Assembly (NCBI GenBank): GCA_963674595.2 | Contig: CAXXFV010000016.1 | Span: forward strand, 384,001 to 448,000 | From: a bacterium | GTDB lineage: Bacteria > Zhuqueibacterota > Zhuqueibacteria > Residuimicrobiales > Krinioviventaceae | Direction of reading: 5' to 3' | Length of the DNA: 64,000 bases | Part shown: positions 1-64,000 of the stretch, one piece after another | Layout of the letters: every line of letters begins with the position of its first letter | How positions within the stretch are numbered: the first letter of the stretch is position 1 | Notes under the pieces: model-generated | Told to the model about the DNA's origin: nothing | Seen by the model: the letters and a program-made list of their open reading frames with translations, nothing else | Databases searched by the model: none | Position numbers and translations under genes: made by a program

Positions 1-1750
1 GGATTTTGTAAAAAACTATATATTTGAGCTTTTCAGGCTCAGTAGAACGGTTTTACCAGTAAATTCTTTTGACGGTACCAGTTTTACTTCCGGTTATTCG
101 TCGAGAAATTTCGAATTATTTGTTCATACAAGTTTACTGGAAGGTCAAACTGATCCAAATCTTGAATCAAAAATTGATCAATTATATCAGAGAATTACAT
201 ATAGTCCGCCATTAAATATGTGGAACTTTCGAACTTATGACAGTTATACGCTTTTATATAAATTGCTAAATGACGCTATAGCTAATTCCAATAAAAAAAT
301 TGCTGCACTTCAGGCTTTAACGGCCTTACCGGCGGCAGCTGATGATTTTCCCAAAATGCAGGGTGAAGACGGAATAGCTCTATCTGCATTTGGAGGTGTC
401 GAGTCAAAAAGGGGCGAAATGCCCTGGACAGAGGTCCTTTATTTTAAAGAAGATGGAAGTTATGGACTTGAAGATGGTGTTGCTGCTCTGGTTACCCAGG
501 GAAATGATTCTACAAAAACTTTTCAAATATGTAACACAAATGGGGAAAATGTTTTTGTAAAAGCACAGGCAAATTTTCTACCGGCAAAAATCAATCGTGT
601 AACAGTTAATGGTGAGACATATAACGATTTCGATCTTCGATATGTTAATTTAAATGTACCTGCCCGAACAACAATTGATGTAAAATTGGAAATTTTTGAA
701 CGTGATACAATTCCGGCAAACCCTGTTGGCCAAATAAATCTCACTGGTTCTACCGAACATACTTTAAAATTTTCCTGGTCAACTCCTGCACCGGCAGAAG
801 ATGGTGATTTACCAAAATTATATAAAATAGTTCGTGATGGAGAAATAATATCTTTACAAGACAGTACTTTATATTATGATACGGAACTGTTGGAAAATAC
901 GGAATATACTTATCAGGTTATAACGATTGACAAGTCCAATATTCAAAGTGAGCCAACCACAGTAGTCTTTCAAACGGATATGGATGTAATATCTCCGGAA
1001 ATTACTTTTATCCAAACTATTGATTCTACACATTTACATGTTTATTTTGATGAAGTTGTTGATGAAGAGAGTGCTACTGATCTTAATAACTATTTAGGTT
1101 CTGATGGCATTGAAATTCAAAAGGCATTTTTAGGATTATCTCAAAAAGTTGTGTATTTAACAACTTCATTGCATGAGGAAGGCATTGAATATACATTGAC
1201 TGTAAATGGTGTGAGCGATGTTTCATTATCGGGTAATACAATTAATAATGCCACTTACCAATATCAATACTTTACATCGCTGCAGATAGAACAAATATCA
1301 CGTGATGGATATTTTATAAGGTATAATCAAGTCGGTGACAGTTTGTATAGCGACCGGGATTATGTGATTACCAGCATCCCGGGTTCACTAGATGGCTATG
1401 CCTGGCTTGTAACTGCAAATAATGATAAAAATGTAATAAATGACAACTTTATATCGTTTAAAGTAAATCGTGAAACAAATGTTTATGTCGCCTATGATAT
1501 TCGTCAGGTTGAGAGTAACAGTGTTCCTCTTTGGCTTCAAAGCTGGGAGCGTATGAATTTAAAAATTGAGACAACAGATGAAACAGATTTTGTCTGTTAC
1601 ACAAAAACGATTACAAACGGTTCTGTTACATTAGGCGGCAATGAAGGAAATAATTCCTCGAGTATGTACTTGGTGCTCATAGGAGGTATGGTAGATACAA
1701 CACCACCCTATCCTCCAGGAGGATTTAGTTTGACACCATATTCAAATTGA
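1..1750 (+). CDS. Large secreted/surface protein with FN3 and Ig-like domains (5'-truncated by the window edge)
   Basis: Frame +2 is open from base 2 to the ORF-track start at 218. Contains an FN3-like segment (FSWSTP...YKIVRDGE...LLENTEYTYQV) and an Ig-like segment (LHVYFDEVVD...YTLTVNGVSD). Confidence 0.75.
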   Translation, partial: DFVKNYIFELFRLSRTVLPVNSFDGTSFTSGYSSRNFELFVHTSLLEGQTDPNLESKIDQLYQRITYSPPLNMWNFRTYDSYTLLYKLLNDAIANSNKKIAALQALTALPAAADDFPKMQGEDGIALSAFGGVESKRGEMPWTEVLYFKEDGSYGLEDGVAALVTQGNDSTKTFQICNTNGENVFVKAQANFLPAKINRVTVNGETYNDFDLRYVNLNVPARTTIDVKLEIFERDTIPANPVGQINLTGSTEHTLKFSWSTPAPAEDGDLPKLYKIVRDGEIISLQDSTLYYDTELLENTEYTYQVITIDKSNIQSEPTTVVFQTDMDVISPEITFIQTIDSTHLHVYFDEVVDEESATDLNNYLGSDGIEIQKAFLGLSQKVVYLTTSLHEEGIEYTLTVNGVSDVSLSGNTINNATYQYQYFTSLQIEQISRDGYFIRYNQVGDSLYSDRDYVITSIPGSLDGYAWLVTANNDKNVINDNFISFKVNRETNVYVAYDIRQVESNSVPLWLQSWERMNLKIETTDETDFVCYTKTITNGSVTLGGNEGNNSSSMYLVLIGGMVDTTPPYPPGGFSLTPYSN

Positions 1751-1766
1751 GCGTATATTTTTTTAT

Positions 1767-2096
1767 ATGGCTGATAGAGATTTTTTCAAGAGTGTTTATA
1801 AAATAGTTGCGGAAATTCCCTGCGGCAGGGTAGCAACATACGGTCAAATCGCAAAGATCTTGGGTAACCCTCGTGCAGCGCGCAGTGTTGGGTGGGCGCT
1901 GCACCGATCACCCGAATCAGTAAATATCCCATGGCACCGTGTTATCAATTCAAAAGGGGTTATCAGTATAGGCGGTACTTTGTATAATTCACAAATCCAA
2001 CGTTCATTGCTGGAAAATGAGGGAATTGTTTTTGATGTAAAAGGATGTGTGGATTTAGCTGTTTTTCAATGGCGCCCGGAGATAGTTTTTGATTAA
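1767..2096 (+). CDS. MGMT-family / alkyltransferase-like (ATL) DNA-binding protein
   Basis: IPCGRVATYGQIA, ARSVGWAL and PWHRV motifs. Trp replaces the catalytic Cys of PCHRV, which is the ATL signature. Confidence 0.9.
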   Translation: MADRDFFKSVYKIVAEIPCGRVATYGQIAKILGNPRAARSVGWALHRSPESVNIPWHRVINSKGVISIGGTLYNSQIQRSLLENEGIVFDVKGCVDLAVFQWRPEIVFD

Positions 2097-2764
2097 ATAT
2101 CGTTTTTCTTTGCTGTTTTGAAAAAGCTGCACATTTCAGCAAGCGGGCATTCAGGACAGTTTGGGTTTCTTGCCTTACATATAGTTCTTCCAAGTTTTAA
2201 AAAATTCATATGAAGCGAGTAGGATCTTCCGGGGGGCACCAACGGCTGCATTAACCAGTGGGTCTTTTCCGCACTTGCATTTTCCGGTACCAGGGCCAAC
2301 CTTTTGCAAATTCTGTGTACATGTGTATCAACAGGAAAAACATCCTTGCCGCAAGCAAACATAAGGACCACACTAATCGTTTTAATGCCAATGCCTTTTA
2401 ATGGTAAAAATGTTTCTATAGCTTTATCCGGATCCATTTGGCATAGAAAATCAAGGTCCAGAGAGTGATATGTCTCATTTATCCATTTTAGTGTGTTTAT
2501 AATCGTTTCGCTTTTTTGGTTCGCGAGTCCGGCAGGACGTATTATTGCGGCAAGTTTTTTTTGCGGAATGGTTAAAACTTGTTCCCATGATGTCAGTTCT
2601 TTTTTTAACTGTTCAAAAGCTATATCTCTGTTTTTATCATTGGTATTTTGAGATAAAATTGTTAATATTAAATTCTCTAACGGATTTTGATTTTTTTGCC
2701 ATCTAGGTATATCAAAATGTTTTTCTAATTTAAGGACCAATTTGTCAACAAATTTTTCTTCCAT
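2093..2764 (-). CDS. nth: Endonuclease III (HhH-GPD family, FeS cluster)
   Basis: LSQNTND, HhH LKGIGIKT, VDTHVHR and the C-terminal CKARNPNCPECPLAEMC 4Fe-4S motif. Confidence 0.88.
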   Translation of the reverse strand: MEEKFVDKLVLKLEKHFDIPRWQKNQNPLENLILTILSQNTNDKNRDIAFEQLKKELTSWEQVLTIPQKKLAAIIRPAGLANQKSETIINTLKWINETYHSLDLDFLCQMDPDKAIETFLPLKGIGIKTISVVLMFACGKDVFPVDTHVHRICKRLALVPENASAEKTHWLMQPLVPPGRSYSLHMNFLKLGRTICKARNPNCPECPLAEMCSFFKTAKKNDI

Positions 2765-2779
2765 AAAGGTGACCTCATA

Positions 2780-3253
2780 ATGAAAAATATTAATAAAAAT
2801 ATAGCGTTATCGGGATTAATAGGCGGCGCTTATGCCGTACTAACCATTGCTTTGGCGCCCATCAGTTATGGTCCTGTTCAGGTACGAATTGCAGAGGCTT
2901 TAACAGTGTTACCGTTTTTATTTCCTCAGTCTGTATTAGGTCTCTATTTCGGTTGTATGATTGCAAATATTTTTGGAGGTTTTGGACCCATTGATATTTT
3001 TGGCGGTAGTTTTATCACGTTATTGGCTGCTTTAGCAACCTATTATCTGAGGAAGACCGGTAAAATATGGCTGGCCCCTTTACCTCCTGTGCTTTTTAAT
3101 GCTTTAGGTGTTAGTTTGTACCTTCATATATTAGCAGATTTGCCTTACTGGTTAACATCATTATATATTGCTGTTGGTCAAATTGTTGCGTGTTATTTTA
3201 TCGGCATTCCATTTTTATTAGGTATTCGAAAAAAATTAAAAGATTACTTTTAG
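2780..3253 (+). CDS. queT: QueT-family queuosine-precursor transporter (ECF S-component)
   Basis: LAPISYGPVQVRIAEALTVLP signature; hydrophobic 157-aa protein. Confidence 0.85.
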   Translation: MKNINKNIALSGLIGGAYAVLTIALAPISYGPVQVRIAEALTVLPFLFPQSVLGLYFGCMIANIFGGFGPIDIFGGSFITLLAALATYYLRKTGKIWLAPLPPVLFNALGVSLYLHILADLPYWLTSLYIAVGQIVACYFIGIPFLLGIRKKLKDYF

Positions 3254-3550
3254 TGATTCGGGTAAATTATTTTTTATGTTTTTTGTAAACTGTTGGCATT
3301 TTACACCAATTACAGCAACTTCTTTTCGTCCCAATATTTTCCCCAATCTAACTTTATCTGAAAATTGATATATAGTTACCCCGGCTTTTGATAATTCTTT
3401 TTTAATCTTATCGGAGGCATCATTAGAAATTAGAATAAGGTAAATATGTTTCTTTTTTAACTCTTTAAATGTTTCAAAACGGCCCACTGCTAGTTTGCCG
3501 GCCCTGTTGGCAAAACCAATTATTGAAAAGATTTGCTGTTCGTCAAAAAT
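3236..3550 (-). CDS. L7Ae/YlxQ-family RNA-binding domain; true start unclear, possibly fused to YlxR
   Basis: The frame extends upstream of 3487 as FDEQQIFSIIGFANRAGKLAVG, a typical YlxQ N-terminus. Also has LISNDAS and LGKILGRKEVAVIGV. Confidence 0.75.
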   Translation of the reverse strand: MFDEQQIFSIIGFANRAGKLAVGRFETFKELKKKHIYLILISNDASDKIKKELSKAGVTIYQFSDKVRLGKILGRKEVAVIGVKCQQFTKNIKNNLPESLKVIF

Positions 3551-3810
3551 AACCTGATCTCCTTATATAATTTTTTACTTTGTTCTGGATTAATAGATTG
3601 CCTTAAATTTCTTTGTAATTTGTTAGATTTTATAACTAAATCAAGGCATTGTAAATCAGGGCAAATATAACATCCTCTTCCCGGTAAATTTTTTCTTTTA
3701 TCCAGAATTATCTCGTTGTTAAAAAAAGAAATCCGAACAAGTTCTGATTTTTGTTTTTTTGATCTGCATGCAATGCAGGTTCGCATGGGTAAATCGGTTT
3801 TATGTGTCAT
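3520..3810 (-). CDS. ylxR: YlxR/RnpM (DUF448) family RNA-binding protein
   Basis: PMRTCIACR...ELVRI...PGRGCYIC...CL motif. Confidence 0.88.
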   Translation of the reverse strand: MTHKTDLPMRTCIACRSKKQKSELVRISFFNNEIILDKRKNLPGRGCYICPDLQCLDLVIKSNKLQRNLRQSINPEQSKKLYKEIRLFLTNSKSFQ

Positions 3811-3873
3811 AGAATAATTCTTTCTTGCTTTGAATTAAAGTACTTGAAACTCTTGTAAATTGCAAGAAATACT

Positions 3874-3968
3874 TGCCTGTACGATGAGACAATTATGCCT
3901 CATGTTTTAGGGCCATATTATATTTTTTATAAAAAGATGTTGCATTCAAGGGACAGGTTATTTATATT
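3874..3968. promoter_or_regulatory. Sigma70-like promoter of the kinase operon with three TG-N3-CA-type 7-N4-7 candidate activator sites
   Basis: TTGCAT(3940)-17 nt-TATATT(3963). Candidate sites: TGCCTGT-acga-TGAGACA (3874), TGCCTCA-tgtt-TTAGGGC (3896) and TGTTGCA-ttca-AGGGACA (3938, overlapping the -35). Confidence 0.5.
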
Positions 3969-4013
3969 TCATTTAAAAGTATCGATAAAGCATTAAACTA
4001 TAATGCAGTTTTA

Positions 4014-5481
4014 ATGAAAGAAGATAAAAATTATTATATTTATATAAACACAGAATATAAAATTCTGAGTTTTAGCGAAGATCTTGCAAAATGTGTTACA
4101 GAGCAGTATTTGATAAATGCTTGTAACCATGTTTGTTACGAGTATTTTTATGGCAATAATTCGCCATGTACCGGGTGTCCGACAGTTAAAGCAAATAATA
4201 AAAAAAAGTCAGTTTCTGATAAAAACACAATTCTTCCCAAAAACGTGACCGCTGTGCCTTTTAAAGATGACAAAGGGACTGTGACCAAGTTTAAAGTAAA
4301 TTGCGTCGATGATAAAATAGGCAAAACGGCAAATAGCAATGCAAGCAATCAAAACGTATCTGTTCTCAGGCAACAGGTAAATGATCTGAGAAAATCGGCT
4401 GAACTGACATCCAAAGTTTTAGATAATATTCCCAAAAGTATCGTTATAGTAGATTCTAATTATGCAATTCTGGAACATAATGAAGCTTTTAAAAAGTTTA
4501 TTGAAAATGAAAAGAAAATTGTAAACAAAGATTTTTTTAAAGCGGCGCCTGTATTTGATATTCCGAAAATACATGAGATATTTAAAAATGCTTTTGATGG
4601 TGTGCAAAGGCAGGCATTTAGTTTAAAAATTAACCTGAATTCTAAAGAGTTTTCCTGGGTAACTTTGACAGCCGTTTTAATTGAAACAGGAAAAGATTTG
4701 CAATATTTATTGCTTTATATAGATAATGTCACTCAAAAAGAACAAGCCTGGTATGAAGATGTCTTGCTGGAAAAATTTCAGGCTTTTAGCCAATTAATTG
4801 CCCGTTTGGCGCATGACATTGGAAATCCATTGTCAGCAATTATGGGACGTATTGAGTTGATGAATAAACAATCTGTTTTTAATCAATCCGGCACGATAGA
4901 TTATGAGGGCGGAGTAGAGTTTATTAAACAGCAGGTTGATAAAATTTTAGAGGTTTTTGAAGGTGTCAGCGTCTTTAATAAACAAACTACAAGGGATTTT
5001 TGCGATTTTGATCTGGATGAAATTATAAAGCGAACAATTTCTGTTGCTCATTTACACCGATCGGCAAAAGATATTTCGATAGAGTATGAAATTCAAAAGG
5101 ATTTACCCGCTTTTTATGGGGATGAAATTAGAGTTGAAAGAGCCTTGCTTGAAATATTGAAAAATGCTTTGGAGGCAACAGAACCCGGCGGCAAGGTACA
5201 TGTTTTCTTTAAAATACCTGGAAAATGAACGAATTTTTAATATCTGCGTTAAAGATGAAGGTGCCGGAATTTCCGACGATATTCTAAGTAAAGTATTTGA
5301 TCCATTTTTTACCACTAAAAAGATAAAAAAAGGAAACGGATTGGGTTTATCTGTTGCATACTCTGAAATTGCATTACACCAGGGAACAATAAATATAAAT
5401 CCGTATGTTTCGGTTGGAACCGAGGTGTTAATTATTTTACCTCATAATCAGGTAGTTAAACACACAAAGAAATCGAAATGA
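4014..5481 (+). CDS. Cytoplasmic PAS sensor histidine kinase, split by an apparent frameshift near 5205
   Basis: 4014..5228 carries a Cys-rich PAS-like N-terminus, H-box AHDIGNPL and N-box EILKNA. The G1/F/G2 boxes (DEGAGI, FDPFFTTK, GNGLGL) continue in the +1 frame to 5481. Confidence 0.85.
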
Positions 5482-6539
5482 TAAGAAAAATTATAAGCCA
5501 TTCGGAAAATTCAACTCAGCAATTGACGCTTGATGATAAATTTAACATTGTTGAATCTCATGGCACTTTATTTCAACAAAAGGGAGTGTTGGGGAAAAAA
5601 TCTGACCTTGCAATGGTTGATGAATTTCTTAAAACTATTTGGAATAAGGGGATTGAAAATATATGTTTAACTGCATTGGAAGATGGTAAAACCGATTCAA
5701 AAGATTTAATTGTACCTATTAATTCAAAAATGAAAGCATGGTTTCGTTTTACAGCAGAACCGGTCGTGAAAAATCGAAAAATAGACGGCATTCGTCTAAC
5801 TGTTTTGGATGTTACCCCTGAAAAACGGTTGTATAAACAAAATGCACTTCGTCAAAAGATGACAAATATTTCATTTTTAGCTGCACAAATTGCCCACAAG
5901 CTAAACAATCCGTTAGCTGCTGTTTTAAACAGAATTGGCTGCTTATTGGTGGATGATATCAGCGTTGATGATTTAAAGCGAATTCGGTCTGAACTTGAGC
6001 TTGTGCAGGAACAAATTTACTCCATGTCAATTATAACAAATTCACTAGTTTCTTTCAGTGAAGAACCAAAAGGAATGTTTCGTTTAATTCCAATAAACAT
6101 GATTATTGAAAAATCTGTTGAATTGAGTAAATTGTTACAAGGCCATAATGAAATATCATATCGGTTAAATTTGGATCAGGATATTCCCTTTATTCTGGGT
6201 AGTGAAATTACTCTGGAACAAAGTTTTGTAAATATTTTAAAAAATTCTATAGAAGCCATGCCGGATGGCGGAACTATTACCATAAATTCATCGCTTGATT
6301 CGTTATTGCCGGATTTTGTAAAAATTACATTCAGCGACACAGGTATAGGCATTCCTGTTGAAAATTTTGAAAAAATATTTGATCCTTTTGTTAAATTTAA
6401 AACGGGTAATCATCCGGGACTCGGGTTGTCGATTAGTTATGGTATAATTGCCAATCATGGTGGAATTATAGAAATTAAAAGTAAAGAAAATGCTGGTACA
6501 AAATTAACAGTTTTGTTGCCGACAGTGAATTTAAAATAA
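5478..6539 (+). CDS. Cytoplasmic histidine kinase with an atypical H-box
   Basis: AHKLNNPL, NILKNS, DTGIGI, FDPF and PGLGL boxes; no transmembrane segment. Confidence 0.88.
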   Translation: MIRKIISHSENSTQQLTLDDKFNIVESHGTLFQQKGVLGKKSDLAMVDEFLKTIWNKGIENICLTALEDGKTDSKDLIVPINSKMKAWFRFTAEPVVKNRKIDGIRLTVLDVTPEKRLYKQNALRQKMTNISFLAAQIAHKLNNPLAAVLNRIGCLLVDDISVDDLKRIRSELELVQEQIYSMSIITNSLVSFSEEPKGMFRLIPINMIIEKSVELSKLLQGHNEISYRLNLDQDIPFILGSEITLEQSFVNILKNSIEAMPDGGTITINSSLDSLLPDFVKITFSDTGIGIPVENFEKIFDPFVKFKTGNHPGLGLSISYGIIANHGGIIEIKSKENAGTKLTVLLPTVNLK

Positions 6540-6560
6540 TTTGTTTAAAACAGGTGAAAC

Positions 6561-7994
6561 ATGTCAGAAAAAGTAGTTGATAATGACCTTAGTAAAATTT
6601 TAATAATTGATGACGAAAAAACAGTACTGGATTCAATTGTAAATCTTTTAAAAAATACAAGTTACAACTGTATTACCGCAACCAGTACTTCCGAAGGAAT
6701 CCGTCTTGTTCGTGCAGAAAAACCTTTGGTTGTTTTAACTGATTTACGGATGGAAACTGAAACTTCTGGTATAGAAGTTCTTGAAGAAGCAAAAAAGATA
6801 GATCCGGATGCTGTTGTATTATTATATACTGCCTATGGAAATGTGTCCTTTGCTGTTGAAGCCTTTAAAAAAGGAGCATTTGATTTTATTCAAAAGGTGC
6901 AAACCCATCACGACATTCTTTTACCGATTGAAAGGGCCTTCAAGTTTGCCAAAATGCAGCGTGAAAACGCCTATTTAAGAAGTAAGCTTGATTTGGTAGA
7001 TGATGGAAATTTTCATGGCGCTATAGGAACAAGCCCGGCAATTCGTGATCTTTTTGAAAAAGCAAAACGAGTTGCCATGACAAATGCCACTGTTTTGGTG
7101 ACAGGAGAAACCGGTACAGGAAAAGAGGTGATTGCACGCGGTTTACATTACCATAGCCAGCGGGCTAATGAACCCTTTATCCCTGTTGCCGTAGGAGACC
7201 TTCCGGATAATTTGTTGGAAGGTGAATTGTTTGGTCATGTAAAGGGTGCTTTTACAGGTGCTACTGTTGAGAAACCCGGATTATTTGAAGCTGCAAATAA
7301 AGGGTCAATTTTTCTTGATGAAATTGGAGAAGTAAGTTTTGATATGCAGCATAAATTACTTCGCGTTTTACAGGAAAGAAAAGTAAGACGTGTGGGAAGC
7401 GTTAAAGAACGGGATATCGATGTTCGGGTTATCAGCGCAACCAATCGTAATCCTGAAGAATTGGTAAAAGAGAAAAAGTTGCGCGAAGATTTGTTTTACA
7501 GATTAAACGTTATTCGTTTACACATTCCGCCAATGCGGGAGAGACGTGAAGATATTCCGGTTTTGGCTTACCATTTTTTGAAAAAGTTTCGCAATACAGG
7601 ACTCATTGAGGTGGAAACAATTTCCAGCGAGGCATTGCTTCTTTTACAACAATATGATTGGCCGGGAAACGTTAGAGAACTGCAGGGTGTTATTGAGAGA
7701 ATGGTCGCCCTGGCCACCCGTCCCGAGCTTCGCCCTGAAGATCTGCCGGATGAAATACGTCCTACAACAAAACGTGTTTATGTTGATACCGCGACAGACC
7801 TGGATTTTAAAACATCAAAAGCTCAAATTACAGAAGCTTTTGAGAAACAGTATATTGAGGGATTGTTGAAAAAGTACGGTGACAATATTACCAAAGTTGC
7901 TGACGCAGCAGGATTAAACAGAAAAACCATCTATCGATTAATTGAGGCACGGGATATTAATTTTCGAAGAAAACCTGGTGATGATATTTTTTAA
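6561..7994 (+). CDS. Sigma54-dependent NtrC-family response regulator (REC-AAA-Fis HTH)
   Basis: IIDDE/LTDLRM receiver, GETGTGKE, GAFTGA, FLDEIGE, WPGNVREL and a C-terminal HTH. Confidence 0.95.
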   Translation: MSEKVVDNDLSKILIIDDEKTVLDSIVNLLKNTSYNCITATSTSEGIRLVRAEKPLVVLTDLRMETETSGIEVLEEAKKIDPDAVVLLYTAYGNVSFAVEAFKKGAFDFIQKVQTHHDILLPIERAFKFAKMQRENAYLRSKLDLVDDGNFHGAIGTSPAIRDLFEKAKRVAMTNATVLVTGETGTGKEVIARGLHYHSQRANEPFIPVAVGDLPDNLLEGELFGHVKGAFTGATVEKPGLFEAANKGSIFLDEIGEVSFDMQHKLLRVLQERKVRRVGSVKERDIDVRVISATNRNPEELVKEKKLREDLFYRLNVIRLHIPPMRERREDIPVLAYHFLKKFRNTGLIEVETISSEALLLLQQYDWPGNVRELQGVIERMVALATRPELRPEDLPDEIRPTTKRVYVDTATDLDFKTSKAQITEAFEKQYIEGLLKKYGDNITKVADAAGLNRKTIYRLIEARDINFRRKPGDDIF

Positions 7995-8019
7995 ACCCGC
8001 ATTAAGCGGGTTTTTTTTT
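7993..8019 (+). terminator. Intrinsic terminator
   Basis: AAACCCGC-atta-A-GCGGGTTT hairpin running into T9. Confidence 0.85.
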
Positions 8020-8178
8020 GCCCCGGTGGTACCTGGACTGTTGCTTTTTAAATATGTAAGTGGCCTAGAGGCAACAGTATTGTAATTTAAAAAACAAGGG
8101 TTATTAAATAATTTTTTTTTTAATTCCTAAGTTTAATAAAAATATAACAGTGACTAGGGATAAAAGTTTTGCTTTTAT

Positions 8179-8194
8179 TGGCACGATAGTTGTA
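8179..8194 (+). promoter_or_regulatory. Putative sigma54 -24/-12 promoter
   Basis: TGGCACGatagTTGTA: correct GG-N10 spacing, but GT instead of GC at -12. Confidence 0.55.
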
Positions 8195-8250
8195 AAAGAA
8201 GATGTAAATAAACGGTAAGGTGTTAATTTCATCAAAAAGGTTAATTACGG

Positions 8251-8670
8251 ATGATGCAAGAAGGTAATACGCCCGAAAGAAGAAAAGCAATTCTTGTTGG
8301 TACAATTGATTATCGTATCATTGAAGACTTGAACCGAAGGTTGAATCGAGATGATTTTGATGTTCGGTTTGTCCAAAAAGGTGTTCATTTGTTAACAGAA
8401 ATTTTGGACAATGATATTGATCTGCTTATCCTGGATTTGGATTTAGCTGGGGTTATGGGAGTGGAAATGTTGCCGGTTATTAGGCGGCTGCGTCCACGAT
8501 TGCCCGTTATTTTATTGTCAGATGATTTTACAAGTAAAATCAGACAAACGGCTGCTGAACTGGGAATAACCTATCAGGCCTTCAAATCAGTCAATTCAAC
8601 TGATACAGACGAAATTGTTTCAGCAACAGAAAAGATTATCGAGAAAAGAACTCTTGCTCAGGTCCATTAG
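8251..8670 (+). CDS. Stand-alone receiver (CheY-like) domain protein, atypical
   Basis: DLLILDLDL...GVEML...PRLPVILLS. The N-terminal acidic pair and the KP motif are degenerate. Confidence 0.8.
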   Translation: MMQEGNTPERRKAILVGTIDYRIIEDLNRRLNRDDFDVRFVQKGVHLLTEILDNDIDLLILDLDLAGVMGVEMLPVIRRLRPRLPVILLSDDFTSKIRQTAAELGITYQAFKSVNSTDTDEIVSATEKIIEKRTLAQVH

Positions 8671-8679
8671 ATATAGTTT

Positions 8680-8781
8680 TAAAAAGACAAAGCTACCAGC
8701 CGACTCGCCCAAGTCATCAAAACTGGTAGCTTTTGGGCCACGCAAGAAGAATACAGTGCAAGCCTTTTTCTCTTTTGCGGC
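8680..8781 (-). ncRNA. Candidate ~100-nt small RNA (motif copy 1) with its own promoter and terminator
   Basis: Minus-strand TTGACA(8816-8811)-17 nt-TATATT(8793-8788). An 11-bp stem (8689-8699/8723-8733) encloses GACT-TGGGCG-AGTC and is followed on the minus strand by a T-rich tail (TTTGTCTTTTT). Confidence 0.55.
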
Positions 8782-8787
8782 ATTAAA

Positions 8788-8836
8788 AATATAGTTATTT
8801 ATAAACAATTTGTCAACTTAAAACAACAAATTGTTT
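8788..8836 (-). promoter_or_regulatory. Sigma70-like promoter overlapped by a perfect 11-bp inverted repeat
   Basis: TTGACA-N17-TATATT on the minus strand; AAACAATTTGT (8803-8813) / ACAAATTGTTT (8826-8836). Confidence 0.6.
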
Positions 8837-9002
8837 GTTAATACAACATGGGCATTTTAACGACCTCCTGAATACTGGAAGTTTTGTTCAAGCTTTCCTG
8901 GTTTTTTCTCCCCATCAATAAATTTTTATCAACCCTATATAACTTTGTGAATTTGGTAATTAGCGGAATGAGCTGAATCGACGCTTTTTACACAATAGTA
9001 AT

Positions 9003-9139
9003 TGGTGGAAAAGTGTGGCATTTGTGTCCATTGTGTGGGACGTGGTAAATTTCTTTATTTACAGTAGCTTAGGTATTTGTTGTTTCTTCTGATATACATT
9101 TGTTAATGAATTTTTTGTAATTGTTTCAAATTTGGGGCA
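9003..9139. promoter_or_regulatory. Candidate enhancer (UAS) sites for the NtrC-family activator
   Basis: TGGTGGA-aaag-TGTGGCA (9003), TGTCCAT-tgtg-TGGGACG (9025) and TGTTTCA-aatt-TGGGGCA (9122), 140-270 bp upstream of the sigma54 promoter. Confidence 0.45.
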
Positions 9140-9274
9140 TAAGATGGAAATAAAAAAATTATTTACTAAAAAAATTATTTACTAAAAATTTGTAATTAAA
9201 AAACAATAGTTTACGAGCTGTTGAAACGGACTGAAATTGTCGGTTTTGTGTTTTATAACAAAAAATTGAAATTT

Positions 9275-9290
9275 TGGCACAAACTCTGCT
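9275..9290 (+). promoter_or_regulatory. Sigma54 -24/-12 promoter of the polysaccharide/surface-protein cluster
   Basis: TGGCACaaactCTGCT with exact GG-N10-GC spacing; an NtrC-family gene lies nearby. Confidence 0.7.
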
Positions 9291-9314
9291 AAATAGTAGG
9301 CAGTAAGAGATGAT

Positions 9315-9437
9315 AATGTGATAAAGCTGACTCGCCCAAGTCTTCAGGTTTTATCACATTTGGGTCATGTAAGAAGAATAATTGTTAGGCGGTTATAGTT
9401 TACCTCGAAAATATGCTTACCATTTATTCCTCTTTAC
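9315..9437 (+). ncRNA. Structured 5' leader motif (copy 2)
   Basis: Stem AATGTGATAAA/TTTATCACATT encloses GACT-CGCCCA-AGTC and is followed by TGGGTCATGTAAGAAGAATA. Same core as 8689-8753 but with a different stem sequence. Confidence 0.6.
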
Positions 9438-9571
9438 TAATCAAATTGTAATCAATCGGTAACCCAAAAACTTTGTTTAGCGGGTTCCCTCACGCGCCTG
9501 TCAAAATCAGTGAAATAAACAGGCATAAATTAACTCGTAGCACTCTTGTGCCGGGTGGAGGATGATGAATA

Positions 9572-10873
9572 GTGAGGAAAGAGAGAGGATTTAAAATGAA
9601 ATTTAAACTTAATTTAGCATCAAAGATACCTGCATTGATACTTGGCTTGTGCAACAATGTTAAAAGCTATCTTTTCATTTTTTTGGTTTTAAGCATAACC
9701 TCTCAGAATGTTTATTCTGGTGCCATTAAGGCAAATTGGGATGCCAATACAGAACCAGATCTAAAAGGTTATAAGCTCTATTATGGTACAGTTCCTTCAG
9801 ATTATTTGAATTGGGAAAGTGTAGACGTTGGTAATGTAAACAGTTATCTTGTTGGGAATTTGGACGAAAATGTAACTTATTATTTTGTTGTAACGGCTTA
9901 TGATTCTTCTGGAAATGAAAGTGCTCCCTCTGATGAAGTAAGTGCTCTGGTCACAGGACCGCAAGCCACTGCATCTGTGAGTGGAGATAGTATTATTGTA
10001 AGATGGACTTTTATTTTAGATGCAGACAGTTATGAAATTTTTCAGGGAACAGAACCTTTCTTTACACCGGGAACACCTGTTGCAACTATAACAGAAAACA
10101 GTTGGATTGATACTTCTTTCCCGCAGGTACCTGACACGGCTGCTTATTATATTGTTAAAGCTATGTCGGGTGGTTCAGTATCTCATACATTTAATACAAT
10201 CGGCGCTTATAACGTTCCCATTAAATATGGTAATAACCTTGTTTCGTTACCATTTGCACAGACAGATTCATCTTTGTGTGGTGTATTGGGAACACAGTTA
10301 CATGGAGCTACAAACGCCGTTCAGGCTGATAAAGTTTATATACGTGAAAATGATGCTTATTCGCAAGCATGGTTGGTTGAAGGAACAACCAGTCCTCTTG
10401 AAGGGAAATGGGTAACACCGGCTGGTGATGGTGAATCCACACTTAAAATTAATCCATCAGAATCATTTTGGATCATTAGTCGCTCAATAGAAGGGGACTC
10501 TCTATTTACAATGACCGGAACAGTAAATCCTGATTCTAATCGTGCTGTTTCACTTGTGCCCGGACCGAATTTTGTCTCTGTCCCTTATCCTGTAGAAGTC
10601 TCTTTAACCCAGGGCGGGCTTAATGAAGAAGGTGTGATCGAAGGTAGTTATTACCTGGCCGGATCTGATAAAGTTATGATGTGGACTGGAAGTAAATATG
10701 AAATTGCCTGGTTGGTTGACGGCACAAATACATCATGGGATGGAAAGTGGGTCAATGAAAGAGGCGACAGCGAAACCACAATGACTTTAAAACCAGGAAG
10801 AGGCTATATCATTTGGATTAAAAACGAAGGCCCTGCCAGAACCTGGAAGTTTCCAAATCCAAAGTATAATTGA
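9572..10873 (+). CDS. Secreted FN3-domain surface protein (start probably 9596)
   Basis: Signal-like N-terminus; FN3 segment WDANTEPDLKGYKLYYG...YYFVVTAYDSSGNES; two internal repeats (W..LVEGT...GKWV...G...LK). Confidence 0.8.
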   Translation: MRKERGFKMKFKLNLASKIPALILGLCNNVKSYLFIFLVLSITSQNVYSGAIKANWDANTEPDLKGYKLYYGTVPSDYLNWESVDVGNVNSYLVGNLDENVTYYFVVTAYDSSGNESAPSDEVSALVTGPQATASVSGDSIIVRWTFILDADSYEIFQGTEPFFTPGTPVATITENSWIDTSFPQVPDTAAYYIVKAMSGGSVSHTFNTIGAYNVPIKYGNNLVSLPFAQTDSSLCGVLGTQLHGATNAVQADKVYIRENDAYSQAWLVEGTTSPLEGKWVTPAGDGESTLKINPSESFWIISRSIEGDSLFTMTGTVNPDSNRAVSLVPGPNFVSVPYPVEVSLTQGGLNEEGVIEGSYYLAGSDKVMMWTGSKYEIAWLVDGTNTSWDGKWVNERGDSETTMTLKPGRGYIIWIKNEGPARTWKFPNPKYN

Positions 10874-10906
10874 TAATTTAAGATTTTTTTTATAAAGGAG
10901 AATTCG

Positions 10907-11977
10907 ATGAGACATCAGTCATATTTTACTATAACCCTTTGGGTTGCCGTGCTTGCACTATTATTTGGTACGGCTTTGTTTGCAGGGCAAATTGATGCTT
11001 ATTCATTGACCGGAATTTATGACGTTGACGGAATAACCTATTTACAGGGTAATACCACATCCGGTGACCTGGTACAGTTGATCCTTGCAGGCGGAAATGG
11101 ACAGATTGATGAACCGGATACGCTGGGTAATGTAACAGGCGATGATGTGCTTTTAGGCACTTCTCATATCGGTTATGGGTTTCCATTTAATCCTAACGAA
11201 GGCAAATTTTCAACTACATTTACTAATGACCTGTTGGTTTCCGGAGCTGTTGTATACGTTCGTGCCTGGAATGTTGCTGCTGTTACAAGTTCAAATGATG
11301 CCTATGGTGATTCGGAACTGTATACTTTGAACAGTGATTTTGAAGAAAATGATTTCGGTACCTGGAGCTGTGTTGATCTTAACAGCACACCTGTTGAAAT
11401 GACCTCCTTTAAAGTCTCTACAAAATCCGGAGTAACCGTCCTTGAATGGACAACTCAAACAGAGACCGATAATTTGGGTTTTTATGTTTATCGTTCAAAA
11501 TACAAAACCGGTAAACGTGAACGTTTAAACAGTAAAATTATTCCTGGCGCAATTAATTCCGAAGTTCGTCATGATTATGAATTTGCAGATCGTAAAATAG
11601 AATCTCAAACTGAATATTATTATTGGATTGCTGATATATCTGTTAATGGAAGCGCCATTTTTCATGGTCCCCAGAAAATTGTAACAGCCGCCAAACCGGA
11701 TCAATACAAGCTTGATCAAAATTTCCCAAATCCTTTTAACCCGACAACAACCATTCAATATGCACTTAAAGATGATGGTTTTGTAAGTCTTCAGATTTTT
11801 AATATCCGCGGTCAGCTTGTTCGCAATTTAGTAAATTCAAATCAGTTCTCTGGTGAACATGCCATCATGTGGGATGGTATGTCGGATAACGGAATGCATG
11901 TGGCCTCCGGCATTTACTTTTTCCGAATTAAAGTAAATGACTATGTTGAAACACGAAAAATGTCTTTAATGAAATAG
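10907..11977 (+). CDS. Secreted protein with a FlgD-Ig/T9SS type-A-like C-terminal sorting domain
   Basis: AAGGAG RBS and signal peptide; PVEMTSF motif; C-terminus LDQNFPNPFNPTTTIQY...WDG...SGIYF...KMSLMK. Confidence 0.88.
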   Translation: MRHQSYFTITLWVAVLALLFGTALFAGQIDAYSLTGIYDVDGITYLQGNTTSGDLVQLILAGGNGQIDEPDTLGNVTGDDVLLGTSHIGYGFPFNPNEGKFSTTFTNDLLVSGAVVYVRAWNVAAVTSSNDAYGDSELYTLNSDFEENDFGTWSCVDLNSTPVEMTSFKVSTKSGVTVLEWTTQTETDNLGFYVYRSKYKTGKRERLNSKIIPGAINSEVRHDYEFADRKIESQTEYYYWIADISVNGSAIFHGPQKIVTAAKPDQYKLDQNFPNPFNPTTTIQYALKDDGFVSLQIFNIRGQLVRNLVNSNQFSGEHAIMWDGMSDNGMHVASGIYFFRIKVNDYVETRKMSLMK

Positions 11978-11986
11978 TAATTCAAG

Positions 11987-12014
11987 TAGGAAGAGAACAT
12001 TGCTTCTCTTCCTA
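11987..12014 (+). other. Strong intergenic hairpin without a U-tract
   Basis: TAGGAAGAGAA-cattgc-TTCTCTTCCTA. Confidence 0.6.
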
Positions 12015-12079
12015 AGGAATTTGAATAATGATATTGATGAAAATATAATAGACGAGAAATAATAGAGAGCACTTTTTTT

Positions 12080-12925
12080 ATGCCTACTTTACTAAAAAAA
12101 ATTTTTTTTACTAACGATTATCAATATCACAGTTGTCAAAGATCATGTGTGTTGGGTAAAGGTGTGAGGGTAAACATGAAAACAAAGAGTATAAGATGGA
12201 TAAATTTGATTTTAACAACATCAATGATTTTATCCATGTCGTGTGCTATGCAAACTCGAAAGAGCAGCAGGCAAACAGCTAAAACAAAAGTAAATGCATC
12301 TCAGCCCGTTCAACAAAATTTTTCTAATAAAAAATTAGAGTATACTTTTGGATATGGGGATCAGATAGAAGTTAAATTTTTTAACAATTCGGATTATAAT
12401 GAAACTGTTAATGTTCGTCCGGATGGACGTATCTCTTTGCAGCGAGTTGGTGATATTCCTGTTGTTGGAATGACACCACGTCAATTAGATGACATTGTTA
12501 CTAAAATTTATAGTGAAATTCTTATTGACCCGGATGTAACAGTCCTCGTGCGTGAGTTCGGTGGTCAGGATGTTTATGTAATGGGTGAAGTGGACAAACC
12601 TGGTAAATATCCTGTCACAAAAGGGATGACACTGCTGCGTGCAATAGCGACAGCCGGTGGCCCCAAGAATACTGCAAAGTTAAACAGCATTGTTTTGATG
12701 CGAGGCGGTCCTGATCAGGCAACACAAGCGACACGCGTTAATTTGGAAATGTCTGCTATAAAAGAAAAACCATCTATTGATATTCCGGTTAATGCCTATG
12801 ACGTTATTTATGTCCCGCGTACATTTATCGCTGATGTCAACAAGTTTGTTGGTCAGGTGTATGATTTTGTGTTACCTCCATTTGATGTATGGTCCCGATA
12901 TACAATATATTCGGGTCGAAATTAG
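12080..12925 (+). CDS. wza: Polysaccharide export lipoprotein, Wza/OPX family (start probably 12176)
   Basis: Lipobox SMSC; YTFGYGDQIEV...VRPDGRISL; SLBB segment VYVMGEVDKPG. Confidence 0.9.
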   Translation: MPTLLKKIFFTNDYQYHSCQRSCVLGKGVRVNMKTKSIRWINLILTTSMILSMSCAMQTRKSSRQTAKTKVNASQPVQQNFSNKKLEYTFGYGDQIEVKFFNNSDYNETVNVRPDGRISLQRVGDIPVVGMTPRQLDDIVTKIYSEILIDPDVTVLVREFGGQDVYVMGEVDKPGKYPVTKGMTLLRAIATAGGPKNTAKLNSIVLMRGGPDQATQATRVNLEMSAIKEKPSIDIPVNAYDVIYVPRTFIADVNKFVGQVYDFVLPPFDVWSRYTIYSGRN

Positions 12926-12969
12926 GTAACCAAGGTGTGGTTGAGCTGAAAAGCAATTAGGAGTTTATT

Positions 12970-14481
12970 ATGATAGAATATAGTCATTACGACAGTCCAA
13001 TGTCACCACATAGCTTTTTAAGCATTGTTCATAAACGGCGCATGTTGATTTTGACTTTATTTGTGCTGGTTGTCGGTGCGGCAACGGCTGCAGCATTTTT
13101 GCTGACTCCCGTTTATGAATCATCTGCAAAGGTGATGGTAAACTATCCGTATGATAATGAAAAAGCCCATTTATTGGGTTTAAACAATTCATCAAGTCGG
13201 CCGGAATATGATCGTTTGGCATCTGAGCTTGTTATTTTTAAAATGCGAAGTGTTTTGGAACCAGTCGTAAATAAATTAGCACTGGACCAACCTGTTGAAG
13301 GTGAACCGGTAACAACACCACAAGAAGCGGCACGTTTGCATGACGAAACGATTGCACGGGTGGCAAAAAAATTAAATGTAGAGCGTGAAAAAAATACAAA
13401 TATTTTAAACATAAGTTATCTGGATCCTGATCCACGATTAGCTGCCAATATCGTTGACAAAGTTGTTACGGAATATATTGAACAAAGACCCGCTTTAGAC
13501 CGTGACGATCGTGCCTACCAGTTTTTTGATGAACAAATTAATGAAATCAAAAGCCGAATTGATGACATGGAACGGAAACAAATGCACTACAAACGTCAGG
13601 AGCACGTGTTGTTGCCTGACCAACAGTCTCAAATTTTGTTTTCATCCTTGTCTGATTTTGACAGCGAATTAACCCAGGTTAGATCAAAACGTATTTCAAA
13701 AGAAGCCAAACTGAAAATTATCCGGGAACAAATTGCTTCCGGCAAAGACATTGCTATACCAACAACCGAAACAAGTGAAAGTACAAGCCGACACGAATAT
13801 TTGAATGAATTGAAAAAAACACTGTTAAAGCTTGAACTGAGAAAGGCAACTTTGGAGAAAAAATATACGGCAAAGCACCCGGATTTGGTCAATGTTGTGT
13901 CTGATATTCGTGAAACAAAACAAAGTTTGGAAAAAGAGGTCAATGAAATTATCCAGGCTGAAGAAGCCAGTATAAAAGCATTAATGGCCCAGGAACAAGC
14001 ACTTGTCGGAAGTATGAATCAGGTTGTTAATTCCGTTAAACATCTTTCTCAGCAAGAATACGAATTAGGCAAGTTGAGTATTGGAATTGACGATATGCGG
14101 ATGGTTTATTCAATGTTGTTACGTCAACGTGAAGAAGCAAGAATTTCCGCAAGTAAAAAAGAATATTTGGTTCAGGTCCGCTTGCTGGAACCCGCTCTTG
14201 TGCCGTATGCACCGGCAAAACCTAATAAACCTTTGTTTATTACATTGGGCTTTGTTCTTGGAATATTCGTTTCTTTTGGATTCGCGTTTTTCCTGGAATA
14301 TTTTGACCATTCTGTAAATACTGTTGAAGATGCTCATCACTGTCTTGGCCTTCCGATTTTGGCTGCCATACCGGATTTTCGTACAACAAATGGAAATGGT
14401 CATCAGCTTGAATCAAAGCACAACGGACAATATACCATTGATGAGAAAGTAATTTCTAAAGTAAAATTTGAAGAAGAATAG
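12970..14481 (+). CDS. Polysaccharide co-polymerase / chain-length determinant (GumC/Wzc N-terminal type)
   Basis: Two TM helices flank a coiled coil; TPVYESSA, YTAKHPDL and PAKPNK motifs. Confidence 0.9.
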   Translation: MIEYSHYDSPMSPHSFLSIVHKRRMLILTLFVLVVGAATAAAFLLTPVYESSAKVMVNYPYDNEKAHLLGLNNSSSRPEYDRLASELVIFKMRSVLEPVVNKLALDQPVEGEPVTTPQEAARLHDETIARVAKKLNVEREKNTNILNISYLDPDPRLAANIVDKVVTEYIEQRPALDRDDRAYQFFDEQINEIKSRIDDMERKQMHYKRQEHVLLPDQQSQILFSSLSDFDSELTQVRSKRISKEAKLKIIREQIASGKDIAIPTTETSESTSRHEYLNELKKTLLKLELRKATLEKKYTAKHPDLVNVVSDIRETKQSLEKEVNEIIQAEEASIKALMAQEQALVGSMNQVVNSVKHLSQQEYELGKLSIGIDDMRMVYSMLLRQREEARISASKKEYLVQVRLLEPALVPYAPAKPNKPLFITLGFVLGIFVSFGFAFFLEYFDHSVNTVEDAHHCLGLPILAAIPDFRTTNGNGHQLESKHNGQYTIDEKVISKVKFEEE

Positions 14482-14529
14482 AATTATGCAATATAGAAAG
14501 TTAATAACTCTTTTTAAGGAGGCAACCAA

Positions 14530-14751
14530 ATGAAAAATTTACTCAAAGTCAAAAGATGGGAAGCCGGACTGAAACAGTACGAATTGGCTTTTTTACTGGG
14601 CTGCAGTTCAACCTATCTTTCTCTGGTTGAGAACGGCAGAATTGAAGCAACGACTGAATTTAAGAAAAAAGCTGCTGAAATTTTTAACATTGACGTAGAA
14701 GAACTGTTTGCTGAAAAACATTATGAAGCAAAAGCATTGGTAGTTGACTGA
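14530..14751 (+). CDS. XRE-family HTH transcriptional regulator
   Basis: LKQYELAFLLGCSSTYLSLVENGR; strong AAGGAGG RBS. Confidence 0.88.
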   Translation: MKNLLKVKRWEAGLKQYELAFLLGCSSTYLSLVENGRIEATTEFKKKAAEIFNIDVEELFAEKHYEAKALVVD

Positions 14752-14757
14752 TAAGCC

Positions 14758-15813
14758 ATGCGGAATTATCACGTTAATAAAATTAATTTTGAACTTTGTG
14801 AGGCCAACATGTACTTGAAACATTTTAAACTTAATGAAGAACCCTTTGGTTCAACACACGATCCCAGGTTTCTTTATAGAAGCGACATTCATCAGGACGC
14901 GTTGGATCGCTTGGTTACATCGGTTTCAATGATGCGCGGAATTAATGCCATCATCGGTGAGCCTGGTTTGGGGAAAAGCCTTTTGATTCGTACCCTGGTA
15001 AGCGGTCTTAACAAATCAGTGAATTTTGCGTGGGTTTTTAACACAACCTTAAATTCTCGTGAATTGATTAAGTATATTTGTCGCGATTTTGGATTCACCC
15101 CTAAAGGTGATGACTTGAGCGATTTGTTACTGGAACTGTACTCATTTTTGATTAAAGAATATGAAGCTGGAAAGACAAATGTTTTAATCGTTGATGAGGC
15201 CCAGAATTTAAAGCCGTCTGTTTTAGAAGAAATTCGGCAGTTGTCAAACATTGAAACAACGAAAAGAAAATTATTACAGGTCATTTTGTCCGGTCAACCG
15301 CAGTTGGATGTACATCTTGACCACCCGGCACTGCACCAACTAAAACAACGAATTACTTTTAAAGCAATTTTAAAACGACTGAAATTGCAGGATACCAAAC
15401 AATATATTTTACATCGGTTACAGGTTGCTGGTGCAAAACGTAATGATATTTTTACGGAAAAAGCAATGGAAGCCGTTTATAAAATATCAGACGGTGTGCC
15501 ACGGTTAATCAATCAGATTTGTGATAATGCGTTGATGGTAGCTGCTAAACGGAAAATGAAACAGATTGATTCCGTGCTTGTCATTGAACTTGTGGAGAAA
15601 AGTATCGTAACACCTGCAAGTTTAACTCCGGATTTGTCAAAATTGGCACAATACCAGGCACAGAAAAAAATTGTTTTGCGTAAAAAAACGTTTATAAAAA
15701 AATCTGCCAACCCTGTAATGCAGAATAAACCCAAGGCTTTTGAAGATATATCCCTCAAAGATTCGCTGGAAAGTTTTTCAGCTCTGAATCTTGGAGAGTT
15801 GGCAATTAATTAA
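14758..15813 (+). CDS. ExeA/GspA-family AAA ATPase (start probably 14809)
   Basis: YLKHFKLNEEPF, Walker A GEPGLGKS, Walker B LIVDEAQNL, GQPQL and GVPRLINQICDNAL. Confidence 0.9.
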   Translation: MRNYHVNKINFELCEANMYLKHFKLNEEPFGSTHDPRFLYRSDIHQDALDRLVTSVSMMRGINAIIGEPGLGKSLLIRTLVSGLNKSVNFAWVFNTTLNSRELIKYICRDFGFTPKGDDLSDLLLELYSFLIKEYEAGKTNVLIVDEAQNLKPSVLEEIRQLSNIETTKRKLLQVILSGQPQLDVHLDHPALHQLKQRITFKAILKRLKLQDTKQYILHRLQVAGAKRNDIFTEKAMEAVYKISDGVPRLINQICDNALMVAAKRKMKQIDSVLVIELVEKSIVTPASLTPDLSKLAQYQAQKKIVLRKKTFIKKSANPVMQNKPKAFEDISLKDSLESFSALNLGELAIN

Positions 15814-15863
15814 TAAAGCATCGCCTGAGAATCAATTTGATTCTTTTTGAATGAGGTAAGAAA

Positions 15864-16784
15864 ATGAGTACAATCCATCAAATGATCAATCATCTGGACC
15901 AACAGGAACTAGAAAGCCGTCCACAGATTGAACAACAAAATAAAGAAAAACGCGGCATTTTTGTATTTGACTTGCCCAATGAGATTATAAATGATTTTTA
16001 TGATCTTAAAGAATATATCCGTATTGCCAATACTCAGGGAAAGATGCGGGTTTTGTCTATTGCCAGTTCATTGCCAGGAGAAGGTGCATCAACTATAGCG
16101 ACTTATCTTTCCTTTTTAATGGCTGGTGGATTAGTCGAAAAGTTGAATCAAAAAGAAGAGCTGCCAAAGGATGATTTTGTACAAAACAAAATTACCCAAA
16201 AATTAAACAAAATGTTTACAGAGGAATTTCAAAATATCCATTTTAATGTTCCTAAAAATAGTAAACACACGTTTGATTTTAATACTGAAGAAAAGGTACA
16301 AAGAAAAAAACAACAAAATATTCTTCTTGTTGATGCCAATATACATCGTCCAAAACTTCACCGATATTTTGGTTTGGAAGCGGATAATGGACTAGCTGAG
16401 ATTCTGGAGTTTAATAAAGATTGGCAGGATTTAGCCAAACCTATTAAAGACAGCAATCTTGAGATAATTACAGCCGGACAGACCTCCATGAACCCTGTAG
16501 AACTGTTGAGCCGTGAAAGTTTCCAGCAAGTTTTGCAGGAATGGCAGGACATGTATCGTTATGTCATATTTAACTCACCTCCGGTTTTATCTTATGTTGA
16601 TGCATTGACCCTTTCTTCTATCGTTGACGGTGTTGTTCTTGTTGTCAGTGCCGGAAAAACACGGTGGGAAGTTGCTCAAAATGCAAAACGTAAACTTTTG
16701 GCTGCACAGTCCAAACTTTTGGGTGTGGCCCTGAATAGACGAAAAATGGACATCCCTGACGGACTTTATCAACGACTCGTTTAA
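15864..16784 (+). CDS. CpsD/CapB-type BY-kinase homologue with degenerate catalytic motifs
   Basis: SSLPGEGAST, LLVDANIHRP, VIFNSPPVL and LGVALNR. Confidence 0.85.
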   Translation: MSTIHQMINHLDQQELESRPQIEQQNKEKRGIFVFDLPNEIINDFYDLKEYIRIANTQGKMRVLSIASSLPGEGASTIATYLSFLMAGGLVEKLNQKEELPKDDFVQNKITQKLNKMFTEEFQNIHFNVPKNSKHTFDFNTEEKVQRKKQQNILLVDANIHRPKLHRYFGLEADNGLAEILEFNKDWQDLAKPIKDSNLEIITAGQTSMNPVELLSRESFQQVLQEWQDMYRYVIFNSPPVLSYVDALTLSSIVDGVVLVVSAGKTRWEVAQNAKRKLLAAQSKLLGVALNRRKMDIPDGLYQRLV

Positions 16785-16806
16785 TAAAAAACAGGATATA
16801 TAATTA

Positions 16807-18306
16807 ATGTCAACTTTAACTCAAAATCGCATTTCATACAAACCATATATGGTATTTGGTTTTTTCGTGCTGGTTACCTTTGCTGCTCTTGCAGCCGGGT
16901 ATTCTACATGGGCACTGGAACCAAAATGGGCGATTTTCAGTATTGCCGGCATTCTTTTTCCGTTTGTTATGTTTATCGTACGAAATGTTAAACGATTTTT
17001 GTTAGGAACATTGATATTTTCAATTCCATTAAACGCTGATTATAACTTTGTTTTTCATCCCAGTCCGGGTGGTGCTGATAGTTTTGGAATCGGTCTCTCG
17101 GATATTCTTTTATTCCTGTTGTTGGCCTATACCTTGATGCAGGCAGCCAGAATAAAAAAGAGTGGTACTTTACAAAGTTATCCGTCGATCATGATACCTT
17201 CACTGGCACTAATAATCATGAGTTTAATCTCAATGTTGGCCGCCAAAGATATCATGTGGAGTATGTTTGATATTCTTAATATGCTTCGGGCTGTTTTATT
17301 CTTTTTCCTGGTCGCCAATAACATTCAAAATAAAAATGATATCGTTTTTATCCTGCTTATGTTGTTTTTAGGACTTGTCTTCCAGGCAGGCATTGTTTGC
17401 TTACAAGCTTTTCGGGGAACAACATTAGGCCTCGCAGGGCTTGGCGAATGGGATGGTATGATTGACTATAATATGGTTACCACTGCCGCCGTTAGACCCG
17501 GTGGCACGATCGGACACGTAAATCACCTGGCAAGATACCTGGGATTGCTTGTTCCTATCGCTCTTATTTTGTCGCTTACTTTTAAGTCTAAAAAAATTCG
17601 AATTATATCCATGTTTGTTGCCGACGCCGGGATTGTAGCACTTGTTTACACCCTTACTCGTAGCTCATGGATAGGATTGATTGTTTCAACTTTGACCATG
17701 GTTTGGCTGGCTTTTATAAATAACCACTTTAGTTTACGCGCTTTGACACGTCTCGCTTTTGCCGGAGTTGCGTTTGTCATTATCCTCGTTGTGTTTAGCG
17801 ATTTTATTTGGGGAAGAATTATTACAGATGATTTTGGATCTGCAAATACACGTATTACAACATCCAAAGTAGCTTTAAATATTATTCAGGATCATCCTGT
17901 AATTGGTGTTGGAATTAATAATTACGGTTCGGTTTTGGAACAGTATTGGAATGTTCAAGATCCTTTTACAAGACGGGCCGCTGTTCATAATAATTTTTTA
18001 CTATATGCTGCTGAAATGGGTATCATAGGCTTGGCAATATATTTATGGCTGCTGGGCGCTGCTTTTCAAAGAATACTCAGAGCAATTAAAAGTTATTCAA
18101 AGTCACTTTCAATTATTGCTATAGGTATTATGGGAAGTTTTACCGGATATCTGGTTTCTGCCTTATCTGATAAAAGTTTTAAAGAAAATCTTACATTGTT
18201 GCTGGTTTTTTGGGGACTGCTGGCGTTGATTGAAGCAATTATTCGGTTGGATAAAGAGCAAAAAAGCAAAATGGTTTTTTGGAATAAACCAAAGGAATCT
18301 CTCTAA
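16807..18306 (+). CDS. O-antigen ligase / Wzy polymerase family membrane protein
   Basis: Polytopic; RPGGTIGHVN, TLTRSSW, HPVIGVG and HNNFL...EMGIIG. Confidence 0.85.
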   Translation: MSTLTQNRISYKPYMVFGFFVLVTFAALAAGYSTWALEPKWAIFSIAGILFPFVMFIVRNVKRFLLGTLIFSIPLNADYNFVFHPSPGGADSFGIGLSDILLFLLLAYTLMQAARIKKSGTLQSYPSIMIPSLALIIMSLISMLAAKDIMWSMFDILNMLRAVLFFFLVANNIQNKNDIVFILLMLFLGLVFQAGIVCLQAFRGTTLGLAGLGEWDGMIDYNMVTTAAVRPGGTIGHVNHLARYLGLLVPIALILSLTFKSKKIRIISMFVADAGIVALVYTLTRSSWIGLIVSTLTMVWLAFINNHFSLRALTRLAFAGVAFVIILVVFSDFIWGRIITDDFGSANTRITTSKVALNIIQDHPVIGVGINNYGSVLEQYWNVQDPFTRRAAVHNNFLLYAAEMGIIGLAIYLWLLGAAFQRILRAIKSYSKSLSIIAIGIMGSFTGYLVSALSDKSFKENLTLLLVFWGLLALIEAIIRLDKEQKSKMVFWNKPKESL

Positions 18307-19115
18307 TGAACTCTAAGGAAATATCACGATTTATCGGTAAAAATATTCTGTTAAGGAAAATCGGTTTTTTTCTTATTTCCATAACAACCCTTCGTGAATG
18401 GTATATCCAAAAAGCACTGAACCAAATTCTTGCTCAAATTAACAAACCATTTGATTTTTTGGACGCCGGTAGTGGTATGGGACAACATGCAATTGATGTC
18501 GCTTCTACATTCCCAAATGCCCGGGTCACCGGTATAGAGCTGGACGAAGAACAAGTTCAGGACTGCAACTTTTTTGCACTGAAATCAGGATTGAAAAATT
18601 TCGAGTTTGTTCAGGGTGATTTGTCAAATTTTCAACAGGACAAAATGTATGACGTTATTTTGTGCGCCAGTGTTTTGGAACATATTTCAGATGATATGGG
18701 AACACTGACCCGCTTGAATAATACTTTAAAAAATAACGGTTATGTTTTGATATATGTGCCTTCCAGTGAACAACGGGTTTTGGCTTCTCTGGAACGTAAA
18801 ATTAATGCGATAACTGAAAAAGAAAATAAAAAATATCCTCATGAACATGTAAGATACTATAGTGAAGAAGAATTACATGAAAAGTTAAACAAAACAGGTT
18901 TTAACGTTATTGATTCGATTATTACTTATGGTTCCTTTGGACGTTTGGCTTATGATATTGTAACAAGCGTTCAGTACAGTTCATTATTTAAATATATTTT
19001 TCCGTTTTATTTAATGTTGGTCCATCCTTTTGTTATGCTGTTAATGTGGGCTGATTATAAAAGAAATAATAAAGACGGCAACGGTTTGATGATTGTTGCA
19101 CAGAAAAAAAATTAA
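18306..19115 (+). CDS. Class I SAM-dependent methyltransferase
   Basis: FLDAGSGMG, VLEHI and HVRYY. Confidence 0.88.
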   Translation: MNSKEISRFIGKNILLRKIGFFLISITTLREWYIQKALNQILAQINKPFDFLDAGSGMGQHAIDVASTFPNARVTGIELDEEQVQDCNFFALKSGLKNFEFVQGDLSNFQQDKMYDVILCASVLEHISDDMGTLTRLNNTLKNNGYVLIYVPSSEQRVLASLERKINAITEKENKKYPHEHVRYYSEEELHEKLNKTGFNVIDSIITYGSFGRLAYDIVTSVQYSSLFKYIFPFYLMLVHPFVMLLMWADYKRNNKDGNGLMIVAQKKN

Positions 19116-19130
19116 TCAAGGTTAAAGCAA

Positions 19131-20555
19131 ATGACGATTTTAAAATCTATAATAACTAATACGGCTGCCAGAACATTGACCGAAATGATAAATCGGTTGG
19201 GTTCGGCTGTATTTTGGATTTTTGTCGCTCGCTATTTGGGAGCCTCGGGCCTCGGCGCCGTCGCATTTGCTTTATCCTTGTTTTCATTCTTTAATGTTAT
19301 TTCTTCTTTCGGACTGGGATCCGTATTGGTTCGCGATGTGGCAAAAAACAAAAAAATTGCCGGTTCACTTTATTCTCATATATCCGTTATTGGTTTTATT
19401 TCTTCAATAATATTTGCAGCATTGATGATCGGTTTAACGGTTATCATCAATCCGCAGCATGATACATTTTTGGCTTCAGTAATCATGGCTTTTGCTTTGA
19501 TTCCGTCTACTGCCTTTTTATGGGGCCGGGCATTTTTTACAGCTAAAGAAAAAACCGGATATATTGCCGGTGCCCGGGCCGCAGAAAATATTTTTAAAAT
19601 AACGGCAGGTTTAATCGTTCTGAATTTAGGCGGCGGTATTTTGTATGTCGCGCTTGTTATTGCGGCCAGCAAAATTGTTTCCAGCGTATTGATAAATGTT
19701 TTGGTTGTTACCAAAGTTGTTAAACCTGTCTGGAAATATAACAGCAATGTCATACGCTATTTATTAAAACAAATACCCTCGTTCTCTTTTATTGCTGTAT
19801 TTAACTCGGCATTTTGGGCCTCATCAATTATTCTGTTAACAGAAATTAAAGGTGAAGCTGTTGCCGGTGTTTTTACGGCCGCTTTTAAATTGGTTGATAT
19901 TGGCGTTGCAATCCTTGCTGCCTATGGTCAGGCCTTTTTTCCGATTGCTTCCCGCACTTTTGAAAAAAGGACCGAAATTTTTCAAATGCTTTTGAAAAAA
20001 TCCATAAAATATTGTATTACCGGTGCATTGGCAGCAGCAACAGTTATTTATATTTTAGCTCCACATTTGGTACACCTGTTATATGGCGAAACGATGGCCG
20101 AATCCGTTCAGGTATTAAGAATTTTGGTTTGGCTGCTGGTTCCATTTGCCATAGTACCGACTCTTGCTTTTACACTTATTGTTCATAACCAGCAAAAATT
20201 TGATTTAAAAGCAAATGCTTTGGCTTTTTTAACATTAATAACCATGCATTTTTTATTGGTACCCCAACATGGTGCAATAGGGGCTGCTATTGCCCTGGTA
20301 TGTGGTGCATTGATGTTTGCAGGTTATGAGTTTTGGTCTGTTAGAAAATTGGTTTTTCAGATGGATATTTCAATTTCACATATAAAACCATTTATAAACC
20401 TGGCTGTAATGGCTGGTGTGGTTTGGTTACTTAAAGATGTTAATATGTGGGTAGCGGCTTTTTCTGGCTTGATGATTTTAATCGCTACTATGCGATTTAC
20501 AGGCACAATAACTGACTATGAAATTCATTTTGTCAGACAGTTAAAGACGTTTTAG
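19131..20555 (+). CDS. wzx: Wzx flippase (MOP family)
   Basis: Many TM segments; ARYLGASGLG and FGLGSVLVRDVA. Confidence 0.85.
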   Translation: MTILKSIITNTAARTLTEMINRLGSAVFWIFVARYLGASGLGAVAFALSLFSFFNVISSFGLGSVLVRDVAKNKKIAGSLYSHISVIGFISSIIFAALMIGLTVIINPQHDTFLASVIMAFALIPSTAFLWGRAFFTAKEKTGYIAGARAAENIFKITAGLIVLNLGGGILYVALVIAASKIVSSVLINVLVVTKVVKPVWKYNSNVIRYLLKQIPSFSFIAVFNSAFWASSIILLTEIKGEAVAGVFTAAFKLVDIGVAILAAYGQAFFPIASRTFEKRTEIFQMLLKKSIKYCITGALAAATVIYILAPHLVHLLYGETMAESVQVLRILVWLLVPFAIVPTLAFTLIVHNQQKFDLKANALAFLTLITMHFLLVPQHGAIGAAIALVCGALMFAGYEFWSVRKLVFQMDISISHIKPFINLAVMAGVVWLLKDVNMWVAAFSGLMILIATMRFTGTITDYEIHFVRQLKTF

Positions 20556-20561
20556 GAGCAG

Positions 20562-21545
20562 ATGAAAGAAATGGAAACAAAATTTAATATAAAACCCCGA
20601 GTCTCTGTTGTCATTCCTACGCGTAATCGTTGGTCTGCTTTAAAAGATGTGCTTTATGCATTGGAAAGACAGGATTGTTCCCGGTATAGCTTTGAAGTTG
20701 TTGTTGTCGATGATGGTTCGAATGACGAAACGCCTCAACGCCTTGAAGAATTCGGCCAACAGACAAACATTCAATTCCGTTATGTTAAAAGTTCCAGCGG
20801 CGCAGCCGGTAATGCGAGAAATATCGGTATCGAAAATTCAAATGGTGATTTGGTACTGTTTTTAGATACGGATACCGTCCCGGCAAACGATGTTGTAAGG
20901 CAACATTTAAAACTGCACAATCAATTTGTTGATACATTGGGTTGTATTATGGGAAATGTGAAAATGGCTGACGAATTGGTCAAGCCGGAACAAGCCCGAT
21001 TGTGGGAAACAGATTGGTCTTTGGATTCATCAGAGTTGCAGCAGGTCGATTTTTGGAAATACCGTACGGCAAATACTTCGTTACAACGTTCTTTGTTCGA
21101 TATTGCAGGCGGTTTTCACAACAAAATGGTAGCTGCTGAAGATACCGAATTGGCATATCGGTTGAATAAGATGGGCGTTCAGTTTTTTTATGATAATAGT
21201 ATTGTTGCCACACATTATCATCCTATGGATTTGAAAGATTTTTTGAAAAAAGCGTCCATGTATGGAACTGCCGTAGGATGTTGGTATCTGGAAAATAAAG
21301 AGTTAAGGAAAAATCTGGTTTTACGTTATGGTGTCTATGCGAGAGAGCTTCCTTTTGTGAAAAAATTCAAGTATGGCATCCGTGTTTTGTTTGTCAACCG
21401 TTTAACAATGCCGTTTATTTTATTGGCTGGAAAAATTACGAGACGGGTTTGGCTGGATGCTTCAGAAATATTATACAACTGTGCATATCGATATAAAACG
21501 CGGCGGGCGTTTCACAAGTATTTGGCGACCGCCACAGGCAAGTAA
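20562..21545 (+). CDS. Glycosyltransferase family 2
   Basis: VSVVIPTRNR, VVDDGSND, FLDTD and EDTELAYR. Confidence 0.92.
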   Translation: MKEMETKFNIKPRVSVVIPTRNRWSALKDVLYALERQDCSRYSFEVVVVDDGSNDETPQRLEEFGQQTNIQFRYVKSSSGAAGNARNIGIENSNGDLVLFLDTDTVPANDVVRQHLKLHNQFVDTLGCIMGNVKMADELVKPEQARLWETDWSLDSSELQQVDFWKYRTANTSLQRSLFDIAGGFHNKMVAAEDTELAYRLNKMGVQFFYDNSIVATHYHPMDLKDFLKKASMYGTAVGCWYLENKELRKNLVLRYGVYARELPFVKKFKYGIRVLFVNRLTMPFILLAGKITRRVWLDASEILYNCAYRYKTRRAFHKYLATATGK

Positions 21546-21568
21546 ATAGACAAAGTGTAAGGTTTGAA

Positions 21569-22822
21569 ATGCGGATATTAATGACAAATTGGCTATATGT
21601 TCCAGAATTTTCAGGGGGCGCATTGCAATGTCATAGGCTTTCATTAAAACTGGCTAAAATGGGATTTGATGTTGAGGTACTTGCCGGTACGGATAATTAT
21701 GATCTTGTTGGTCCCGGCGAAGTTGATGGAATTCCTGTAACCCGAGTTTTACGTGACAAATCCAGTCGTGCCAGTCACATTAAATACGGTTGGGAAATTT
21801 TCCATTATATCATTAAAAATAAAAATCGTTATGACGTCATTCATTCCCATGGTTTTCACGCTACTGTTAATTTGGCTGCCCGTTTAACTGGTATTCCATT
21901 AGTACAAAAAATAACCAATTTACACGTGGACGATCCTTTGGCTGTACGCCGTCGTCGTTTTGGTCATTTTATTATGCGCGTTTATCAAATGGCACGGGTT
22001 GTAATTACAACTTCTGGTCTGTTGGAAGAAATAACACAACAAACTTTGCCTATAACAAAATATACCAGAATTCGAAATGGTGTGGATACCAACCTGTTTC
22101 GGCCATTACTTACGGAACAAAAGCTGGCTCTTAGAAAAAAATTCAATATATCACCCGAGAAAATCGTCCTTATCTCTGTGGGCTCTTTAACCCCCAACAA
22201 GGGATTGGATACATTGCTTGATGCTATTAAAGTTTTAAATAAAGACATTTTAAACAAAATTGAATTATGGGTTGTTGGACCGCAAAACTGTAAAAAGTCG
22301 ATTGGTCTGTTTGATCCCCGAGTTGAAAAATATGTACAAAAAATATATAAAAAAGTAACAGACTATAAGTTGAAAAAAGTAATTCGGTTTTGGGGCAACC
22401 AGGAAAGAATTTATGAATTTTTACAGGCAGCCGATGTTTATGTCCATCCCAGTAAGCAGGAAGGACAGCCAAATGCACTGCTGGAAGCAATGTCTTGTGC
22501 TTTACCGACTGTTGCGCACACTATTCCTGGTATTACTGATGAAATTATTCAAACCGGACGATTTGGTTACCTTGTGGACTGTAATGACAGTCCAATGTTT
22601 GCAGCAGCATTGCGGGTTTTAATTAAAAACCCATCAATTCGTGAAAGACTTGGTGAAAATGCTCGATTGGAAATTAAACAAAATTATGATTTGTGGTATA
22701 TTGCTCAGAAATATTCCATGCTTTATTACAGATTAACACATAATGACCCAAAAAAGTTTAATAATTACCAGCAGCTCGTTCAATTAACAAGGGATATCGG
22801 TAAAAATGCGAATAAAAAATAA
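21569..22822 (+). CDS. Glycosyltransferase family 4
   Basis: NGVDT, KGLD and EGQPNALLEAM. Confidence 0.92.
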   Translation: MRILMTNWLYVPEFSGGALQCHRLSLKLAKMGFDVEVLAGTDNYDLVGPGEVDGIPVTRVLRDKSSRASHIKYGWEIFHYIIKNKNRYDVIHSHGFHATVNLAARLTGIPLVQKITNLHVDDPLAVRRRRFGHFIMRVYQMARVVITTSGLLEEITQQTLPITKYTRIRNGVDTNLFRPLLTEQKLALRKKFNISPEKIVLISVGSLTPNKGLDTLLDAIKVLNKDILNKIELWVVGPQNCKKSIGLFDPRVEKYVQKIYKKVTDYKLKKVIRFWGNQERIYEFLQAADVYVHPSKQEGQPNALLEAMSCALPTVAHTIPGITDEIIQTGRFGYLVDCNDSPMFAAALRVLIKNPSIRERLGENARLEIKQNYDLWYIAQKYSMLYYRLTHNDPKKFNNYQQLVQLTRDIGKNANKK

Positions 22823-24158
22823 TGATTTGAACATGACTGTGGCGTTGACGAGTTTTCGTAATCGACTTATTAAAAGAACGTTAAGCCCTTATAGAAAGTA
22901 TCAAAAGTTTCTGGATACTTCTCAATGGTGGTCCAAAACTCAGATACAGGATTATCAAATAAAACAAATCCAAAAAATGGTATCAAGAGCTTTCAAACAT
23001 GTTTTTTATTATAAAACAATCATGTCTGTTTATGGTGTTCGTCCGCAGGATATTCAGTCTTTTGATGACCTTGACAGATTACCGATTCTTGAAAAAGAAG
23101 ACGTTCGTACCTTTCATAATGAAATGGTATCAAATGATATGATAGATTCCACATTATACAAATGTCATACAAGTGGAACGACAGGTAAACCGTTAACATT
23201 ATACCGTGATCTGGATAACGTAGGTTTTGAATATGCTATTTTACAACGACAGAAATTATGGGCAGGCCTGAAAGGCAAAAGCCTGATAGCAACTTTAAAA
23301 GGTGATTTAATTCCTGAGAAAAGCATAAAGAATAATGTTTATTGGGCATTCAGTCCTTTTGAAAACAAGCTCATGATGTCATCATTACATATATCGGAAA
23401 AAACAGTTGATGATTACATTACCGCCTTGCGAAGATATCAACCACAAGCAATCGATGGATATCCTTCTTCAATTTATATACTGGCTAAATTTATGTTGAA
23501 GAAAAATTTACGATTTCCTTTAAAAGCTGTTTTAACCTCTTCAGAAACGTTGAGTCCGAACCATAAATCGGTTATTGAAAAAGCGTTTGCCTGTCCCGTG
23601 TATGATTATTATGGTATGGCTGAACGTATTGCTGCTATCCATACCTGTGAACATGGAAATTATCATATTGTTCCTGAATACAGCTATATAGAATTTGGCA
23701 GACGTCCGGGATTGACTGATAACAGTTATGAAATAATTGGTACTGCTTTTTCAAATCGCGCTATGCCGCTGATCCGTTATCGTATTGGTGATGTTGTTAA
23801 ATTAAGTGATAAAACATGTGCCTGTGGCAGAGAATTCCCAGTCGTTGAAAGTGTTATTGGACGCATAGATGATTATATCGTTACACCAAGCGGTAAAGTG
23901 ATCGGCAGGTTGAATAATGTTGTTAAATATTCTCATAATTGTAAAGAAACACAAATTTACCAGCCGGATATTAATAATCTGGTAGTAAGAATTGTGCCGG
24001 ATAAATTTTTTACTAAAAATGATGGTGATGTTATTCTCAATAGGCTTCAACGCCGGATTGGAGAAAAAATGCATTGCCGACTCGAAAATGTTTCATCCAT
24101 TCCTCGAAGTAGTCGAGGAAAATTTAAAGCCGTTATATCTAAAGTTAATGCTTTTTAA
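22806..24158 (+). CDS. Phenylacetate-CoA ligase / CapK-like adenylate-forming enzyme
   Basis: TSGTTGKP, YGMAE, MPLIRYRIGD and GRIDD. Confidence 0.85.
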   Translation: MRIKNNDLNMTVALTSFRNRLIKRTLSPYRKYQKFLDTSQWWSKTQIQDYQIKQIQKMVSRAFKHVFYYKTIMSVYGVRPQDIQSFDDLDRLPILEKEDVRTFHNEMVSNDMIDSTLYKCHTSGTTGKPLTLYRDLDNVGFEYAILQRQKLWAGLKGKSLIATLKGDLIPEKSIKNNVYWAFSPFENKLMMSSLHISEKTVDDYITALRRYQPQAIDGYPSSIYILAKFMLKKNLRFPLKAVLTSSETLSPNHKSVIEKAFACPVYDYYGMAERIAAIHTCEHGNYHIVPEYSYIEFGRRPGLTDNSYEIIGTAFSNRAMPLIRYRIGDVVKLSDKTCACGREFPVVESVIGRIDDYIVTPSGKVIGRLNNVVKYSHNCKETQIYQPDINNLVVRIVPDKFFTKNDGDVILNRLQRRIGEKMHCRLENVSSIPRSSRGKFKAVISKVNAF

Positions 24159-24182
24159 GATGGGCTGAAGGGAGACGGGAAG

Positions 24183-25505
24183 ATGAATATAAGTATTTTT
24201 GGATTAGGATATGTAGGTTGTGTCTCTGCGGCATGCTTTGCGCAAATGGGACATAAAGTGATCGGTGTTGATGTTCGACTGGATAAGGTGAAAATGTTTA
24301 ACAAGGGAATTTCCCCAATTATTGAAAAGGACATTGATTCCATCGTACGCGAACAGGTCGAAAATATGAACCTGCGAGCGACCACCCAGGCTAAAAACGC
24401 TGTTAAAAAATCAGATGTTTTATTTATCTGTGTCGGTACACCAAGTAATGCCAATGGCAGTCTGAATTTTGATTATGTTGAAAGAGTTTGTACCGAGATC
24501 GGAACAGAATTAAAAGAAAAGGAAGCTTTTACTTCTGTTGTATTGCGCAGCACAGTATTACCGGGTGTTGCTGAAGAGGTTGCTATTAATGCTTTGGAAA
24601 AAAGTTCCGGTAAAACCGCTGGTGTTGATTTTGGTTTTGCTTTAAATCCCGAATTTTTGAGAGAAGGCACTTCAGTATATGATTTTTATCATCCTCCCAA
24701 AACCGTTATCGGTGAGCTGGATGAAAAAACAAGTTCTATTCTTGAAGAGCTTTATAAACCTATAGATGCACCTATTTTTAAACTCGGCATACCGGAAGCA
24801 TCCATGATCAAATATTCGGATAATGCTTTTCATGCCGTCAAGGTTGCATTTGCCAATGAAATCGGCCGAATGTGTAAACAATTTAACGTTGACAGCCGCA
24901 AGGTCATGGAAGTGTTTACTCAGGATGTAAAATTGAATCTTTCATCCTATTATTTAAAGCCGGGTTTTGCTTTTGGTGGTTCTTGTCTTCCAAAGGACCT
25001 TCGTGCCATCACTCATAAAGCACGGCAAAATGATGTTTCTGTTCCTTTACTGGAATCAGCCATGGAAAGCAATGAAGAACACATTCGTCATGCTTTGGAT
25101 ATTGTTCAGGAAAACGGACGAAAACGTGTCGGTGTTTTGGGTTTGAGTTTTAAAAGCGGTACTGACGATATGCGTGAAAGCCCGGTTGTTACCATGATCG
25201 AGCAATTGATCGGTAAAGGATATAAAGTAAAAATTTATGATAAAAACGTTTCTATTGCCCGACTTATCGGTTCCAATAAAGACTATATTAAAAAAGAAAT
25301 TCCACATATAGCAAAGTTAATGTGTGATTCCGTCAAAGAAGTACTTGATCAGTCCGACGTTGTTGTTGTCGGCAATCCGTCCAAAGAACATGAAGTTGTA
25401 CTTGGCGAACTGAAAAATGGCCACAAGATTATCGATCTTTCTGGTCTGCAAAATGCTAAAAACGGAAATTTAAAAGAGGTAAATTATGAAGGCATATGCT
25501 GGTAA
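24183..25505 (+). CDS. Nucleotide-sugar dehydrogenase, GDP-mannose 6-dehydrogenase (AlgD)-like
   Basis: GLGYVG, NPEFLREG, YYLKPGFAFGGSCLPKD and a C-terminal EGICW as in AlgD. Confidence 0.88.
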   Translation: MNISIFGLGYVGCVSAACFAQMGHKVIGVDVRLDKVKMFNKGISPIIEKDIDSIVREQVENMNLRATTQAKNAVKKSDVLFICVGTPSNANGSLNFDYVERVCTEIGTELKEKEAFTSVVLRSTVLPGVAEEVAINALEKSSGKTAGVDFGFALNPEFLREGTSVYDFYHPPKTVIGELDEKTSSILEELYKPIDAPIFKLGIPEASMIKYSDNAFHAVKVAFANEIGRMCKQFNVDSRKVMEVFTQDVKLNLSSYYLKPGFAFGGSCLPKDLRAITHKARQNDVSVPLLESAMESNEEHIRHALDIVQENGRKRVGVLGLSFKSGTDDMRESPVVTMIEQLIGKGYKVKIYDKNVSIARLIGSNKDYIKKEIPHIAKLMCDSVKEVLDQSDVVVVGNPSKEHEVVLGELKNGHKIIDLSGLQNAKNGNLKEVNYEGICW

Positions 25506-26895
25506 AGTTTTGATGATCGTTCAAAATCTTCCAGTCCCGTTTGATCGAAGAGTGTGGTTGGAAGCACGGACATTAACAGATAATGGTTATAAAGTATCTG
25601 TTATTTGCCCGAAATCAAAAGAATATTCAAAAAGTTATGAAAAGATTGAAAATATAGCTATTTATCGTTATAAAATGCCGGTGAATGCCGAAGGTGTTTT
25701 AAGCTACTTTATGGAATTTGCCTATGCCTGGTTGGCAACAGCATTGTTATCCTTAAAAGTTTTATTCCGTGAAGGATTTGATGTTATTCAGGCATGTAAT
25801 CCTCCGGATACTTATTTTCTTCTCGGTTTGATTTACAAGCTTTTTGGTAAAGAATATATTTTTGATCATCACGATCTGTCTCCTGAAATGTTTATGGCCA
25901 AGTATAATGATAAAAAGAATTTTTTATACAAAGCACTGCTCATTTTGGAAAAATTAACCATTCGTACGGCCAAAGTTGTACTCGTTACCAACAAGTCCTA
26001 TAAAAAAACGGCTGTTGAACGCGGCGGCAAAAACCCGGATGATGTTTTTGTTTTGCGAACCGGACCGGATTTGAACAGACTGCACATCGTTTCAACAAGT
26101 GATGAGTTAAAACGTGGTAAAAAGTATTTGGTTTGTTACCTTGGTGAAATGTGTCCCCAAGATGGTGTCGATTATTTACTGCATTCTGTAGACCATTTAT
26201 TGCATACATTTCGACGTGATGATGTTGCTGTTACTTTAATAGGTGGTGGTCCGGCAATGCAGCAGCTTAAAGAGATGAGTGAAAATATGGGACTTGATGA
26301 TGTTGTGGAATTTACCGGTAGAATTTCGGATGCGGAACTTTGCCGCTATCTTTCAACGGCTGATGTTTGTGTTGATCCGGATCCCTATTCCGAATGGGCC
26401 AACCATTCAACCATGAATAAAATATTGGAATATATGACTTTTGGTAAGCCTATTGTATCCTATGATTTGGTTGAAACCTATAATTCCGCCAAAAAAGCGG
26501 CTGTTTACGCCAAACCGAATGATACCATAGAGTTTGCAGAAAAAATTAATATGCTGCTTAATGACAAGTTTCGTCGGGAGCAAATGGGTCGTTATGGCCG
26601 GGTTCGTATTCTTGAAAAATTGGCCTGGAAACATACTCATAAATCCTTGTTGGAAGCCTATGATAAAGTTTTTGCCGGAACCAAACCTGTTGTTGCCGAA
26701 GCAAAGAGAAAACCTGCTTCCAGAAAGCTGTTGACATTCCATCACGAATTAATGCAGAAAATCGGTTTTTCAGATACCAGACAGGTTCAGTCTCGTCAAA
26801 GCAGTGAAAAAGTTAAAGATGTAAAAAAGATAAACTGGGACACAAATCATAACGTTGAAGAAAAAGAGAAAATGATTGTGTCTGAAAAAATCTAA
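25486..26895 (+). CDS. Glycosyltransferase family 4
   Basis: NLPVPFDRRVW, DHHDLSPE and NKILEYM. Confidence 0.88.
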   Translation: MKAYAGKVLMIVQNLPVPFDRRVWLEARTLTDNGYKVSVICPKSKEYSKSYEKIENIAIYRYKMPVNAEGVLSYFMEFAYAWLATALLSLKVLFREGFDVIQACNPPDTYFLLGLIYKLFGKEYIFDHHDLSPEMFMAKYNDKKNFLYKALLILEKLTIRTAKVVLVTNKSYKKTAVERGGKNPDDVFVLRTGPDLNRLHIVSTSDELKRGKKYLVCYLGEMCPQDGVDYLLHSVDHLLHTFRRDDVAVTLIGGGPAMQQLKEMSENMGLDDVVEFTGRISDAELCRYLSTADVCVDPDPYSEWANHSTMNKILEYMTFGKPIVSYDLVETYNSAKKAAVYAKPNDTIEFAEKINMLLNDKFRREQMGRYGRVRILEKLAWKHTHKSLLEAYDKVFAGTKPVVAEAKRKPASRKLLTFHHELMQKIGFSDTRQVQSRQSSEKVKDVKKINWDTNHNVEEKEKMIVSEKI

Positions 26896-26911
26896 GGTTT
26901 GAAATTGGGTT

Positions 26912-27937
26912 GTGGAGAATAGTGTGGTTGTTTTAAAATATTTCAAGTATGTAGCGATATGTGGATTTTTGTTGCTGGGCTGTTCCGAGGACAATCCGGT
27001 TGCCCCGGAAACAACCCGGCAATGGACCGCTGTTAACTCTGGTCTTACCAGCATGACGATCCAAGATATTGTCCCTGTTCCAGGAGCAGAGAACACGCTG
27101 TTTGCCGGGACTATTAATGGCGTTTTTAAAACCGAAAATGCCGGTGGTTCGTGGACTGATGTTTCAAATGATCTGGCCAGCAAAGATGCCCGTTGTCTTT
27201 TTGTGGACCCTAATGATGTTAATGTTATCTATTGTGGTACCCAGAGCAAGGGTGTTTTTAAATCTGTCAATTCCGGTCAATCATGGACATCTGTATGGAA
27301 AAGTGGTCAACATCCTTTGATTTATTCGCTTTTTGTCACATCCGGTGCCAATTCTGTTGTTTGGGCCGGCTCACAAAATGGTTTATATAAAAGTACCGAT
27401 GGCGGCCAAAACTGGACCCGGTCGTTTTTATATGGCGACGTTATTGCCGTTACAGCAAATCCGAATGATCCGAATGTTTTGTATATCGGCGTCGAGTATC
27501 AGGGTATATTTAAAACTACAGATGGCGGAGAAAATTGGAACGCTGTAAATACCGGTATTTTTAAAGGCAGTGATGGTTATGCAAGTGCGAATAGTTTTAT
27601 TGTAAATTCTGATAATGTGAACCAGGTAGTTATGAGCACCGGTAATGTTGACCTTTATAAAACAACCAATGCCGGACAAAGTTGGACGCAATTCGCCGAA
27701 ACACTGAATGGTTTAAAAGTTACTTCGCTAACAGTGAATCCGGCTAACTCGAAACAAATTCTGGCTGCAACAACCCAAAACGGTGTTTACCAAAGCACGG
27801 ATGCAGGTTCAAGCTGGAACGATATGAATACAGGACTGGAAACATTACAAATAAAGCGAATCTGTTTTGTGAAAGGTGAAAAATCCGCGTGTTATGCCGG
27901 AACGATTGGTAAAGGTGTTTATAAATATGTTTTTTAA
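26912..27937 (+). CDS. BNR/Asp-box beta-propeller lipoprotein (YCF48/VPS10-like)
   Basis: Lipobox LLGC; repeated GVFKS/T.DGG..W Asp-boxes. Confidence 0.8.
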   Translation: MENSVVVLKYFKYVAICGFLLLGCSEDNPVAPETTRQWTAVNSGLTSMTIQDIVPVPGAENTLFAGTINGVFKTENAGGSWTDVSNDLASKDARCLFVDPNDVNVIYCGTQSKGVFKSVNSGQSWTSVWKSGQHPLIYSLFVTSGANSVVWAGSQNGLYKSTDGGQNWTRSFLYGDVIAVTANPNDPNVLYIGVEYQGIFKTTDGGENWNAVNTGIFKGSDGYASANSFIVNSDNVNQVVMSTGNVDLYKTTNAGQSWTQFAETLNGLKVTSLTVNPANSKQILAATTQNGVYQSTDAGSSWNDMNTGLETLQIKRICFVKGEKSACYAGTIGKGVYKYVF

Positions 27938-29213
27938 AGATAACAATAATAAATATATTTTCGCTCTTTTAGTCCTTGGTTTGATTATTCGCGTTGGCTA
28001 TATTCTAACTTTGGAAAATTCTGTTTACTGGGAAGATGAAACCGACTATATGCGACTTTCCGAAAGTATTGTTACAGGTAATGGGTTTGTTAATCCCGAT
28101 GGACAGCCGACTGCATTTCGGGCCCCCGGTTATCCTGTGTTTTTAGCTGCTTTAAATGTTGTTGGTATAAAGGGTATCTTGCCTATTCGCATAGCACAAG
28201 CTTTTATTAGTGTATTAACACTATTTTTGCTGTATTTACTGGCCTGCCGTATTTTTAATCCGGTTGCCGGAATCGTTAGTTTGGGACTGGGAGCTGTTTA
28301 CCCTTATTTTATTTTTATTTCAGGTACGGTGCTGGCAACTGTATTATACAGTTTTCTTCTAGTACTCTTTGCTTATATATTTCATATTGCCCTTTCTGAA
28401 AAAAACAAATGGATGCTTTTGTTAAGCGGAATTGTCCTCGGTTTGACCATTCTTACCCGATCTGCAGCTTTGGTGATTTTAGGTGTCATTTTTTTATGGC
28501 TTTTTATTACTTTTCGAAAAGACCTCAAAATCTTTGCAGGTTATTCACTCCTGTTAACAGGAGCATGTTTAATTGTAATATCTCCCTGGATCGTTCGGAA
28601 TTACACAAAACTGAATGTTGCAAATATTTCTTCAAACGGCGGCAGAAATTTATGGCTGGGAAATAATAAAAATGCGACGATCAATTCCGGAAGTGATCTT
28701 GTTTTAACGGATAGAATTGAGAAAAAATTGCAATCGGTTCACAACGAAAGCGAAATAGATAATGTATATAATCACGAAGCGGTCCGGTATATCCGGGAAA
28801 ATCCCGGCCGGTTTTTGAAATTGACCCTGGCCAAGGCCGTTAGCTTTTGGCGTCTCGACCCATCACCTACAACAACAGGTTATCTGAAAATAGACTCTAA
28901 TATTCGTTGGGTGAGCATACTTTCTTATGGGCCAATATTTATTTTGGCCGTGTTAGGCTTTTTTATGATGCCCGATTCGAGCAGAAAATATGTGTTGTTT
29001 TGGGTTTTGTTTGCATGCAGTCAAATGCTGTTACACGCCGTTTATATCACAAAAGTGCGGTTTCGGTTACCGCTTGATCATTTTCTAATTTTTATCGCCG
29101 GATTTACAATTGTTTTCCTGGTTACTAAAATCAAGATGGCTTTAAGTGATTATAAAAAAGATTATATTGTTCCCTTGTCCTGGCAGACAATTAGTAAAAG
29201 CCGACATTGTTAA
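27876..29213 (+). CDS. GT-C fold (ArnT/PMT_2-like) membrane glycosyltransferase (start probably 27927)
   Basis: WEDETDY, AFRAPGYP, PWIVRNY and RFRLP; polytopic. Confidence 0.8.
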   Translation: MKNPRVMPERLVKVFINMFFKDNNNKYIFALLVLGLIIRVGYILTLENSVYWEDETDYMRLSESIVTGNGFVNPDGQPTAFRAPGYPVFLAALNVVGIKGILPIRIAQAFISVLTLFLLYLLACRIFNPVAGIVSLGLGAVYPYFIFISGTVLATVLYSFLLVLFAYIFHIALSEKNKWMLLLSGIVLGLTILTRSAALVILGVIFLWLFITFRKDLKIFAGYSLLLTGACLIVISPWIVRNYTKLNVANISSNGGRNLWLGNNKNATINSGSDLVLTDRIEKKLQSVHNESEIDNVYNHEAVRYIRENPGRFLKLTLAKAVSFWRLDPSPTTTGYLKIDSNIRWVSILSYGPIFILAVLGFFMMPDSSRKYVLFWVLFACSQMLLHAVYITKVRFRLPLDHFLIFIAGFTIVFLVTKIKMALSDYKKDYIVPLSWQTISKSRHC

Positions 29214-29293
29214 TGAATTTTTAATTCACAGAGTATTTTTGAATTTGGTATTGCATCTTTAGCTTGACATCCTTTTCCTTTTAGGAGTGGATT

Positions 29294-29527
29294 TTGCTTG
29301 ACATAGAATTTGAAAATGAAAATAAAGATATGGACGAAAACGTTAAAAAGGACCCGGTTCATGAAATACGTTCCATAACGCATGGACTGCTGGGGTATTT
29401 GGATATTTTTCTGGCTGAAATATACCCAAACCTGGAACCCAAAGATGTTGAACTCCTCGGGAAAATATATATCCACGTTAAGCGTTTGTCCTATTTAGTT
29501 TCAGAAAACCTGGGGAATAAAGAATAA
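29294..29527 (+). CDS. Small stand-alone HisKA/DHp-like protein
   Basis: HEIRSITHGLLGYLDI...ELLGKIYIHVKRLSYLV resembles a two-helix DHp. AGGAG lies before TTG 29294; alternative ATG at 29330. Confidence 0.55.
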   Translation: MLDIEFENENKDMDENVKKDPVHEIRSITHGLLGYLDIFLAEIYPNLEPKDVELLGKIYIHVKRLSYLVSENLGNKE

Positions 29528-29581
29528 ACGTCTGCACTGAACTGTTTATACATGTATAATATAAGTATCTGTTGATGATGA

Positions 29582-32500
29582 TTGTATTTAGGAGTGATGA
29601 TGCTTATCCGGAACAAAATTCTCTTTTGTTTTATAATTGTTGTATTTGTACTTGTCGGTTCTTTGTTTGCTGCATCGGAGCAAGGTGTTACTATTGATGT
29701 TTTGCAGTCATCCGACAGCGTATTAAAATGTAAAGTACGGATTGATTCTGTTGTTTATCGTCAGGAACTGATAGATAAACAGTGGTTTTCTGTTTTAGAT
29801 ATTCCCGGCTGTGCTTTTTTATCGGAAACCGGCGTTCCAAAACTTCCGGTAAAAAGTATGACATTTGCCATTCCTGAAGGCAAAACGGCCCGGTTAACGG
29901 TTTTGGATCAAAATGTTATTAATAAAAATGATATATTGCTGCCGCCGGTACAGTCTCTTGCCCCCAAAACGTCTCCGATCAAGGATTTCACAATTACGAC
30001 TGGTAATTGGTTTCCCCAAAAAACCATCAACATCGGAATGACCGGATATGTTCGCGAACAGCATATCCTTCAGGTAGAGTTTTTCCCGGTCCGATATCTG
30101 GCTGATGCAAAATTGGTCCAGATCATCAAGAGCATAACTTTTCAAATTGATTTCATCGATTCCAACAGCGATTCTAAAAAATCAATTACCCGGGATGCGC
30201 AGTTTAATTCTATTTTAAAACATAATCTGGCAAATTTTTCAGCTACCTCAAAAAGCAGCAAGCTGCTTTCATCTCCTTTGAAAACGTTTAAAACATCTGA
30301 TGTGTCCGGTGTTAAATATAAAATTTCTATAAAAACAGACGGCGTTTATGTTATTACCGGGCAGCAGCTTGCTGATGCCGGTGCTGATTTAGCGCAAATT
30401 TCCCCTTCATTATTATCGCTCGCTAATAAAGGTATACATGTCCCGATTATTGTGGAAGGTGATGGTGACGGCACCTTTGACAAAGAAGACCGTATTCTGT
30501 TTTACGGTGAACACAACCGTGGCGACGATTCCTATTATTCTTATTTTTCAGATACAAATGTTTACTGGCTTTCCTGGGACGGCACGCCGGGTGCACGCTT
30601 TGCCGACGTAACTGCTGCGGCAGATGAGGCTGTTCAGGATACTATAACCTATGCAAAAACTAAAGAACATCGTGAAAACGATTTAAGGTATGATCAGTTA
30701 TTATCCTGGGCTGATGGCGAAGGCGACCATTGGTTTTGGCAGCAAATCCAGGACGGACAGGATTATAGTTTCAATTTACCGGGTGGAACACATCTCGGTG
30801 ATCATCCGGTTCGGGTTCGTATCGGCTTAAATGGTCTTACAAATCCAACAGTTTCACCAGATCATCATTTGATTGTAAAACTGGACGAGGAGGAGATCGG
30901 TAATGTCTATTGGGACAACCAGGAAAGTTATATCTTTGATTCCGGGTATATAAATAGTGCAAATTTGCAGGAAAAGGAACAGCTGGTTTTATCCATTCCG
31001 GGAGATATTGCGGGTGCCGCTAATGATCACATGTTGTTGAACTGGATAGAATTTGAATTAACCAGTGAGCTGGCGGCAGAAGACGATTTTCTTTCATTTA
31101 TACACACCGGCTATGTGGCAAGTATGTATAAAATGACCAATTTCAGTGATGATAAGGTTTATCTCTTGTCCCCTGATGGTTATCGTTATACAGACGTCTC
31201 GTTTGAAAATGAAAAAGGTGTCTATTCGTTTTATTTTAAAATTCGCTCTAATCTTGATATTCCGCTTGTTGCCGTTTCTGAACGACGGCTAAAATCTGTT
31301 TCTTCTATTCAAAAAGTTGAAATGTCTAATTTAAAAAGTACGTCGAATGGTGCTGATTATATTATTATCACCCATCCGGATTTTGAAAAGCAGGCACAGG
31401 AATTGGCCGATTTTCGTGCTACCCAAAATTTGAGGACAAAGGTTGTAGATATTTACGATATTTATAACGAATTTTCTTTTGGAAACTATGATCCCCGGGC
31501 GGTTAAATATTTTATTAAATATGCTTATGAAAACTGGACATCTCCGGCCCCGTTATATATTTTGTTGTTTGGAGATACGTCCCGATACATGGATAAAAAT
31601 CCTTCTACAGAAGAAGGTTTTAAATCCTATGTTCCGACAATGATGGTATATACTGTCACATGGGGTATGACATCCAGTGATAATTATTTTGCTGCCGTCA
31701 GCGGTTCGGATGATCTCCCGGATTTGCATATTGGCCGTTTTCCTGCTAATACGGCAGAAGAAGCCCAGGCAATGGTGGATAAAACAATCAGCCATGAAAA
31801 ACAACAGGCCATTGATAGCTGGCGCCGTAATGTTTGTTTATTAACAGGAAATGGCGAGTTTTTTGAAACAAGCGCCCAATATTTATATGATTATTATATT
31901 CCTCAATACATGGTGACAAACAGGGTCGCTACCTTACCATCTTCGCGTTATTTTGGAAGCACAGAAAACGTAGCCGATTATTTAAACGCTGGTCAGGCTG
32001 TTTTAAATTTTATCGGCCACGGCGGTGGCGGTGTTTATTTTGATTCGGAATTGTTCCTGCCTGAAGATGTGGAACGTTTGACCAACAAGGATAAATATCC
32101 TGTTGTATTTAGTATGACATGTTTTACCGGGTCTTTTGCAAACCCGGAGGAACAGTCGTTGGCAGAAATTTTACTGCGTTCTCCTGATAAAGGTGTTGTC
32201 GCTCATTTTGGTTCCGCTGGTCGGGCATATCTTTATGGTGATTACTTTTTAAACAATGCGCTTTTTCAGGCACTGTTTGATTATAAAATGCAAACAGTCG
32301 GCGAGGTTTGCACCTATGGTAAAATAGAAATGGTCAATCAGACCAAAAGTTATTATGATCATGTAAAAAATTATATTCTTATGGGTGATCCGGCAACACG
32401 TTTTCATTTTGCACCTGATGAAATTAATTTAACGCTTTCAAAAAATATTGTTATCGACGGCGACAAGCTCATGGTAACAGGAACTATTCCCGGCTCTGTG

Positions 32501-34411
32501 AACGGAAATGTTCTTTTGAGTGTTTATAATAACCTTGATTCACTGTTGGTGGAAAAAAGCGTCACTGCTTCCAATGGTACCTTTTCTGTTGAAGTGTTGA
32601 CTGTTGATGCCGGTTTTAGAAACGGTTGGAAAACCGGCCATGGACAGGGTATTGTCAGGGCATATTTTAACAACGATCAGTCAGATGCAGCCGGTTCTGT
32701 CTCATTTAGTTTAAATGAAGCCTTTTTGTCAAAATATTATACAACTCCGGCCGGCCCCAGCCATAATGAAGAGGTCATGTTTTTTGCAGAACTTGATCCG
32801 GAAAATCATGCTGATGTCGGTGGTTTAGATTCCGTTTATGTCAAATGGACCACAAATAACCAGGACTGGATTAAAATAAGCATGACCGAAACATCGGGAG
32901 GAATTTGGAAATCCGATTCATCTTTGGTTAAAGCAGAGGGAACAAGAGTTTTTTACCAGATCATTGTTAAAGCTAAAAATGGTACTGTTTTTGAAAGCGC
33001 TGTGTCAGAATATATGGTAAAAAAACGTGCTGATTTAACGTTTGTGCGAGATAGTATTTTTATTGTCGGTTCAGATAATGTCAGAATTGCTTTAAAAATC
33101 AGGAATAAAGGCGAAACAGATTGTGGGGCGTTTGCCGTTCGTGCCAGCATCAAGTCAGAAACGGATGAACCGCAACCGATTTCTTCGGACGTTAATGTCG
33201 CCGGTTTAAAGGCCTTATCAGATACATTGATTCAGGTAGACTGGCCGGCCGCAACAGCCGGGTATAATGAGTTTATGGCGCAAGTGGATGTTTTGGGCCA
33301 GGTCGATGAATCGGCTGAGCTGAACAATATGGTGGATTTTAATCTCAATGTTGTAACTAAAGAAAATGGCACAAACGGTATTGTAACAGATTTAAAAAAT
33401 AATTTTCAGGTAGAAATTCCTCAAAACAGTTTTAATAAAAATATCTCTGTTAAATTTGAACGAATGGAGAATGATCAATATTTAAAAACCGCACGACAAT
33501 TATCTTTAACACCTGTTCGGTTTCGAAACGAAACCTATTGGACGGTTTACCGTATTCAGTTTTCCGATTCTACAATTAAAAGTACGAAACCGTTCAAGGT
33601 AACGGCATATTTTGATAAACTGGACAGTGCTTATATTAATTTATCTGATCCGGGAAATGCGTTCAAGATTTTTGCCTGGCAAGAGAGTACGGAAACATGG
33701 TTGGGGCTCGCAAGTCAAGTCAACCTTGCAGATGGCAGCGTTGCCGCTAATTTGCCACAGGAGTACAGTGTTTTTACGGTTATGGCGAGCAATGATGGGA
33801 ATGCCCCAATAATCAGCATCGGCTTGGAAGGACAGCATCTGGCTGATAATGATATTGTGAGTCCCCGACCTGTTTTTGTCATTACTTTTCAGGATTCTTC
33901 CGGATTTAATTTGGGAAATTCACCATTTACTTTGTTCATGGATGACGAGCAAATTTCTGATGACCAGTTTGTATTGTCCTATGATCAACAAACAAAAAAC
34001 CAGGTTGTTCTGACTTTTAAAAGTGAACTCGAATATGGTGATCATGAAATTACTGTCCGGGCTGTGGATATTCATGGTAATTCGTCTGAACAGTCTGTTG
34101 CTTTTTCCATTTCCGGTGAATTTAAATTGGCAGCTATTGCCAACCATCCCAATCCTTTTGCTGATGAAACCGTCATCGCTTTTACGTTGACAGGAATGGC
34201 AAAAGAAGTAAAACTAGATATCTATACCGTTTCCGGAAGAATGATCCGTTCTTATGAATTTATTGATATTTCCGGATATTGGGAGCAGGACTGGGACGGA
34301 AGAGATGAAGATGGTAATGAAGTTGCAAACGGCGTTTATTATTTAAAATTTGTTGCAAAAAATGACTCAAAAACTATTGAACAAATTGAAAAAATGGCCA
34401 AGCTGAAATAG
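29582..34411 (+). CDS. Peptidase C25 (gingipain/PorU-like) with propeptide, CARDB and FlgD-Ig C-terminal domain
   Basis: Propeptide GVPKLP; ADYIIITH, YILLFGD, SDNYF, IGRFP, catalytic-type FIGHGG and SMTC, YILMGDP; C-terminal NHPNPF...WDGRD...NGVY. Confidence 0.88.
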   Translation: MYLGVMMLIRNKILFCFIIVVFVLVGSLFAASEQGVTIDVLQSSDSVLKCKVRIDSVVYRQELIDKQWFSVLDIPGCAFLSETGVPKLPVKSMTFAIPEGKTARLTVLDQNVINKNDILLPPVQSLAPKTSPIKDFTITTGNWFPQKTINIGMTGYVREQHILQVEFFPVRYLADAKLVQIIKSITFQIDFIDSNSDSKKSITRDAQFNSILKHNLANFSATSKSSKLLSSPLKTFKTSDVSGVKYKISIKTDGVYVITGQQLADAGADLAQISPSLLSLANKGIHVPIIVEGDGDGTFDKEDRILFYGEHNRGDDSYYSYFSDTNVYWLSWDGTPGARFADVTAAADEAVQDTITYAKTKEHRENDLRYDQLLSWADGEGDHWFWQQIQDGQDYSFNLPGGTHLGDHPVRVRIGLNGLTNPTVSPDHHLIVKLDEEEIGNVYWDNQESYIFDSGYINSANLQEKEQLVLSIPGDIAGAANDHMLLNWIEFELTSELAAEDDFLSFIHTGYVASMYKMTNFSDDKVYLLSPDGYRYTDVSFENEKGVYSFYFKIRSNLDIPLVAVSERRLKSVSSIQKVEMSNLKSTSNGADYIIITHPDFEKQAQELADFRATQNLRTKVVDIYDIYNEFSFGNYDPRAVKYFIKYAYENWTSPAPLYILLFGDTSRYMDKNPSTEEGFKSYVPTMMVYTVTWGMTSSDNYFAAVSGSDDLPDLHIGRFPANTAEEAQAMVDKTISHEKQQAIDSWRRNVCLLTGNGEFFETSAQYLYDYYIPQYMVTNRVATLPSSRYFGSTENVADYLNAGQAVLNFIGHGGGGVYFDSELFLPEDVERLTNKDKYPVVFSMTCFTGSFANPEEQSLAEILLRSPDKGVVAHFGSAGRAYLYGDYFLNNALFQALFDYKMQTVGEVCTYGKIEMVNQTKSYYDHVKNYILMGDPATRFHFAPDEINLTLSKNIVIDGDKLMVTGTIPGSVNGNVLLSVYNNLDSLLVEKSVTASNGTFSVEVLTVDAGFRNGWKTGHGQGIVRAYFNNDQSDAAGSVSFSLNEAFLSKYYTTPAGPSHNEEVMFFAELDPENHADVGGLDSVYVKWTTNNQDWIKISMTETSGGIWKSDSSLVKAEGTRVFYQIIVKAKNGTVFESAVSEYMVKKRADLTFVRDSIFIVGSDNVRIALKIRNKGETDCGAFAVRASIKSETDEPQPISSDVNVAGLKALSDTLIQVDWPAATAGYNEFMAQVDVLGQVDESAELNNMVDFNLNVVTKENGTNGIVTDLKNNFQVEIPQNSFNKNISVKFERMENDQYLKTARQLSLTPVRFRNETYWTVYRIQFSDSTIKSTKPFKVTAYFDKLDSAYINLSDPGNAFKIFAWQESTETWLGLASQVNLADGSVAANLPQEYSVFTVMASNDGNAPIISIGLEGQHLADNDIVSPRPVFVITFQDSSGFNLGNSPFTLFMDDEQISDDQFVLSYDQQTKNQVVLTFKSELEYGDHEITVRAVDIHGNSSEQSVAFSISGEFKLAAIANHPNPFADETVIAFTLTGMAKEVKLDIYTVSGRMIRSYEFIDISGYWEQDWDGRDEDGNEVANGVYYLKFVAKNDSKTIEQIEKMAKLK

Positions 34412-34420
34412 GAGTGATGT

Positions 34421-35458
34421 GTGGATAACAGGGTTATAAATAGATTATATTTGAAAATATGTTGTTGCTTTCTGATTTTTCTTTTAATTCTGCCTAAAAA
34501 ATCTATAGGTGGTGAATATGCGGCTGACTTTTTGAATATCGGGGTTGGGGCCCGTGCTTTGGGAATGGGCGGCGCTTTTGTTGCATTGGCAAATGATGCA
34601 TCCGCTTTTTACTGGAATCCGGCCGGTATGACCTGGATAAAAAAAATGTCGTTTCATTTTGATCATACACCCATGTTTGACGGATTGGCACAATATAACA
34701 CTCTTAACGCTACCATGGGGATAGACCAGCACATGGCTTTTGCCGTCAGTTGGATTCGTCTCGGTGTTGATGAAATCCCGAGATATTCTTCACTCCAGGG
34801 AACACGATATGATCGTTATACCAATAATCAATATCGGTCTACCGGGGAGGCAGAAGGCTATTTTAATGATACGGAAGATGCGGTGATGGTATCTTTTAGC
34901 CGCACAGAGTTTTTTGATGTTTATTGGGGCGGCGGATTTGAACCTCGAAAAATTCCCTTTGAAATTGCCTTTGGTGTAACAGGGAAATATATCCGCCACC
35001 GGCTGGATGCATCGACCGGAACAGGACAGGGGATTGATGCCGGTGTTATTATCCGGACATTTCATGAAAATGTTGTTTACGGCGAACCGGAAATGTGGGC
35101 CGGTGTTGGCTTGTCGATTAAAGACCTTTCACGTACCCGGATTGTTTGGGATACAGCTTCCAATCATAAAGATGATGTAAAAACCGGAGCACAACTTGGT
35201 TTCACCGGTTCGAAATATTTTTCGCGTTTAAAATCCAGAACAACATTATCTGTTGACCGTGAATTTGGCAAATTTGAAGAATGGCATTTTGGTGCAGAGT
35301 TGCTAGTTTATAACACGGTTGCCGTAAGAGGTGGTTATTATAATGATGAAATGACAGCTGGTGCCGGAATTTCACTGTTTGGTTTTACCATCGACTATGC
35401 CTTTGTTCCCGGTGATCTTGCCAATACACATCGTGTTTCGGGTGCTTTTTCCTTTTAG
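34421..35458 (+). CDS. PorV/PorQ-family (FadL-like) outer-membrane barrel
   Basis: FLNIGVGARALGMGGAFVALANDASAFYWNPAG; C-terminal THRVSGAFSF. Confidence 0.88.
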   Translation: MDNRVINRLYLKICCCFLIFLLILPKKSIGGEYAADFLNIGVGARALGMGGAFVALANDASAFYWNPAGMTWIKKMSFHFDHTPMFDGLAQYNTLNATMGIDQHMAFAVSWIRLGVDEIPRYSSLQGTRYDRYTNNQYRSTGEAEGYFNDTEDAVMVSFSRTEFFDVYWGGGFEPRKIPFEIAFGVTGKYIRHRLDASTGTGQGIDAGVIIRTFHENVVYGEPEMWAGVGLSIKDLSRTRIVWDTASNHKDDVKTGAQLGFTGSKYFSRLKSRTTLSVDREFGKFEEWHFGAELLVYNTVAVRGGYYNDEMTAGAGISLFGFTIDYAFVPGDLANTHRVSGAFSF

Positions 35459-35630
35459 TAAATTTATTGTAATGTTCAAGTATATTAATATTCCCGGACA
35501 AACCATTATAGACCCCGATATTGAAAAATTAGATAGGCCATAAATTCCTTTGCCTCCCAAACGGAAATTGTTTCTGTTACAATGTTTTACATGAATCTTT
35601 GTTTTAAAAATCTTCATTATTAAAAAACAT

Positions 35631-35674
35631 TTGATCTTTATGAAAAATTTTTTTAGTATTGATTATCGATAATC
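35631..35674 (+). promoter_or_regulatory. Sigma70-like promoter followed by a perfect palindromic operator candidate
   Basis: TTGATC-N17-TAGTAT, then GATTATCGATAATC (35661-35674). Confidence 0.45.
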
Positions 35675-35989
35675 GTTTTCATTTTAGTTCGTTTTTATAA
35701 TTGTAAAAGATTAATTTAAATTACAGAAAGGTTGGAAAAAGAAAACCTACTAAAATATTTACTAAAAGATTGTTTATTAGCGTCAAGCAGATCGCTTCTC
35801 CTTTAATGTCCTTGATATGCCTTTATTACTAACCTCCAATTTGATAATTTTAATTTCCTATTTAACATAACGTGAAACATAATATCAACTCTTTTGATTA
35901 AAAATTTACGATCCTTTTAATGATGGATTTTTATAAAGATTTAAAATGGTGCAAAAAACTAAATTTTATACACGGAAGGAAGTAAAATA

Positions 35990-37438
35990 ATGAAAGCCAG
36001 AATAATTTTGATTGGAATTTTTGGTTTTGTCTTTTGTCTCTTTGGTCAAATGTTTTTTTGTAAACACAAAGATTCAAATCAAGAAAAATATTCTCTAGCA
36101 AATTCGGATGAGTTTTTATTACTGGATTCTCGCATTATCGATAAAACGGAAAATGCGAAATTAGGATTGGGAACAGTTTATAAAGATTCCCGAAATCCGC
36201 TATTTAAAGAGGATAAACCCTGGGAAATGCGTTTTGATAATTTATACCCGAATATATTGTATGATAAAGAAGAGAAGAAGTTTAAATGCTGGTATTCTCC
36301 TTTTATTATTGATCCGGGTACTATGAAAGTACCACTGGACCAAAGGGATTCGGTGAAATACCCGGCAAAGCGAATGGGTAAAAGAGAAATGGGCGTTTGC
36401 TATGCTGTGTCGGATGATGGAATAAATTGGGAAAAGCCGAACCTGGGCATTATAGAGTATGATGGAAGCACGAAGAACAACCTGGTTATGCGTGAGGCTC
36501 ATGGTGCTGGTGTATTCAAAGATTTTCATGCATCTGATCCTAATCAACGTTATAAAATGATATTCAGAAAAGAAAAATTGTCGGTTGCGTTTTCGTCCGA
36601 TGGTTTGCATTGGAGTGAACCGTATGAATGTGAAGGACTGAATGTTAGAGGAGATACACATAATAATGCGTTTTGGGCACCTACTTTAAACAAATATGTT
36701 GGTATTACCCGAACGTGGGAAAGAAAAAAAGATTACAAGGTCCGTCAGGTTGCGTGGACCAGCTCATCTGATTTTATGTCATGGACAGAGGCTAAGGTAG
36801 TCTTGGAAGGACTGGACCGCTATTTACAGGTTTATGCATTGCCTGTCTTTTTTTACAAAGGTGTATATCTTGGATTAGCTACAATTTTTAATAAAAAAAC
36901 AGACCGCACCTGGACGGAACTGGCCTGGAGTCCCGATACTTCCACCTGGTACCGAATTTGTCCCGGAACTCCGTTTATTCCGAACTCGACTGAGCCGGGA
37001 GATTATGATTGGGGATGTGTTTATGCTGCTGCTTGTCCTGTTTTTCAAAAAGACAAAATTCTTCTATACTACGGCGGAAGTGATGGGCCACATACAAATT
37101 GGAGAAAGGGTTATCTTTGTTTGGCTTCTTTAAGAAAAGATGGATTTGCCGGTTATGAACAAATTGAAACAGGTAAACCGGCTGTCATAATCACTAGTCC
37201 CTTAAAATGTAAGGGTAGAACAATTTCGCTCAATGCGGATGTTTTCGACAATGGTCAGATTTTAGTTACAGTGCTTGATACATCGAAAAACGTTATATCT
37301 AAAGCAAAACCCATTCGGTCGACTGTAACAGATGAAAAACTCATGTGGACAGATTCGTTCTCATGTAATAATCAAAATGAAATTATATTCAAGTTCGAAT
37401 TGTACAATGCGAGACTTTATTCTATTAAAATGAATTAA
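35990..37438 (+). CDS. Secreted five-bladed beta-propeller glycoside-hydrolase-like protein
   Basis: Signal-like N-terminus; CYAVSDDGINWEKP, AFSSDGLHW, LYYGG and LRKDGF. Confidence 0.7.
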   Translation: MKARIILIGIFGFVFCLFGQMFFCKHKDSNQEKYSLANSDEFLLLDSRIIDKTENAKLGLGTVYKDSRNPLFKEDKPWEMRFDNLYPNILYDKEEKKFKCWYSPFIIDPGTMKVPLDQRDSVKYPAKRMGKREMGVCYAVSDDGINWEKPNLGIIEYDGSTKNNLVMREAHGAGVFKDFHASDPNQRYKMIFRKEKLSVAFSSDGLHWSEPYECEGLNVRGDTHNNAFWAPTLNKYVGITRTWERKKDYKVRQVAWTSSSDFMSWTEAKVVLEGLDRYLQVYALPVFFYKGVYLGLATIFNKKTDRTWTELAWSPDTSTWYRICPGTPFIPNSTEPGDYDWGCVYAAACPVFQKDKILLYYGGSDGPHTNWRKGYLCLASLRKDGFAGYEQIETGKPAVIITSPLKCKGRTISLNADVFDNGQILVTVLDTSKNVISKAKPIRSTVTDEKLMWTDSFSCNNQNEIIFKFELYNARLYSIKMN

Positions 37439-37525
37439 TTTCATTTTTTTGCGAAAATATGTTGACAATTCTCTTTAAACCTATTATTTTACAAAGTATA
37501 AATTCATTTTTGTCGGAATAAATGT

Positions 37526-39790
37526 TTGGAGGAGGTTATGAAAAGGGTTACTGTATTACTATTTTTATTTTTTCTTCTCAGTACGGCAACATTATTTGCT
37601 CAGGGGCATAGTGAAATGATTCCAATATCGATGGCGCCGGAAAGTCAGGGTTATGCCCAGGTTGCCTATGATCCAAATTTGGATGAATATTTGGTTGTAT
37701 GGGAGGACCAGCGAAACGGAACTGATAATACCGATATTTACGGTCAGTTCGTATATGCTGATGGAACATTAAAAGGTGAGAATTTTCCGATTTGTATGGC
37801 TGAAAATCACCAGTATTGGCCACATCTTGACTTTGATATGATGACAAACAAATACTTGATTGTATTTGAAGATTGGCGTAAAGGGGGAGAAGATGGTGAT
37901 ATCCGGGGCGTTTTCATTGACAGTAATGGAGATTTTGTAGACGCACCCACATCAGACTTGGATCATACCTTTGGTATTTGTACGCATGAGAAAAATATTT
38001 ACACCTGTTCTGTTGCTTTTAATTATAAAGAATCCGTGTTTTTAGTGGTTTGGGGTGATTTTAGAAATGTCGGGGATCAAAGCTGGACGGGGGCGGATGT
38101 TTATGGACAGCTTGTAGCGGATGACGGAACGCTTTTACCGCCTCCGGATCCGGCAGATCCTGTAGAAAATTTTGCTATTGCAAATCGGCCCGAATATGAA
38201 GAGAACGTGGCTGATGTGACCTATAATGAAATGACAAATGAATTTTTTGTCGTTTTTGGAACAAGTATTGGTTATGTTTTGGGGCAGCGTGTCACTTTTG
38301 AAGGTGAGTTGCTGGAGCCGACCGGTACTATTAGTTCTCTAAACAAACAAAATTCATTTACATTTTTGCCGGCTATTCAAATTTCAGAAATGTTTAACAA
38401 TGGACCGGATTGTCTGCAAGCCAAAGTAACATCACGAACCGAATACACCAAAAGTCTTTGTAAGCGCGGTAAAGACAGCACGGAAGTCCAGGTGATTTGG
38501 AAGGGGGTTCTGGAAACAACAGTGGATAATGATATTTATGGTCAAAGGCTTTTGTTTTCTTTTCAGGACGATGTCTGGGTGATGGATTATGTTGATAAAG
38601 GAGGTGTCGTTACACGAGGCGTTTCAAACTTTCCAATCAGCATTCAGGATGGATGGGTTGGAATGCCGGATATTGCCTATGGTTCAACCGACGATGAATA
38701 CCTTGTTTCATGGGGTGATACAAGAGTCGGCTTTGTAACGGATCTTTATGCTCAACGCTTGGGTTTGACCGAGATAGATAACATGTTATTGCTGGATGAT
38801 GACCGTGTAAACGTTGTTACGGAATTTGAAAATATTCCAATAGATACATCTGACAATTTTGAAGGTAGTATATTGGGAATTGCTCATAGTAAAAAGCAAA
38901 ATCAGTTTTTAGTGGCTTTTGTTTTTAACGACGCCTCCATGGGGCGCGGTGATGATATTTATGCGCATCTATTTTACGGCACTGAACCAAGCGCTGTTTG
39001 TCAGGTCGTGGTGCAGCCCGATTCTGCTGCTTTACGTGCCGGGATGACTCAGGAATTTACCGCTCTGGCCTATGATGATCAGGGCGCACCCGTAGATGTT
39101 GTGTTGACCTGGAGTGCTGACAGCGGCACCATTGACGAAAATGGTTTGTTCACGGCTGGTGATACTGCCGGTTTATTTACAGTTACCGCCACAGCACCGG
39201 ACGGGCTGGTCTCTGGTAGTGCCAAGGTGAATGTTTTACCGATGCCTGCCACTATTACGGTAACTCCGCCAAATATTACTTTGGAACCTGGTGAAACCCA
39301 ACAATTTACTGCCACAGGTAAAACTGCTGCAGATCAGGATGTAACGCTTTATCCTGTTTGGAGTGCAGAAGGCGGAACTATCGATCAAACCGGTTTTTTT
39401 ACGGCCGGTAATGATACCGGAAATTTTACAATAACTGTAAAAGACCAGTTATGTGAAACAACCGGAACAGCGAATGTACACATTTATATTGATACGGGCG
39501 TTGACGGTAGTAACATGGGTTTGCCTACGGAATTTGCATTGATGCAAAATTATCCCAATCCCTTTAATCCGGAAACTGTAATAGAATTTAATGTAAAAGA
39601 ACCATCCCGTGTTCAATTGCAGGTTTTTAATATCCAGGGAAAACTGGTTCAGAATTTGGTAGATGAATTCATGTCATCCGGCCGGTATCAGGTTAAATTT
39701 AATGCACAACACCTGGCTTCAGGGATGTATTTTTACAAAATTCGAATGAATGATTATAAAGCCGTTAAAAAAATGATGCTTTTGGAATAA
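37526..39790 (+). CDS. Secreted protein with repeated propeller-like motifs, two Ig-like (Big_2) domains and a T9SS type-A-like CTD (start probably 37538)
   Basis: Repeated YLVVW.D.R...DIYGQ; C-terminal LMQNYPNPFNPET...SGMYFY...KKMMLLE. Confidence 0.85.
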   Translation: MEEVMKRVTVLLFLFFLLSTATLFAQGHSEMIPISMAPESQGYAQVAYDPNLDEYLVVWEDQRNGTDNTDIYGQFVYADGTLKGENFPICMAENHQYWPHLDFDMMTNKYLIVFEDWRKGGEDGDIRGVFIDSNGDFVDAPTSDLDHTFGICTHEKNIYTCSVAFNYKESVFLVVWGDFRNVGDQSWTGADVYGQLVADDGTLLPPPDPADPVENFAIANRPEYEENVADVTYNEMTNEFFVVFGTSIGYVLGQRVTFEGELLEPTGTISSLNKQNSFTFLPAIQISEMFNNGPDCLQAKVTSRTEYTKSLCKRGKDSTEVQVIWKGVLETTVDNDIYGQRLLFSFQDDVWVMDYVDKGGVVTRGVSNFPISIQDGWVGMPDIAYGSTDDEYLVSWGDTRVGFVTDLYAQRLGLTEIDNMLLLDDDRVNVVTEFENIPIDTSDNFEGSILGIAHSKKQNQFLVAFVFNDASMGRGDDIYAHLFYGTEPSAVCQVVVQPDSAALRAGMTQEFTALAYDDQGAPVDVVLTWSADSGTIDENGLFTAGDTAGLFTVTATAPDGLVSGSAKVNVLPMPATITVTPPNITLEPGETQQFTATGKTAADQDVTLYPVWSAEGGTIDQTGFFTAGNDTGNFTITVKDQLCETTGTANVHIYIDTGVDGSNMGLPTEFALMQNYPNPFNPETVIEFNVKEPSRVQLQVFNIQGKLVQNLVDEFMSSGRYQVKFNAQHLASGMYFYKIRMNDYKAVKKMMLLE

Positions 39791-39796
39791 ATTATT

Positions 39797-39827
39797 AAGC
39801 CGCATTCTTGAATGCGGCTTTTTTTTT
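39797..39827 (+). terminator. Intrinsic terminator
   Basis: AAGCCGCATTC-tt-GAATGCGGCTT running into T9. Confidence 0.88.
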
Positions 39828-39907
39828 GAGATGAAATATTCTGTTTTATGTCCCCGAATTACTCAATTGAAAACAATAAATGTGATGGGCTGTTATTCTG
39901 AAATTTT

Positions 39908-40231
39908 CTAAACTGTCGCTTTTTTAAGTTTATTTTTTAATGTCTTTACTTTATGTCTCAGACGTTTGAGCTCCGTATAGTCTTGTTTGCTGAGGGCCTC
40001 GTCTCTCTGTTTTTTAAGTGATTTTATTTGGCTTTTAATTGACGTTTTATTTAGCCCGACCACCTCGTGATGGACATGCATGTCAATTTCGAGTGCCTCA
40101 CATATCCCTTTTACAAGATGCTCTTTGTGCATTGTGGTGTATCCGTGGACAGCGTCGTGATCAATACCGGATGCAATTTCTCTTAATTGGGCTGCTGTCA
40201 TCTTTTTGAGTTCTTCATAAGAAAGAGCCAT
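39908..40231 (-). CDS. Small basic protein with a Rho-N-terminal-like domain and coiled-coil tail
   Basis: EELKKMTAAQLREIA...GYTTMHKEHLV; perfect AGGAGGT RBS. Confidence 0.7.
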   Translation of the reverse strand: MALSYEELKKMTAAQLREIASGIDHDAVHGYTTMHKEHLVKGICEALEIDMHVHHEVVGLNKTSIKSQIKSLKKQRDEALSKQDYTELKRLRHKVKTLKNKLKKATV

Positions 40232-40528
40232 ATTTGACCTCCTGTTAAGAAAAGATGCAAGAAAGAATATTAAGCAGTTTTAGATATATTCCAAAATGAT
40301 TAATTATTATCTTGACGATTTTTTTTAACCAAAATTCGAGGCTGGAAGACGCTTGTGTCATTAATATTTGTTCACCATGATATGTATATTTTCAATTTAA
40401 AATATTCGTAAAAAAATGCAAGAAAAATTGTCCTGTTTGTTTGAAACGTTTAAGTTGCATAGTCAAACATCATTTGTTATATTTGAACAACCAGATATTG
40501 TCAAGTTATTGGAAGGAGGTTTGATAAA

Positions 40529-41437
40529 ATGAGTAAACAAATATCACGACGTGAATTCGCTAAAAGAACAATAGTCGCCGGTATGGGAACGCTTGGTATT
40601 TCTCCTGTTTTGTCTTGTGTGAAAAAACAAAATCAACTTCCCGGTGATAATATGCGTTTGGGCTTTGTTACTTATTTATGGGGAAAAGATTGGGACCTGC
40701 CAACTGTTATAGCCAATTGTGCAGAGGCAAGATTTGCCGGTGTTGAACTGCGTACAAAACATGCACATGGCGTGGAACCGACATTAAATAAGGCCCAAAG
40801 AGCAGAAGTTGCCAAACGTTTTGCTGATAGTCCTGTAACCTGCGTTGGGTATGGGTCAAATCAGGAATTCCATTCACCTGACCCACAAATTTTAGAAAAA
40901 AATATCCGGGACAGTTTCGAGCTTGTTAAACTGTGTCATGATATCGGCGCTTCCGGATTAAAAGTTAAACCAAATACATTACCGAAAGAGATTGCTCCGG
41001 AAAAAACAATTGAACAAATCGGATTGTCTCTCAATAAAATTGGTAAATTTGCTGCTGACTATGGTCAGCAAATACGTGTTGAAGTTCACGGACGTATAAC
41101 TTCGGAACTCCCGAATATGAAGGCCATTTTTGAACATGTTGACCAACCCAATGTCGGTATGTGCTGGAATTGTAATGGAGAGGACCTTTTACCTCCGGGA
41201 TTGGAAGGTAATTTTAATTTGGTTAAGGACAGATTCGGCAATACGGTCCATGTACGCGAACTCAACTCGGATAATTATCCCTATCAGGAGCTGTTTAACC
41301 TTTTTGTGGCAATGGATTACCAGGGATGGATTCTGCTGGAAGCACGGACCGATCCTGAAGATAAAGTAACCGCAATGAAAGAACAATTTGCTCTCTTTAA
41401 TACTATGATAGAAAATGCACGTTCTGCCAAAGGCTAG
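40529..41437 (+). CDS. Tat-exported sugar-phosphate isomerase/epimerase (xylose-isomerase-like TIM barrel)
   Basis: SRREF twin-arginine leader; GVELR, VEVHG, VHVRE and YQGWILLE. Confidence 0.82.
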   Translation: MSKQISRREFAKRTIVAGMGTLGISPVLSCVKKQNQLPGDNMRLGFVTYLWGKDWDLPTVIANCAEARFAGVELRTKHAHGVEPTLNKAQRAEVAKRFADSPVTCVGYGSNQEFHSPDPQILEKNIRDSFELVKLCHDIGASGLKVKPNTLPKEIAPEKTIEQIGLSLNKIGKFAADYGQQIRVEVHGRITSELPNMKAIFEHVDQPNVGMCWNCNGEDLLPPGLEGNFNLVKDRFGNTVHVRELNSDNYPYQELFNLFVAMDYQGWILLEARTDPEDKVTAMKEQFALFNTMIENARSAKG

Positions 41438-41508
41438 ACAATAAATTACAAAATTAAATAATAATCGGGACAGCGTCCCCGGATTTTATTAAGACCAGAG
41501 TAACAGCT

Positions 41509-42513
41509 TTGATTAAAAATATTTTCGTTTCCAGATTACGTTTTATGGGGGATATCATTTTAACAACACCTTTATTGCAGGCTTTGTCAAAAGCATATCC
41601 CGACGCAAAAATAACCTATGTTACAGAAGAACCTTTCCATCAATTGTTGGAAAACCACCCTTATGTTGATCGTATTATTGCATTGAAAAAAACAACATGG
41701 GGGCAGATAGAGGTTATTGGGAAATTGATTTGCGGCCGGTATGATATTGCGATAGACTTGTTCGGGAATCCGCGGGCTGCTTTACTGACCTGGCTAAGCG
41801 GTGCAAAGATACGAATCGGCGGCGATTTCCGGGGAAGAAAACATTTTTATACACACACAATAAAAAGCAGTCATGAAACAAAAACCGCTGTTCAATTTCA
41901 TTTGGATTATTTGAAACCATTAAACATTGAACCGGTCGAAAAAAAGCCTTTTATTGTCATCACAGAAGAAGAGTCCCGGGCTGAATATTATTTAAAAGAA
42001 AAAGGTTTTGACCTTGACCGACCGATCATCGGCATCCATCCCGGTGCAACTTGGCCGGCAAAAAAATGGCTGCCTGAACGATTTGCAGCCCTGGCAGACA
42101 AGCTGGTTACTGAAAAGTCCTTACAGGTTTTATTTACTATGGGCCCTGGTGAAGAGGATTTGGTAAAATCTGTTCTGTCCGGGTGCCGTGAAAAATTTAT
42201 TATGCCTGAGGTTTTACCTCTGCGTCAACTGGCTGCAATACAGAAAAAAATGATAGCGTTTATTTCAAATGATTGTGGTGTTATGCATTTGGCGCCGGCT
42301 GTTGGAACACCCACGATTGGAATTTTTGGACCGGGAGAACCGGAAATTTGGTTCCCTTATGACGAAAAAGACGGGCATCAGTTGGTTTATCATGAATTAG
42401 ATTGCAGCCGCTGTCATCAGGATTTTTGTGATAAACTCGATTGTATGAAATCAATTACTGTTGATGATGTGTTTTATAAAGTTGAAAAAATATTGGAAAA
42501 ATATGATAATTGA
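41509..42513 (+). CDS. Glycosyltransferase family 9 (heptosyltransferase-like)
   Basis: MGDIILTTP, HPGATWPAKKW and NDCGVMHLA...GIFGP. Confidence 0.9.
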   Translation: MIKNIFVSRLRFMGDIILTTPLLQALSKAYPDAKITYVTEEPFHQLLENHPYVDRIIALKKTTWGQIEVIGKLICGRYDIAIDLFGNPRAALLTWLSGAKIRIGGDFRGRKHFYTHTIKSSHETKTAVQFHLDYLKPLNIEPVEKKPFIVITEEESRAEYYLKEKGFDLDRPIIGIHPGATWPAKKWLPERFAALADKLVTEKSLQVLFTMGPGEEDLVKSVLSGCREKFIMPEVLPLRQLAAIQKKMIAFISNDCGVMHLAPAVGTPTIGIFGPGEPEIWFPYDEKDGHQLVYHELDCSRCHQDFCDKLDCMKSITVDDVFYKVEKILEKYDN

Positions 42514-43010
42514 GCTCTAATCTACCACATATAATTATAGACGGATATAATTTCATTTTGAGAATGTACAGAATCAATTGGGAAAATGAATCCGCCCTGT
42601 GGCATGCAAGAGAAGATTTAATACGAAAATCAATTGCTTTTCGCGGCAATAAAAGAATAAAGATAACCATTGTATTCGACGGACAGGATATAAAGCAAAT
42701 TGGTAAAATTGCCCGTCCATCCGGCATCAGTGTTGTTTTTTCCCAAGCTCCCCAAAAAGCTGATCCGTTAATTTTGAATATGATAAAATCGGCAAAACAA
42801 TCCAGAAACATTACCCTGGTTACTTCGGACAAAGTTTTACAGCGGGACGCCCGTTTTTACGGGTGCCATGTCTGGAGCGTGAACCAACTGAATCTAAAGT
42901 TTTCACATTTTCAGGAAACGGATGAATTACAGCAAAAATACAATTCATCCATGAGCCAACAAGAACTTGAAGAGTGGCTGCGTATATTTGGAAAAGAGCC
43001 GGATGAATAA
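42510..43010 (+). CDS. YacP-like NYN-domain RNase
   Basis: IIDGYN, IVFDG, ADPLI and LVTSD. Confidence 0.85.
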   Translation: MSSNLPHIIIDGYNFILRMYRINWENESALWHAREDLIRKSIAFRGNKRIKITIVFDGQDIKQIGKIARPSGISVVFSQAPQKADPLILNMIKSAKQSRNITLVTSDKVLQRDARFYGCHVWSVNQLNLKFSHFQETDELQQKYNSSMSQQELEEWLRIFGKEPDE

Positions 43011-44361
43011 AAGTGATTCAAAAATAGTTACATTCCGTTCTTCAGGCATGTTCCGGCAAAAAAAAATTTATGTAATGACCGTTCTGGTTGTTACTTTTTT
43101 GGTTTTATTTTTGATAAACGCAGGAAGTTACTTTTTTATCCGGCAAATCGACAAACACCTGGAATCTTCTCTGGATGCCCGCCTGGTGACGGTGGCCAAT
43201 TTTGCGGCAGATCAATTACACTATGATATTCATGATATATTTAATGTAACGGATCATGCCGACATTCAGGCTTTTTTGAATTATTTAAAAACAAATTATG
43301 ATTTGGAATCTGCCTATATAATCGATTCAACCCGATATGTTTTAATAGATTCGGATTTTAATTATGATTTTTCTTCAAATCGTAATTATTTGGCAAGAGA
43401 TAGTCTGGCTATTCAATCCGCTTTAAACGGGATGACCACAACGTCCCAATTATATTCTATCGCAGACCAAAAGTTTAAAAATGTATATACACCTCTTATT
43501 GATGCGCAGGGCAATATAATTATACTTGTTCTGGAAGCCGGCGTTGATTATTTTAATATTATTCAGTTTTTTCAAAGGGGTTTATATATTGGTTCTGTAA
43601 TCAGCCTTGCACTTTTTGTATTTTTAACAATTTTTTTATCTCTGGCCACGCGGGTGTTTTTGCATACCGAAGCTCGATTGATTCAGGCCCGGCGTTTAGC
43701 GGCTTTGGGACAGATGGCGGCGACTGTTGCTCATGAAATTCGAAATCCTTTGGGAATTATAAAAAGTACTTCGGACGTGTTGCGGGAAAAATATGACAAA
43801 TCCGGAACAAAAGATGAATTGTTTGGATTTATTGACGATGAAATAAATCGGCTCAATCGTTTGGTGTGTGATTTTTTATCTTTTTCCCGGGAACCGGTGT
43901 TGAATCTTGCCCAATATAATCTTTGTCAGCTTGTCAGGAATGTTATTAATTCTGTTAATTTGTCCCATGAAGAAAATGTGAATTTGAGTTTGGATTGTGA
44001 AAAAGAGGATATTGGCGCATTTTGCGACGCAGATGCTGTTGAACAGGTTTTACTAAATTTGACTTATAATGCCGTTCATGCCGTAAAAGACATAAAGGGC
44101 CGGGTTCATATTTATATTCAAAGAATTAAAATAAAGGGCAAACCTTTTGCACAGGTACGTATATCTGATAACGGGCCTGGTTTAAAAGATGGTGCTGCCA
44201 AAATTTTCGAGCCTTTTTACACAACAAAAACAACAGGCTCAGGTTTGGGACTGGCAGTTTGCCGTTCAATTATCGAAAAACATAACGGAACAATCAGTGC
44301 TGAAAACGATCCGCAAGGCGGTGCTGTTTTTACATTTTCAATTCCGCAGGATGAAAGATAA
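42967..44361 (+). CDS. Membrane sensor histidine kinase (start probably 43003)
   Basis: Two TM segments; AHEIRNPL, NLTYNA, DNGPG and GSGLGL. Confidence 0.9.
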   Translation: MKSGCVYLEKSRMNKSDSKIVTFRSSGMFRQKKIYVMTVLVVTFLVLFLINAGSYFFIRQIDKHLESSLDARLVTVANFAADQLHYDIHDIFNVTDHADIQAFLNYLKTNYDLESAYIIDSTRYVLIDSDFNYDFSSNRNYLARDSLAIQSALNGMTTTSQLYSIADQKFKNVYTPLIDAQGNIIILVLEAGVDYFNIIQFFQRGLYIGSVISLALFVFLTIFLSLATRVFLHTEARLIQARRLAALGQMAATVAHEIRNPLGIIKSTSDVLREKYDKSGTKDELFGFIDDEINRLNRLVCDFLSFSREPVLNLAQYNLCQLVRNVINSVNLSHEENVNLSLDCEKEDIGAFCDADAVEQVLLNLTYNAVHAVKDIKGRVHIYIQRIKIKGKPFAQVRISDNGPGLKDGAAKIFEPFYTTKTTGSGLGLAVCRSIIEKHNGTISAENDPQGGAVFTFSIPQDER

Positions 44362-44363
44362 AT

Positions 44364-45721
44364 ATGGAAAAAGCAAAATTACTAATTGTTGATGATGAAC
44401 GTCGAATGTGTATTGTTTTAAAAACAGCATTCGAAAATTCAAATTACCTGGTAACAACAGCCAATAGCGGTGAATCGGCACTGGCTGCCATGTCTGTTGA
44501 AACCTTTGACGTTATTATTTCCGACGTTAAAATGCCCGGTATAAACGGTTTGGAACTGCTGCAAAAGACAATGGAAAAGTGTCCGGAAACCCGGGTATTG
44601 CTTATGACGGCTTATGCTGATACCCAAACAGCGGTCGATGCGATGAAAAACGGAGCCTATGATTATATAATCAAACCTTTTAATATTGATGAACTACGTC
44701 ATAAAGTAGCCAATATTTTGGAAAATCGCTCCTTACGCAAAGAAAATCAGGAGCTTAAACAAAAATTAAAAAATCAGTTTTCTGTCGGACAACTTGTTGG
44801 TAAAAGTAAAGCCATGCGTCATGTTTACCAGTTGGTTGATAAAGTGGCACAAACCGATGCTTCCGTTATTATAAGAGGAGAAAGCGGAACAGGAAAGGAA
44901 CTGATTGCCCAGGCCATTCATGAAATGAGCCCCCGCAAGGACGAACCTTTTCTTCCGGTAAATTGCAGTGCCTTGCCGGAAAATTTACTTGAAAGTGAAT
45001 TATTTGGATATGAAAAAGGCGCATTTACCGGAGCAGATAAATTAAAACCCGGACTTTTTGAAGCCGCCGGGGGTGGCACGATTTTTCTGGATGAAATCGG
45101 TGAAATATCATTGTCAACTCAGGTCAAATTGCTGCGGGTACTGCAGTCCAAAGAGGTTGTGCATCTGGGCGGTTCACAAACCCTTCCGGTCCATGCGCGG
45201 ATGATTGCCGCCACAAACCGTAATTGGAAGAGGCTGTTAAAGACGGTTCCTTTCGTGAGGATTTTTATTATCGTATTAATGTTTTTCCTGTATTTTTACC
45301 GGCCTTGCGGGACAAAAAACAGGACATTCCGGACCTGGTTGCTCATTTTTTGGTGTTGCAGGGGAAAAACGCAAACCACATTGATCCAAAGGCGATGGAC
45401 CTTTTGATTCAATACCATTGGCCCGGAAATGTTCGGGAATTGGAAAATATCATCCAACGTTCCTTGATTATGGCGGGCGATCAACAAATAACAGTTTCTG
45501 ATTTACCCCCATATTTACGAGGTGAATCAGAAGCACCGCTGAAAAATAATATACAGGATGAAGAGTTGACCCTCGACGAAATGGAATGGCGAATGATCCA
45601 GCGCGCCCTGACGAAAACTAAAGGTAACAAATCCAAAGCCGCTGAATTGTTGGGTATTACAAGACGCCAGCTCTATTCAAAAACAGAACGGTTGATGAAA
45701 TTGTTTTCGGTTTCCCGTTAA
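44364..45721 (+). CDS. Sigma54-dependent response regulator (AtoC/ZraR-like), split by a one-base frameshift near 45223
   Basis: REC, GESGTGKE and GAFTGA in the first frame. After ATNRN the expected LEEAV..G.FREDFYYR...WPGNVREL-HTH continues in another frame. Confidence 0.88.
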
Positions 45722-48002
45722 AATTCAGCGCTGATTCCGACTGATGGTAATATGCCGATACTGTTCCTGTCTTCAATTTCTCCTGTATATGCATTATAGG
45801 AAGGAACATTAACAGCTTTTCTGTTATAGACATTCTGAATATCGATATAGGTGATCAGAGTTGTTTTAGTTAAAAACCAGCGTTTGTCTATCCGGATATC
45901 CAAAAAGTGGTTGTCTTTAATTCGGGCCGTATTATAGTTTTTCGGGGTTTTGCTGATATCCGCATTAAAGGGCGTATAGGGTCTGCCGGTTGCATATCGA
46001 AAACGTGCCGAGACCTCCCATTTCGGGTTTATCACATACCCGCCGCCGATATTAAAAATCCATCTCTGATCAAAATTAGATGGTCTTTCAATACCATCCA
46101 GCGATTTAAATTTTGTCTGACTAAAGTTGATGCTCCAGGTCCCGTACACCGGCGAGTCTGAAAATTTTTTTTGACCAAAAAATTCAATGCCCTGGGAAAA
46201 GCCTGTGCCGACAGGGGAGAGGGGATCGATACCAAATGATACAAATCCCTCTTCGCTGCCGCCGAATCCGGCTCCTGTATTTGCCATCACCAAATAGGGC
46301 CGTGTAAGGCTTGCCGGATAATCAATATATTTTTTGTGATACATTTCAATATTTACCTGCATGTCTTCGGTGACCAAATGTGAAATGCCAAAAATATATT
46401 GGTTTGCTGCAATAAATTTTAGTTGCTGATTTATTTCATCAGCCGCCACCCAAATATAGGAGGGGGATTGATAAAAGCGTCCAATAGCTGTCTTTATGGA
46501 TGTTAATTCTGACAATTTGTAAGACATGGAAAACCGCGCGGCTGTTACCCCAATTTTTCTGGATCATGTTAAAATAATCGGACCGTACGCCCAGGTTTAA
46601 AGTCAGTCGGGCAATGTCTTGCGATACCTGCGCCCAAAAGGCTGCTTTTTTGGCTGATTTTTCATATTGTCTGTTAATACTTGTTGTATACCCGTAATAA
46701 TCTGTAAAATCAGGTAAAAAAAAGTCGGTCGTAAAACGGACCCTTTGTCCCTGCATACCGAAATTAAATTCTGTGCTGTTTGTTGGGAAATAATTAAAAT
46801 TAAAAATGGCGGAATTTTCTCTCTCAAGAGAATTATTTTTCAAGATGTACTGTTGTGTTGTGTCCTTTTGGAAATATTTAAAATCGACCTGGTTTTGTGA
46901 TAATGTTAATGTATAAAATCCACGTGGCAAAATATGTTTCCATGTGGAACCGAAAATATATTGATTTTGTTTGCTGCCCATTATTTGCGAATTTGTAACA
47001 AGATTTTCCCGTGTGTCATTAAAAAATTTTGTATTATCCAGTGCGGCTATGCCAAGTATGCTGATTTCATTGTTCTTGTCGATTTTATAATTTACCTTGC
47101 TCAAAAAATCCCAATATTCCGGGACAAACCCAAAACCGGACGCTTTGAAGATAAAATCGAGATAACTGCGTCGTGCTGAAAACAAAAATGATCCGTTTTT
47201 ATTGATTGGTCCTTCCAAATCGAAACCGAATTGTGAAGCTGAAATTGTAGCCTTTCCACCGATTTTATCAGTCCTTCCTTTATCCAGGTCTATTTTTAAA
47301 ACGGATGAAATTTTATCCCCATAATTAACCCCAAAACCTCCACTGGAAAAGGTTGTGGATTTCACGAAATCAAGATTGATAAAGCTTATGGGGCCTCCGC
47401 TTGAACCCTGCGTGCCGAAATGATTGATATTGGGAACAGGGATTCCGTCAACAATAAACAGGTTCTCTGACGGTGCCACCGCCGCGAACGATCAGATCAT
47501 TTCTGCCTCCCTGTACCTGCGCAACACCGGGTAAGATGGATATCGCCCGGACAACATCTTCCAGTCCTCCGGGTAGACGTCGAATCTCTTCATTGAATTG
47601 CCCCAAGGTACTGGTGATTTTGTTAGAGTAGTTTGTAAAATACTGAGGCTTAACCGTCAGCGCATCAAATTCGATAACAGTGTCATCAAGCAAAAAATCA
47701 ATGACAACCGGTTTTGCCGGATTAATAACAATATCCGTGACAGTTTCCGGTTTATAGCCGATAACAGTGGCGGTGATGCTGTAGGTACCAACAGGAACAT
47801 TTTTAATAACAAAATTTCCTTCGGAACCTGCTGCTGCTCCGTAGGTGGTTCCATTAACAATAATATTGGCGCCCGCAAGCGCTTCATTAGTGGTTTGGTC
47901 TTTTACTGTTCCTGTAATATTGCCTGTTTGCGAGTAAAGATTATATATTGGTATAAATAACGTTAATAAAATGAGTATTTGTATTGTATTTTTACTGTTC
48001 AT
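45718..48002 (-). CDS. TonB-dependent receptor with a carboxypeptidase-regulatory-like N-domain, split by two frameshifts (~47478, ~46548)
   Basis: Three consecutive ORFs join into IVRGG[APSEN]...DGIPVPNINHF (plug) and a barrel ending PSVGISAEF. Confidence 0.82.
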
Positions 48003-48204
48003 ATTTTCCTTTTAAAGTTTTTTGAAAATACAAACAGCAGATGTTTTTTTATTATTCCCTTATAATACCCGAAATTATGTATGAATATGTCAATGAGGCA
48101 TTTTGTATGTTAAGAGAATTTTGATGTTTTATAGAGATTGATTAAAGAAAACGATTCGAAAACATGGTATATTTTAAGAGGATTGAAAATGTTGTGACGC
48201 CTTT

Positions 48205-48244
48205 AAAAAGCCAGAGCAGGATTTTTACCTGCTCTGGCTTTTTT
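48205..48244. terminator. Bidirectional intrinsic terminator
   Basis: AAAAAGCCAGAGCAGG-atttt ta-CCTGCTCTGGCTTTTTT. Confidence 0.88.
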
Positions 48245-48282
48245 GTCAGTTGTGAGTTCATTGAGGAAAGAACCATGAAAAA

Positions 48283-50706
48283 TTATTTTATATCAAATGA
48301 AATTCCACCATATACCATTGTTCCGTATAACGGTGCATAAATAAATGCTGCGTCATCCAGGTGTTTTTCATCCTGCACATAGTTAAAAATATTATCAACA
48401 CCGATATATAATTTGTATTGACTGATTTGTTTTGATGCTCGGGCATTAAAAAGCATAAAGGGGTCGGTTTTTTTAATTTTTGACATATCACCAACTTCCG
48501 GGTCAATCTCTTCATTGTAATAGTCAATGTACATTTTACCCTGATAATTACCGGATACTACAAAACTCCAGCTTTTTGGATTGTATTCACATTTAATATT
48601 TCCGGTGGTTTGGGGAAATCTTGATATATATTTGCTGTCATCTTCATATTGGGTCCCTTGCCAGTCTGCACGGGTATTATTATATTCACCCTGATTATAG
48701 GTGAAATCAACTCCCATATCCAGGTTTTGAGCCAGGTTTGTCATCACTGAAAGCTCAATACCCTGAACAAATGCATCATCTATATTTTCCCATTGATAAT
48801 CATAACCAAATGCGGCAACAGATGCATCTGCATCAGAAAAGGCTATTTTGTCTTTCAAATCAGTCCGAAATATATTGGTGCTGAGTCGAATTTTGTTTCC
48901 ATAATAATCGGCTGACAGATTATAGCTCATAGATGTTTCCGGTTCCAGGTCTGATGATTTCCATACACGTGGAGAACCACTGCATAAATGTAAATCCTCT
49001 GAAAAGCCATAAGGTGCCCGGAAGCCTGTGCCGGTATTGGCGCGCAGAGTTAATTTTTCTGAAAGGGCATATTTAACGGCAATTCGTGGATTAATACTGG
49101 TTTCATTATAATCTGTTTCAGGAAAAGTAGCGCTGTCAAAAACCTTTCTGTCTGATTTATAGGACTCGCTGGAGTGATGATGGTCAAATCGTACACCCGG
49201 CACAAATGTCAGGACCGGTGTGGCGTTCCATTCATCCTGGATAAATGCACCGATTTCCCGTGCTGATTTATCACTGGTAGACCGATAAGAATCGCCAAGG
49301 TATTGGCTTTCCGGATTTACGACAACATACATTCCGGATTCTTCCAGTTCATCAAAATAGGATTGTACTCCAAAAAGTAAATTATGTTGTTTCGCTGTTG
49401 TACCAAGGGTCAATGTTGCCGCATAGGAATTTTCTTTAGCTAAATAAGGGCGCATGTCCCTTAAATCCGGAACATTCCCATCATGTGTATCCATATAATC
49501 ACCCAGATACGAGTCATTTGTGGCGTCTCTGTTATGGTTGACGTAAGATAAGTTAAAATTTAACTCGGAATTTTTTTGCACCGGCTTGCTGTAGCTCATT
49601 TCGCCTCTGTAGCGTTCCGTAGTTATGTTCTCTGTGCCGTCTGTCAGGGGATTTTTATAATAATCATCGTCCATTGTTCCGCCCTGACGTTTTTCAAAAA
49701 CAGATTTACCGCGAATAATTAGTTTGTCGTTTTTTGCAAAAGCATTGTTTATATACAAACCGAAACCCGCATTGGTTAAATTGCTGGCCACACGGTCGGA
49801 AATTCCATCTTTGTTTTTCACCATATCCTGTGATGTTCCGGGACCGGTTTCATCAATGGCATCACCGCTGACGCGTTGTGCAAAAATATTTATACCAATA
49901 TTACCTTTTTCGTTTCTCAAAGACGATGAAATGCTGTAATTTTTCGAGTTATATCGACCTGCCTGTAGATCAACTTTAATAGAAGGTTCAAATGACGGTT
50001 CTTTAGTAATTATGTTAATGGCCCCGGCCACAGCGCTGCTTCCGTATAACGCAGAACCTGCTCCTTTGACGACCTCTATCTGTCCGACGTCAACTGTACT
50101 TAGTTGTTCCAAACCATATACACTGGCCAAACCGGAATAAAGAGGTTGTCCGTTGATAAGGACCTGTGTATGTTCCGCACCAAGACCCTGCATACGAACC
50201 ATAGTGAAAGAACAATACTGGCACTGGCTTTCTACCCGAATACCCGGCATGCCTTCCAGGGCTTGAAAGATATTTTCGGCATTTTTGTTTTCAATTTCCC
50301 GCATGGTAATAACGTCTGTCCGCACAGGAACATCTTTGACATAGTGTTTTGTACGGGTTCCTGTCACCACTATTGCCTCCTGCTCCAACACATCTTCTTC
50401 CAGAATAAAGAAAAGATCAACAGCTTTTCCTTTTTCCATAAAAACTATTTTTTCCTGTGATTTATAACCGATGGCTTGTGCTGCAATTGTAACCTCACCC
50501 AACGGCAAATTGGCCAGCTTGTAATGTCCGGTTCCATCTGTTGCCGTTCCCATGGTTGTCCCTTTGACAATGATATTTACATAAGGCAAGTGCTCCCCTG
50601 TTATTTTTGATTTTACATCACCGAACAGCATGGCATCTGTTTTTTCTTGTGCAAAAACACCCGGGCTGCTTACTAAAACGCATAGTAAAAGTAACAATTT
50701 TTTCAT
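48283..50706 (-). CDS. TonB-dependent receptor with a CxxC plug motif
   Basis: IVVTGTRT, CQYCSF...RMQGL, IEVVKGAGSALYGSSAVAGAINIITK and TGFRAP. Confidence 0.92.
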   Translation of the reverse strand: MKKLLLLLCVLVSSPGVFAQEKTDAMLFGDVKSKITGEHLPYVNIIVKGTTMGTATDGTGHYKLANLPLGEVTIAAQAIGYKSQEKIVFMEKGKAVDLFFILEEDVLEQEAIVVTGTRTKHYVKDVPVRTDVITMREIENKNAENIFQALEGMPGIRVESQCQYCSFTMVRMQGLGAEHTQVLINGQPLYSGLASVYGLEQLSTVDVGQIEVVKGAGSALYGSSAVAGAINIITKEPSFEPSIKVDLQAGRYNSKNYSISSSLRNEKGNIGINIFAQRVSGDAIDETGPGTSQDMVKNKDGISDRVASNLTNAGFGLYINNAFAKNDKLIIRGKSVFEKRQGGTMDDDYYKNPLTDGTENITTERYRGEMSYSKPVQKNSELNFNLSYVNHNRDATNDSYLGDYMDTHDGNVPDLRDMRPYLAKENSYAATLTLGTTAKQHNLLFGVQSYFDELEESGMYVVVNPESQYLGDSYRSTSDKSAREIGAFIQDEWNATPVLTFVPGVRFDHHHSSESYKSDRKVFDSATFPETDYNETSINPRIAVKYALSEKLTLRANTGTGFRAPYGFSEDLHLCSGSPRVWKSSDLEPETSMSYNLSADYYGNKIRLSTNIFRTDLKDKIAFSDADASVAAFGYDYQWENIDDAFVQGIELSVMTNLAQNLDMGVDFTYNQGEYNNTRADWQGTQYEDDSKYISRFPQTTGNIKCEYNPKSWSFVVSGNYQGKMYIDYYNEEIDPEVGDMSKIKKTDPFMLFNARASKQISQYKLYIGVDNIFNYVQDEKHLDDAAFIYAPLYGTMVYGGISFDIK

Positions 50707-50875
50707 TAATCATTCTCCTGTTATTTTGATGGTTTAAAAATTAAAATATAGAATAATCAGGAGATCAATTCAATCGCGTGAAATAATGATTTTTTTAAAA
50801 ATTATAGCCTGAAATGGGGATATATAGGGAGGTTTTAAAAGCTGACAGATGTTTGGTAACAGTTAGTGAAAAAAA

Positions 50876-51475
50876 TTAACTCATATCCAGATAATCATCA
50901 ACATCGATAATATTATTAATAATACCATAAATTGCCAGGCCTGCTGTGGATTTTATGCCGAGTTTAGTGGAAATGTTTTTTCGGTGTGAAATAACGGTAT
51001 GGATACTGATAAACAATTCACCGGCAATTTGTTTGTTTGAAAGACCTCTAACAAGTAGTTTGAGTACGTCGTTTTCTCTGGTTGTTAGTTTATTCTTAAG
51101 TTTGTTTTTTGCAGGACCGGATAAATGGTTTTTAATCAGATTAATGATTGTTTCACGGTTATCTGAAATATAGATCAAATCTTCACACACGGTAGTGAGT
51201 TTTCTGTGATAGTGACTGGTTATAATTCCGAGGATTTTTGTGTTCCCAAGTTTTTCGTATATATCTTTAGGATCGGACAAATTATCGATGATTGAAGAAT
51301 TTATAATTGTCAGTCGTATTTCATTTTTTTCGCTAACGTCATCAACCTGGTCCAGCGTGGCATACTTGACAATATCAAAATTGCTGAAATTCTGTTCTAA
51401 AATCTGCGACAAGCCTTCCTGAATAATCTCTGAAGAATCTATAATAATGATTTTATTCCCGGTTTTAATCTTCAT
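50876..51475 (-). CDS. LuxR-family HTH regulator
   Basis: LTTRENDVLKLLVRGLSNKQIAGELFISIHTVISHRKNI; the ATG at 51475 overlaps the upstream stop region. Confidence 0.9.
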   Translation of the reverse strand: MKIKTGNKIIIIDSSEIIQEGLSQILEQNFSNFDIVKYATLDQVDDVSEKNEIRLTIINSSIIDNLSDPKDIYEKLGNTKILGIITSHYHRKLTTVCEDLIYISDNRETIINLIKNHLSGPAKNKLKNKLTTRENDVLKLLVRGLSNKQIAGELFISIHTVISHRKNISTKLGIKSTAGLAIYGIINNIIDVDDYLDMS

Positions 51476-52163
51476 TAGATTCCATTTCCAGTCGTTCGAC
51501 AAAAGGGATTAATAAATTATTTTCAACAAAATCATGTATGCCTATATCATGTTCCAGATCATGTAATTCAAACAGCATCTGTCTTCTTACCACGGAATCA
51601 TAATCAGTGGGGATATGTTTGATTAACAGATTTTTTAAATCTGTTAACTTGTCTTCAATGTTTGAATGGTGCTTTTTAAATTTTTCAATATTATATTTTT
51701 GTAGTGTTTGGCTTTTAGGGTGTAAAAGTGATTCAACATAGGGGAAAACAATCGCGTCTTCATAATGCATGTGTTCATAAACTTCAGTCGCATAATCGTT
51801 AATAAATTTGTTTATGATCAGCGAATATTTGTCATTTTGGGATTTTTCTGTTTTTTCATCAATCAAGGCTTTTAACCTGGGGATTTTTTCATCGAGGAAA
51901 TAAGTATGTGAGTTTTTTAAAAATTGAAGCACCTGGTCTGCATTTATTTTTTCAATATCAGACGGAGAAATAGAAACGTCTTTTTTACAGCAATACAAAT
52001 TGGCAATTGTCAGAAACAAGTATTCATCAATGTTCTGTTCGCTACACATCTCTTTAAATGTTTTTTCCCCAAAACCCATGGGCACATCAAAACGTTCAAG
52101 TACCATTAAAATTTGTGGGTTTTTAAATACGGTATTAAATATTTTCATGTTTTCAGTTATCAT
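51465..52163 (-). CDS. Hemerythrin-domain (ScdA/Ric-like) protein
   Basis: GFGEKTFKEMC N-domain; H..YEDAIVFP and HDFVENNLLIP metal motifs. Confidence 0.8.
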   Translation of the reverse strand: MITENMKIFNTVFKNPQILMVLERFDVPMGFGEKTFKEMCSEQNIDEYLFLTIANLYCCKKDVSISPSDIEKINADQVLQFLKNSHTYFLDEKIPRLKALIDEKTEKSQNDKYSLIINKFINDYATEVYEHMHYEDAIVFPYVESLLHPKSQTLQKYNIEKFKKHHSNIEDKLTDLKNLLIKHIPTDYDSVVRRQMLFELHDLEHDIGIHDFVENNLLIPFVERLEMESNED

Positions 52164-52325
52164 GACTGGTACCTGTGTTATATCAGATCACTTGATAATA
52201 TTAATTATAATCCAACAAACCAATTCCTTTTTAGTAAATTAAATTCATTCTAGCGATACGATGTGTATTGACTGCTGGTTTTCGTATAATTGAATTACCT
52301 GGTAAACCTTTTTATGGTAATATGG

Positions 52326-52364
52326 TTTGTTCACCGCAGGAAAATATTGCCCACGGTGAACAAA
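52326..52364 (-). terminator. Hairpin downstream of the lipoprotein gene
   Basis: TTTGTTCACCG...CGGTGAACAAA 11-bp stem. Confidence 0.5.
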
Positions 52365-52383
52365 TTTAATAATAAAAATGAAA

Positions 52384-53496
52384 TTATTCAATTTTTATCA
52401 TTCTGACATTGTCAATCCAGACTTTGATCGGAGTCTTGGTATCATGGTTCCAAAATCCAATATATAATTGGTAACTTGAAATATTGGGATCCGTAGTCAA
52501 AGGGGTTGTAAATTCATAAGTATATTGTGTCCAATCCGTTGCAAATTGAGGACCGCTGATGGGTTCTGCTTCAAGTATTGTAATATCTGTATTTGTTGTA
52601 CTAAATGATGTCTTAATTTGATCCGTGGCACATAGAGAATCAATTTTAATATAATAGCTTAACTGATATTGGGAACCCGGATCAATCAGTGTTGTGGAAA
52701 TTTCCTGTCTTAAATAATTGTGTATGCCATTTATTTCAGCATATGCTGAATGTGTACCATTTTGTGCTATAAGGCTGTCTTTTTTAACCGGATCTGGTGA
52801 AGGATCGGTTTCCCAATGCCTTGCAAAATTAGTTGCAGGGTCAATTTTTTCAAAATCACCATTCCAGATAACCTGAAAGTTACTGGTTGTTACGGAAAGA
52901 ACATTACTGCCGCCCAGTCTGCCGAATTCATTCATCGCATAAACCCGGAAATGATAGGTCTGTAAGGGTTCTAATCCTGTAACTTCAAGCACCGTATCGG
53001 AAATAGCTGTGCAAACATCCACCAGTTCTCCTGTTGATTCATTCACATCAGCAGAATTATGACGATAGATTTTATATTCCCGAAAATCAGCCGCATCTGT
53101 GGACGACCATTTTAGTTCAATAGATTTATCAGTCACATTTTGTGGTTCATGTAATTGTATGGCTTTTGGCAGGTTCAATTTGTTAATTTTTACATCGTAA
53201 CTGACCTGGATGGATTTCGTTTGTTCAATAATATTTCCCTCTTCCAATGTGATGGAAGCAGATATAATTTGTTTACCTTCAGGCACATTGGTGATTATAA
53301 AATAACCCTCTTCATTGGTTTGTGTTGACAAATTTTGATTCTGATTGATGATGACCTGTGCCGCTGATACGGGTGAATTGTTGTGGTAAATATGGCCGCT
53401 GACCTGGAAACCGTTTTTAGACTCAACGCTGTTGTCCGAGCAGTTTGACAACATAAAAAGTGGAATGAAAAGCAGATAGTAAAAGAATTTTTTCAT
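52384..53496 (-). CDS. Lipoprotein with carboxypeptidase-regulatory-like, FN3 and CBM4/9-like domains
   Basis: Lipobox-like LSNC; TNEEGYFII; LEPLQTYHFRVYA; WNGDFE...VWIDNV. Confidence 0.78.
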   Translation of the reverse strand: MKKFFYYLLFIPLFMLSNCSDNSVESKNGFQVSGHIYHNNSPVSAAQVIINQNQNLSTQTNEEGYFIITNVPEGKQIISASITLEEGNIIEQTKSIQVSYDVKINKLNLPKAIQLHEPQNVTDKSIELKWSSTDAADFREYKIYRHNSADVNESTGELVDVCTAISDTVLEVTGLEPLQTYHFRVYAMNEFGRLGGSNVLSVTTSNFQVIWNGDFEKIDPATNFARHWETDPSPDPVKKDSLIAQNGTHSAYAEINGIHNYLRQEISTTLIDPGSQYQLSYYIKIDSLCATDQIKTSFSTTNTDITILEAEPISGPQFATDWTQYTYEFTTPLTTDPNISSYQLYIGFWNHDTKTPIKVWIDNVRMIKIE

Positions 53497-53787
53497 GACA
53501 AACCTCTCTTATTAAGTGAAAATTTGCCTTATTTGAGAAATCCAGGGGAGATGAGTGGCTTTGGATTTTATTGGATAAGGGCAGTTGTGCCCACCCCACA
53601 GAACATACCCCACCTGTTCCAATAATTTGGAGGATGCGAAAAAATTATTTTGAGCTTAAAAAAGCGCAACCATTCCTCGTGCAAGAATGAAACCCGAAAT
53701 TTAAATATGGAAAAATCAGTATAGGTATATTAAATCGGCTGATTGAAAACCTGATCGCTGTTTATAATAAACCTAACCGTTAAAAGA

Positions 53788-53816
53788 ATAGTACAAAATT
53801 TTGACTTTTAGTGCAA
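53788..53816 (-). promoter_or_regulatory. Sigma70-like promoter giving a ~290-nt leader
   Basis: TTGCAC-N17-TACTAT on the minus strand. Confidence 0.55.
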
Positions 53817-53833
53817 GGTTTATCTATCCGTCA

Positions 53834-53867
53834 AAACAGGGGCAGATAAAATTCTCTGCCCCTGTTT
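53834..53867. terminator. Intrinsic terminator
   Basis: AAACAGGGGCAGA...TCTGCCCCTGTTT, downstream of the BlaR1-like gene. Confidence 0.82.
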
Positions 53868-53899
53868 AATAAATCGTATTCCTGGAAAGAATAAGTGTG

Positions 53900-55616
53900 T
53901 TACATTTCAGCTATCGCCTCACTTGAAAAAGTTACATTGTACCAATACTTAATTGCACGACCGTCTTTACGAACAATGTTCCAGGACATTTGTTTGATGA
54001 TGTTGGTAACTTTCAACATTTTCTGCTGTTGTTTCACCAACAGGTTCAATTTCTATAATTTGTCCGTTTTCGTCAATCCGGCAATTCAGTGCGCTGTATC
54101 GTTTTACTTGCACCATTTCACCATTTTTAAGCATCCCAAGTTTTTCCATCAGGGCGTTTCGTCCGTCGGCTGGTCCGGCTGCACCTTCGTAATTTGATTT
54201 TGGTTTATATTTCGGACCTTCTTCCAGTTTAAAAACAACGGGCAGGGCAACCCAAACCTCTACCGGATTTTTATCTCGCTGTGCCGTCTCCCAATCAATG
54301 GATTTAACAGCCGTAATGGCCGCTTCGGTGCAGGCATCAGCCGCTTCCTGGTTTATTCCCGGTGTGGGGATGATTTTTCTCAAAGAAGGATGAGCTTCAA
54401 TGTCACTTTCCGACCCGAGCGTTTTAACAGTTTTAACCTCTTTAACCTTGCCTTCTTTACTGATTAAAACATTCAGGAATATCTTGCCCTGATAACCTTC
54501 TTTTTTTGCTATTTCAGGATAAACAAGGTTATTTTGAATTTTTGAAAAACCACCAATGGGTTTCGGCGGTACATCATACGCTACAAATTCTACATCTCCG
54601 TCAGATGCTGTCTTTTGTTGCGGATTTGTAATGGCATCTGTCTCTGTTTTCTGTGTGCAATACCAGGAAAGTGAAAAAATTAAAATTCCCAACAAGGCAG
54701 CAATGGATACCATTTTTCTTTTTTGTGTCACAATTTTCTCCTTTAACAAATAGTTCACACGTTGTGTTAATTTATTTTTCTGCCTGATCAGGGCAGTCGC
54801 CGAATTATAAGCCCAACAGGGTTGGACCATCTTTTCGGCCATGTGAACCAGGTACCTGGAGTATTCTGTCGGCGATAAATTCGCCTGTTTTATGGCTGTG
54901 TCGTCACACGCCATTTCTCTATATTCATTCACCCGTTCGTTTAACAGCCAAACCAGGGGATTAAAAAAATAGACAGCCTGCGCAAGGATTTGTAACAGTT
55001 CAAAGACCCCGTCCCTGCGTTTTATATGTGCCAGTTCATGATTGATAAGGACCTGCTGACATTGCTGCGGTAATACCTTGAAGAAGGATGGAAGGAAAAC
55101 GTTCTTTGGAGCAAGTCCGATGCTCAGTGGTGTGCTGATATAATTGGATTGTAGTAGTTTCAAGTGTGCTTTTTGTTGAACATTTTCGTGGACCGGTTTT
55201 GCCGTGGAAAGCTTTAGATAAAGCATAAATGTTGAACCCAGAGCAAGAATGAGGTATAACAGGGCAAAAACAGTCCAGGCGATAAAAAGAACGCCGAATA
55301 TATCGAGTGTGTGAGGCAATGTTTTTGCCGCCATTCCAGCCGTTCCGGTAACAGCGTTCGTTGATTGAGGTGCTAGGGAAGACAGTGTTAACGGCTGCAT
55401 TGGATTTACTAATCCGCTGCTGTAAAATGGTAGAAAAGGCGGCAGTAAAAGTTTTATAATACCGGTTACACTGACGATATATTTGATCTGGGCGCTGTTG
55501 TTTTTTAAAAGCGCCAGAATTACAAATATAATGGCCAGAAATATGGTGTTTTGTATAATCATCAGACCGAAAAAATCAGCCCAGTAGGCACTGATTTGGT
55601 TCAAATATTCAATCAT
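53900..55616 (-). CDS. BlaR1/M56 peptidase fused to TonB C-terminal domain(s); likely frameshift near 54012
   Basis: HELAH zinc motif, REMACD and YPEIAKKEGYQG. The alternative frame gives a TonB-like end (MSWNIVRKDGRAIKYWYNV) stopping at 53900. Confidence 0.85.
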
Positions 55617-55701
55617 AACAAGCCCCGTTTCTTGTTAAAAAATGGCTTTTGGCAGGTTATAAAAAGACCTGCCTGTTAACCGGAAACACGAAATGTTTTC
55701 G

Positions 55702-56103
55702 TTACTTTTCGGTTTTATTTTTCAACTCATTTTCTTTTTCATCTAAAAGACGTTTGATCTCGGAAATTTCCTTTAATGACAAATCCTGTGAATCGATTAA
55801 AAAGTTTGCCAAAGCCGGGACTGAGCCTTGAAAAATTCTGGAAACCAGATTGTTCGTTTCTGCCTGGACCATTTCGTCTCTGGATTTTGTCGGTGTGTAA
55901 AAATTGACCAGACCGATTTTTTTACTGGTTAAAAATCCCTTTTTCTCCAGGGTTTTAACAATGGTTTGTACCGTTGTGTATGCTTTTTCTCCGTTGGGAA
56001 AGGCGTGGTCAACCACATCTCTTACGGACGGGCTTTTGCCGATTTTCCAGATTGCGTCCATAATCTCCCATTCAACCGGGGTTAGTTTATTTTTCGAAGG
56101 CAT
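55702..56103 (-). CDS. blaI: BlaI/MecI/CopY-family repressor
   Basis: LTPVEWEIMDAIW...AYTTVQTIVKTLEKKG...FQGS; adjacent to the M56 gene. Confidence 0.9.
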   Translation of the reverse strand: MPSKNKLTPVEWEIMDAIWKIGKSPSVRDVVDHAFPNGEKAYTTVQTIVKTLEKKGFLTSKKIGLVNFYTPTKSRDEMVQAETNNLVSRIFQGSVPALANFLIDSQDLSLKEISEIKRLLDEKENELKNKTEK

Positions 56104-56125
56104 ATTAATTCCTTTATATGTTGTC

Positions 56126-56170
56126 TACTATAACTATAGTAATGGTACTAAATTTCAAGTAATATGTCAA
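56126..56170 (-). promoter_or_regulatory. blaI promoter with a palindromic operator
   Basis: TTGACA-N17-TACCAT immediately followed by TACTATA-NN-TATAGTA (56126-56141), similar to TACA-NN-TGTA BlaI/CopY boxes. Confidence 0.75.
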
Positions 56171-56234
56171 GTGTTTTTTTGAAAAGACGAGAGATTTTTT
56201 TATGCACTGAATTTTGCTTATTTCCCCGGGCGAT

Positions 56235-57389
56235 TTAAATACTTCCTGGTAGTTTAGAACCTCGTAAACCAGCAACATGATCCAACATTGTCAGCACATT
56301 CTCAAAGGGAACATCACTTTGGATATAGTGACTCGGGGCCGGTATATATGCTCCGTTGTTGCTAAATGCTTCGACGAGGCTGTCAATTTGACGACGGATA
56401 TCATCTGCTGTACCGTTAATCATTGTATTCTGTGTATCAATACCGCCGTGAAAACACAATTCCCGGCCAAATTCTTTTACAAGTGTAGTCGGGTCCATTC
56501 CGACGGCATTTGTTTGTATTGGGTCCAGAATGTCCGCTCCAATTTCAATAAATTCCGGTATAAAATCATAAACCGCACCGCATGAATGCATCATCACCTT
56601 GACGTTGAAGCGATGCGCAACGTCAAATATTCTTTTATGATAAGGTTTATAAAATTTACGGTATAATTCCAAGCTGATAAGCGGTCCCTGTTGCGTACCA
56701 AAATCATCCAGCAGGCAGATAATATCAATACCGCCATTTGCCGCGTTTAGAACACGTTCAAGAAACTCGACATAAAACCGGGTCAATTTTTCGAAACACG
56801 CTGTAATAAAAGCCGGATTGAGCATCATATCGGTTAACAGCCGCTCGAACCCAATTAAATTGGCCACATGCCCCAGTCCTCCGACGTGGAATATTTTTGC
56901 ATATTGACACACATTTGTGCACTGTTGAGAGAGTGAACGATAATCAAACCAGTCTGCATCAGGCCAGTTGTACTTTTCAACGTCGGCAATGCTGTCGGCG
57001 TTAGCAAGCGGTGCCCTGACCACTTCATCGGTCCTGCCGTTGGCCCCTGCTACCCAGTGACGTTTATAACCATAAATAGTGTCCCACGAATTGTCAGGAT
57101 AGCAATCCGGGTAAAGAATTTTTGCTTGACCACCGATATATTCCGGATAAATCCCATAGCGACAGTTGTTAAAACATCCATACATATCCACAGGAAGAAT
57201 TTCCAGTAATTCAAATAGAGTGTCGACATTGAAATGCTTTTGCAAACAAAAGAGCACATCGTCTGTTGCTTTTAAAGCAAAGGGTATTATATCCGGTTGA
57301 TGATGGTTTACAGCAGACAATATTCTCTCTTTACGCGTCATCACTCTGACTCCTGTTGGCATTAGTAATCTATATGCTCTATATAGCAT
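56235..57389 (-). CDS. Uroporphyrinogen decarboxylase / MtaA-CmuA-like family protein (start probably 57341)
   Basis: MTRKERI, DDFGTQQG, HSCG and FHGGIDTQ. Confidence 0.85.
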   Translation of the reverse strand: MLYRAYRLLMPTGVRVMTRKERILSAVNHHQPDIIPFALKATDDVLFCLQKHFNVDTLFELLEILPVDMYGCFNNCRYGIYPEYIGGQAKILYPDCYPDNSWDTIYGYKRHWVAGANGRTDEVVRAPLANADSIADVEKYNWPDADWFDYRSLSQQCTNVCQYAKIFHVGGLGHVANLIGFERLLTDMMLNPAFITACFEKLTRFYVEFLERVLNAANGGIDIICLLDDFGTQQGPLISLELYRKFYKPYHKRIFDVAHRFNVKVMMHSCGAVYDFIPEFIEIGADILDPIQTNAVGMDPTTLVKEFGRELCFHGGIDTQNTMINGTADDIRRQIDSLVEAFSNNGAYIPAPSHYIQSDVPFENVLTMLDHVAGLRGSKLPGSI

Positions 57390-57655
57390 ATTATCGTATT
57401 CGATGAAAAATAAACATCCGTGCCTTTGAATTCAAGTGTTTAATTTATAATTATTGGTTTTTGATCATCCAGAGATTCACGTTGTTAATTTAATTAATTT
57501 TTATTTCTGTCGGTTGTATAACATATTTTATTAATAATGGAAATATAAAAAAAATAATATGGTTTTAGTATATAGAACCACAAGGGTGAATTTATATTCA
57601 TTTTTATTAAATGTGAGTATTTTTAAAGAGAAAGACTAAAATAGCGGAGGGCGTT

Positions 57656-58537
57656 ATGAAGGTTTTTTACTTTATTCTCATCCTGGTGTTACCCGTATAT
57701 GTTTATCCTTTTACAGGCATGGAGGTGTCGGAAGTCGATGGATTAAACATTATCGGCTCCAAGGGGCGAATGGATGGTGTTAAAAATGGGATGGTTTGCC
57801 ACATTTTTAACAAAAGAGTTTATCATCATATTTTGGTCGCAGAGGCTAAGGTTACTGCCGTATTCTCTTATCAATGTAAATTAAAAATTAGTAAACTCCA
57901 TACGGTTTACGATGTGAATGTTGGGGATTTTATCAATGAAAAGTTTTACTCTGCAGAAGAGGAACAATATCTGTCTGGACCGCAGGACCGCAAACAGACC
58001 AATCGTGATCATGAATATAATAAAAACCCGGTGTATAACTATCGTCACATTGCCATTGGCTATGTTGGAAATCTTCCCAATGCTCCTATCGGAGTTTATT
58101 TTGCATTAATTCCGTTAAAAAAGGCTGGTGTTTTTCTGGAGATCAAATCAAATGGACAATTTATATCTGAAGAGGACCCTGATTTTTATAGTGATATAAG
58201 TGACAGGCAGGCAAGTTATGTTTGGGGAGACCGGAAAATTGACGGAAGGGAATCGAAGGACGTTTTAAATTTTGGAATAACCTATGGATTGGATATAAAT
58301 ATAGCAGTATATGCCGGGCTTGGATTTACCTTTAACAGCAAATTCCAGCAATATCAAGATCCGACAGGCTCTCTTGGCACATACGGAAATTATTGGGTCC
58401 TTAAAGAAGAAAAATCTACCCTGACTAATATTTGCGCCGGAATCATTTTATTAGGAGACGGAATTGCCATCCCAATTGGGTTTGATTCCAAAATAGCCGG
58501 TATAAGCGTGGGAGTTTGTTTTAAATTTAATGAATAA
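57656..58537 (+). CDS. Hypothetical exported protein with a probable C-terminal beta-barrel
   Basis: GGAGG RBS, signal peptide and amphipathic C-terminal strands. Confidence 0.6.
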   Translation: MKVFYFILILVLPVYVYPFTGMEVSEVDGLNIIGSKGRMDGVKNGMVCHIFNKRVYHHILVAEAKVTAVFSYQCKLKISKLHTVYDVNVGDFINEKFYSAEEEQYLSGPQDRKQTNRDHEYNKNPVYNYRHIAIGYVGNLPNAPIGVYFALIPLKKAGVFLEIKSNGQFISEEDPDFYSDISDRQASYVWGDRKIDGRESKDVLNFGITYGLDINIAVYAGLGFTFNSKFQQYQDPTGSLGTYGNYWVLKEEKSTLTNICAGIILLGDGIAIPIGFDSKIAGISVGVCFKFNE

Positions 58538-58571
58538 AAAAAGCTCTGCACACAATGGATCTTTTTAAAAA

Positions 58572-58603
58572 TTGCCGGATTCAGATATCTATGAATCCGG
58601 CAA
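58572..58603. terminator. Hairpin between convergent genes
   Basis: TTGCCGGATTCA-gatatcta-TGAATCCGGCAA. Confidence 0.7.
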
Positions 58604-58650
58604 ATGAGGTTTGTAATAGACAATAAATATTTCGGATTCCTGATTTAGGA

Positions 58651-59280
58651 TTATAAATCAGTTGCCAAATAAAATCCCGCGTTTACTGAAAAATAGTTGG
58701 TTTCTTTTGCCAAATTAGACATAATATTATACATAGGATAAAGAGTGATTTTAGTGTTTCCGTGACCTTTTGTTATTATTCCGGCCCCCAAATTAATACC
58801 GAAATTATTTTCTGTGCCACTACTCCCGGAAATGGGTATTAAATCTATATTACTTGTTGTACTCGCTTTTACATCAATATCTATTATATAATATCCAAAA
58901 TTTATTTGTCCAAAAAATTGTGTTTTTTGGTTTTTATTGGCGGATGAAATAAATCTAATACTTGGTGTTATTTCTATCAGAGCTGCTGAACTGGAGATAT
59001 TGGTTACAAGTCCATAATAATCAATATATTTCCCTTCCAGTACGCTTTGATCAGGACTCCAATGGTTATACACTACACGCCAGCCTGTATACATATTGTC
59101 TGAACCTTTATAAAATACTTCACCGGCTATATTAAATCCCGTATTCCAAATTTTACCGAATGCACCTACAGGTTCTGAAATACCACCACTTAATCCAAAT
59201 AAATATTGCGATTGAGCGTTTACCAAATTTATACTTGATAATAGTGTTATAAACAAAACAAATATTGTTTTGTTGTTCAT
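58651..59280 (-). CDS. Small outer-membrane beta-barrel protein
   Basis: Signal peptide (VNA-Q); amphipathic strands (FGINLGAG, YFSVNAGFY). Confidence 0.7.
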   Translation of the reverse strand: MNNKTIFVLFITLLSSINLVNAQSQYLFGLSGGISEPVGAFGKIWNTGFNIAGEVFYKGSDNMYTGWRVVYNHWSPDQSVLEGKYIDYYGLVTNISSSAALIEITPSIRFISSANKNQKTQFFGQINFGYYIIDIDVKASTTSNIDLIPISGSSGTENNFGINLGAGIITKGHGNTKITLYPMYNIMSNLAKETNYFSVNAGFYLATDL

Positions 59281-59411
59281 GGTGCTTTTCCTTTCCGTTG
59301 TCGTACCCGTGTAAATTGTCGAATTTGAGATTTTTACCTTTTGATTTTTTGAGTGTTTAAAATTCCTTCATTCGCCGGCCTTTTAACTCATAAAAATTGC
59401 TAATAACCAGA

Positions 59412-60119
59412 TTAAAAATAAATGGACAAACCAAATTTTACTAAAGCCGGACTAAAATCAATGGTTGTGGTTTTTTCATCTATATCCTCCGTGGTCACAA
59501 ACTTGTTATTTTCACCTCGGCGTATTTCTGTTATATCCTCAGTTTTTGATCGATTATACATAAGATTAGAACCATACTCTGCAAGTAAACCCAGGTTATT
59601 ACGAATAAAGTATTCAACGCCTATAACACCGGATATTCCCATTCCCCAGCTTGTCGTTTTTACGCTGGTTCGGCTGCTGGTTCCGAACGTGTTTTTTTCG
59701 TTATCATAATTAAATTGAACAGCAGGTCCGAATCCAAAAAAGGGAGTGACTTTGTTTCTGTTTTTATAATTTTTAATATACTGTGTTGTTAATAGAAAAT
59801 GAAAATTGTTTTCCGACTTGTCTTCATTGTCTAATACCGGACATGTCATATCATAATCTTTAAATGTAGTATTTAGCGAAAGGCCCATTCGAAAAGATCT
59901 GTTATTTGATAAACATTTGTTTAATGAAATTGTGCTGCCCTGAAAGGATGTCAGAGAAAAATTGTCATTTATTTGAAATTGTAAAGCCCAGTTCGGCTTT
60001 TGTGCATCTGTAGCTGCATCTGAACGCTCCTGTGAAAAAGCGGATGCAAGTATGAGGCTGTTAATTCCAAATGCAACGAACACTAGTTTCAAGACATTTT
60101 GCAGACGGGATGTTTTCAT
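59412..60119 (-). CDS. Outer-membrane beta-barrel protein
   Basis: Signal peptide; GVEYF; C-terminal FGLSIYF BAM-type signature. Confidence 0.75.
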   Translation of the reverse strand: MKTSRLQNVLKLVFVAFGINSLILASAFSQERSDAATDAQKPNWALQFQINDNFSLTSFQGSTISLNKCLSNNRSFRMGLSLNTTFKDYDMTCPVLDNEDKSENNFHFLLTTQYIKNYKNRNKVTPFFGFGPAVQFNYDNEKNTFGTSSRTSVKTTSWGMGISGVIGVEYFIRNNLGLLAEYGSNLMYNRSKTEDITEIRRGENNKFVTTEDIDEKTTTIDFSPALVKFGLSIYF

Positions 60120-60545
60120 TTTTATCCTCCCTGGATGTTATGAAGTTGATTATTTATTTGTGCTGATATTGTTTTAACAATCTGATTACCCAGATGTTCC
60201 AATCGCTGGGTGTAAAATAAAACAGTGGTTCTTTCCAAATTCGCTTTAGGATAAGCACCTCTTGTTATGATTTATATATTTATCAATCAGAAGCCGGAAT
60301 GTCTGGGTGATTAAATTTTACAATAAAATTATCTAATCGGAATATCTATAAAAAAGTATAATCTACCCACCCAACAATATTAAGAGCAAACCAACAGGAA
60401 TATGATTTTGTATTCGATACAATCTCTTCCTCGTGCTGAATAGTGGTCCCGAAAATTTTTATGGAAAAACAGGATAAAGGTCCTTGCACAGGGTCACCGA
60501 CATGTCCCCGGAAATCCCTGTACAATTATTCTATCCGATGAAATG

Positions 60546-60574
60546 ATTATACAAATAATCTGAAAATCCCGCAA
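60546..60574 (-). promoter_or_regulatory. Sigma70-like promoter giving a ~420-nt leader
   Basis: TTGCGG-N17-TATAAT on the minus strand. Confidence 0.55.
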
Positions 60575-60647
60575 GCCATTTTTGCAGCAAATTAAAAGTT
60601 TTTCTCCCCGGTTGGGATTTTCAGATATTTTAATTGAAATACTTGGT

Positions 60648-61838
60648 TTACAACATTTCTTTTAACGCCGAAGCAATAATTTCCACACCGTGGCTTATTT
60701 TATCTTCCGGAGTGTGTGAAAAAGCAAGACGAAAACAGTTATTCTTTTTATCATGCGGATCAAAGGCGCGACCGATAACAAAAACCGCTCCTTTATCAAG
60801 GGTCTTTTTTAACAGGTCGGTTGCGTCGATATGGTCCGGCATGTTCACCCAGATATAAAATCCGCCCTGAGGGGTGGTCCATGTAATTCCTTCGGGCATG
60901 TTGGCGGCGAGACTGTGGAGCATAATTTGTGCCCGGCGGACATAGGCTTTTCTCAGTTTTTTTAAATAGCCTTCGAGTTTGTTTTGGACCAGAAATTCGT
61001 TGGCCAGAATTTGCGGCAAAGTGGAGGAACAGGCATCCAGAGATTGTTTGGCCAGTTCACATTTTTCGTAAATTTCCGGCGGCGCCAGTAACCAACCCAA
61101 ACGCAATCCGGGACCGATCATTTTGGAAAATGAACCGGCATAACATACCGGAAAAGATTCTTTTGCCAGGATTTTTATGGGTACGGTCAGTTCTTTTGCA
61201 TGTTCGTTAAAATACAATTCACCATAGGGATCGTCTTCAAGCAGGACAATATTATGGTGCTGTAAAAAATCAATGATGGCCTGTTTACGGTCATGGCTGT
61301 AGATAATTCCGGCCGGATTATGAAAATAGGGGGTTATGTAAACCATTTTCGGCAGGGTCGGCAAACCGGCAAATGCTTTTTCCAATTCTGATATCTTCAT
61401 GCCATCGTCATCAAGCGGGATACAAACCGGCTGGGCCTGATAGGATTTAAACGCCGCAATCGCACCGATAAAGCACGGGTCCTCGGTAATTATAGTATCT
61501 CCCGGATCGATAAATAATTTAGAGATTATATTGAGTGCCTGTTGGCAGCCGGTGGTAATAATCAGTCCATTTTCATCAACCGGCAGTCCTTTTTGCCGTA
61601 AATAATCCTTAAGCGAATCCAGCAGAGGCGGATAACCTCCAGTTGGTCCGTATTGAAACCCGGCCTGTTTAACGGCTTTTGGCAGATTGTTATAAATTTC
61701 GTCGATTTCATCAATCGGGAACAAGTCGTTATTCGGCATACCTCCGGCAAATGAAATGATGTCCGGATTTGCTGCAAATTTCATTAAGTTGCGAATTTCT
61801 GAGGATCGCATATTTTGAGCGCTTGATGAGAATTTCAT
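60648..61838 (-). CDS. PLP-dependent class I/II aminotransferase (2-aminoadipate transaminase-like)
   Basis: ISFAGGMP, FHNPAG, EDDPYGEL and GSFSKMIGPGLRLGW. Confidence 0.92.
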   Translation of the reverse strand: MKFSSSAQNMRSSEIRNLMKFAANPDIISFAGGMPNNDLFPIDEIDEIYNNLPKAVKQAGFQYGPTGGYPPLLDSLKDYLRQKGLPVDENGLIITTGCQQALNIISKLFIDPGDTIITEDPCFIGAIAAFKSYQAQPVCIPLDDDGMKISELEKAFAGLPTLPKMVYITPYFHNPAGIIYSHDRKQAIIDFLQHHNIVLLEDDPYGELYFNEHAKELTVPIKILAKESFPVCYAGSFSKMIGPGLRLGWLLAPPEIYEKCELAKQSLDACSSTLPQILANEFLVQNKLEGYLKKLRKAYVRRAQIMLHSLAANMPEGITWTTPQGGFYIWVNMPDHIDATDLLKKTLDKGAVFVIGRAFDPHDKKNNCFRLAFSHTPEDKISHGVEIIASALKEML

Positions 61839-61868
61839 ATCTTTATTCCTTATTTGCGATTTTAAAGA

Positions 61869-63185
61869 TTATAATAAATCACTTGCCAGTTCCGCCAGAA
61901 TCGACCTTTCACCTTTTTCAAGATTTACATGGGCGTATAACTTCTGGCCTTTCATACGGTCTATCAGATAATTCAGACCGGTAGAGTACTGGTCAAGATA
62001 GGGTGAATCTATTTGTTGCGGATCACCGGTTAATACTATTTTTGTTCCTTCACCGGCCCGCGTAATGATGGTTTTAATTTCGTGAGAAGTCAGGTTTTGT
62101 GCTTCATCCACGATGAAAAATATATGGTTCAGACTGCGTCCGCGGATATATGCCAGCGGGGCAATTTCAAGTTTGTTGGTGTCCAGCATTTCCTGAATTT
62201 GCTGATAGGACTTTTCTTTTTCTTTGAACTGATTACGAATGACACCCAGGTTGTCGTAAAGCGGCTGCATATAAGGATCAACTTTCGATTCAACGTCTCC
62301 GGGAAGAAATCCAAGGTCTTTGTTGGACAGGGCGACAATGGGCCTGGCTAAATAAATTTGCCGATAGGCGCTTCTCATTTCAAGCGCGGCTGCCAATGCC
62401 AGCAGGGTCTTTCCAGTACCCGCTTTACCGCTTAGTGTCACGAGTTGTATGTCCGGATTCATCAAGGCATGCAAAGAAAAGATTTGCTCCGCATTCCTGG
62501 GTGTAATACCATAGGCCTGCGTTTTTTCAACTCGCTGCAGCATCTTTGTTGACGGATTGTAATAAGTCAATATGGATTTGGAACTATTTCGCAGCACAAA
62601 GTATTCGTTCGCGGTTGGATTTTCTATCGGGGTTTCGGCAACTGAAACTTCATAGGGGGCGGTATATAATATATCAATCAATTCTGAGGGCACATTTTCT
62701 ATCAGTCGTTTGCCTTTGTACAGTTTTTCCACGTCTTTAATCTTATCCGAGTAATAATCCTGGGCATTGAGTCCAAGAGATTTTGCCTTTAAACGCAGAT
62801 TAACATCTTTGGTGACAAAGATAACATTCTGTTTGGGATTATTTTTTTGTTGAAACAGGGCCGCACTGAGAATACGGTGATCCGGTTTTTGCTCAACAAA
62901 GGCTTCTTTTACTTCCGGTTCATCGCTAAGATTTGTTAAAATGGAAATGTTGCCAAGTCCTTGGCCGATACTTGCACCTTCGGTTACAAGTTTTTCTCCG
63001 GGCAGTGTGTCCAGTAATCGAATAAATTCCCTGGCATGAAAGTTTAACTGATCGTGGCCTTTTTTAAAGGCGTCCAGTTCTTCCAAAACGGTAATGGGAA
63101 TAATAATATCGTTATCATCAAAATGAAAAACGCAATTCGGGTCATGTAAAATGACATTTGTGTCCAATACAAAAGTTTTTTTCAT
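61869..63185 (-). CDS. PIN-PhoH (PhoH2/YlaK-like) protein
   Basis: VLDTNV PIN domain; GKAGTGKT, YIRGRS and DEAQNL. Confidence 0.92.
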   Translation of the reverse strand: MKKTFVLDTNVILHDPNCVFHFDDNDIIIPITVLEELDAFKKGHDQLNFHAREFIRLLDTLPGEKLVTEGASIGQGLGNISILTNLSDEPEVKEAFVEQKPDHRILSAALFQQKNNPKQNVIFVTKDVNLRLKAKSLGLNAQDYYSDKIKDVEKLYKGKRLIENVPSELIDILYTAPYEVSVAETPIENPTANEYFVLRNSSKSILTYYNPSTKMLQRVEKTQAYGITPRNAEQIFSLHALMNPDIQLVTLSGKAGTGKTLLALAAALEMRSAYRQIYLARPIVALSNKDLGFLPGDVESKVDPYMQPLYDNLGVIRNQFKEKEKSYQQIQEMLDTNKLEIAPLAYIRGRSLNHIFFIVDEAQNLTSHEIKTIITRAGEGTKIVLTGDPQQIDSPYLDQYSTGLNYLIDRMKGQKLYAHVNLEKGERSILAELASDLL

Positions 63186-63257
63186 AGGCTGGGTTTCCCG
63201 TTGGTGTTGTGTTTTTTTACAAGATATATTTTTAAATCATCTAGATCAATGATTTTT

Positions 63258-64000
63258 TTAGGACACAATTTCCCCAACCAGCACATGGGCGCTCGCTTTT
63301 TTAATTCTTACTTGTAACAAGTCACCAATTTTATAATTACCTTTTGGAACAATCACCAGTTTATTGCCGTCGTTTCGTCCCTGCATTTCGTTTTTCGATT
63401 TTTTGGTTGAATCACTTTCCAAAAGGATTGTGTGTATTTGTCCGATATGGGCCTTGTTTTTCTTTAAGGAAATCTGTTTTTGAATTTCATTAAGCCGAAT
63501 GATGCGTTCGGTTTTTGCTTGTTCTGAAATATCATCTTTATATTTTTTTTGTGCTATTGTCCCTTCCCGCACCGAATATTTAAAAATAAATGCCGAATCA
63601 TACTGAACTTTTTCCACCACTTTAACAGTGTCTTCAAACTCTGCTTCTGTCTCTGTTGGAAAACCGACAATAATATCTGTTGTAAAAACCATATCCGCAT
63701 AATGGGATTTTATATCGTCAACCAGTGCCAAATAATCTTCCTGGCTATAAGTTCTTCGCATCATGTCCAGTATCCGGGTGTTTCCCGCCTGAAGCGGCAG
63801 GTGGATATGTTTACAGACTTTGGGATTCGTCGCTACAACTTTAATCAATGAACGCGGAAAATCCTTGGGATGGGGTGACGTGAAACGAATTCTTTCCAGT
63901 CCGTCTATTTCACTGACTTTTTCCAGCAGGTATGGAAAGTCCTTGCCGTCATGGTTATAGGAGTTGACGTTTTGGCCCAAAAGAGTGACCTGTGGAAATC
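63258..64000 (-). CDS. miaB: tRNA ms2i6A37 methylthiotransferase MiaB (5'-truncated)
   Basis: GQNVNSY, RFTSPHPKD, HLPLQAG, TDIIVGFPTET and a C-terminal TRAM domain. Confidence 0.93.
   Translation of the reverse strand, partial: FPQVTLLGQNVNSYNHDGKDFPYLLEKVSEIDGLERIRFTSPHPKDFPRSLIKVVATNPKVCKHIHLPLQAGNTRILDMMRRTYSQEDYLALVDDIKSHYADMVFTTDIIVGFPTETEAEFEDTVKVVEKVQYDSAFIFKYSVREGTIAQKKYKDDISEQAKTERIIRLNEIQKQISLKKNKAHIGQIHTILLESDSTKKSKNEMQGRNDGNKLVIVPKGNYKIGDLLQVRIKKASAHVLVGEIVS

Follow-up and report, generated by a model that had tools for sequence, protein, structure and literature searches.

Does a small hairpin motif that occurs just twice in a bacterial genome, once beside a two-component regulator operon and once upstream of genes for surface proteins and exopolysaccharide (EPS), connect the two places, and if so by which molecule? 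We addressed this question in the window, by which we mean the whole 64-kb stretch of DNA that was analysed and whose numbering is used throughout. The two copies, written on the plus strand, are composed as follows:

Copy 1: stem AAAGCTACCAG (8689-8699) / CTGGTAGCTTT (8723-8733); core GACTCGCCCAAGTC (8702-8715); tail TGGGCCACGCAAGAAGAATA (8734-8753)
Copy 2: stem AATGTGATAAA (9315-9325) / TTTATCACATT (9350-9360); core (9329-9342); tail TGGGTCATGTAAGAAGAATA (9361-9380)

Rarity and novelty of the motif

The coordinates and sequences of both copies, described earlier from the letters of the DNA (the sequence-only reading), were all present in the window. With up to two mismatches, the core occurs twice there against 0.11 occurrences expected, a number reached in 0 of 100 shuffles, and with 0 or 1 mismatch the 14-mer is found exactly twice in the whole 6.6-Mb genome. 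A covariance model built from both copies and run on the genome, a search that the sequence-only reading had proposed, returned only these two at E<=10. Core scan and covariance model both give two genomic copies, not the many that the same reading had named as evidence against itself, and the motif is therefore not a dispersed repeat; an element of the REP or MITE kind was also rejected because the site, between a receiver gene and a divergent gene for an envelope or secreted protein, is conserved. None of the 4227 models of Rfam 15, riboswitches and the eps-associated RNA included, matched the 64-kb window at its gathering score, and the eight sub-threshold matches within 8500-9700 (best E 2-10) were far under the gathering scores, in agreement with the earlier statement that no named family could be recognised. 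On the plus strand of the DNA the two copies form a direct repeat, copy 1 being read from the minus strand.

A predicted small RNA gene at copy 1

Copy 1 (8681-8781) is very likely a minus-strand small RNA (sRNA) gene of about 100 nt, as predicted from the following features and their conservation:

8251..8670, plus strand: receiver-only response regulator gene (Pfam Response_reg, 1.1e-12), the last of an HK-HK-sigma54 activator-RR cluster
8788..8816, minus strand: sRNA promoter of sigma-70 type, with -35 TTGACA (8816-8811), a 17-nt spacer and -10 TATATT (8793-8788)
8681..8781, minus strand: predicted sRNA transcript, about 101 nt, consisting of SL1, a single-stranded linker, the terminator hairpin SL2 and a U-tail
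8737..8781, minus strand: SL1 of the sRNA; its 3' arm and the adjoining linker (8734-8753) form the seed, which is complementary to the leader tail
8689..8733, minus strand: SL2 of the sRNA, an intrinsic terminator stem with an apical mini-hairpin formed by the core (8702-8715), GACUUGGGCGAGUC in the sRNA sense

A promoter scan of the minus strand recovered TTGACA/17/TATATT at 8816->8788 with 11/12 matches, as the sequence-only reading had it, and the hexamers are conserved in 15 homologues; the TTG of the -35 and the TA of the -10 are invariant and the spacer is variable in these 15 aligned homologues, and likewise in the 27 rows of a larger alignment. The RNA, whose ends are set by the positions of promoter and terminator, folds into two hairpins (-35.4 kcal/mol), an architecture found in every homologue that was folded. 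Directly after SL2 comes GUCUUUUU (8688-8681), and a T-run follows the SL2 stem in the sRNA-sense alignments of 15 homologues and of 27 rows, the U-tail being weaker in members of the genus g7. Promoter, terminator and U-tail are thus all conserved in the 15 aligned homologues. The strand is indicated by G.U pairs in the consensus SL2 that would be A.C on the plus strand (UG in 15/15, 6/15 and 3/15; GU in 3/15 and 4/15), and the sRNA sense is the more stable one for 12 of the 13 distinct sRNA-type hairpins; for L278, a locus from another order, the values are -25.0 kcal/mol in the sRNA sense and -16.1 in the opposite sense. Copy 1 has the marks of an independent sRNA gene, namely a conserved promoter of its own and an intrinsic terminator (stem and U-run) on the same strand, and the earlier proposal of a minus-strand RNA of about 100 nt is borne out in promoter, hairpins, terminator and strand. 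We infer that this RNA is made in the cell.

A search for Hfq (PF17209) gave 0 matches in this 97.56%-complete genome, with positive controls in 5 of 14 genomes, which fits a structure-driven antisense RNA. The only RNA run yielded three 151-nt contigs (8227-8377, 8758-8908 and 9590-9740) at a depth of about 2 and without strand, too sparse for expression, and the contig at 8758-8908 covers the promoter rather than the sRNA. As for the other sequence runs, X2 is probably DNA, and X3 and X4 contain the entire stretch as DNA.

Copy 2 in the leader of a sigma-54-type operon

Copy 2 stands in a different setting, made up of these features:

9275..9289, plus strand: sigma-54-type promoter TGGCACaaactCTGC (TGGCAC-N5-CTGC), with a predicted start at about 9300
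9315..9360, plus strand: leader hairpin, in which P1 (9315-9325/9350-9360) encloses P2 (GACU/AGUC) and the loop CGCCCA (core 9329-9342), from folds
9361..9380, plus strand: purine-rich leader tail, 5' arm of the long-range helix H2 and proposed second pairing site of the sRNA
9417..9439, plus strand: pyrimidine-rich 3' arm of H2, with the anti-Shine-Dalgarno-like UUCCUCUUU, from the fold
9583..9598, plus strand: purine-rich ribosome-binding region and ATG (9596), from the sequence, with the frame checked
9596..10873, plus strand: first gene of the operon, encoding an fn3-domain protein of 425 aa (Pfam and NCBIfam matches)

With the sigma-54-like element at 9275-9289, copy 2 begins about 15 nt past the predicted start, where the sequence-only reading had placed it, and in 8 of the 12 leaders scanned the core is preceded, at a distance of 54-68 nt, by a sigma-54 -24-like element. 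The fn3 gene is followed by a gene for a T9SS-tail protein and then by Wza/Wzz/PEP-CTERM-like EPS genes (Pfam, NCBIfam); no leader peptide is evident in the leader itself. The loop CGCCCA, which sits within GACUCGCCCAAGUC, is complementary to the apical loop UGGGCG of SL2. A downstream pyrimidine partner had been suggested for the purine tail, and it was found in single-sequence folds of both copies and in the consensus fold of eight related leaders, where H2 is present and the equivalent 3' arm shows some double changes. Only 7 of 11 leader hairpins are more stable in the mRNA sense; the leader hairpin of L278 gives -14.0 kcal/mol (mRNA sense) against -8.3 (opposite sense).

Stems diverge, core and tail co-vary

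That the enclosing stems differ in sequence and nevertheless pair had been noted for the two copies, and the same holds among relatives: in 23 related sequences 11/11 pairs of P1 are changed on both sides, and 95.6% of the cells of this stem are paired, a value reached in 0 of 500 shuffles for an alignment that was fitted to the model and so favours structure. The hairpin arms of the two copies in the window have completely diverged with pairing retained. The two copies of a single genome have unrelated P1 arms next to a core and tail that are kept, a pattern that a contiguous gene-conversion tract cannot give, and in at least nine genomes unrelated P1 arms go together with alike core and tail, which argues for selection on the core and tail segments.

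The sRNA seed is complementary to the leader tail (9361-9380) with three G.U pairs, and tails differ between genera and match within a genome. The genus g7 has a 13-nt variant of the core, which its sRNA shares with the leader next to it, and L278 shows the same pattern of core co-variation between sRNA and leader. In the genus g17, GACTCGGCAAAGTC occurs in the sRNA and in two further leaders per genome; these copies are alike along their full length, so the shared variants there may reflect recent duplication. Seed-tail duplexes, calculated over fixed windows, gave -45.2 kcal/mol for cognate against -29.6 kcal/mol for non-cognate pairs (0 of 20000 permutations as good), the cognate partner ranking first in five of nine rows and not being the best in four; whole-length sRNA-leader duplex energies did not separate cognate from non-cognate pairs. 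Over the 26 columns after P1, the transitions from copy 1 to leader were wobble-compatible in 18 cases and incompatible in 3, a bias that falls to 64 vs 41 (p=0.03) over all locally alignable columns, the counts being phylogenetically non-independent. Once the cost of unfolding both RNAs is deducted, cofolding in the window brings a net gain of -21.2 kcal/mol, compared with -4.4 +/- 2.3 for shuffled sRNA, and in 7/7 cognate pairs the gain exceeds that of all 30 shuffles.

Duplex energies, the core variants of g7 and L278 and the transitions, with the broad count as the weaker part, point to complementarity kept by co-variation of sRNA and target. The sequence-only reading had matched the loop of the sRNA hairpin to that of the sigma-54 leader, and this match is strengthened by the finding that core and tail co-vary between sRNA and cognate leader and the stems diverge. 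We consider direct pairing of the sRNA with the leader likely on these comparisons, and the two RNAs would presumably bind in the cell.

Distribution and genomic context

Matches to the sRNA gene model (R2) occur in 22 of the 43 genomes from the order and in 26 of the 151 that were sampled across the phylum, and the combination of promoter, two-hairpin transcript and U-tailed terminator is conserved over four families of the order and beyond. In the window, receiver gene and sRNA gene converge, with about 10 nt between the stop codon of the former and the 3' end of the latter, and a receiver-only response regulator gene also ends just before the sRNA in L122, L207 and L218. No leader copy was found near the sRNA loci L122/L138, L205, L206, L207, L208, L214-L218, L276 and L277; in loci of this kind the sRNA still stands between a receiver gene and a divergent PEGA/DUF5683 gene. 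Pattern searches for leaders with the core variant of the respective lineage found none in the genomes G034, G021, G026 and G020 and in four g12 genomes, and one-mismatch matches of the core in the g12 genomes fall in coding sequence. Since many sRNA loci are without a leader copy nearby, it is not a general rule of the family that the sRNA pairs with a leader bearing the repeat. The leaders L117 and L121, for their part, have no sRNA on the same contig.

An exact-pattern scan of genome contigs gave 76 stretches, only seven loci of which match the model R1 at E<1e-3, with scores and coordinates equal to those of genomes already found. The same scan of metagenome contigs gave at least 100 stretches, 80 of them resolved to loci and 11 of these matching R1; by inspection at least six are of sRNA type (L122 = L138) and at least four of leader type (L117 = L149). 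Two metagenome loci (L101 and L163) were false R1 matches on inspection, and L012 and L013, likewise false, had been removed when R1 was first aligned. A family-level search returned nothing beyond the 19 genomes already covered.

Alternative readings of the two copies

The sequence-only reading had itself offered another explanation, a cis-acting RNA element present twice on the plus strand (a riboswitch or an antitermination element), to which a protein-binding element, a DNA site or a mobile repeat may be added. The same hairpin is indeed formed on the plus strand by both copies, copy 2 does lie in a 5' leader and the core is a small palindrome. Copy 1, however, has no plus-strand gene downstream (no ORF of at least 50 aa between 8794 and 9572), a minus-strand promoter and a U-tailed terminator are conserved on either side of it, and its G.U pairs fit the minus strand only; the lack of an Rfam match and the mere two genomic copies also speak against an element or repeat of this kind, which we regard as very improbable.

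More weight is due to the idea that the sRNA gene is real and that its likeness to the leader records shared duplication ancestry only, its work being done elsewhere: on other mRNAs, on ribosome-binding sites of neighbouring genes, or at the 3' end of the convergent regulator operon, with which it would interfere or pair in antisense. The many family members that have no repeat-bearing leader nearby or detectable would suit it, as would the position between receiver gene and divergent PEGA/DUF5683 gene that leader-less loci retain; judged by sequence, any 3' UTR that arises from read-through of the regulator operon would be perfectly complementary to the sRNA, and CUCC-like anti-Shine-Dalgarno strings are frequent in the seeds. 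Shared ancestry alone is at odds with the unrelated P1 arms beside alike core and tail in at least nine genomes, with the advantage of cognate over non-cognate pairs, and with the core variants that accompany different P1 arms in g7 and L278, and we think it improbable.

Proposed mechanism

The reading that we prefer, and taken as a whole hold to be reasonably probable, is that the minus-strand sRNA pairs with the leader of the sigma-54-driven fn3/T9SS/EPS operon. With its two copies transcribed from opposite strands, the repeat would make the sRNA antisense to the leader in two places set apart from each other, the first between the apical loop UGGGCG of the terminator hairpin and the leader loop CGCCCA, the second between the 3' arm of SL1 with the linker and the purine tail of the leader. 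The loop-loop contact would nucleate binding and pairing would then extend to the tail, stripping it out of helix H2 with the pyrimidine-rich anti-Shine-Dalgarno-like stretch; either this released stretch or the CUCC-like seed of the sRNA itself may occlude the ribosome-binding site of the first gene. The outcome would be post-transcriptional repression of the surface-protein/EPS operon, with the sign of regulation following from the model, and the sRNA may in this way affect EPS or surface-protein expression. When the sRNA sites were blocked in silico in 11 leaders, the predicted accessibility of the ribosome-binding site went down in only seven, was equal in two and went up in two; repression through H2 and the anti-Shine-Dalgarno stretch is put forward tentatively, as one possible route.

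The same sRNA/leader pair could instead act as Inc RNA does on repZ, the leader loop CGCCCA and the UGGGY next to P1 on its 3' side forming an activating pseudoknot and the sRNA loop competing for the leader loop. In the window the loop is complementary to UGGGY, 8 of the 13 leaders examined carry a GGGU-type tail after P1 (among them the window, L005, L006, L117, L121, L211 and L212), and the antisense RNA of IncI1/IncB plasmids is reported to prevent a pseudoknot needed for RepZ translation (PMC8053102). The tails of L003/L137, L008, L009, L010 and L143 are of other kinds (GGCC, GAGUC, GGACC), complementary to their own sRNA and not to the loop; in g7 the loop is shorter by one C and the tail is still GGG; and the pseudoknot would be local, with the ribosome-binding site about 230 nt farther downstream. 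The leader loop is nearly invariant across relatives, and the consensus folds were made with RNAalifold, whose model leaves pseudoknots outside. The pseudoknot between loop and TGGGY, as drawn in the sequence-only reading, was not confirmed by comparison, tails in several leaders not being loop-complementary, and an Inc RNA-like step that blocks it, not consistently conserved by this analysis, has in our view a small chance of being right.

Returning to pairing at loop and tail, a wider and rather unlikely extension would be a phylum-wide class of 'repeat-born' antisense RNAs, in which a leader segment is duplicated, an opposite-strand promoter is gained and the hairpin becomes a terminator, the resulting Hfq-independent sRNA co-evolving with a single leader or a set of leaders that belong to envelope, matrix or sugar-transport operons. 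The sRNA gene lies directly against the 3' end of the operon for the sigma-54 two-component regulators, and transcripts reading through from there could therefore act as a perfect sponge or hinder the synthesis of the sRNA; the dosage of the activator would thereby be wired directly to relief of post-transcriptional repression.

Significance and comparison with known systems

The sRNA and leader, as predicted here, are a previously undescribed regulator pair that extends across an uncultured bacterial phylum; a literature search on regulatory RNAs of KSB1 or Caldithrix returned no relevant work. If the preferred reading is true, it provides this phylum with a well-defined sRNA-target pair at a switch of surface-protein and exopolysaccharide production, and with an unusually clear natural record of a trans-acting sRNA born from a duplicate of its target leader and then co-evolving with it, the stems drifting freely and loop and tail being held complementary. 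The natural variants of g7, g17 and L278 are ready-made compensatory mutants for reporter work.

In the par locus of pAD1, the direct repeats DRa and DRb are read in opposite directions, and the pairing between them keeps ribosomes from binding; RNA I (the fst mRNA) and RNA II converge and share one terminator, and the target is a toxin peptide (PMC4147584). Like RNA I and RNA II as described there, the two RNAs considered here owe their complementarity to direct repeats read in opposite directions. Unlike that convergent arrangement with its shared terminator, sRNA and target are here divergent and about 530 bp apart, with a terminator that the sRNA does not share, and in place of a toxin peptide the target is a predicted sigma-54-driven fn3/T9SS/EPS operon whose first gene encodes the 425-aa fn3 protein. 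There is no sequence likeness between par and the pair described here. Binding in par is said to begin at the terminator hairpin loops, and a start at the loop of the terminator hairpin is what we also propose.

Inc RNA of IncI1/IncB plasmids (ColIb-P9) is a short antisense RNA that binds the hairpin loop of the repZ leader and controls translation; it is encoded opposite its own target, in cis, inhibits a leader peptide and blocks a pseudoknot reaching the ribosome-binding region (PMC8053102). The sRNA resembles it, so described, as a short antisense RNA with a loop complementary to the loop of a leader hairpin, to which we propose that it binds. It differs from that cis-encoded RNA in that its gene (8681-8781) and its target site (9315-9380) are separate, diverged direct repeats, the sRNA being trans-encoded, and from the repZ control outlined there in that the leader shows no evident leader peptide and the putative pseudoknot lacks consistent conservation.

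Hairpin loops also serve trans-acting sRNAs such as OxyS, which kisses fhlA, and RNAIII with its C-rich loops, and some sRNAs of this kind act without Hfq. OxyS and RNAIII-like sRNAs pair by short seeds and, to our knowledge, are not diverged duplicates of the leaders that they target. The sRNA described here is like them chromosomal and trans-encoded and presents its complementary sequence in a loop; unlike them, it would pair through two modules, one of 14 nt and the other of about 20 nt, that are kept complementary across the phylum.

The repeat and its surroundings

Two copies of a motif of about 70 nt lie 627 bp apart in the window, both in + strand orientation. Their 14-nt core, GACTCGCCCAAGTC (8702-8715 and 9329-9342), is identical, and a 20-nt tail is common to both save for three C-to-T changes. 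Around the core, each copy has an 11-bp stem (P1) that pairs perfectly, although the two stems show no sequence relationship. The core was observed twice in the window against 0.11 expected (two mismatches or fewer), and only twice in the whole genome (6.6 Mb, 38.8% G+C) with one mismatch allowed, which confirms the duplicated structured motif noticed from the sequence alone. A covariance model built from the two copies (R1) found just these two in the genome and, in related genomes, recovered paired copies separated by 500-770 bp; the Rfam search with the repeat region matched no family. The features of the region are as follows.

Upstream of the copies: two histidine kinases and an NtrC-type sigma-54 activator
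Upstream of the copies, ending at 8670: receiver-only response regulator
8681-8781, minus strand: copy 1, predicted small RNA (sRNA) gene
9275-9289: sigma-54-type box TGGCACaaactCTGC
9315-9380: copy 2, in the operon leader
Downstream of copy 2: fn3 protein, type IX secretion tail protein and Wza/Wzz/tyrosine-kinase/PEP-CTERM-like exopolysaccharide genes

Copy 1 as a predicted small RNA gene

At every locus, the first copy has the reverse complement of TTGACA-N17-TATAnT on its 3' side on the + strand and an A-run on its 5' side; its minus-strand reading gives a promoter, a predicted RNA some 85-100 nt long and a hairpin with a U-run on its 3' side. The promoter scan scored the window promoter (8816 to 8788, minus strand) at 11 of 12 matches, and alignment of 15 distinct homologues showed an invariant -35 TTG and -10 TA with a variable spacer, and a conserved terminator stem and T-run. 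All homologues fold into two hairpins, a variable SL1 and the terminator SL2, whose apical mini-hairpin carries the core. The G.U pairs of the consensus SL2 become A.C mismatches when read on the + strand, and for 12 of the 13 distinct hairpins the sRNA sense gives the more stable fold. These features support the view, already taken in the sequence-only reading with its TTGACA-N17-TATATT promoter, that copy 1 is a minus-strand gene encoding a predicted small RNA.

A model of this gene (R2) matched 22 of 43 genomes in the order (10/18 in family f1, 7/14 in f2, 1/1 in f3, 3/8 in f4 and 0/1 in f5) and 26 of 151 in the phylum sample, the genome of the window included. By their record titles, the matching public contigs are KSB1, Calditrichota or, for some, evidently mislabelled MAGs. 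Among the homologous loci (L numbers), a receiver-only regulator gene also ends directly before the sRNA in L122, L207 and L218, and a PEGA/DUF5683 gene lies on its promoter side in L207, L210, L215 and L218.

At L209 (genome G039), two tandem sRNA-type copies, in + sense at about 1392 and 1500, have covarying terminator stems, ACCGCCAGT and ACTGCCAGT; judged from sequence, the sRNA gene has been duplicated locally here. L211/L212 (genus g7) have a strong hairpin and T-run on the + strand, AGACUGCCUUCC...GGAAGGCAGUCUUUUU, between the sRNA promoter and the sigma-54 box, about 130 nt past the former. The only RNA-library contig near the sRNA matches 8758-8908 with two differences and covers the promoter of the sRNA and sequence upstream of it; it may derive from carried-over DNA, from + strand read-through transcription or from a related strain.

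Copy 2 as a leader element

Given the sigma-54-type box, copy 2 begins about 15 nt into the operon leader, where it had been placed from the sequence alone. Such a box lies 54-68 nt 5' of the core in 8 of the 12 leaders scanned; L003, L004, L137 and L121 had no pattern match within 140 nt, and by eye a box is seen farther upstream in L003 and a variant box in L121. P1 differs in sequence in nearly every genome with its pairing kept: in an alignment fitted to the model, all 11 pairs were changed on both sides and 95.6% of cells were paired, a result equalled by none of 500 shuffles and in line with the covariation proposed for the enclosing stems. The consensus fold of eight short leaders contains P1 and the inner mini-hairpin P2; it also pairs the purine tail with pyrimidine-rich sequence farther downstream, as the long-range helix H2, and leaves the ribosome-binding site open.

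A second conserved element (9481-9530 in the window; also L003, L004, L137, L117 and L121) consists of GGTTCCCTCACRCRYCTGTC followed by a hairpin, in relatives CUGUCGGGG...CCCCGACAG. It is confined to long leaders, occurs once in the genome of the window and matched no family in Rfam. The A/T-rich direct repeat AAAAATTATTTACTAAAAA occurs twice in tandem at about 9152-9190, some 100 nt before the sigma-54 box; it resembles ATTATTTAC repeats in L003 and L121 and may bind a bending protein or an activator. The NtrC-type regulator may use TGTGGCATTTGTGTCCATTGTGTGGGACGTGG (about 9016-9047) as its upstream activator site; similar strings (CCATTTGTGGGACAT, TGTCCAT...GTGGGA) are present between genes in L003, L009 and L010.

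Complementarity between the two RNAs

Opposite-strand reading of the repeat makes the sRNA complementary to the leader in two places, core and tail, and four lines of observation point to selection on this complementarity. Within one genome the P1 arms, lying between core and tail, are unrelated and core and tail are nevertheless kept; a single gene-conversion tract cannot give such a mosaic. Tails differ among genera and match inside each genome. In genus g7 the sRNA and the adjacent leader have the same 13-nt core with different P1 arms. In genus g17, GACTCGGCAAAGTC is found in the sRNA and, per genome, in two more leaders unlinked to it, which suggests a small regulon: one (L221/L225/L237) precedes an operon for a polysaccharide deacetylase and a glycosyltransferase, the other (L226/L230/L232) the gene of a PPC/fn3-like secreted protein; the shared variant may also reflect recent duplication, since those copies are alike throughout. 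L278 (genome G152), from another order, shows the same pattern of a shared variant before a membrane-protein gene, with both hairpins strand-asymmetric; in this region (about 1470-1760) the leader copy begins some 50 nt past the -35 box of the sRNA, and the multi-pass membrane protein 3' of it is sugar transporter-like by eye.

The seed (SL1 3' arm and linker) forms duplexes with the tail at a mean of -45.2 kcal/mol for cognate against -29.6 for non-cognate partners (9 x 9 matrix); the cognate partner ranked first in five of nine rows and second in two more, and none of 20000 permutations did as well. From copy 1 to leader, over the 26 columns after P1, 18 transitions preserve G.U pairing to the antisense RNA and 3 do not (64 against 41 in a broader automatic count), counts that are non-independent across relatives. 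With both RNAs unfolded first, the net cofold gain in the window was -21.2 kcal/mol against -4.4 +/- 2.3 for shuffled sRNA, and exceeded all 30 shuffles in 7/7 cognate pairs. The loop complementarity first noticed is supported at the core and extends to the tail, co-varying within genomes.

Many sRNA loci have no repeat-bearing leader nearby, genome searches in several lineages found none, and two leaders have no sRNA on the same contig. The loop pseudoknot suggested earlier is possible in the window but is not kept in L003/L137, L008, L009, L010 and L143, where the tail tracks the cognate sRNA and not the pseudoknot; the loss of a loop base in g7 with an unchanged tail also bears against it.

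Proposed mechanism

In the best-supported picture, the sRNA terminator loop would contact the P2 loop, CGCCCA, and pairing would extend into the tail, displacing it from H2; in a weaker last step, the freed anti-Shine-Dalgarno-like stretch might then base-pair to the ribosome-binding site. In L009, L010 and L143 this stretch adjoins GCUCACC, the exact complement of the ribosome-binding-site GGUGAGC, and blocking the sRNA sites in folds lowered predicted ribosome-binding-site accessibility in 7 of 11 leaders, left it the same in 2 and raised it in 2. Alternatively, a CUCC-like sRNA seed would occlude the ribosome-binding site directly. No Hfq gene was found in the genome.

Comparison with known systems

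Conservation, strand and co-variation support the sRNA/leader pair put forward in the sequence-only reading, its regulatory effect being putative, and support a new sRNA family of the antisense kind with loop-loop recognition, the evolutionary origin of which is unusually legible. Literature searches turned up no work on small RNAs from KSB1 or Caldithrix. The closest principle is that of the pAD1 par locus, where direct repeats transcribed in opposite directions pair with each other and the ribosome is blocked; unlike the present pair, the par genes are convergent, have a common terminator and code for a toxin (PMC4147584). Inc RNA of the repZ system also recognises a loop in a leader, but is cis-encoded and works via a leader peptide and a pseudoknot (PMC8053102).

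Follow-up and report, generated by a model that had tools for sequence, protein, structure and literature searches.

A predicted sigma-54-controlled surface polysaccharide locus that ends in a PorU-like/PorV-like pair in a KSB1 bacterium

Organization of the locus

Within the window (the whole stretch of 64,000 nt that was analysed) from an uncultured KSB1 bacterium, all genes between 9275 and 35458 are co-directional on the (+) strand, and profile searches with Pfam and NCBIfam predict a Wzx/Wzy-type polysaccharide operon. The run opens with two secreted beta-sandwich proteins and closes with a 1609-aa PorU-like C25 peptidase and a PorV-family barrel. The same scans located every element listed in an earlier note on this DNA where that note had placed it. 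The other features of the window described below are likewise on the (+) strand.

Upstream, a sensor histidine kinase ORF with PAS and HisKA domains (4014–5228; Pfam HisKA) has AtoS as its top NCBIfam match (97 bits), while PrsK, for which the cut-off is 300, reaches just 23.6 bits. A second AtoS-like sensor kinase ORF with HATPase_c (5478–6539) adjoins the activator in relatives too, often as two tandem copies (tblastn). The activator is of the NtrC type (6561–7994; receiver, AAA+ and HTH_8; Sigma54_activat 227 bits), with AtoC (413 bits) and PEP_resp_reg (369 bits, cut-off 503) as its top NCBIfam matches and 58–78 % identity to the copies of relatives. A 139-aa receiver-only response regulator (8251–8670; Response_reg 48.5 bits) is kept between the activator and the fn3 gene in relatives. 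The earlier note had recognized the activator, but its account of the regulatory part was incomplete in lacking the two kinase ORFs and the receiver-only regulator.

A sigma-54 type promoter with –24 GG and –12 GC is located at 9275–9290 (one mismatch to TGGCAC-N5-TTGCW). Such sites precede fn3 in 11 of 12 loci, with 0.5–1.3 expected, and rpoN (sigma-54) is encoded in the genome; the earlier pairing of a sigma-54 promoter with a neighbouring NtrC-type activator is borne out by the site and its retention. A conserved hairpin element occurs twice, 3′ of the receiver gene (8688–8745) and in the leader approximately 35 nt past the promoter (9315–9372). Genes for PEP-CTERM cargo are preceded by a sigma-54 motif (PMC1569441); likewise, the site described here is directly 5′ of the candidate cargo genes.

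The first of these genes (9596–10873, alternative start 9572) encodes a membrane-anchored protein with an N-terminal helix, two FN3 domains (Pfam fn3) and two other beta domains, but without a CTD; its structure model (pLDDT 87.9, pTM 0.78) finds FN3 matches of a generic kind only in the PDB. The second (10907–11977) encodes a secreted protein of three beta-sandwich domains with a C-terminal T9SS type-A CTD (TIGR04183 41 bits, cut-off 23), in agreement with the T9SS-like CTD noted earlier for one of the secreted proteins at the start of the run. Its model (pLDDT 84.7) has generic FN3/Ig matches, of which PorU C-terminal domains rank first. From its sequence, we infer that this product is a candidate cargo of the sortase pair at the other end of the operon.

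The export genes follow: a Wza-type outer-membrane polysaccharide export protein (12080–12925; Poly_export and SLBB; TIGR03027 106 bits, cut-off 180), a polysaccharide co-polymerase or chain-length determinant without a kinase domain (12970–14481; Wzz and GNVR; TIGR03007 181 bits, cut-off 279), an ExeA/GspA-like AAA ATPase of the XrtA-system type that is present once in this genome (14758–15813; AAA_22; TIGR03015 237 bits, cut-off 324.5) and a separate BY-kinase homologue (15864–16784; TIGR01007 106 bits and TIGR03018 105 bits, both under cut-off). The XrtA/PEP-CTERM accessory set proposed earlier holds in part; XrtA-system families are the top matches, but all are under curated cut-offs and the kinases are AtoS-like rather than PrsK. 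Next are a Wzy_C-domain membrane protein, either polymerase or ligase (16807–18306; Wzy_C 62.5 bits, TIGR03097 32.6 bits), a SAM-dependent methyltransferase (18306–19115; Pfam), a Wzx-type flippase (19131–20555; Polysacc_synt 78.7 bits), GT2 (20562–21545) and GT4 (21569–22822) glycosyltransferases assigned by Pfam and NCBIfam, and a PaaK/F390-synthetase-like AMP-dependent ligase (22806–24158; NCBIfam), which is found in 5 of 13 neighbourhoods, all in relatives of family f1.

The remaining sugar genes encode a nucleotide-sugar 6-dehydrogenase (24183–25505; TIGR03026 419 bits, cut-off 190), a second GT4 glycosyltransferase (25486–26895; Pfam, NCBIfam), a BNR/Ycf48-like beta-propeller protein (26912–27937; Sortilin-Vps10 and PSII_BNR; F510_1955 family 117 bits, under cut-off) and a PMT_2 membrane glycosyltransferase, ArnT-like and of the GT-C type (27876–29213; PMT_2 43.6 bits). 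Among the glycosyltransferases encoded here, the second GT4 is the best conserved (57–70 % identity). The 369 bp before the C25 gene, earlier read as a gap, are not empty; they contain a conserved 77-aa ORF (29294–29527) with a histidine-kinase H-box, a stand-alone DHp-like domain (HisKA E 0.009, under cut-off). The ORF stands just before C25 in 10 of 13 neighbourhoods and is likewise placed in 24 named loci. No priming transferase is encoded within the operon, the nearest Bac_transf gene being approximately 11 kb upstream of the window.

The sole strong terminator-like hairpin (a 10-bp stem, then a T run) is at 39797–39820, and thus the transcription unit may reach beyond 35458. Two more co-directional genes stand before it (35990–39790), encoding a 482-aa protein of no family and a 754-aa Big_2 protein with a CTD; neither has matches 3′ of the PorV-like gene in the neighbourhoods of relatives. 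On gene content, the locus is related to XrtA-type loci and is predicted to direct a sigma-54/NtrC-controlled, Wzx/Wzy-dependent surface polysaccharide.

The PorU-like peptidase and its PorV-like partner

The C25 cysteine peptidase (29582–34411; Peptidase_C25 303 bits) is a paralogue of the PorU sortase, and the true start of its gene is likely near 29597. It comprises a propeptide (Propeptide_C25 76 bits), the C25 domain, CARDB, Ig-like domains and a CTD of its own (TIGR04183 24.5 bits, cut-off 23). The NCBIfam PorU model NF033707 scores 410 bits (cut-off 420) and covers positions 4–749, well past the C25 domain. The FIGHGG and SMTC motifs that had been reported as intact are readable in the translation, and the catalytic His813 and Cys847 are invariant in 14/14 orthologues. 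Grouping with gingipains, which the earlier note had named as counter-evidence, was not seen. The closest solved relative in the PDB is PorU (6za2, E 9.9e-30), nearer than gingipain R (3e-15), and a 47-row tree places the clade that holds the protein as the sister group of canonical PorU. The tree came from a fast search with LG+G4, was rooted with a divergent C25 class and had no gingipain or Bacteroidota PorU rows. Canonical PorU makes up one of its clades (SH-aLRT 99) and the long paralogues another (98); the 14 operon-linked C25 proteins of KSB1 form a single group (SH-aLRT 100). Operon-linked sortases of different phyla require three changes on the tree and are not recovered as one lineage.

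The adjoining gene (34421–35458) encodes a PorV/PorQ-family outer-membrane barrel (NF033709 107 bits, cut-off 90). A PorV-like gene follows the C25 gene in 32/32 KSB1-type loci and in 12/13 other loci. The barrel is predicted to bind the CTD of the C25 protein with a score of 0.92, the best of three controls scoring 0.00, and contacts agree between runs to at least 97 % with a partner pLDDT of at least 92; the binding mark used recovers 116 of 157 solved complexes and lets through 2 of 215 mismatched pairs. PorV–CTD complexes are already among solved structures (PMC10994853), so the prediction may reflect mere likeness to them.

Canonical PorU (1337 aa) is encoded on another contig and scores 880 bits, against 410 bits for the window protein and 345 bits for a third paralogue. 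Since canonical PorU has the same architecture of propeptide, C25 domain and CTD, neither propeptide nor CTD marks a degradative enzyme. The third PorU-like/PorV-like pair (contig C4) is situated among dapA, murD, lysC, murA and murB without polysaccharide genes, which indicates that such pairs need no EPS context. The genome encodes a single SprA and some 24 PorV-family barrels, 19 of which exceed the cut-off, and hence a PorV-like neighbour is not rare here. Besides eight entries from C25-type proteins, a further 44 matches cover nothing of the PorU model but its sorting domain, and among these is the CTD of a 476-aa C25-type ORF on contig C16; this number indicates that many CTD cargoes exist. 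Judged from these sequence comparisons, the pair in the window is a set of dedicated paralogues, not the housekeeping machinery, and the earlier suggestion of a dedicated sorting pair is strengthened.

Conservation in the order and occurrence elsewhere

The run from the regulators to the PorV-like gene is co-linear in 10 of 13 neighbourhoods of relatives from four families, with gene order kept despite 35–65 % protein identity. The second GT4, BNR and PorV-like genes are each present in 13/13, and the dehydrogenase and PMT_2 genes in 12/13. Among named KSB1-type loci, BNR is 5′ of the C25 gene in 27/27 and PMT_2 in 23/27; the gap between PMT_2 and C25 is 36–90 bp in three genomes. Linkage of the pair to polysaccharide genes, as claimed earlier, stands across the order, but in two genera (g9 and g4) the locus is in two pieces 2.2 Mb apart. 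In these the pair keeps the company of the dehydrogenase, GT4, BNR and PMT_2 genes rather than that of Wza and the ATPase, which shows that the export genes need not be physically linked to it.

An exosortase was detected neither in the window, as noted earlier, nor with two models in this genome (97.6 % complete), in which PEP-CTERM is represented by one lone match, nor in any of 43 genomes of the order. The view that the pair stands in place of an exosortase holds for KSB1 only, because one locus outside it (genome G044) carries a complete exosortase system beside the pair, with exosortase, FemAB/VimA-family protein (381 bits, cut-off 260), PrsK and PrsR, as well as a VimE-like deacetylase and a WbpS-type amidotransferase. 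In P. gingivalis, enzymes of the VimA, VimE and WbpS types make the amine-bearing sugar that links cargo attached by PorU (PMC7468200), and the G044 locus shares these enzyme types. NCBIfam searches found no VimA, VimE or WbpS homologues in the operon of the window, and a pathway for an amine-bearing acceptor sugar was not found in the locus. Elsewhere in the genome, FemAB-like matches are weak (at most 61 bits against a cut-off of 260) and are in an LPS-core neighbourhood.

Outside KSB1, the pair adjoins at least two of the Wza, chain-length, ATPase and kinase genes in 5 of 14 loci, among which gene order takes three forms; a Zixibacteria locus has PrsK, PrsR and the XrtA-system ATPase all over curated cut-offs. 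In the other nine, export genes are absent from the flanks examined, several of which are short contigs, although two (L080 and L087) had 10 kb upstream. In 124 genomes outside the order, the orthologue occurs in 10, the ATPase in 20 and both in 9, where approximately 1.6 would be expected for both, and the genomes concerned fall in three families only.

Possible functions of the pair

The reading that the locus carries a dedicated T9SS-type attachment module for its own glycan is favoured, with about half of our confidence. One rival, possible but rather doubtful, is a second T9SS attachment or processing complex that is merely co-regulated with the polysaccharide and makes no covalent link to its polymer; as part of a biofilm or capsule programme, the pair would act on a subset of CTD cargo, which would be joined to lipopolysaccharide or another anchor, or be released after removal of the CTD. 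Three PorU-type proteins and the many PorV-family barrels suggest such a division of labour among cargoes, the C4 pair lacks polysaccharide genes, the locus can split with both halves retained, and searches of the operon gave no pathway for an acceptor sugar. However, upon splitting, the pair keeps the sugar-building dehydrogenase, GT4 and PMT_2, export-gene linkage recurs in other phyla in different orders, and in G044 the pair shares one locus with VimA/VimE/WbpS-type enzymes.

A role of the C25 protein as a secreted protease for processing or degradation, instead of a transpeptidase, is improbable; it would itself be T9SS cargo with a PorV-like shuttle, and its substrates for maturation or turnover would be proteins of the matrix or the two surface proteins of the operon. 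The gingipain-type propeptide and own CTD fit a protease, as do the detectable relationship to gingipain pro-domain and catalytic domain and the CARDB and Ig-like additions typical of secreted enzymes; against it are the propeptide, C25 and CTD layout shared with canonical PorU of the same genome, the extent of the PorU model alignment, the nearer structural and tree relationship to PorU, and the PorV-family gene next to it, as expected of an attachment pair. Very improbable is a neighbourhood without function, in which the pair is at the end of the operon by descent within one order and unrelated to the polysaccharide. Kin inherit gene order, the majority of loci are from one order, and the two split genera do not require export-gene linkage, but retention of order across four families at such low identity, recurrence beyond the phylum in other gene orders, and the tight PMT_2–C25 spacing argue against this.

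For the dedicated attachment module, the kinase(s) and NtrC-type activator would turn on the sigma-54 promoter at 9275, and the operon would yield the two beta-sandwich surface proteins, the export and polymerization machinery, the sugar-building enzymes and the sortase pair. CTD proteins, with the 10907–11977 product as first candidate, would pass the outer membrane via the single SprA translocon. The sortase paralogue, anchored to the PorV-like barrel by its uncleaved CTD, would cut off the cargo CTD and move the new C-terminus onto an acceptor on the glycan that the dehydrogenase, GT4 and PMT_2 block would make. We infer transpeptidation of CTD proteins onto the glycan of the locus, as well as which proteins are the cargo and what kind of acceptor receives them. 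Conservation of the arrangement across the order and its rearrangement in other phyla suggest that surface proteins are stitched onto the polysaccharide; if so, the product would be a protein-decorated capsule, sheath or matrix.

Gene content and regulation of the operon

An ORF listing and Pfam/NCBIfam scans of the window place a single co-directional block on the + strand, from a pair of kinases to a PorV-like barrel, confirming the earlier note's observation of an exopolysaccharide cluster that closes with a C25 peptidase and a PorV-family protein. The block opens with two AtoS-like sensor kinase ORFs (4014–5228 and 5478–6539), an NtrC-type sigma-54 activator (6561–7994) and a receiver-only regulator (8251–8670, by Pfam). 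Next are a membrane-anchored FN3 protein (9596–10873, Pfam) and a secreted protein with a type IX secretion system (T9SS) type-A C-terminal sorting domain, or CTD (10907–11977, NCBIfam). Thereafter follow, in order, Wza, a chain-length protein, an ExeA-like ATPase and a separate BY-kinase homologue; a Wzy_C protein, a methyltransferase, Wzx, a GT2 and a GT4; and an AMP-dependent ligase, a nucleotide-sugar dehydrogenase, a second GT4, a BNR propeller and a PMT_2 (GT-C) transferase. The C25 peptidase of 1609 aa (29582–34411) and the PorV/PorQ-family barrel (34421–35458), which starts 10 bp downstream of the C25 gene, end the series. Downstream on the same strand, two genes (35990–39790) encode a 482-aa protein that fits no family and a CTD-bearing Big_2 protein of 754 aa, neither with a counterpart after the PorV-like gene in the relatives compared; the first strong terminator-like hairpin (39797–39820) is located after these two genes.

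The flippase, Wzy-type protein, co-polymerase with kinase and Wza export protein of a Wzx/Wzy pathway are recognised by Pfam/NCBIfam, through Polysacc_synt, Wzy_C, Wzz with GNVR, the BY-kinase homologue and Poly_export with SLBB. The same scans detected no priming phosphoglycosyl transferase in the operon; the closest Bac_transf gene lies ~11 kb before the window (372621–373184 of the same contig, C16). No VimA, VimE or WbpS homologue is recognisable in the operon with NCBIfam models, nor was PorZ or any Wbp/Vim gene recognised in the locus. The BNR propeller was considered as a PorZ analogue and set aside, since a match would be given by any seven-bladed propeller. A search of the whole genome for VimA-type enzymes gave only weak FemAB-like matches, within the LPS-core region. 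The Wzy_C protein, the PMT_2 transferase and the AMP-ligase are other enzymes of the locus that could join the glycan to something.

A sigma-54 type site, defined as GG-N10-GC with at most 2 mismatches to the consensus, is located at 9275–9290, directly before the two surface-protein genes, and rpoN is present in the genome. Of 12 loci, 11 have a site of this type ahead of the fn3 gene (the exception is genome G040), against 0.5–1.3 expected in the 9,045 nt scanned. The placement parallels that in Proteobacteria, in which a sigma-54 motif precedes PEP-CTERM cargo genes according to PMC1569441. Other candidate sites were rejected. The sigma-54-like site at 8179–8194 has no −12 GC, and the matching intergenic region contains nothing similar in any of the relatives. 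G008 and G017, two genomes in which the locus is split, share an identical sigma-54-like 16-mer ahead of the C25 gene; it lies inside a conserved 77-aa ORF and was rejected as a promoter. In these split genomes, the 1 kb upstream of the AMP-ligase gene yielded no sigma-54 type site.

The 77-aa ORF (29294–29527 in the window) carries a histidine-kinase H-box without an ATPase domain. It is single copy in the genome and is conserved directly ahead of the C25 gene in 10 of 13 neighbourhoods and in 24 named loci. As an idea only, its product might belong to a Spo0F/Spo0B-like phosphorelay that also involves the kinases, the receiver-only regulator and the NtrC-type activator. Further along the window, a full kinase (42967–44361) precedes a second sigma-54 activator (44364–45721) that is read as two overlapping ORFs, with receiver and AAA+ in 44364–45407 and lid and HTH in 45224–45721, which points to a frameshift or an assembly error.

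The intergenic and leader sequences also hold a locus-specific nested hairpin (8688–8745 and 9315–9372). Its inner part is invariant (GACU, loop CGCCCA, AGUC), and its outer stem of 10–14 bp varies in sequence among copies. Only these two copies exist in the 6.6-Mb genome, one after the receiver gene and the other ~35 nt after the sigma-54 promoter; genomes G001, G002 and G004 have one copy each after the receiver gene. All five copies fold alike (z −2.4 to −3.5). Rfam returned no family at gathering score across the window, and none up to E 1 in 8000–9700. A pseudoknot reading of the leader element was discarded, as G002 and G001 do not conserve the second stem and only the nested hairpin is supported; the hairpin might act in the leader as an attenuator or as a protein-binding site.

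The C25 peptidase and its barrel as paralogues of the housekeeping T9SS parts

Searching the whole genome (6.6 Mb, 37 contigs, 97.6 % complete) for porU, porV and sprA located one SprA translocon gene and, with the PorU model, three PorU-type proteins. The canonical PorU is encoded elsewhere, on contig C15 (about 880 bits, 1337 aa), and it shares the architecture of propeptide, C25 domain and CTD with the window protein; the gene that follows encodes a DUF2961 protein instead of PorV. The third PorU-type protein, a long paralogue on contig C4 (345 bits), is followed by a PorV-family gene and has dapA, murD, lysC, murA and murB as neighbours and no polysaccharide genes nearby. This C4-type protein (L010:1890–7552; 1545–1611 aa) is encoded ahead of its barrel and then two proteins of no family, and its orthologues form a separate clade that includes paralogues from Zixibacteria and from G044, a genome outside KSB1. 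A further 44 matches are restricted to the sorting-domain part of the PorU model, thus indicating many CTD cargoes. PorV/PorQ-family matches number 30, 19 of them over the cut-off, and the top one (contig C8, 116307–117323; 313 bits) is probably the housekeeping PorV. By these sequence comparisons, the window C25/PorV-like pair is a paralogue, distinct from the housekeeping machinery.

The C25 protein scores 410.1 bits with the PorU model NF033707, under the equivalog cut-off of 420, and its own CTD scores 24.5 bits with TIGR04183 (cut-off 23). The catalytic residues His813 and Cys847 and the CTD core are invariant in an alignment of 14 orthologues. In a tree of 47 rows (quick IQ-TREE, LG+G4, SH-aLRT support only), rooted on a divergent class of ~1900 aa, canonical PorU proteins of KSB1, Zixibacteria and other MAGs form one clade (SH-aLRT 99) and all long paralogues a second (98). 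Within the second, the 14 operon-linked KSB1 proteins are one group (100) and the C4-type long paralogues another (100). The operon-linked proteins from other phyla are placed at three points of the tree, and the linkage may or may not have a single origin. The outgroup is a fourth C25 class of ~1900–1970 aa, found in G008, G021 and G040 (L109, L112 and L115), which matches the window protein over the catalytic domain only (residues ~560–955).

Had the C25 protein grouped with the degradative gingipains, a role in attachment would have been hard to maintain, as the earlier note recognised. The tree rows exclude gingipains and Bacteroidota PorU; among solved structures, however, the best relative by sequence is P. 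gingivalis PorU (6za2, E 9.9e-30), with gingipain R at 3e-15, and PorU is thus the closer of these solved relatives. The gingipains RgpB and Kgp share with the window protein a C25 catalytic domain and a detectable N-terminal pro-domain, and both are T9SS cargo with a CTD. In contrast to them, the window protein has a PorU-type region before the C25 domain, and the window-type C25 gene is always paired with a PorV-family gene.

The barrel exceeds the cut-off of the PorV/PorQ subfamily model NF033709 (106.6 bits against 90), while scoring far lower than the cut-offs for the PorV equivalog NF033710 (37.5 against 250) and for PorQ (33.4 against 220). A complex of the barrel with the CTD of the C25 protein was predicted with a score of 0.92, the best of three controls reaching 0.00; the mark applied to this score is reached by 116 of 157 solved complexes and by 2 of 215 mismatched pairs. 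At least 97 % of contacts recur between runs, the pLDDT of the partner is at least 92, and the predicted contacts fall on residues invariant in both alignments. PorV–CTD complexes have already been solved, as PMC10994853 describes, and the pass may therefore reflect likeness to those; the prediction carries no information on the CTD preference of the barrel.

Of the two proteins encoded at the head of the operon, the candidate cargo carries a signal peptide as well as a CTD; its neighbour starts with an N-terminal helix and is devoid of a CTD. Both are conserved (mean column identity 42 % and 49 % in the alignments) and are modelled with good confidence as chains of beta-sandwich domains, without any enzyme fold (pLDDT 84.7 and 87.9); fold searches with the two returned generic FN3/Ig matches only. 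The N-terminal domain of the CTD protein is duplicated in G009 (L017:12941–14491) and G004 (L021:5150–6670).

Linkage of the pair to polysaccharide genes

Orthologues of the window type (35–46 % identity, ~1600 aa) are found in relatives from all five families of the order Residuimicrobiales; of the phylum's 167 genomes, 50 carry one at E 1e-180 or better. The 50 comprise the source genome and 39 of the 42 others of its order, with 4 of 4 genomes in family f6, 4 of 14 in f12 and 2 of 10 in f14. Named records identify the group as candidate division KSB1.

When 26 window proteins were mapped onto 13 neighbourhoods from four families, GT4, BNR and PorV-like genes were present and co-linear in 13 of 13, the dehydrogenase in 12 (absent from G009) and PMT_2 in 12 (absent from G026). 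The complete run from the regulators to the PorV-like gene is kept in 10 of 13; the G031 contig stops inside the locus, and the locus is split in G008 and G017. In the closed genome G008 the kinase-to-GT4 half is located at 2.06 Mb, and the half with AMP-ligase, dehydrogenase, GT4, BNR, PMT_2, C25 and PorV-like genes at 4.30 Mb. Thus, the linkage proposed in the earlier note holds for the whole run in most of the relatives sampled, but in the two split genomes the pair stands apart from the kinase-to-GT4 half. Genomes G021 and G026 have 5–9 kb of other genes inserted between the GT4 and BNR genes. Among named KSB1-type loci, all 32 with downstream sequence have a PorV-like gene after the C25 gene, and the C25 gene is preceded by BNR in 27 of 27 and by PMT_2 in 23 of 27; 11 of the named loci belong to genomes already among the 13, so the two counts are not independent.

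A further 14 loci are more distant (C25 identity 23–31 %). A PorV-like gene is present in 12 of the 13 with downstream sequence, the exception being L087 of Fibrobacterota. At least two of Wza, chain-length protein, ATPase and kinase are found in the flanking sequence available for 5 of the 14, in three arrangements. The locus of Zixibacteria SM23_81 begins with PrsK and PrsR and continues, after ~6 kb of other genes, with PorU-like, PorV-like, epimerase, Wza, chain-length protein, ATPase and kinase genes, with PrsK (411 bits, cut-off 300), PrsR (587, cut-off 503) and the XrtA-system ATPase (330, cut-off 324.5) all over their cut-offs. Four of the five non-KSB1 export-linked genomes also have a canonical PorU over the cut-off. 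Outside the order of the window, the orthologue occurs in 10 of 124 genomes, the ATPase in 20 (a count that takes in the unpublished genome G163, on which no conclusion depends) and both in 9, against ~1.6 expected if independent, although the 9 fall in three families and thus represent at most three independent events. In four of the co-occurring genomes, orthologue and ATPase are 16–19 kb apart on one strand.

Relation to exosortase systems and to known T9SS attachment

No exosortase was matched by PF09721 or TIGR04178 in the source genome (97.6 % complete), and no exosortase-type domain in any of the 43 genomes of the order, 29 of which are at least 90 % complete. PEP-CTERM (TIGR02595) has a single match, of 27.6 bits, on a different contig; the XrtA/PEP-CTERM system is set at more than two PEP-CTERM cargo proteins in PMC1569441, and the genome falls below this number. 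No exosortase was detected in the assemblies, of uncertain completeness, of four of the five non-KSB1 export-linked genomes; one of them, G047, has 24 PEP-CTERM matches, and its exosortase may therefore be unassembled or missed.

Assignment of the locus to the XrtA/PEP-CTERM system through PrsK/PrsR, the ExeA-like ATPase and the kinase does not stand, as every window score is below the curated cut-off. The activator scores 369 bits with the PrsR model (cut-off 503) and higher with AtoC, and the kinases, at 23.6 bits with the PrsK model (cut-off 300), are AtoS-like. TIGR03027 gives 106 against 180, TIGR03007 181 against 279, TIGR03015 237 against 324.5 and TIGR03018 105 against 231. Since XrtA-system families are nonetheless their best or near-best matches, the export, chain-length, ATPase and kinase proteins are, on these profile comparisons, related to those families and not members of them by curated scores.

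In G044 the exosortase lies on the same contig (C5) and strand as the PorU-like/PorV-like pair, within one co-directional locus of 47.6 kb (L121, L120 and L089). This locus encodes a TIGR03097-type ligase, a WbpS-type amidotransferase (764 bits, cut-off 817), a VimE-like deacetylase, a FemAB/VimA-family protein (381, cut-off 260), the exosortase (TIGR02602, 193, cut-off 106), an stp1 glycosyltransferase (462, cut-off 317), a priming transferase, PrsK and PrsR over curated cut-offs, the pair itself, and Wza, chain-length protein, ATPase and kinase. A complete exosortase system and the pair are thus both present, and the two sorting enzymes can coexist in one locus. The proposal that T9SS-type parts replace an exosortase therefore fits KSB1 but fails in G044. 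The G044 locus also unites a PorU-like sortase with enzyme types for an amine-bearing linking sugar. Such a sugar is used by PorU in P. gingivalis as well as in T. forsythia; Veith et al. assign the linking-sugar enzyme types to PEP-CTERM-system families (PMC7468200).

Compared with XrtA/PEP-CTERM as described by Haft et al. 2006 (PMC1569441), the window locus shares best or near-best matches to XrtA families for the export, chain-length, ATPase and kinase proteins and several glycosyltransferases, a sigma-54 activator with a sigma-54 site upstream of putative cargo genes, and the idea of a C-terminal sorting signal that a transpeptidase processes in concert with the making of polysaccharide. 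Loci with a PorU-like pair in Zixibacteria and G044 additionally have PrsK, PrsR and ATPase over cut-offs. However, the order is without exosortase in the 43 genomes scanned, the window scores are all sub-cut-off with AtoS-like kinases, and the sortase candidate is an outer-surface C25 peptidase and not an inner-membrane 8-TM protein.

The window locus resembles the P. gingivalis attachment complex (PorU, PorV, PorQ and PorZ), by which type-A CTD cargo is joined to anionic lipopolysaccharide (A-LPS), in its C25 protein (propeptide, catalytic His/Cys, CTD of the uncleaved type), in the PorV/PorQ-family barrel next to it, in its candidate cargo with a CTD, and in a Wzx/Wzy-type glycan pathway as presumed acceptor source; A-LPS is described as a substrate for PorU, and PorV as the carrier of type-A cargo (PMC12365241, PMC10994853). 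The window paralogue differs in being additional to canonical PorU and ~270 residues longer, in its place within an exported-polysaccharide operon (Wza, co-polymerase, BY-kinase, ExeA-like ATPase) under sigma-54 control, and in its KSB1 rather than Bacteroidota host. The pair also matches the models of a putative second type IX sorting system, PorU2 (NF052324) and PorV2 (NF052325), but scores of 281 bits (cut-off 450) and 112 bits (cut-off 325) are far too low for membership of those families. Paralogous PorU/PorV pairs are, accordingly, known to NCBIfam curators. In the literature searched, 'PorU2/PorV2' was not found as gene names, the matches being superscript citation numbers; no paper was found joining KSB1 with type IX secretion, nor a description of a locus combining PorU with exosortase or exopolysaccharide.

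The arrangement is genuine and goes beyond what chance would give. Linkage of CTD proteins to the polysaccharide of the locus itself, the mechanism first suggested in the earlier note, is the best-supported reading of what the pair would do. Restated, the pair would be a T9SS-type attachment module within XrtA-type polysaccharide loci, the sole sortase in KSB1 and set beside an exosortase elsewhere. A broader reading, rather unlikely as a whole, would join an old second type IX branch, present in KSB1, Zixibacteria and phyla near them, with a shared exosortase coupling pathway. The sortase, of PorU type, and the PorV-type barrel would then be dedicated to exported polysaccharide, not lipopolysaccharide, and would share locus and regulators with the exosortase/PEP-CTERM system. 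The shared acceptor chemistry would probably be an aminoacyl sugar from VimA/FemAB-, VimE- and WbpS-type enzymes. The two sorting systems would act as alternative front ends to one protein-to-glycan coupling pathway, coexisting in some genomes (G044), with complete takeover by the T9SS-type sortase in the KSB1 order.

To our knowledge, the attachment target of exosortase cargo is not known, and we know of T9SS attachment worked out for lipopolysaccharide only, in two oral Bacteroidota. If true, the broader reading ties together two sorting systems that have been treated separately and points to the attachment target of exosortase cargo. A T9SS sortase pair in XrtA-type loci, in G044 beside an exosortase and homologues of linking-sugar enzymes, offers a testable bridge between them. 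The set of BNR, PMT_2, C25 and PorV-like genes could serve as a marker for finding such systems in metagenomes, and protein-decorated capsules or sheaths are predicted in KSB1 and related uncultured phyla.
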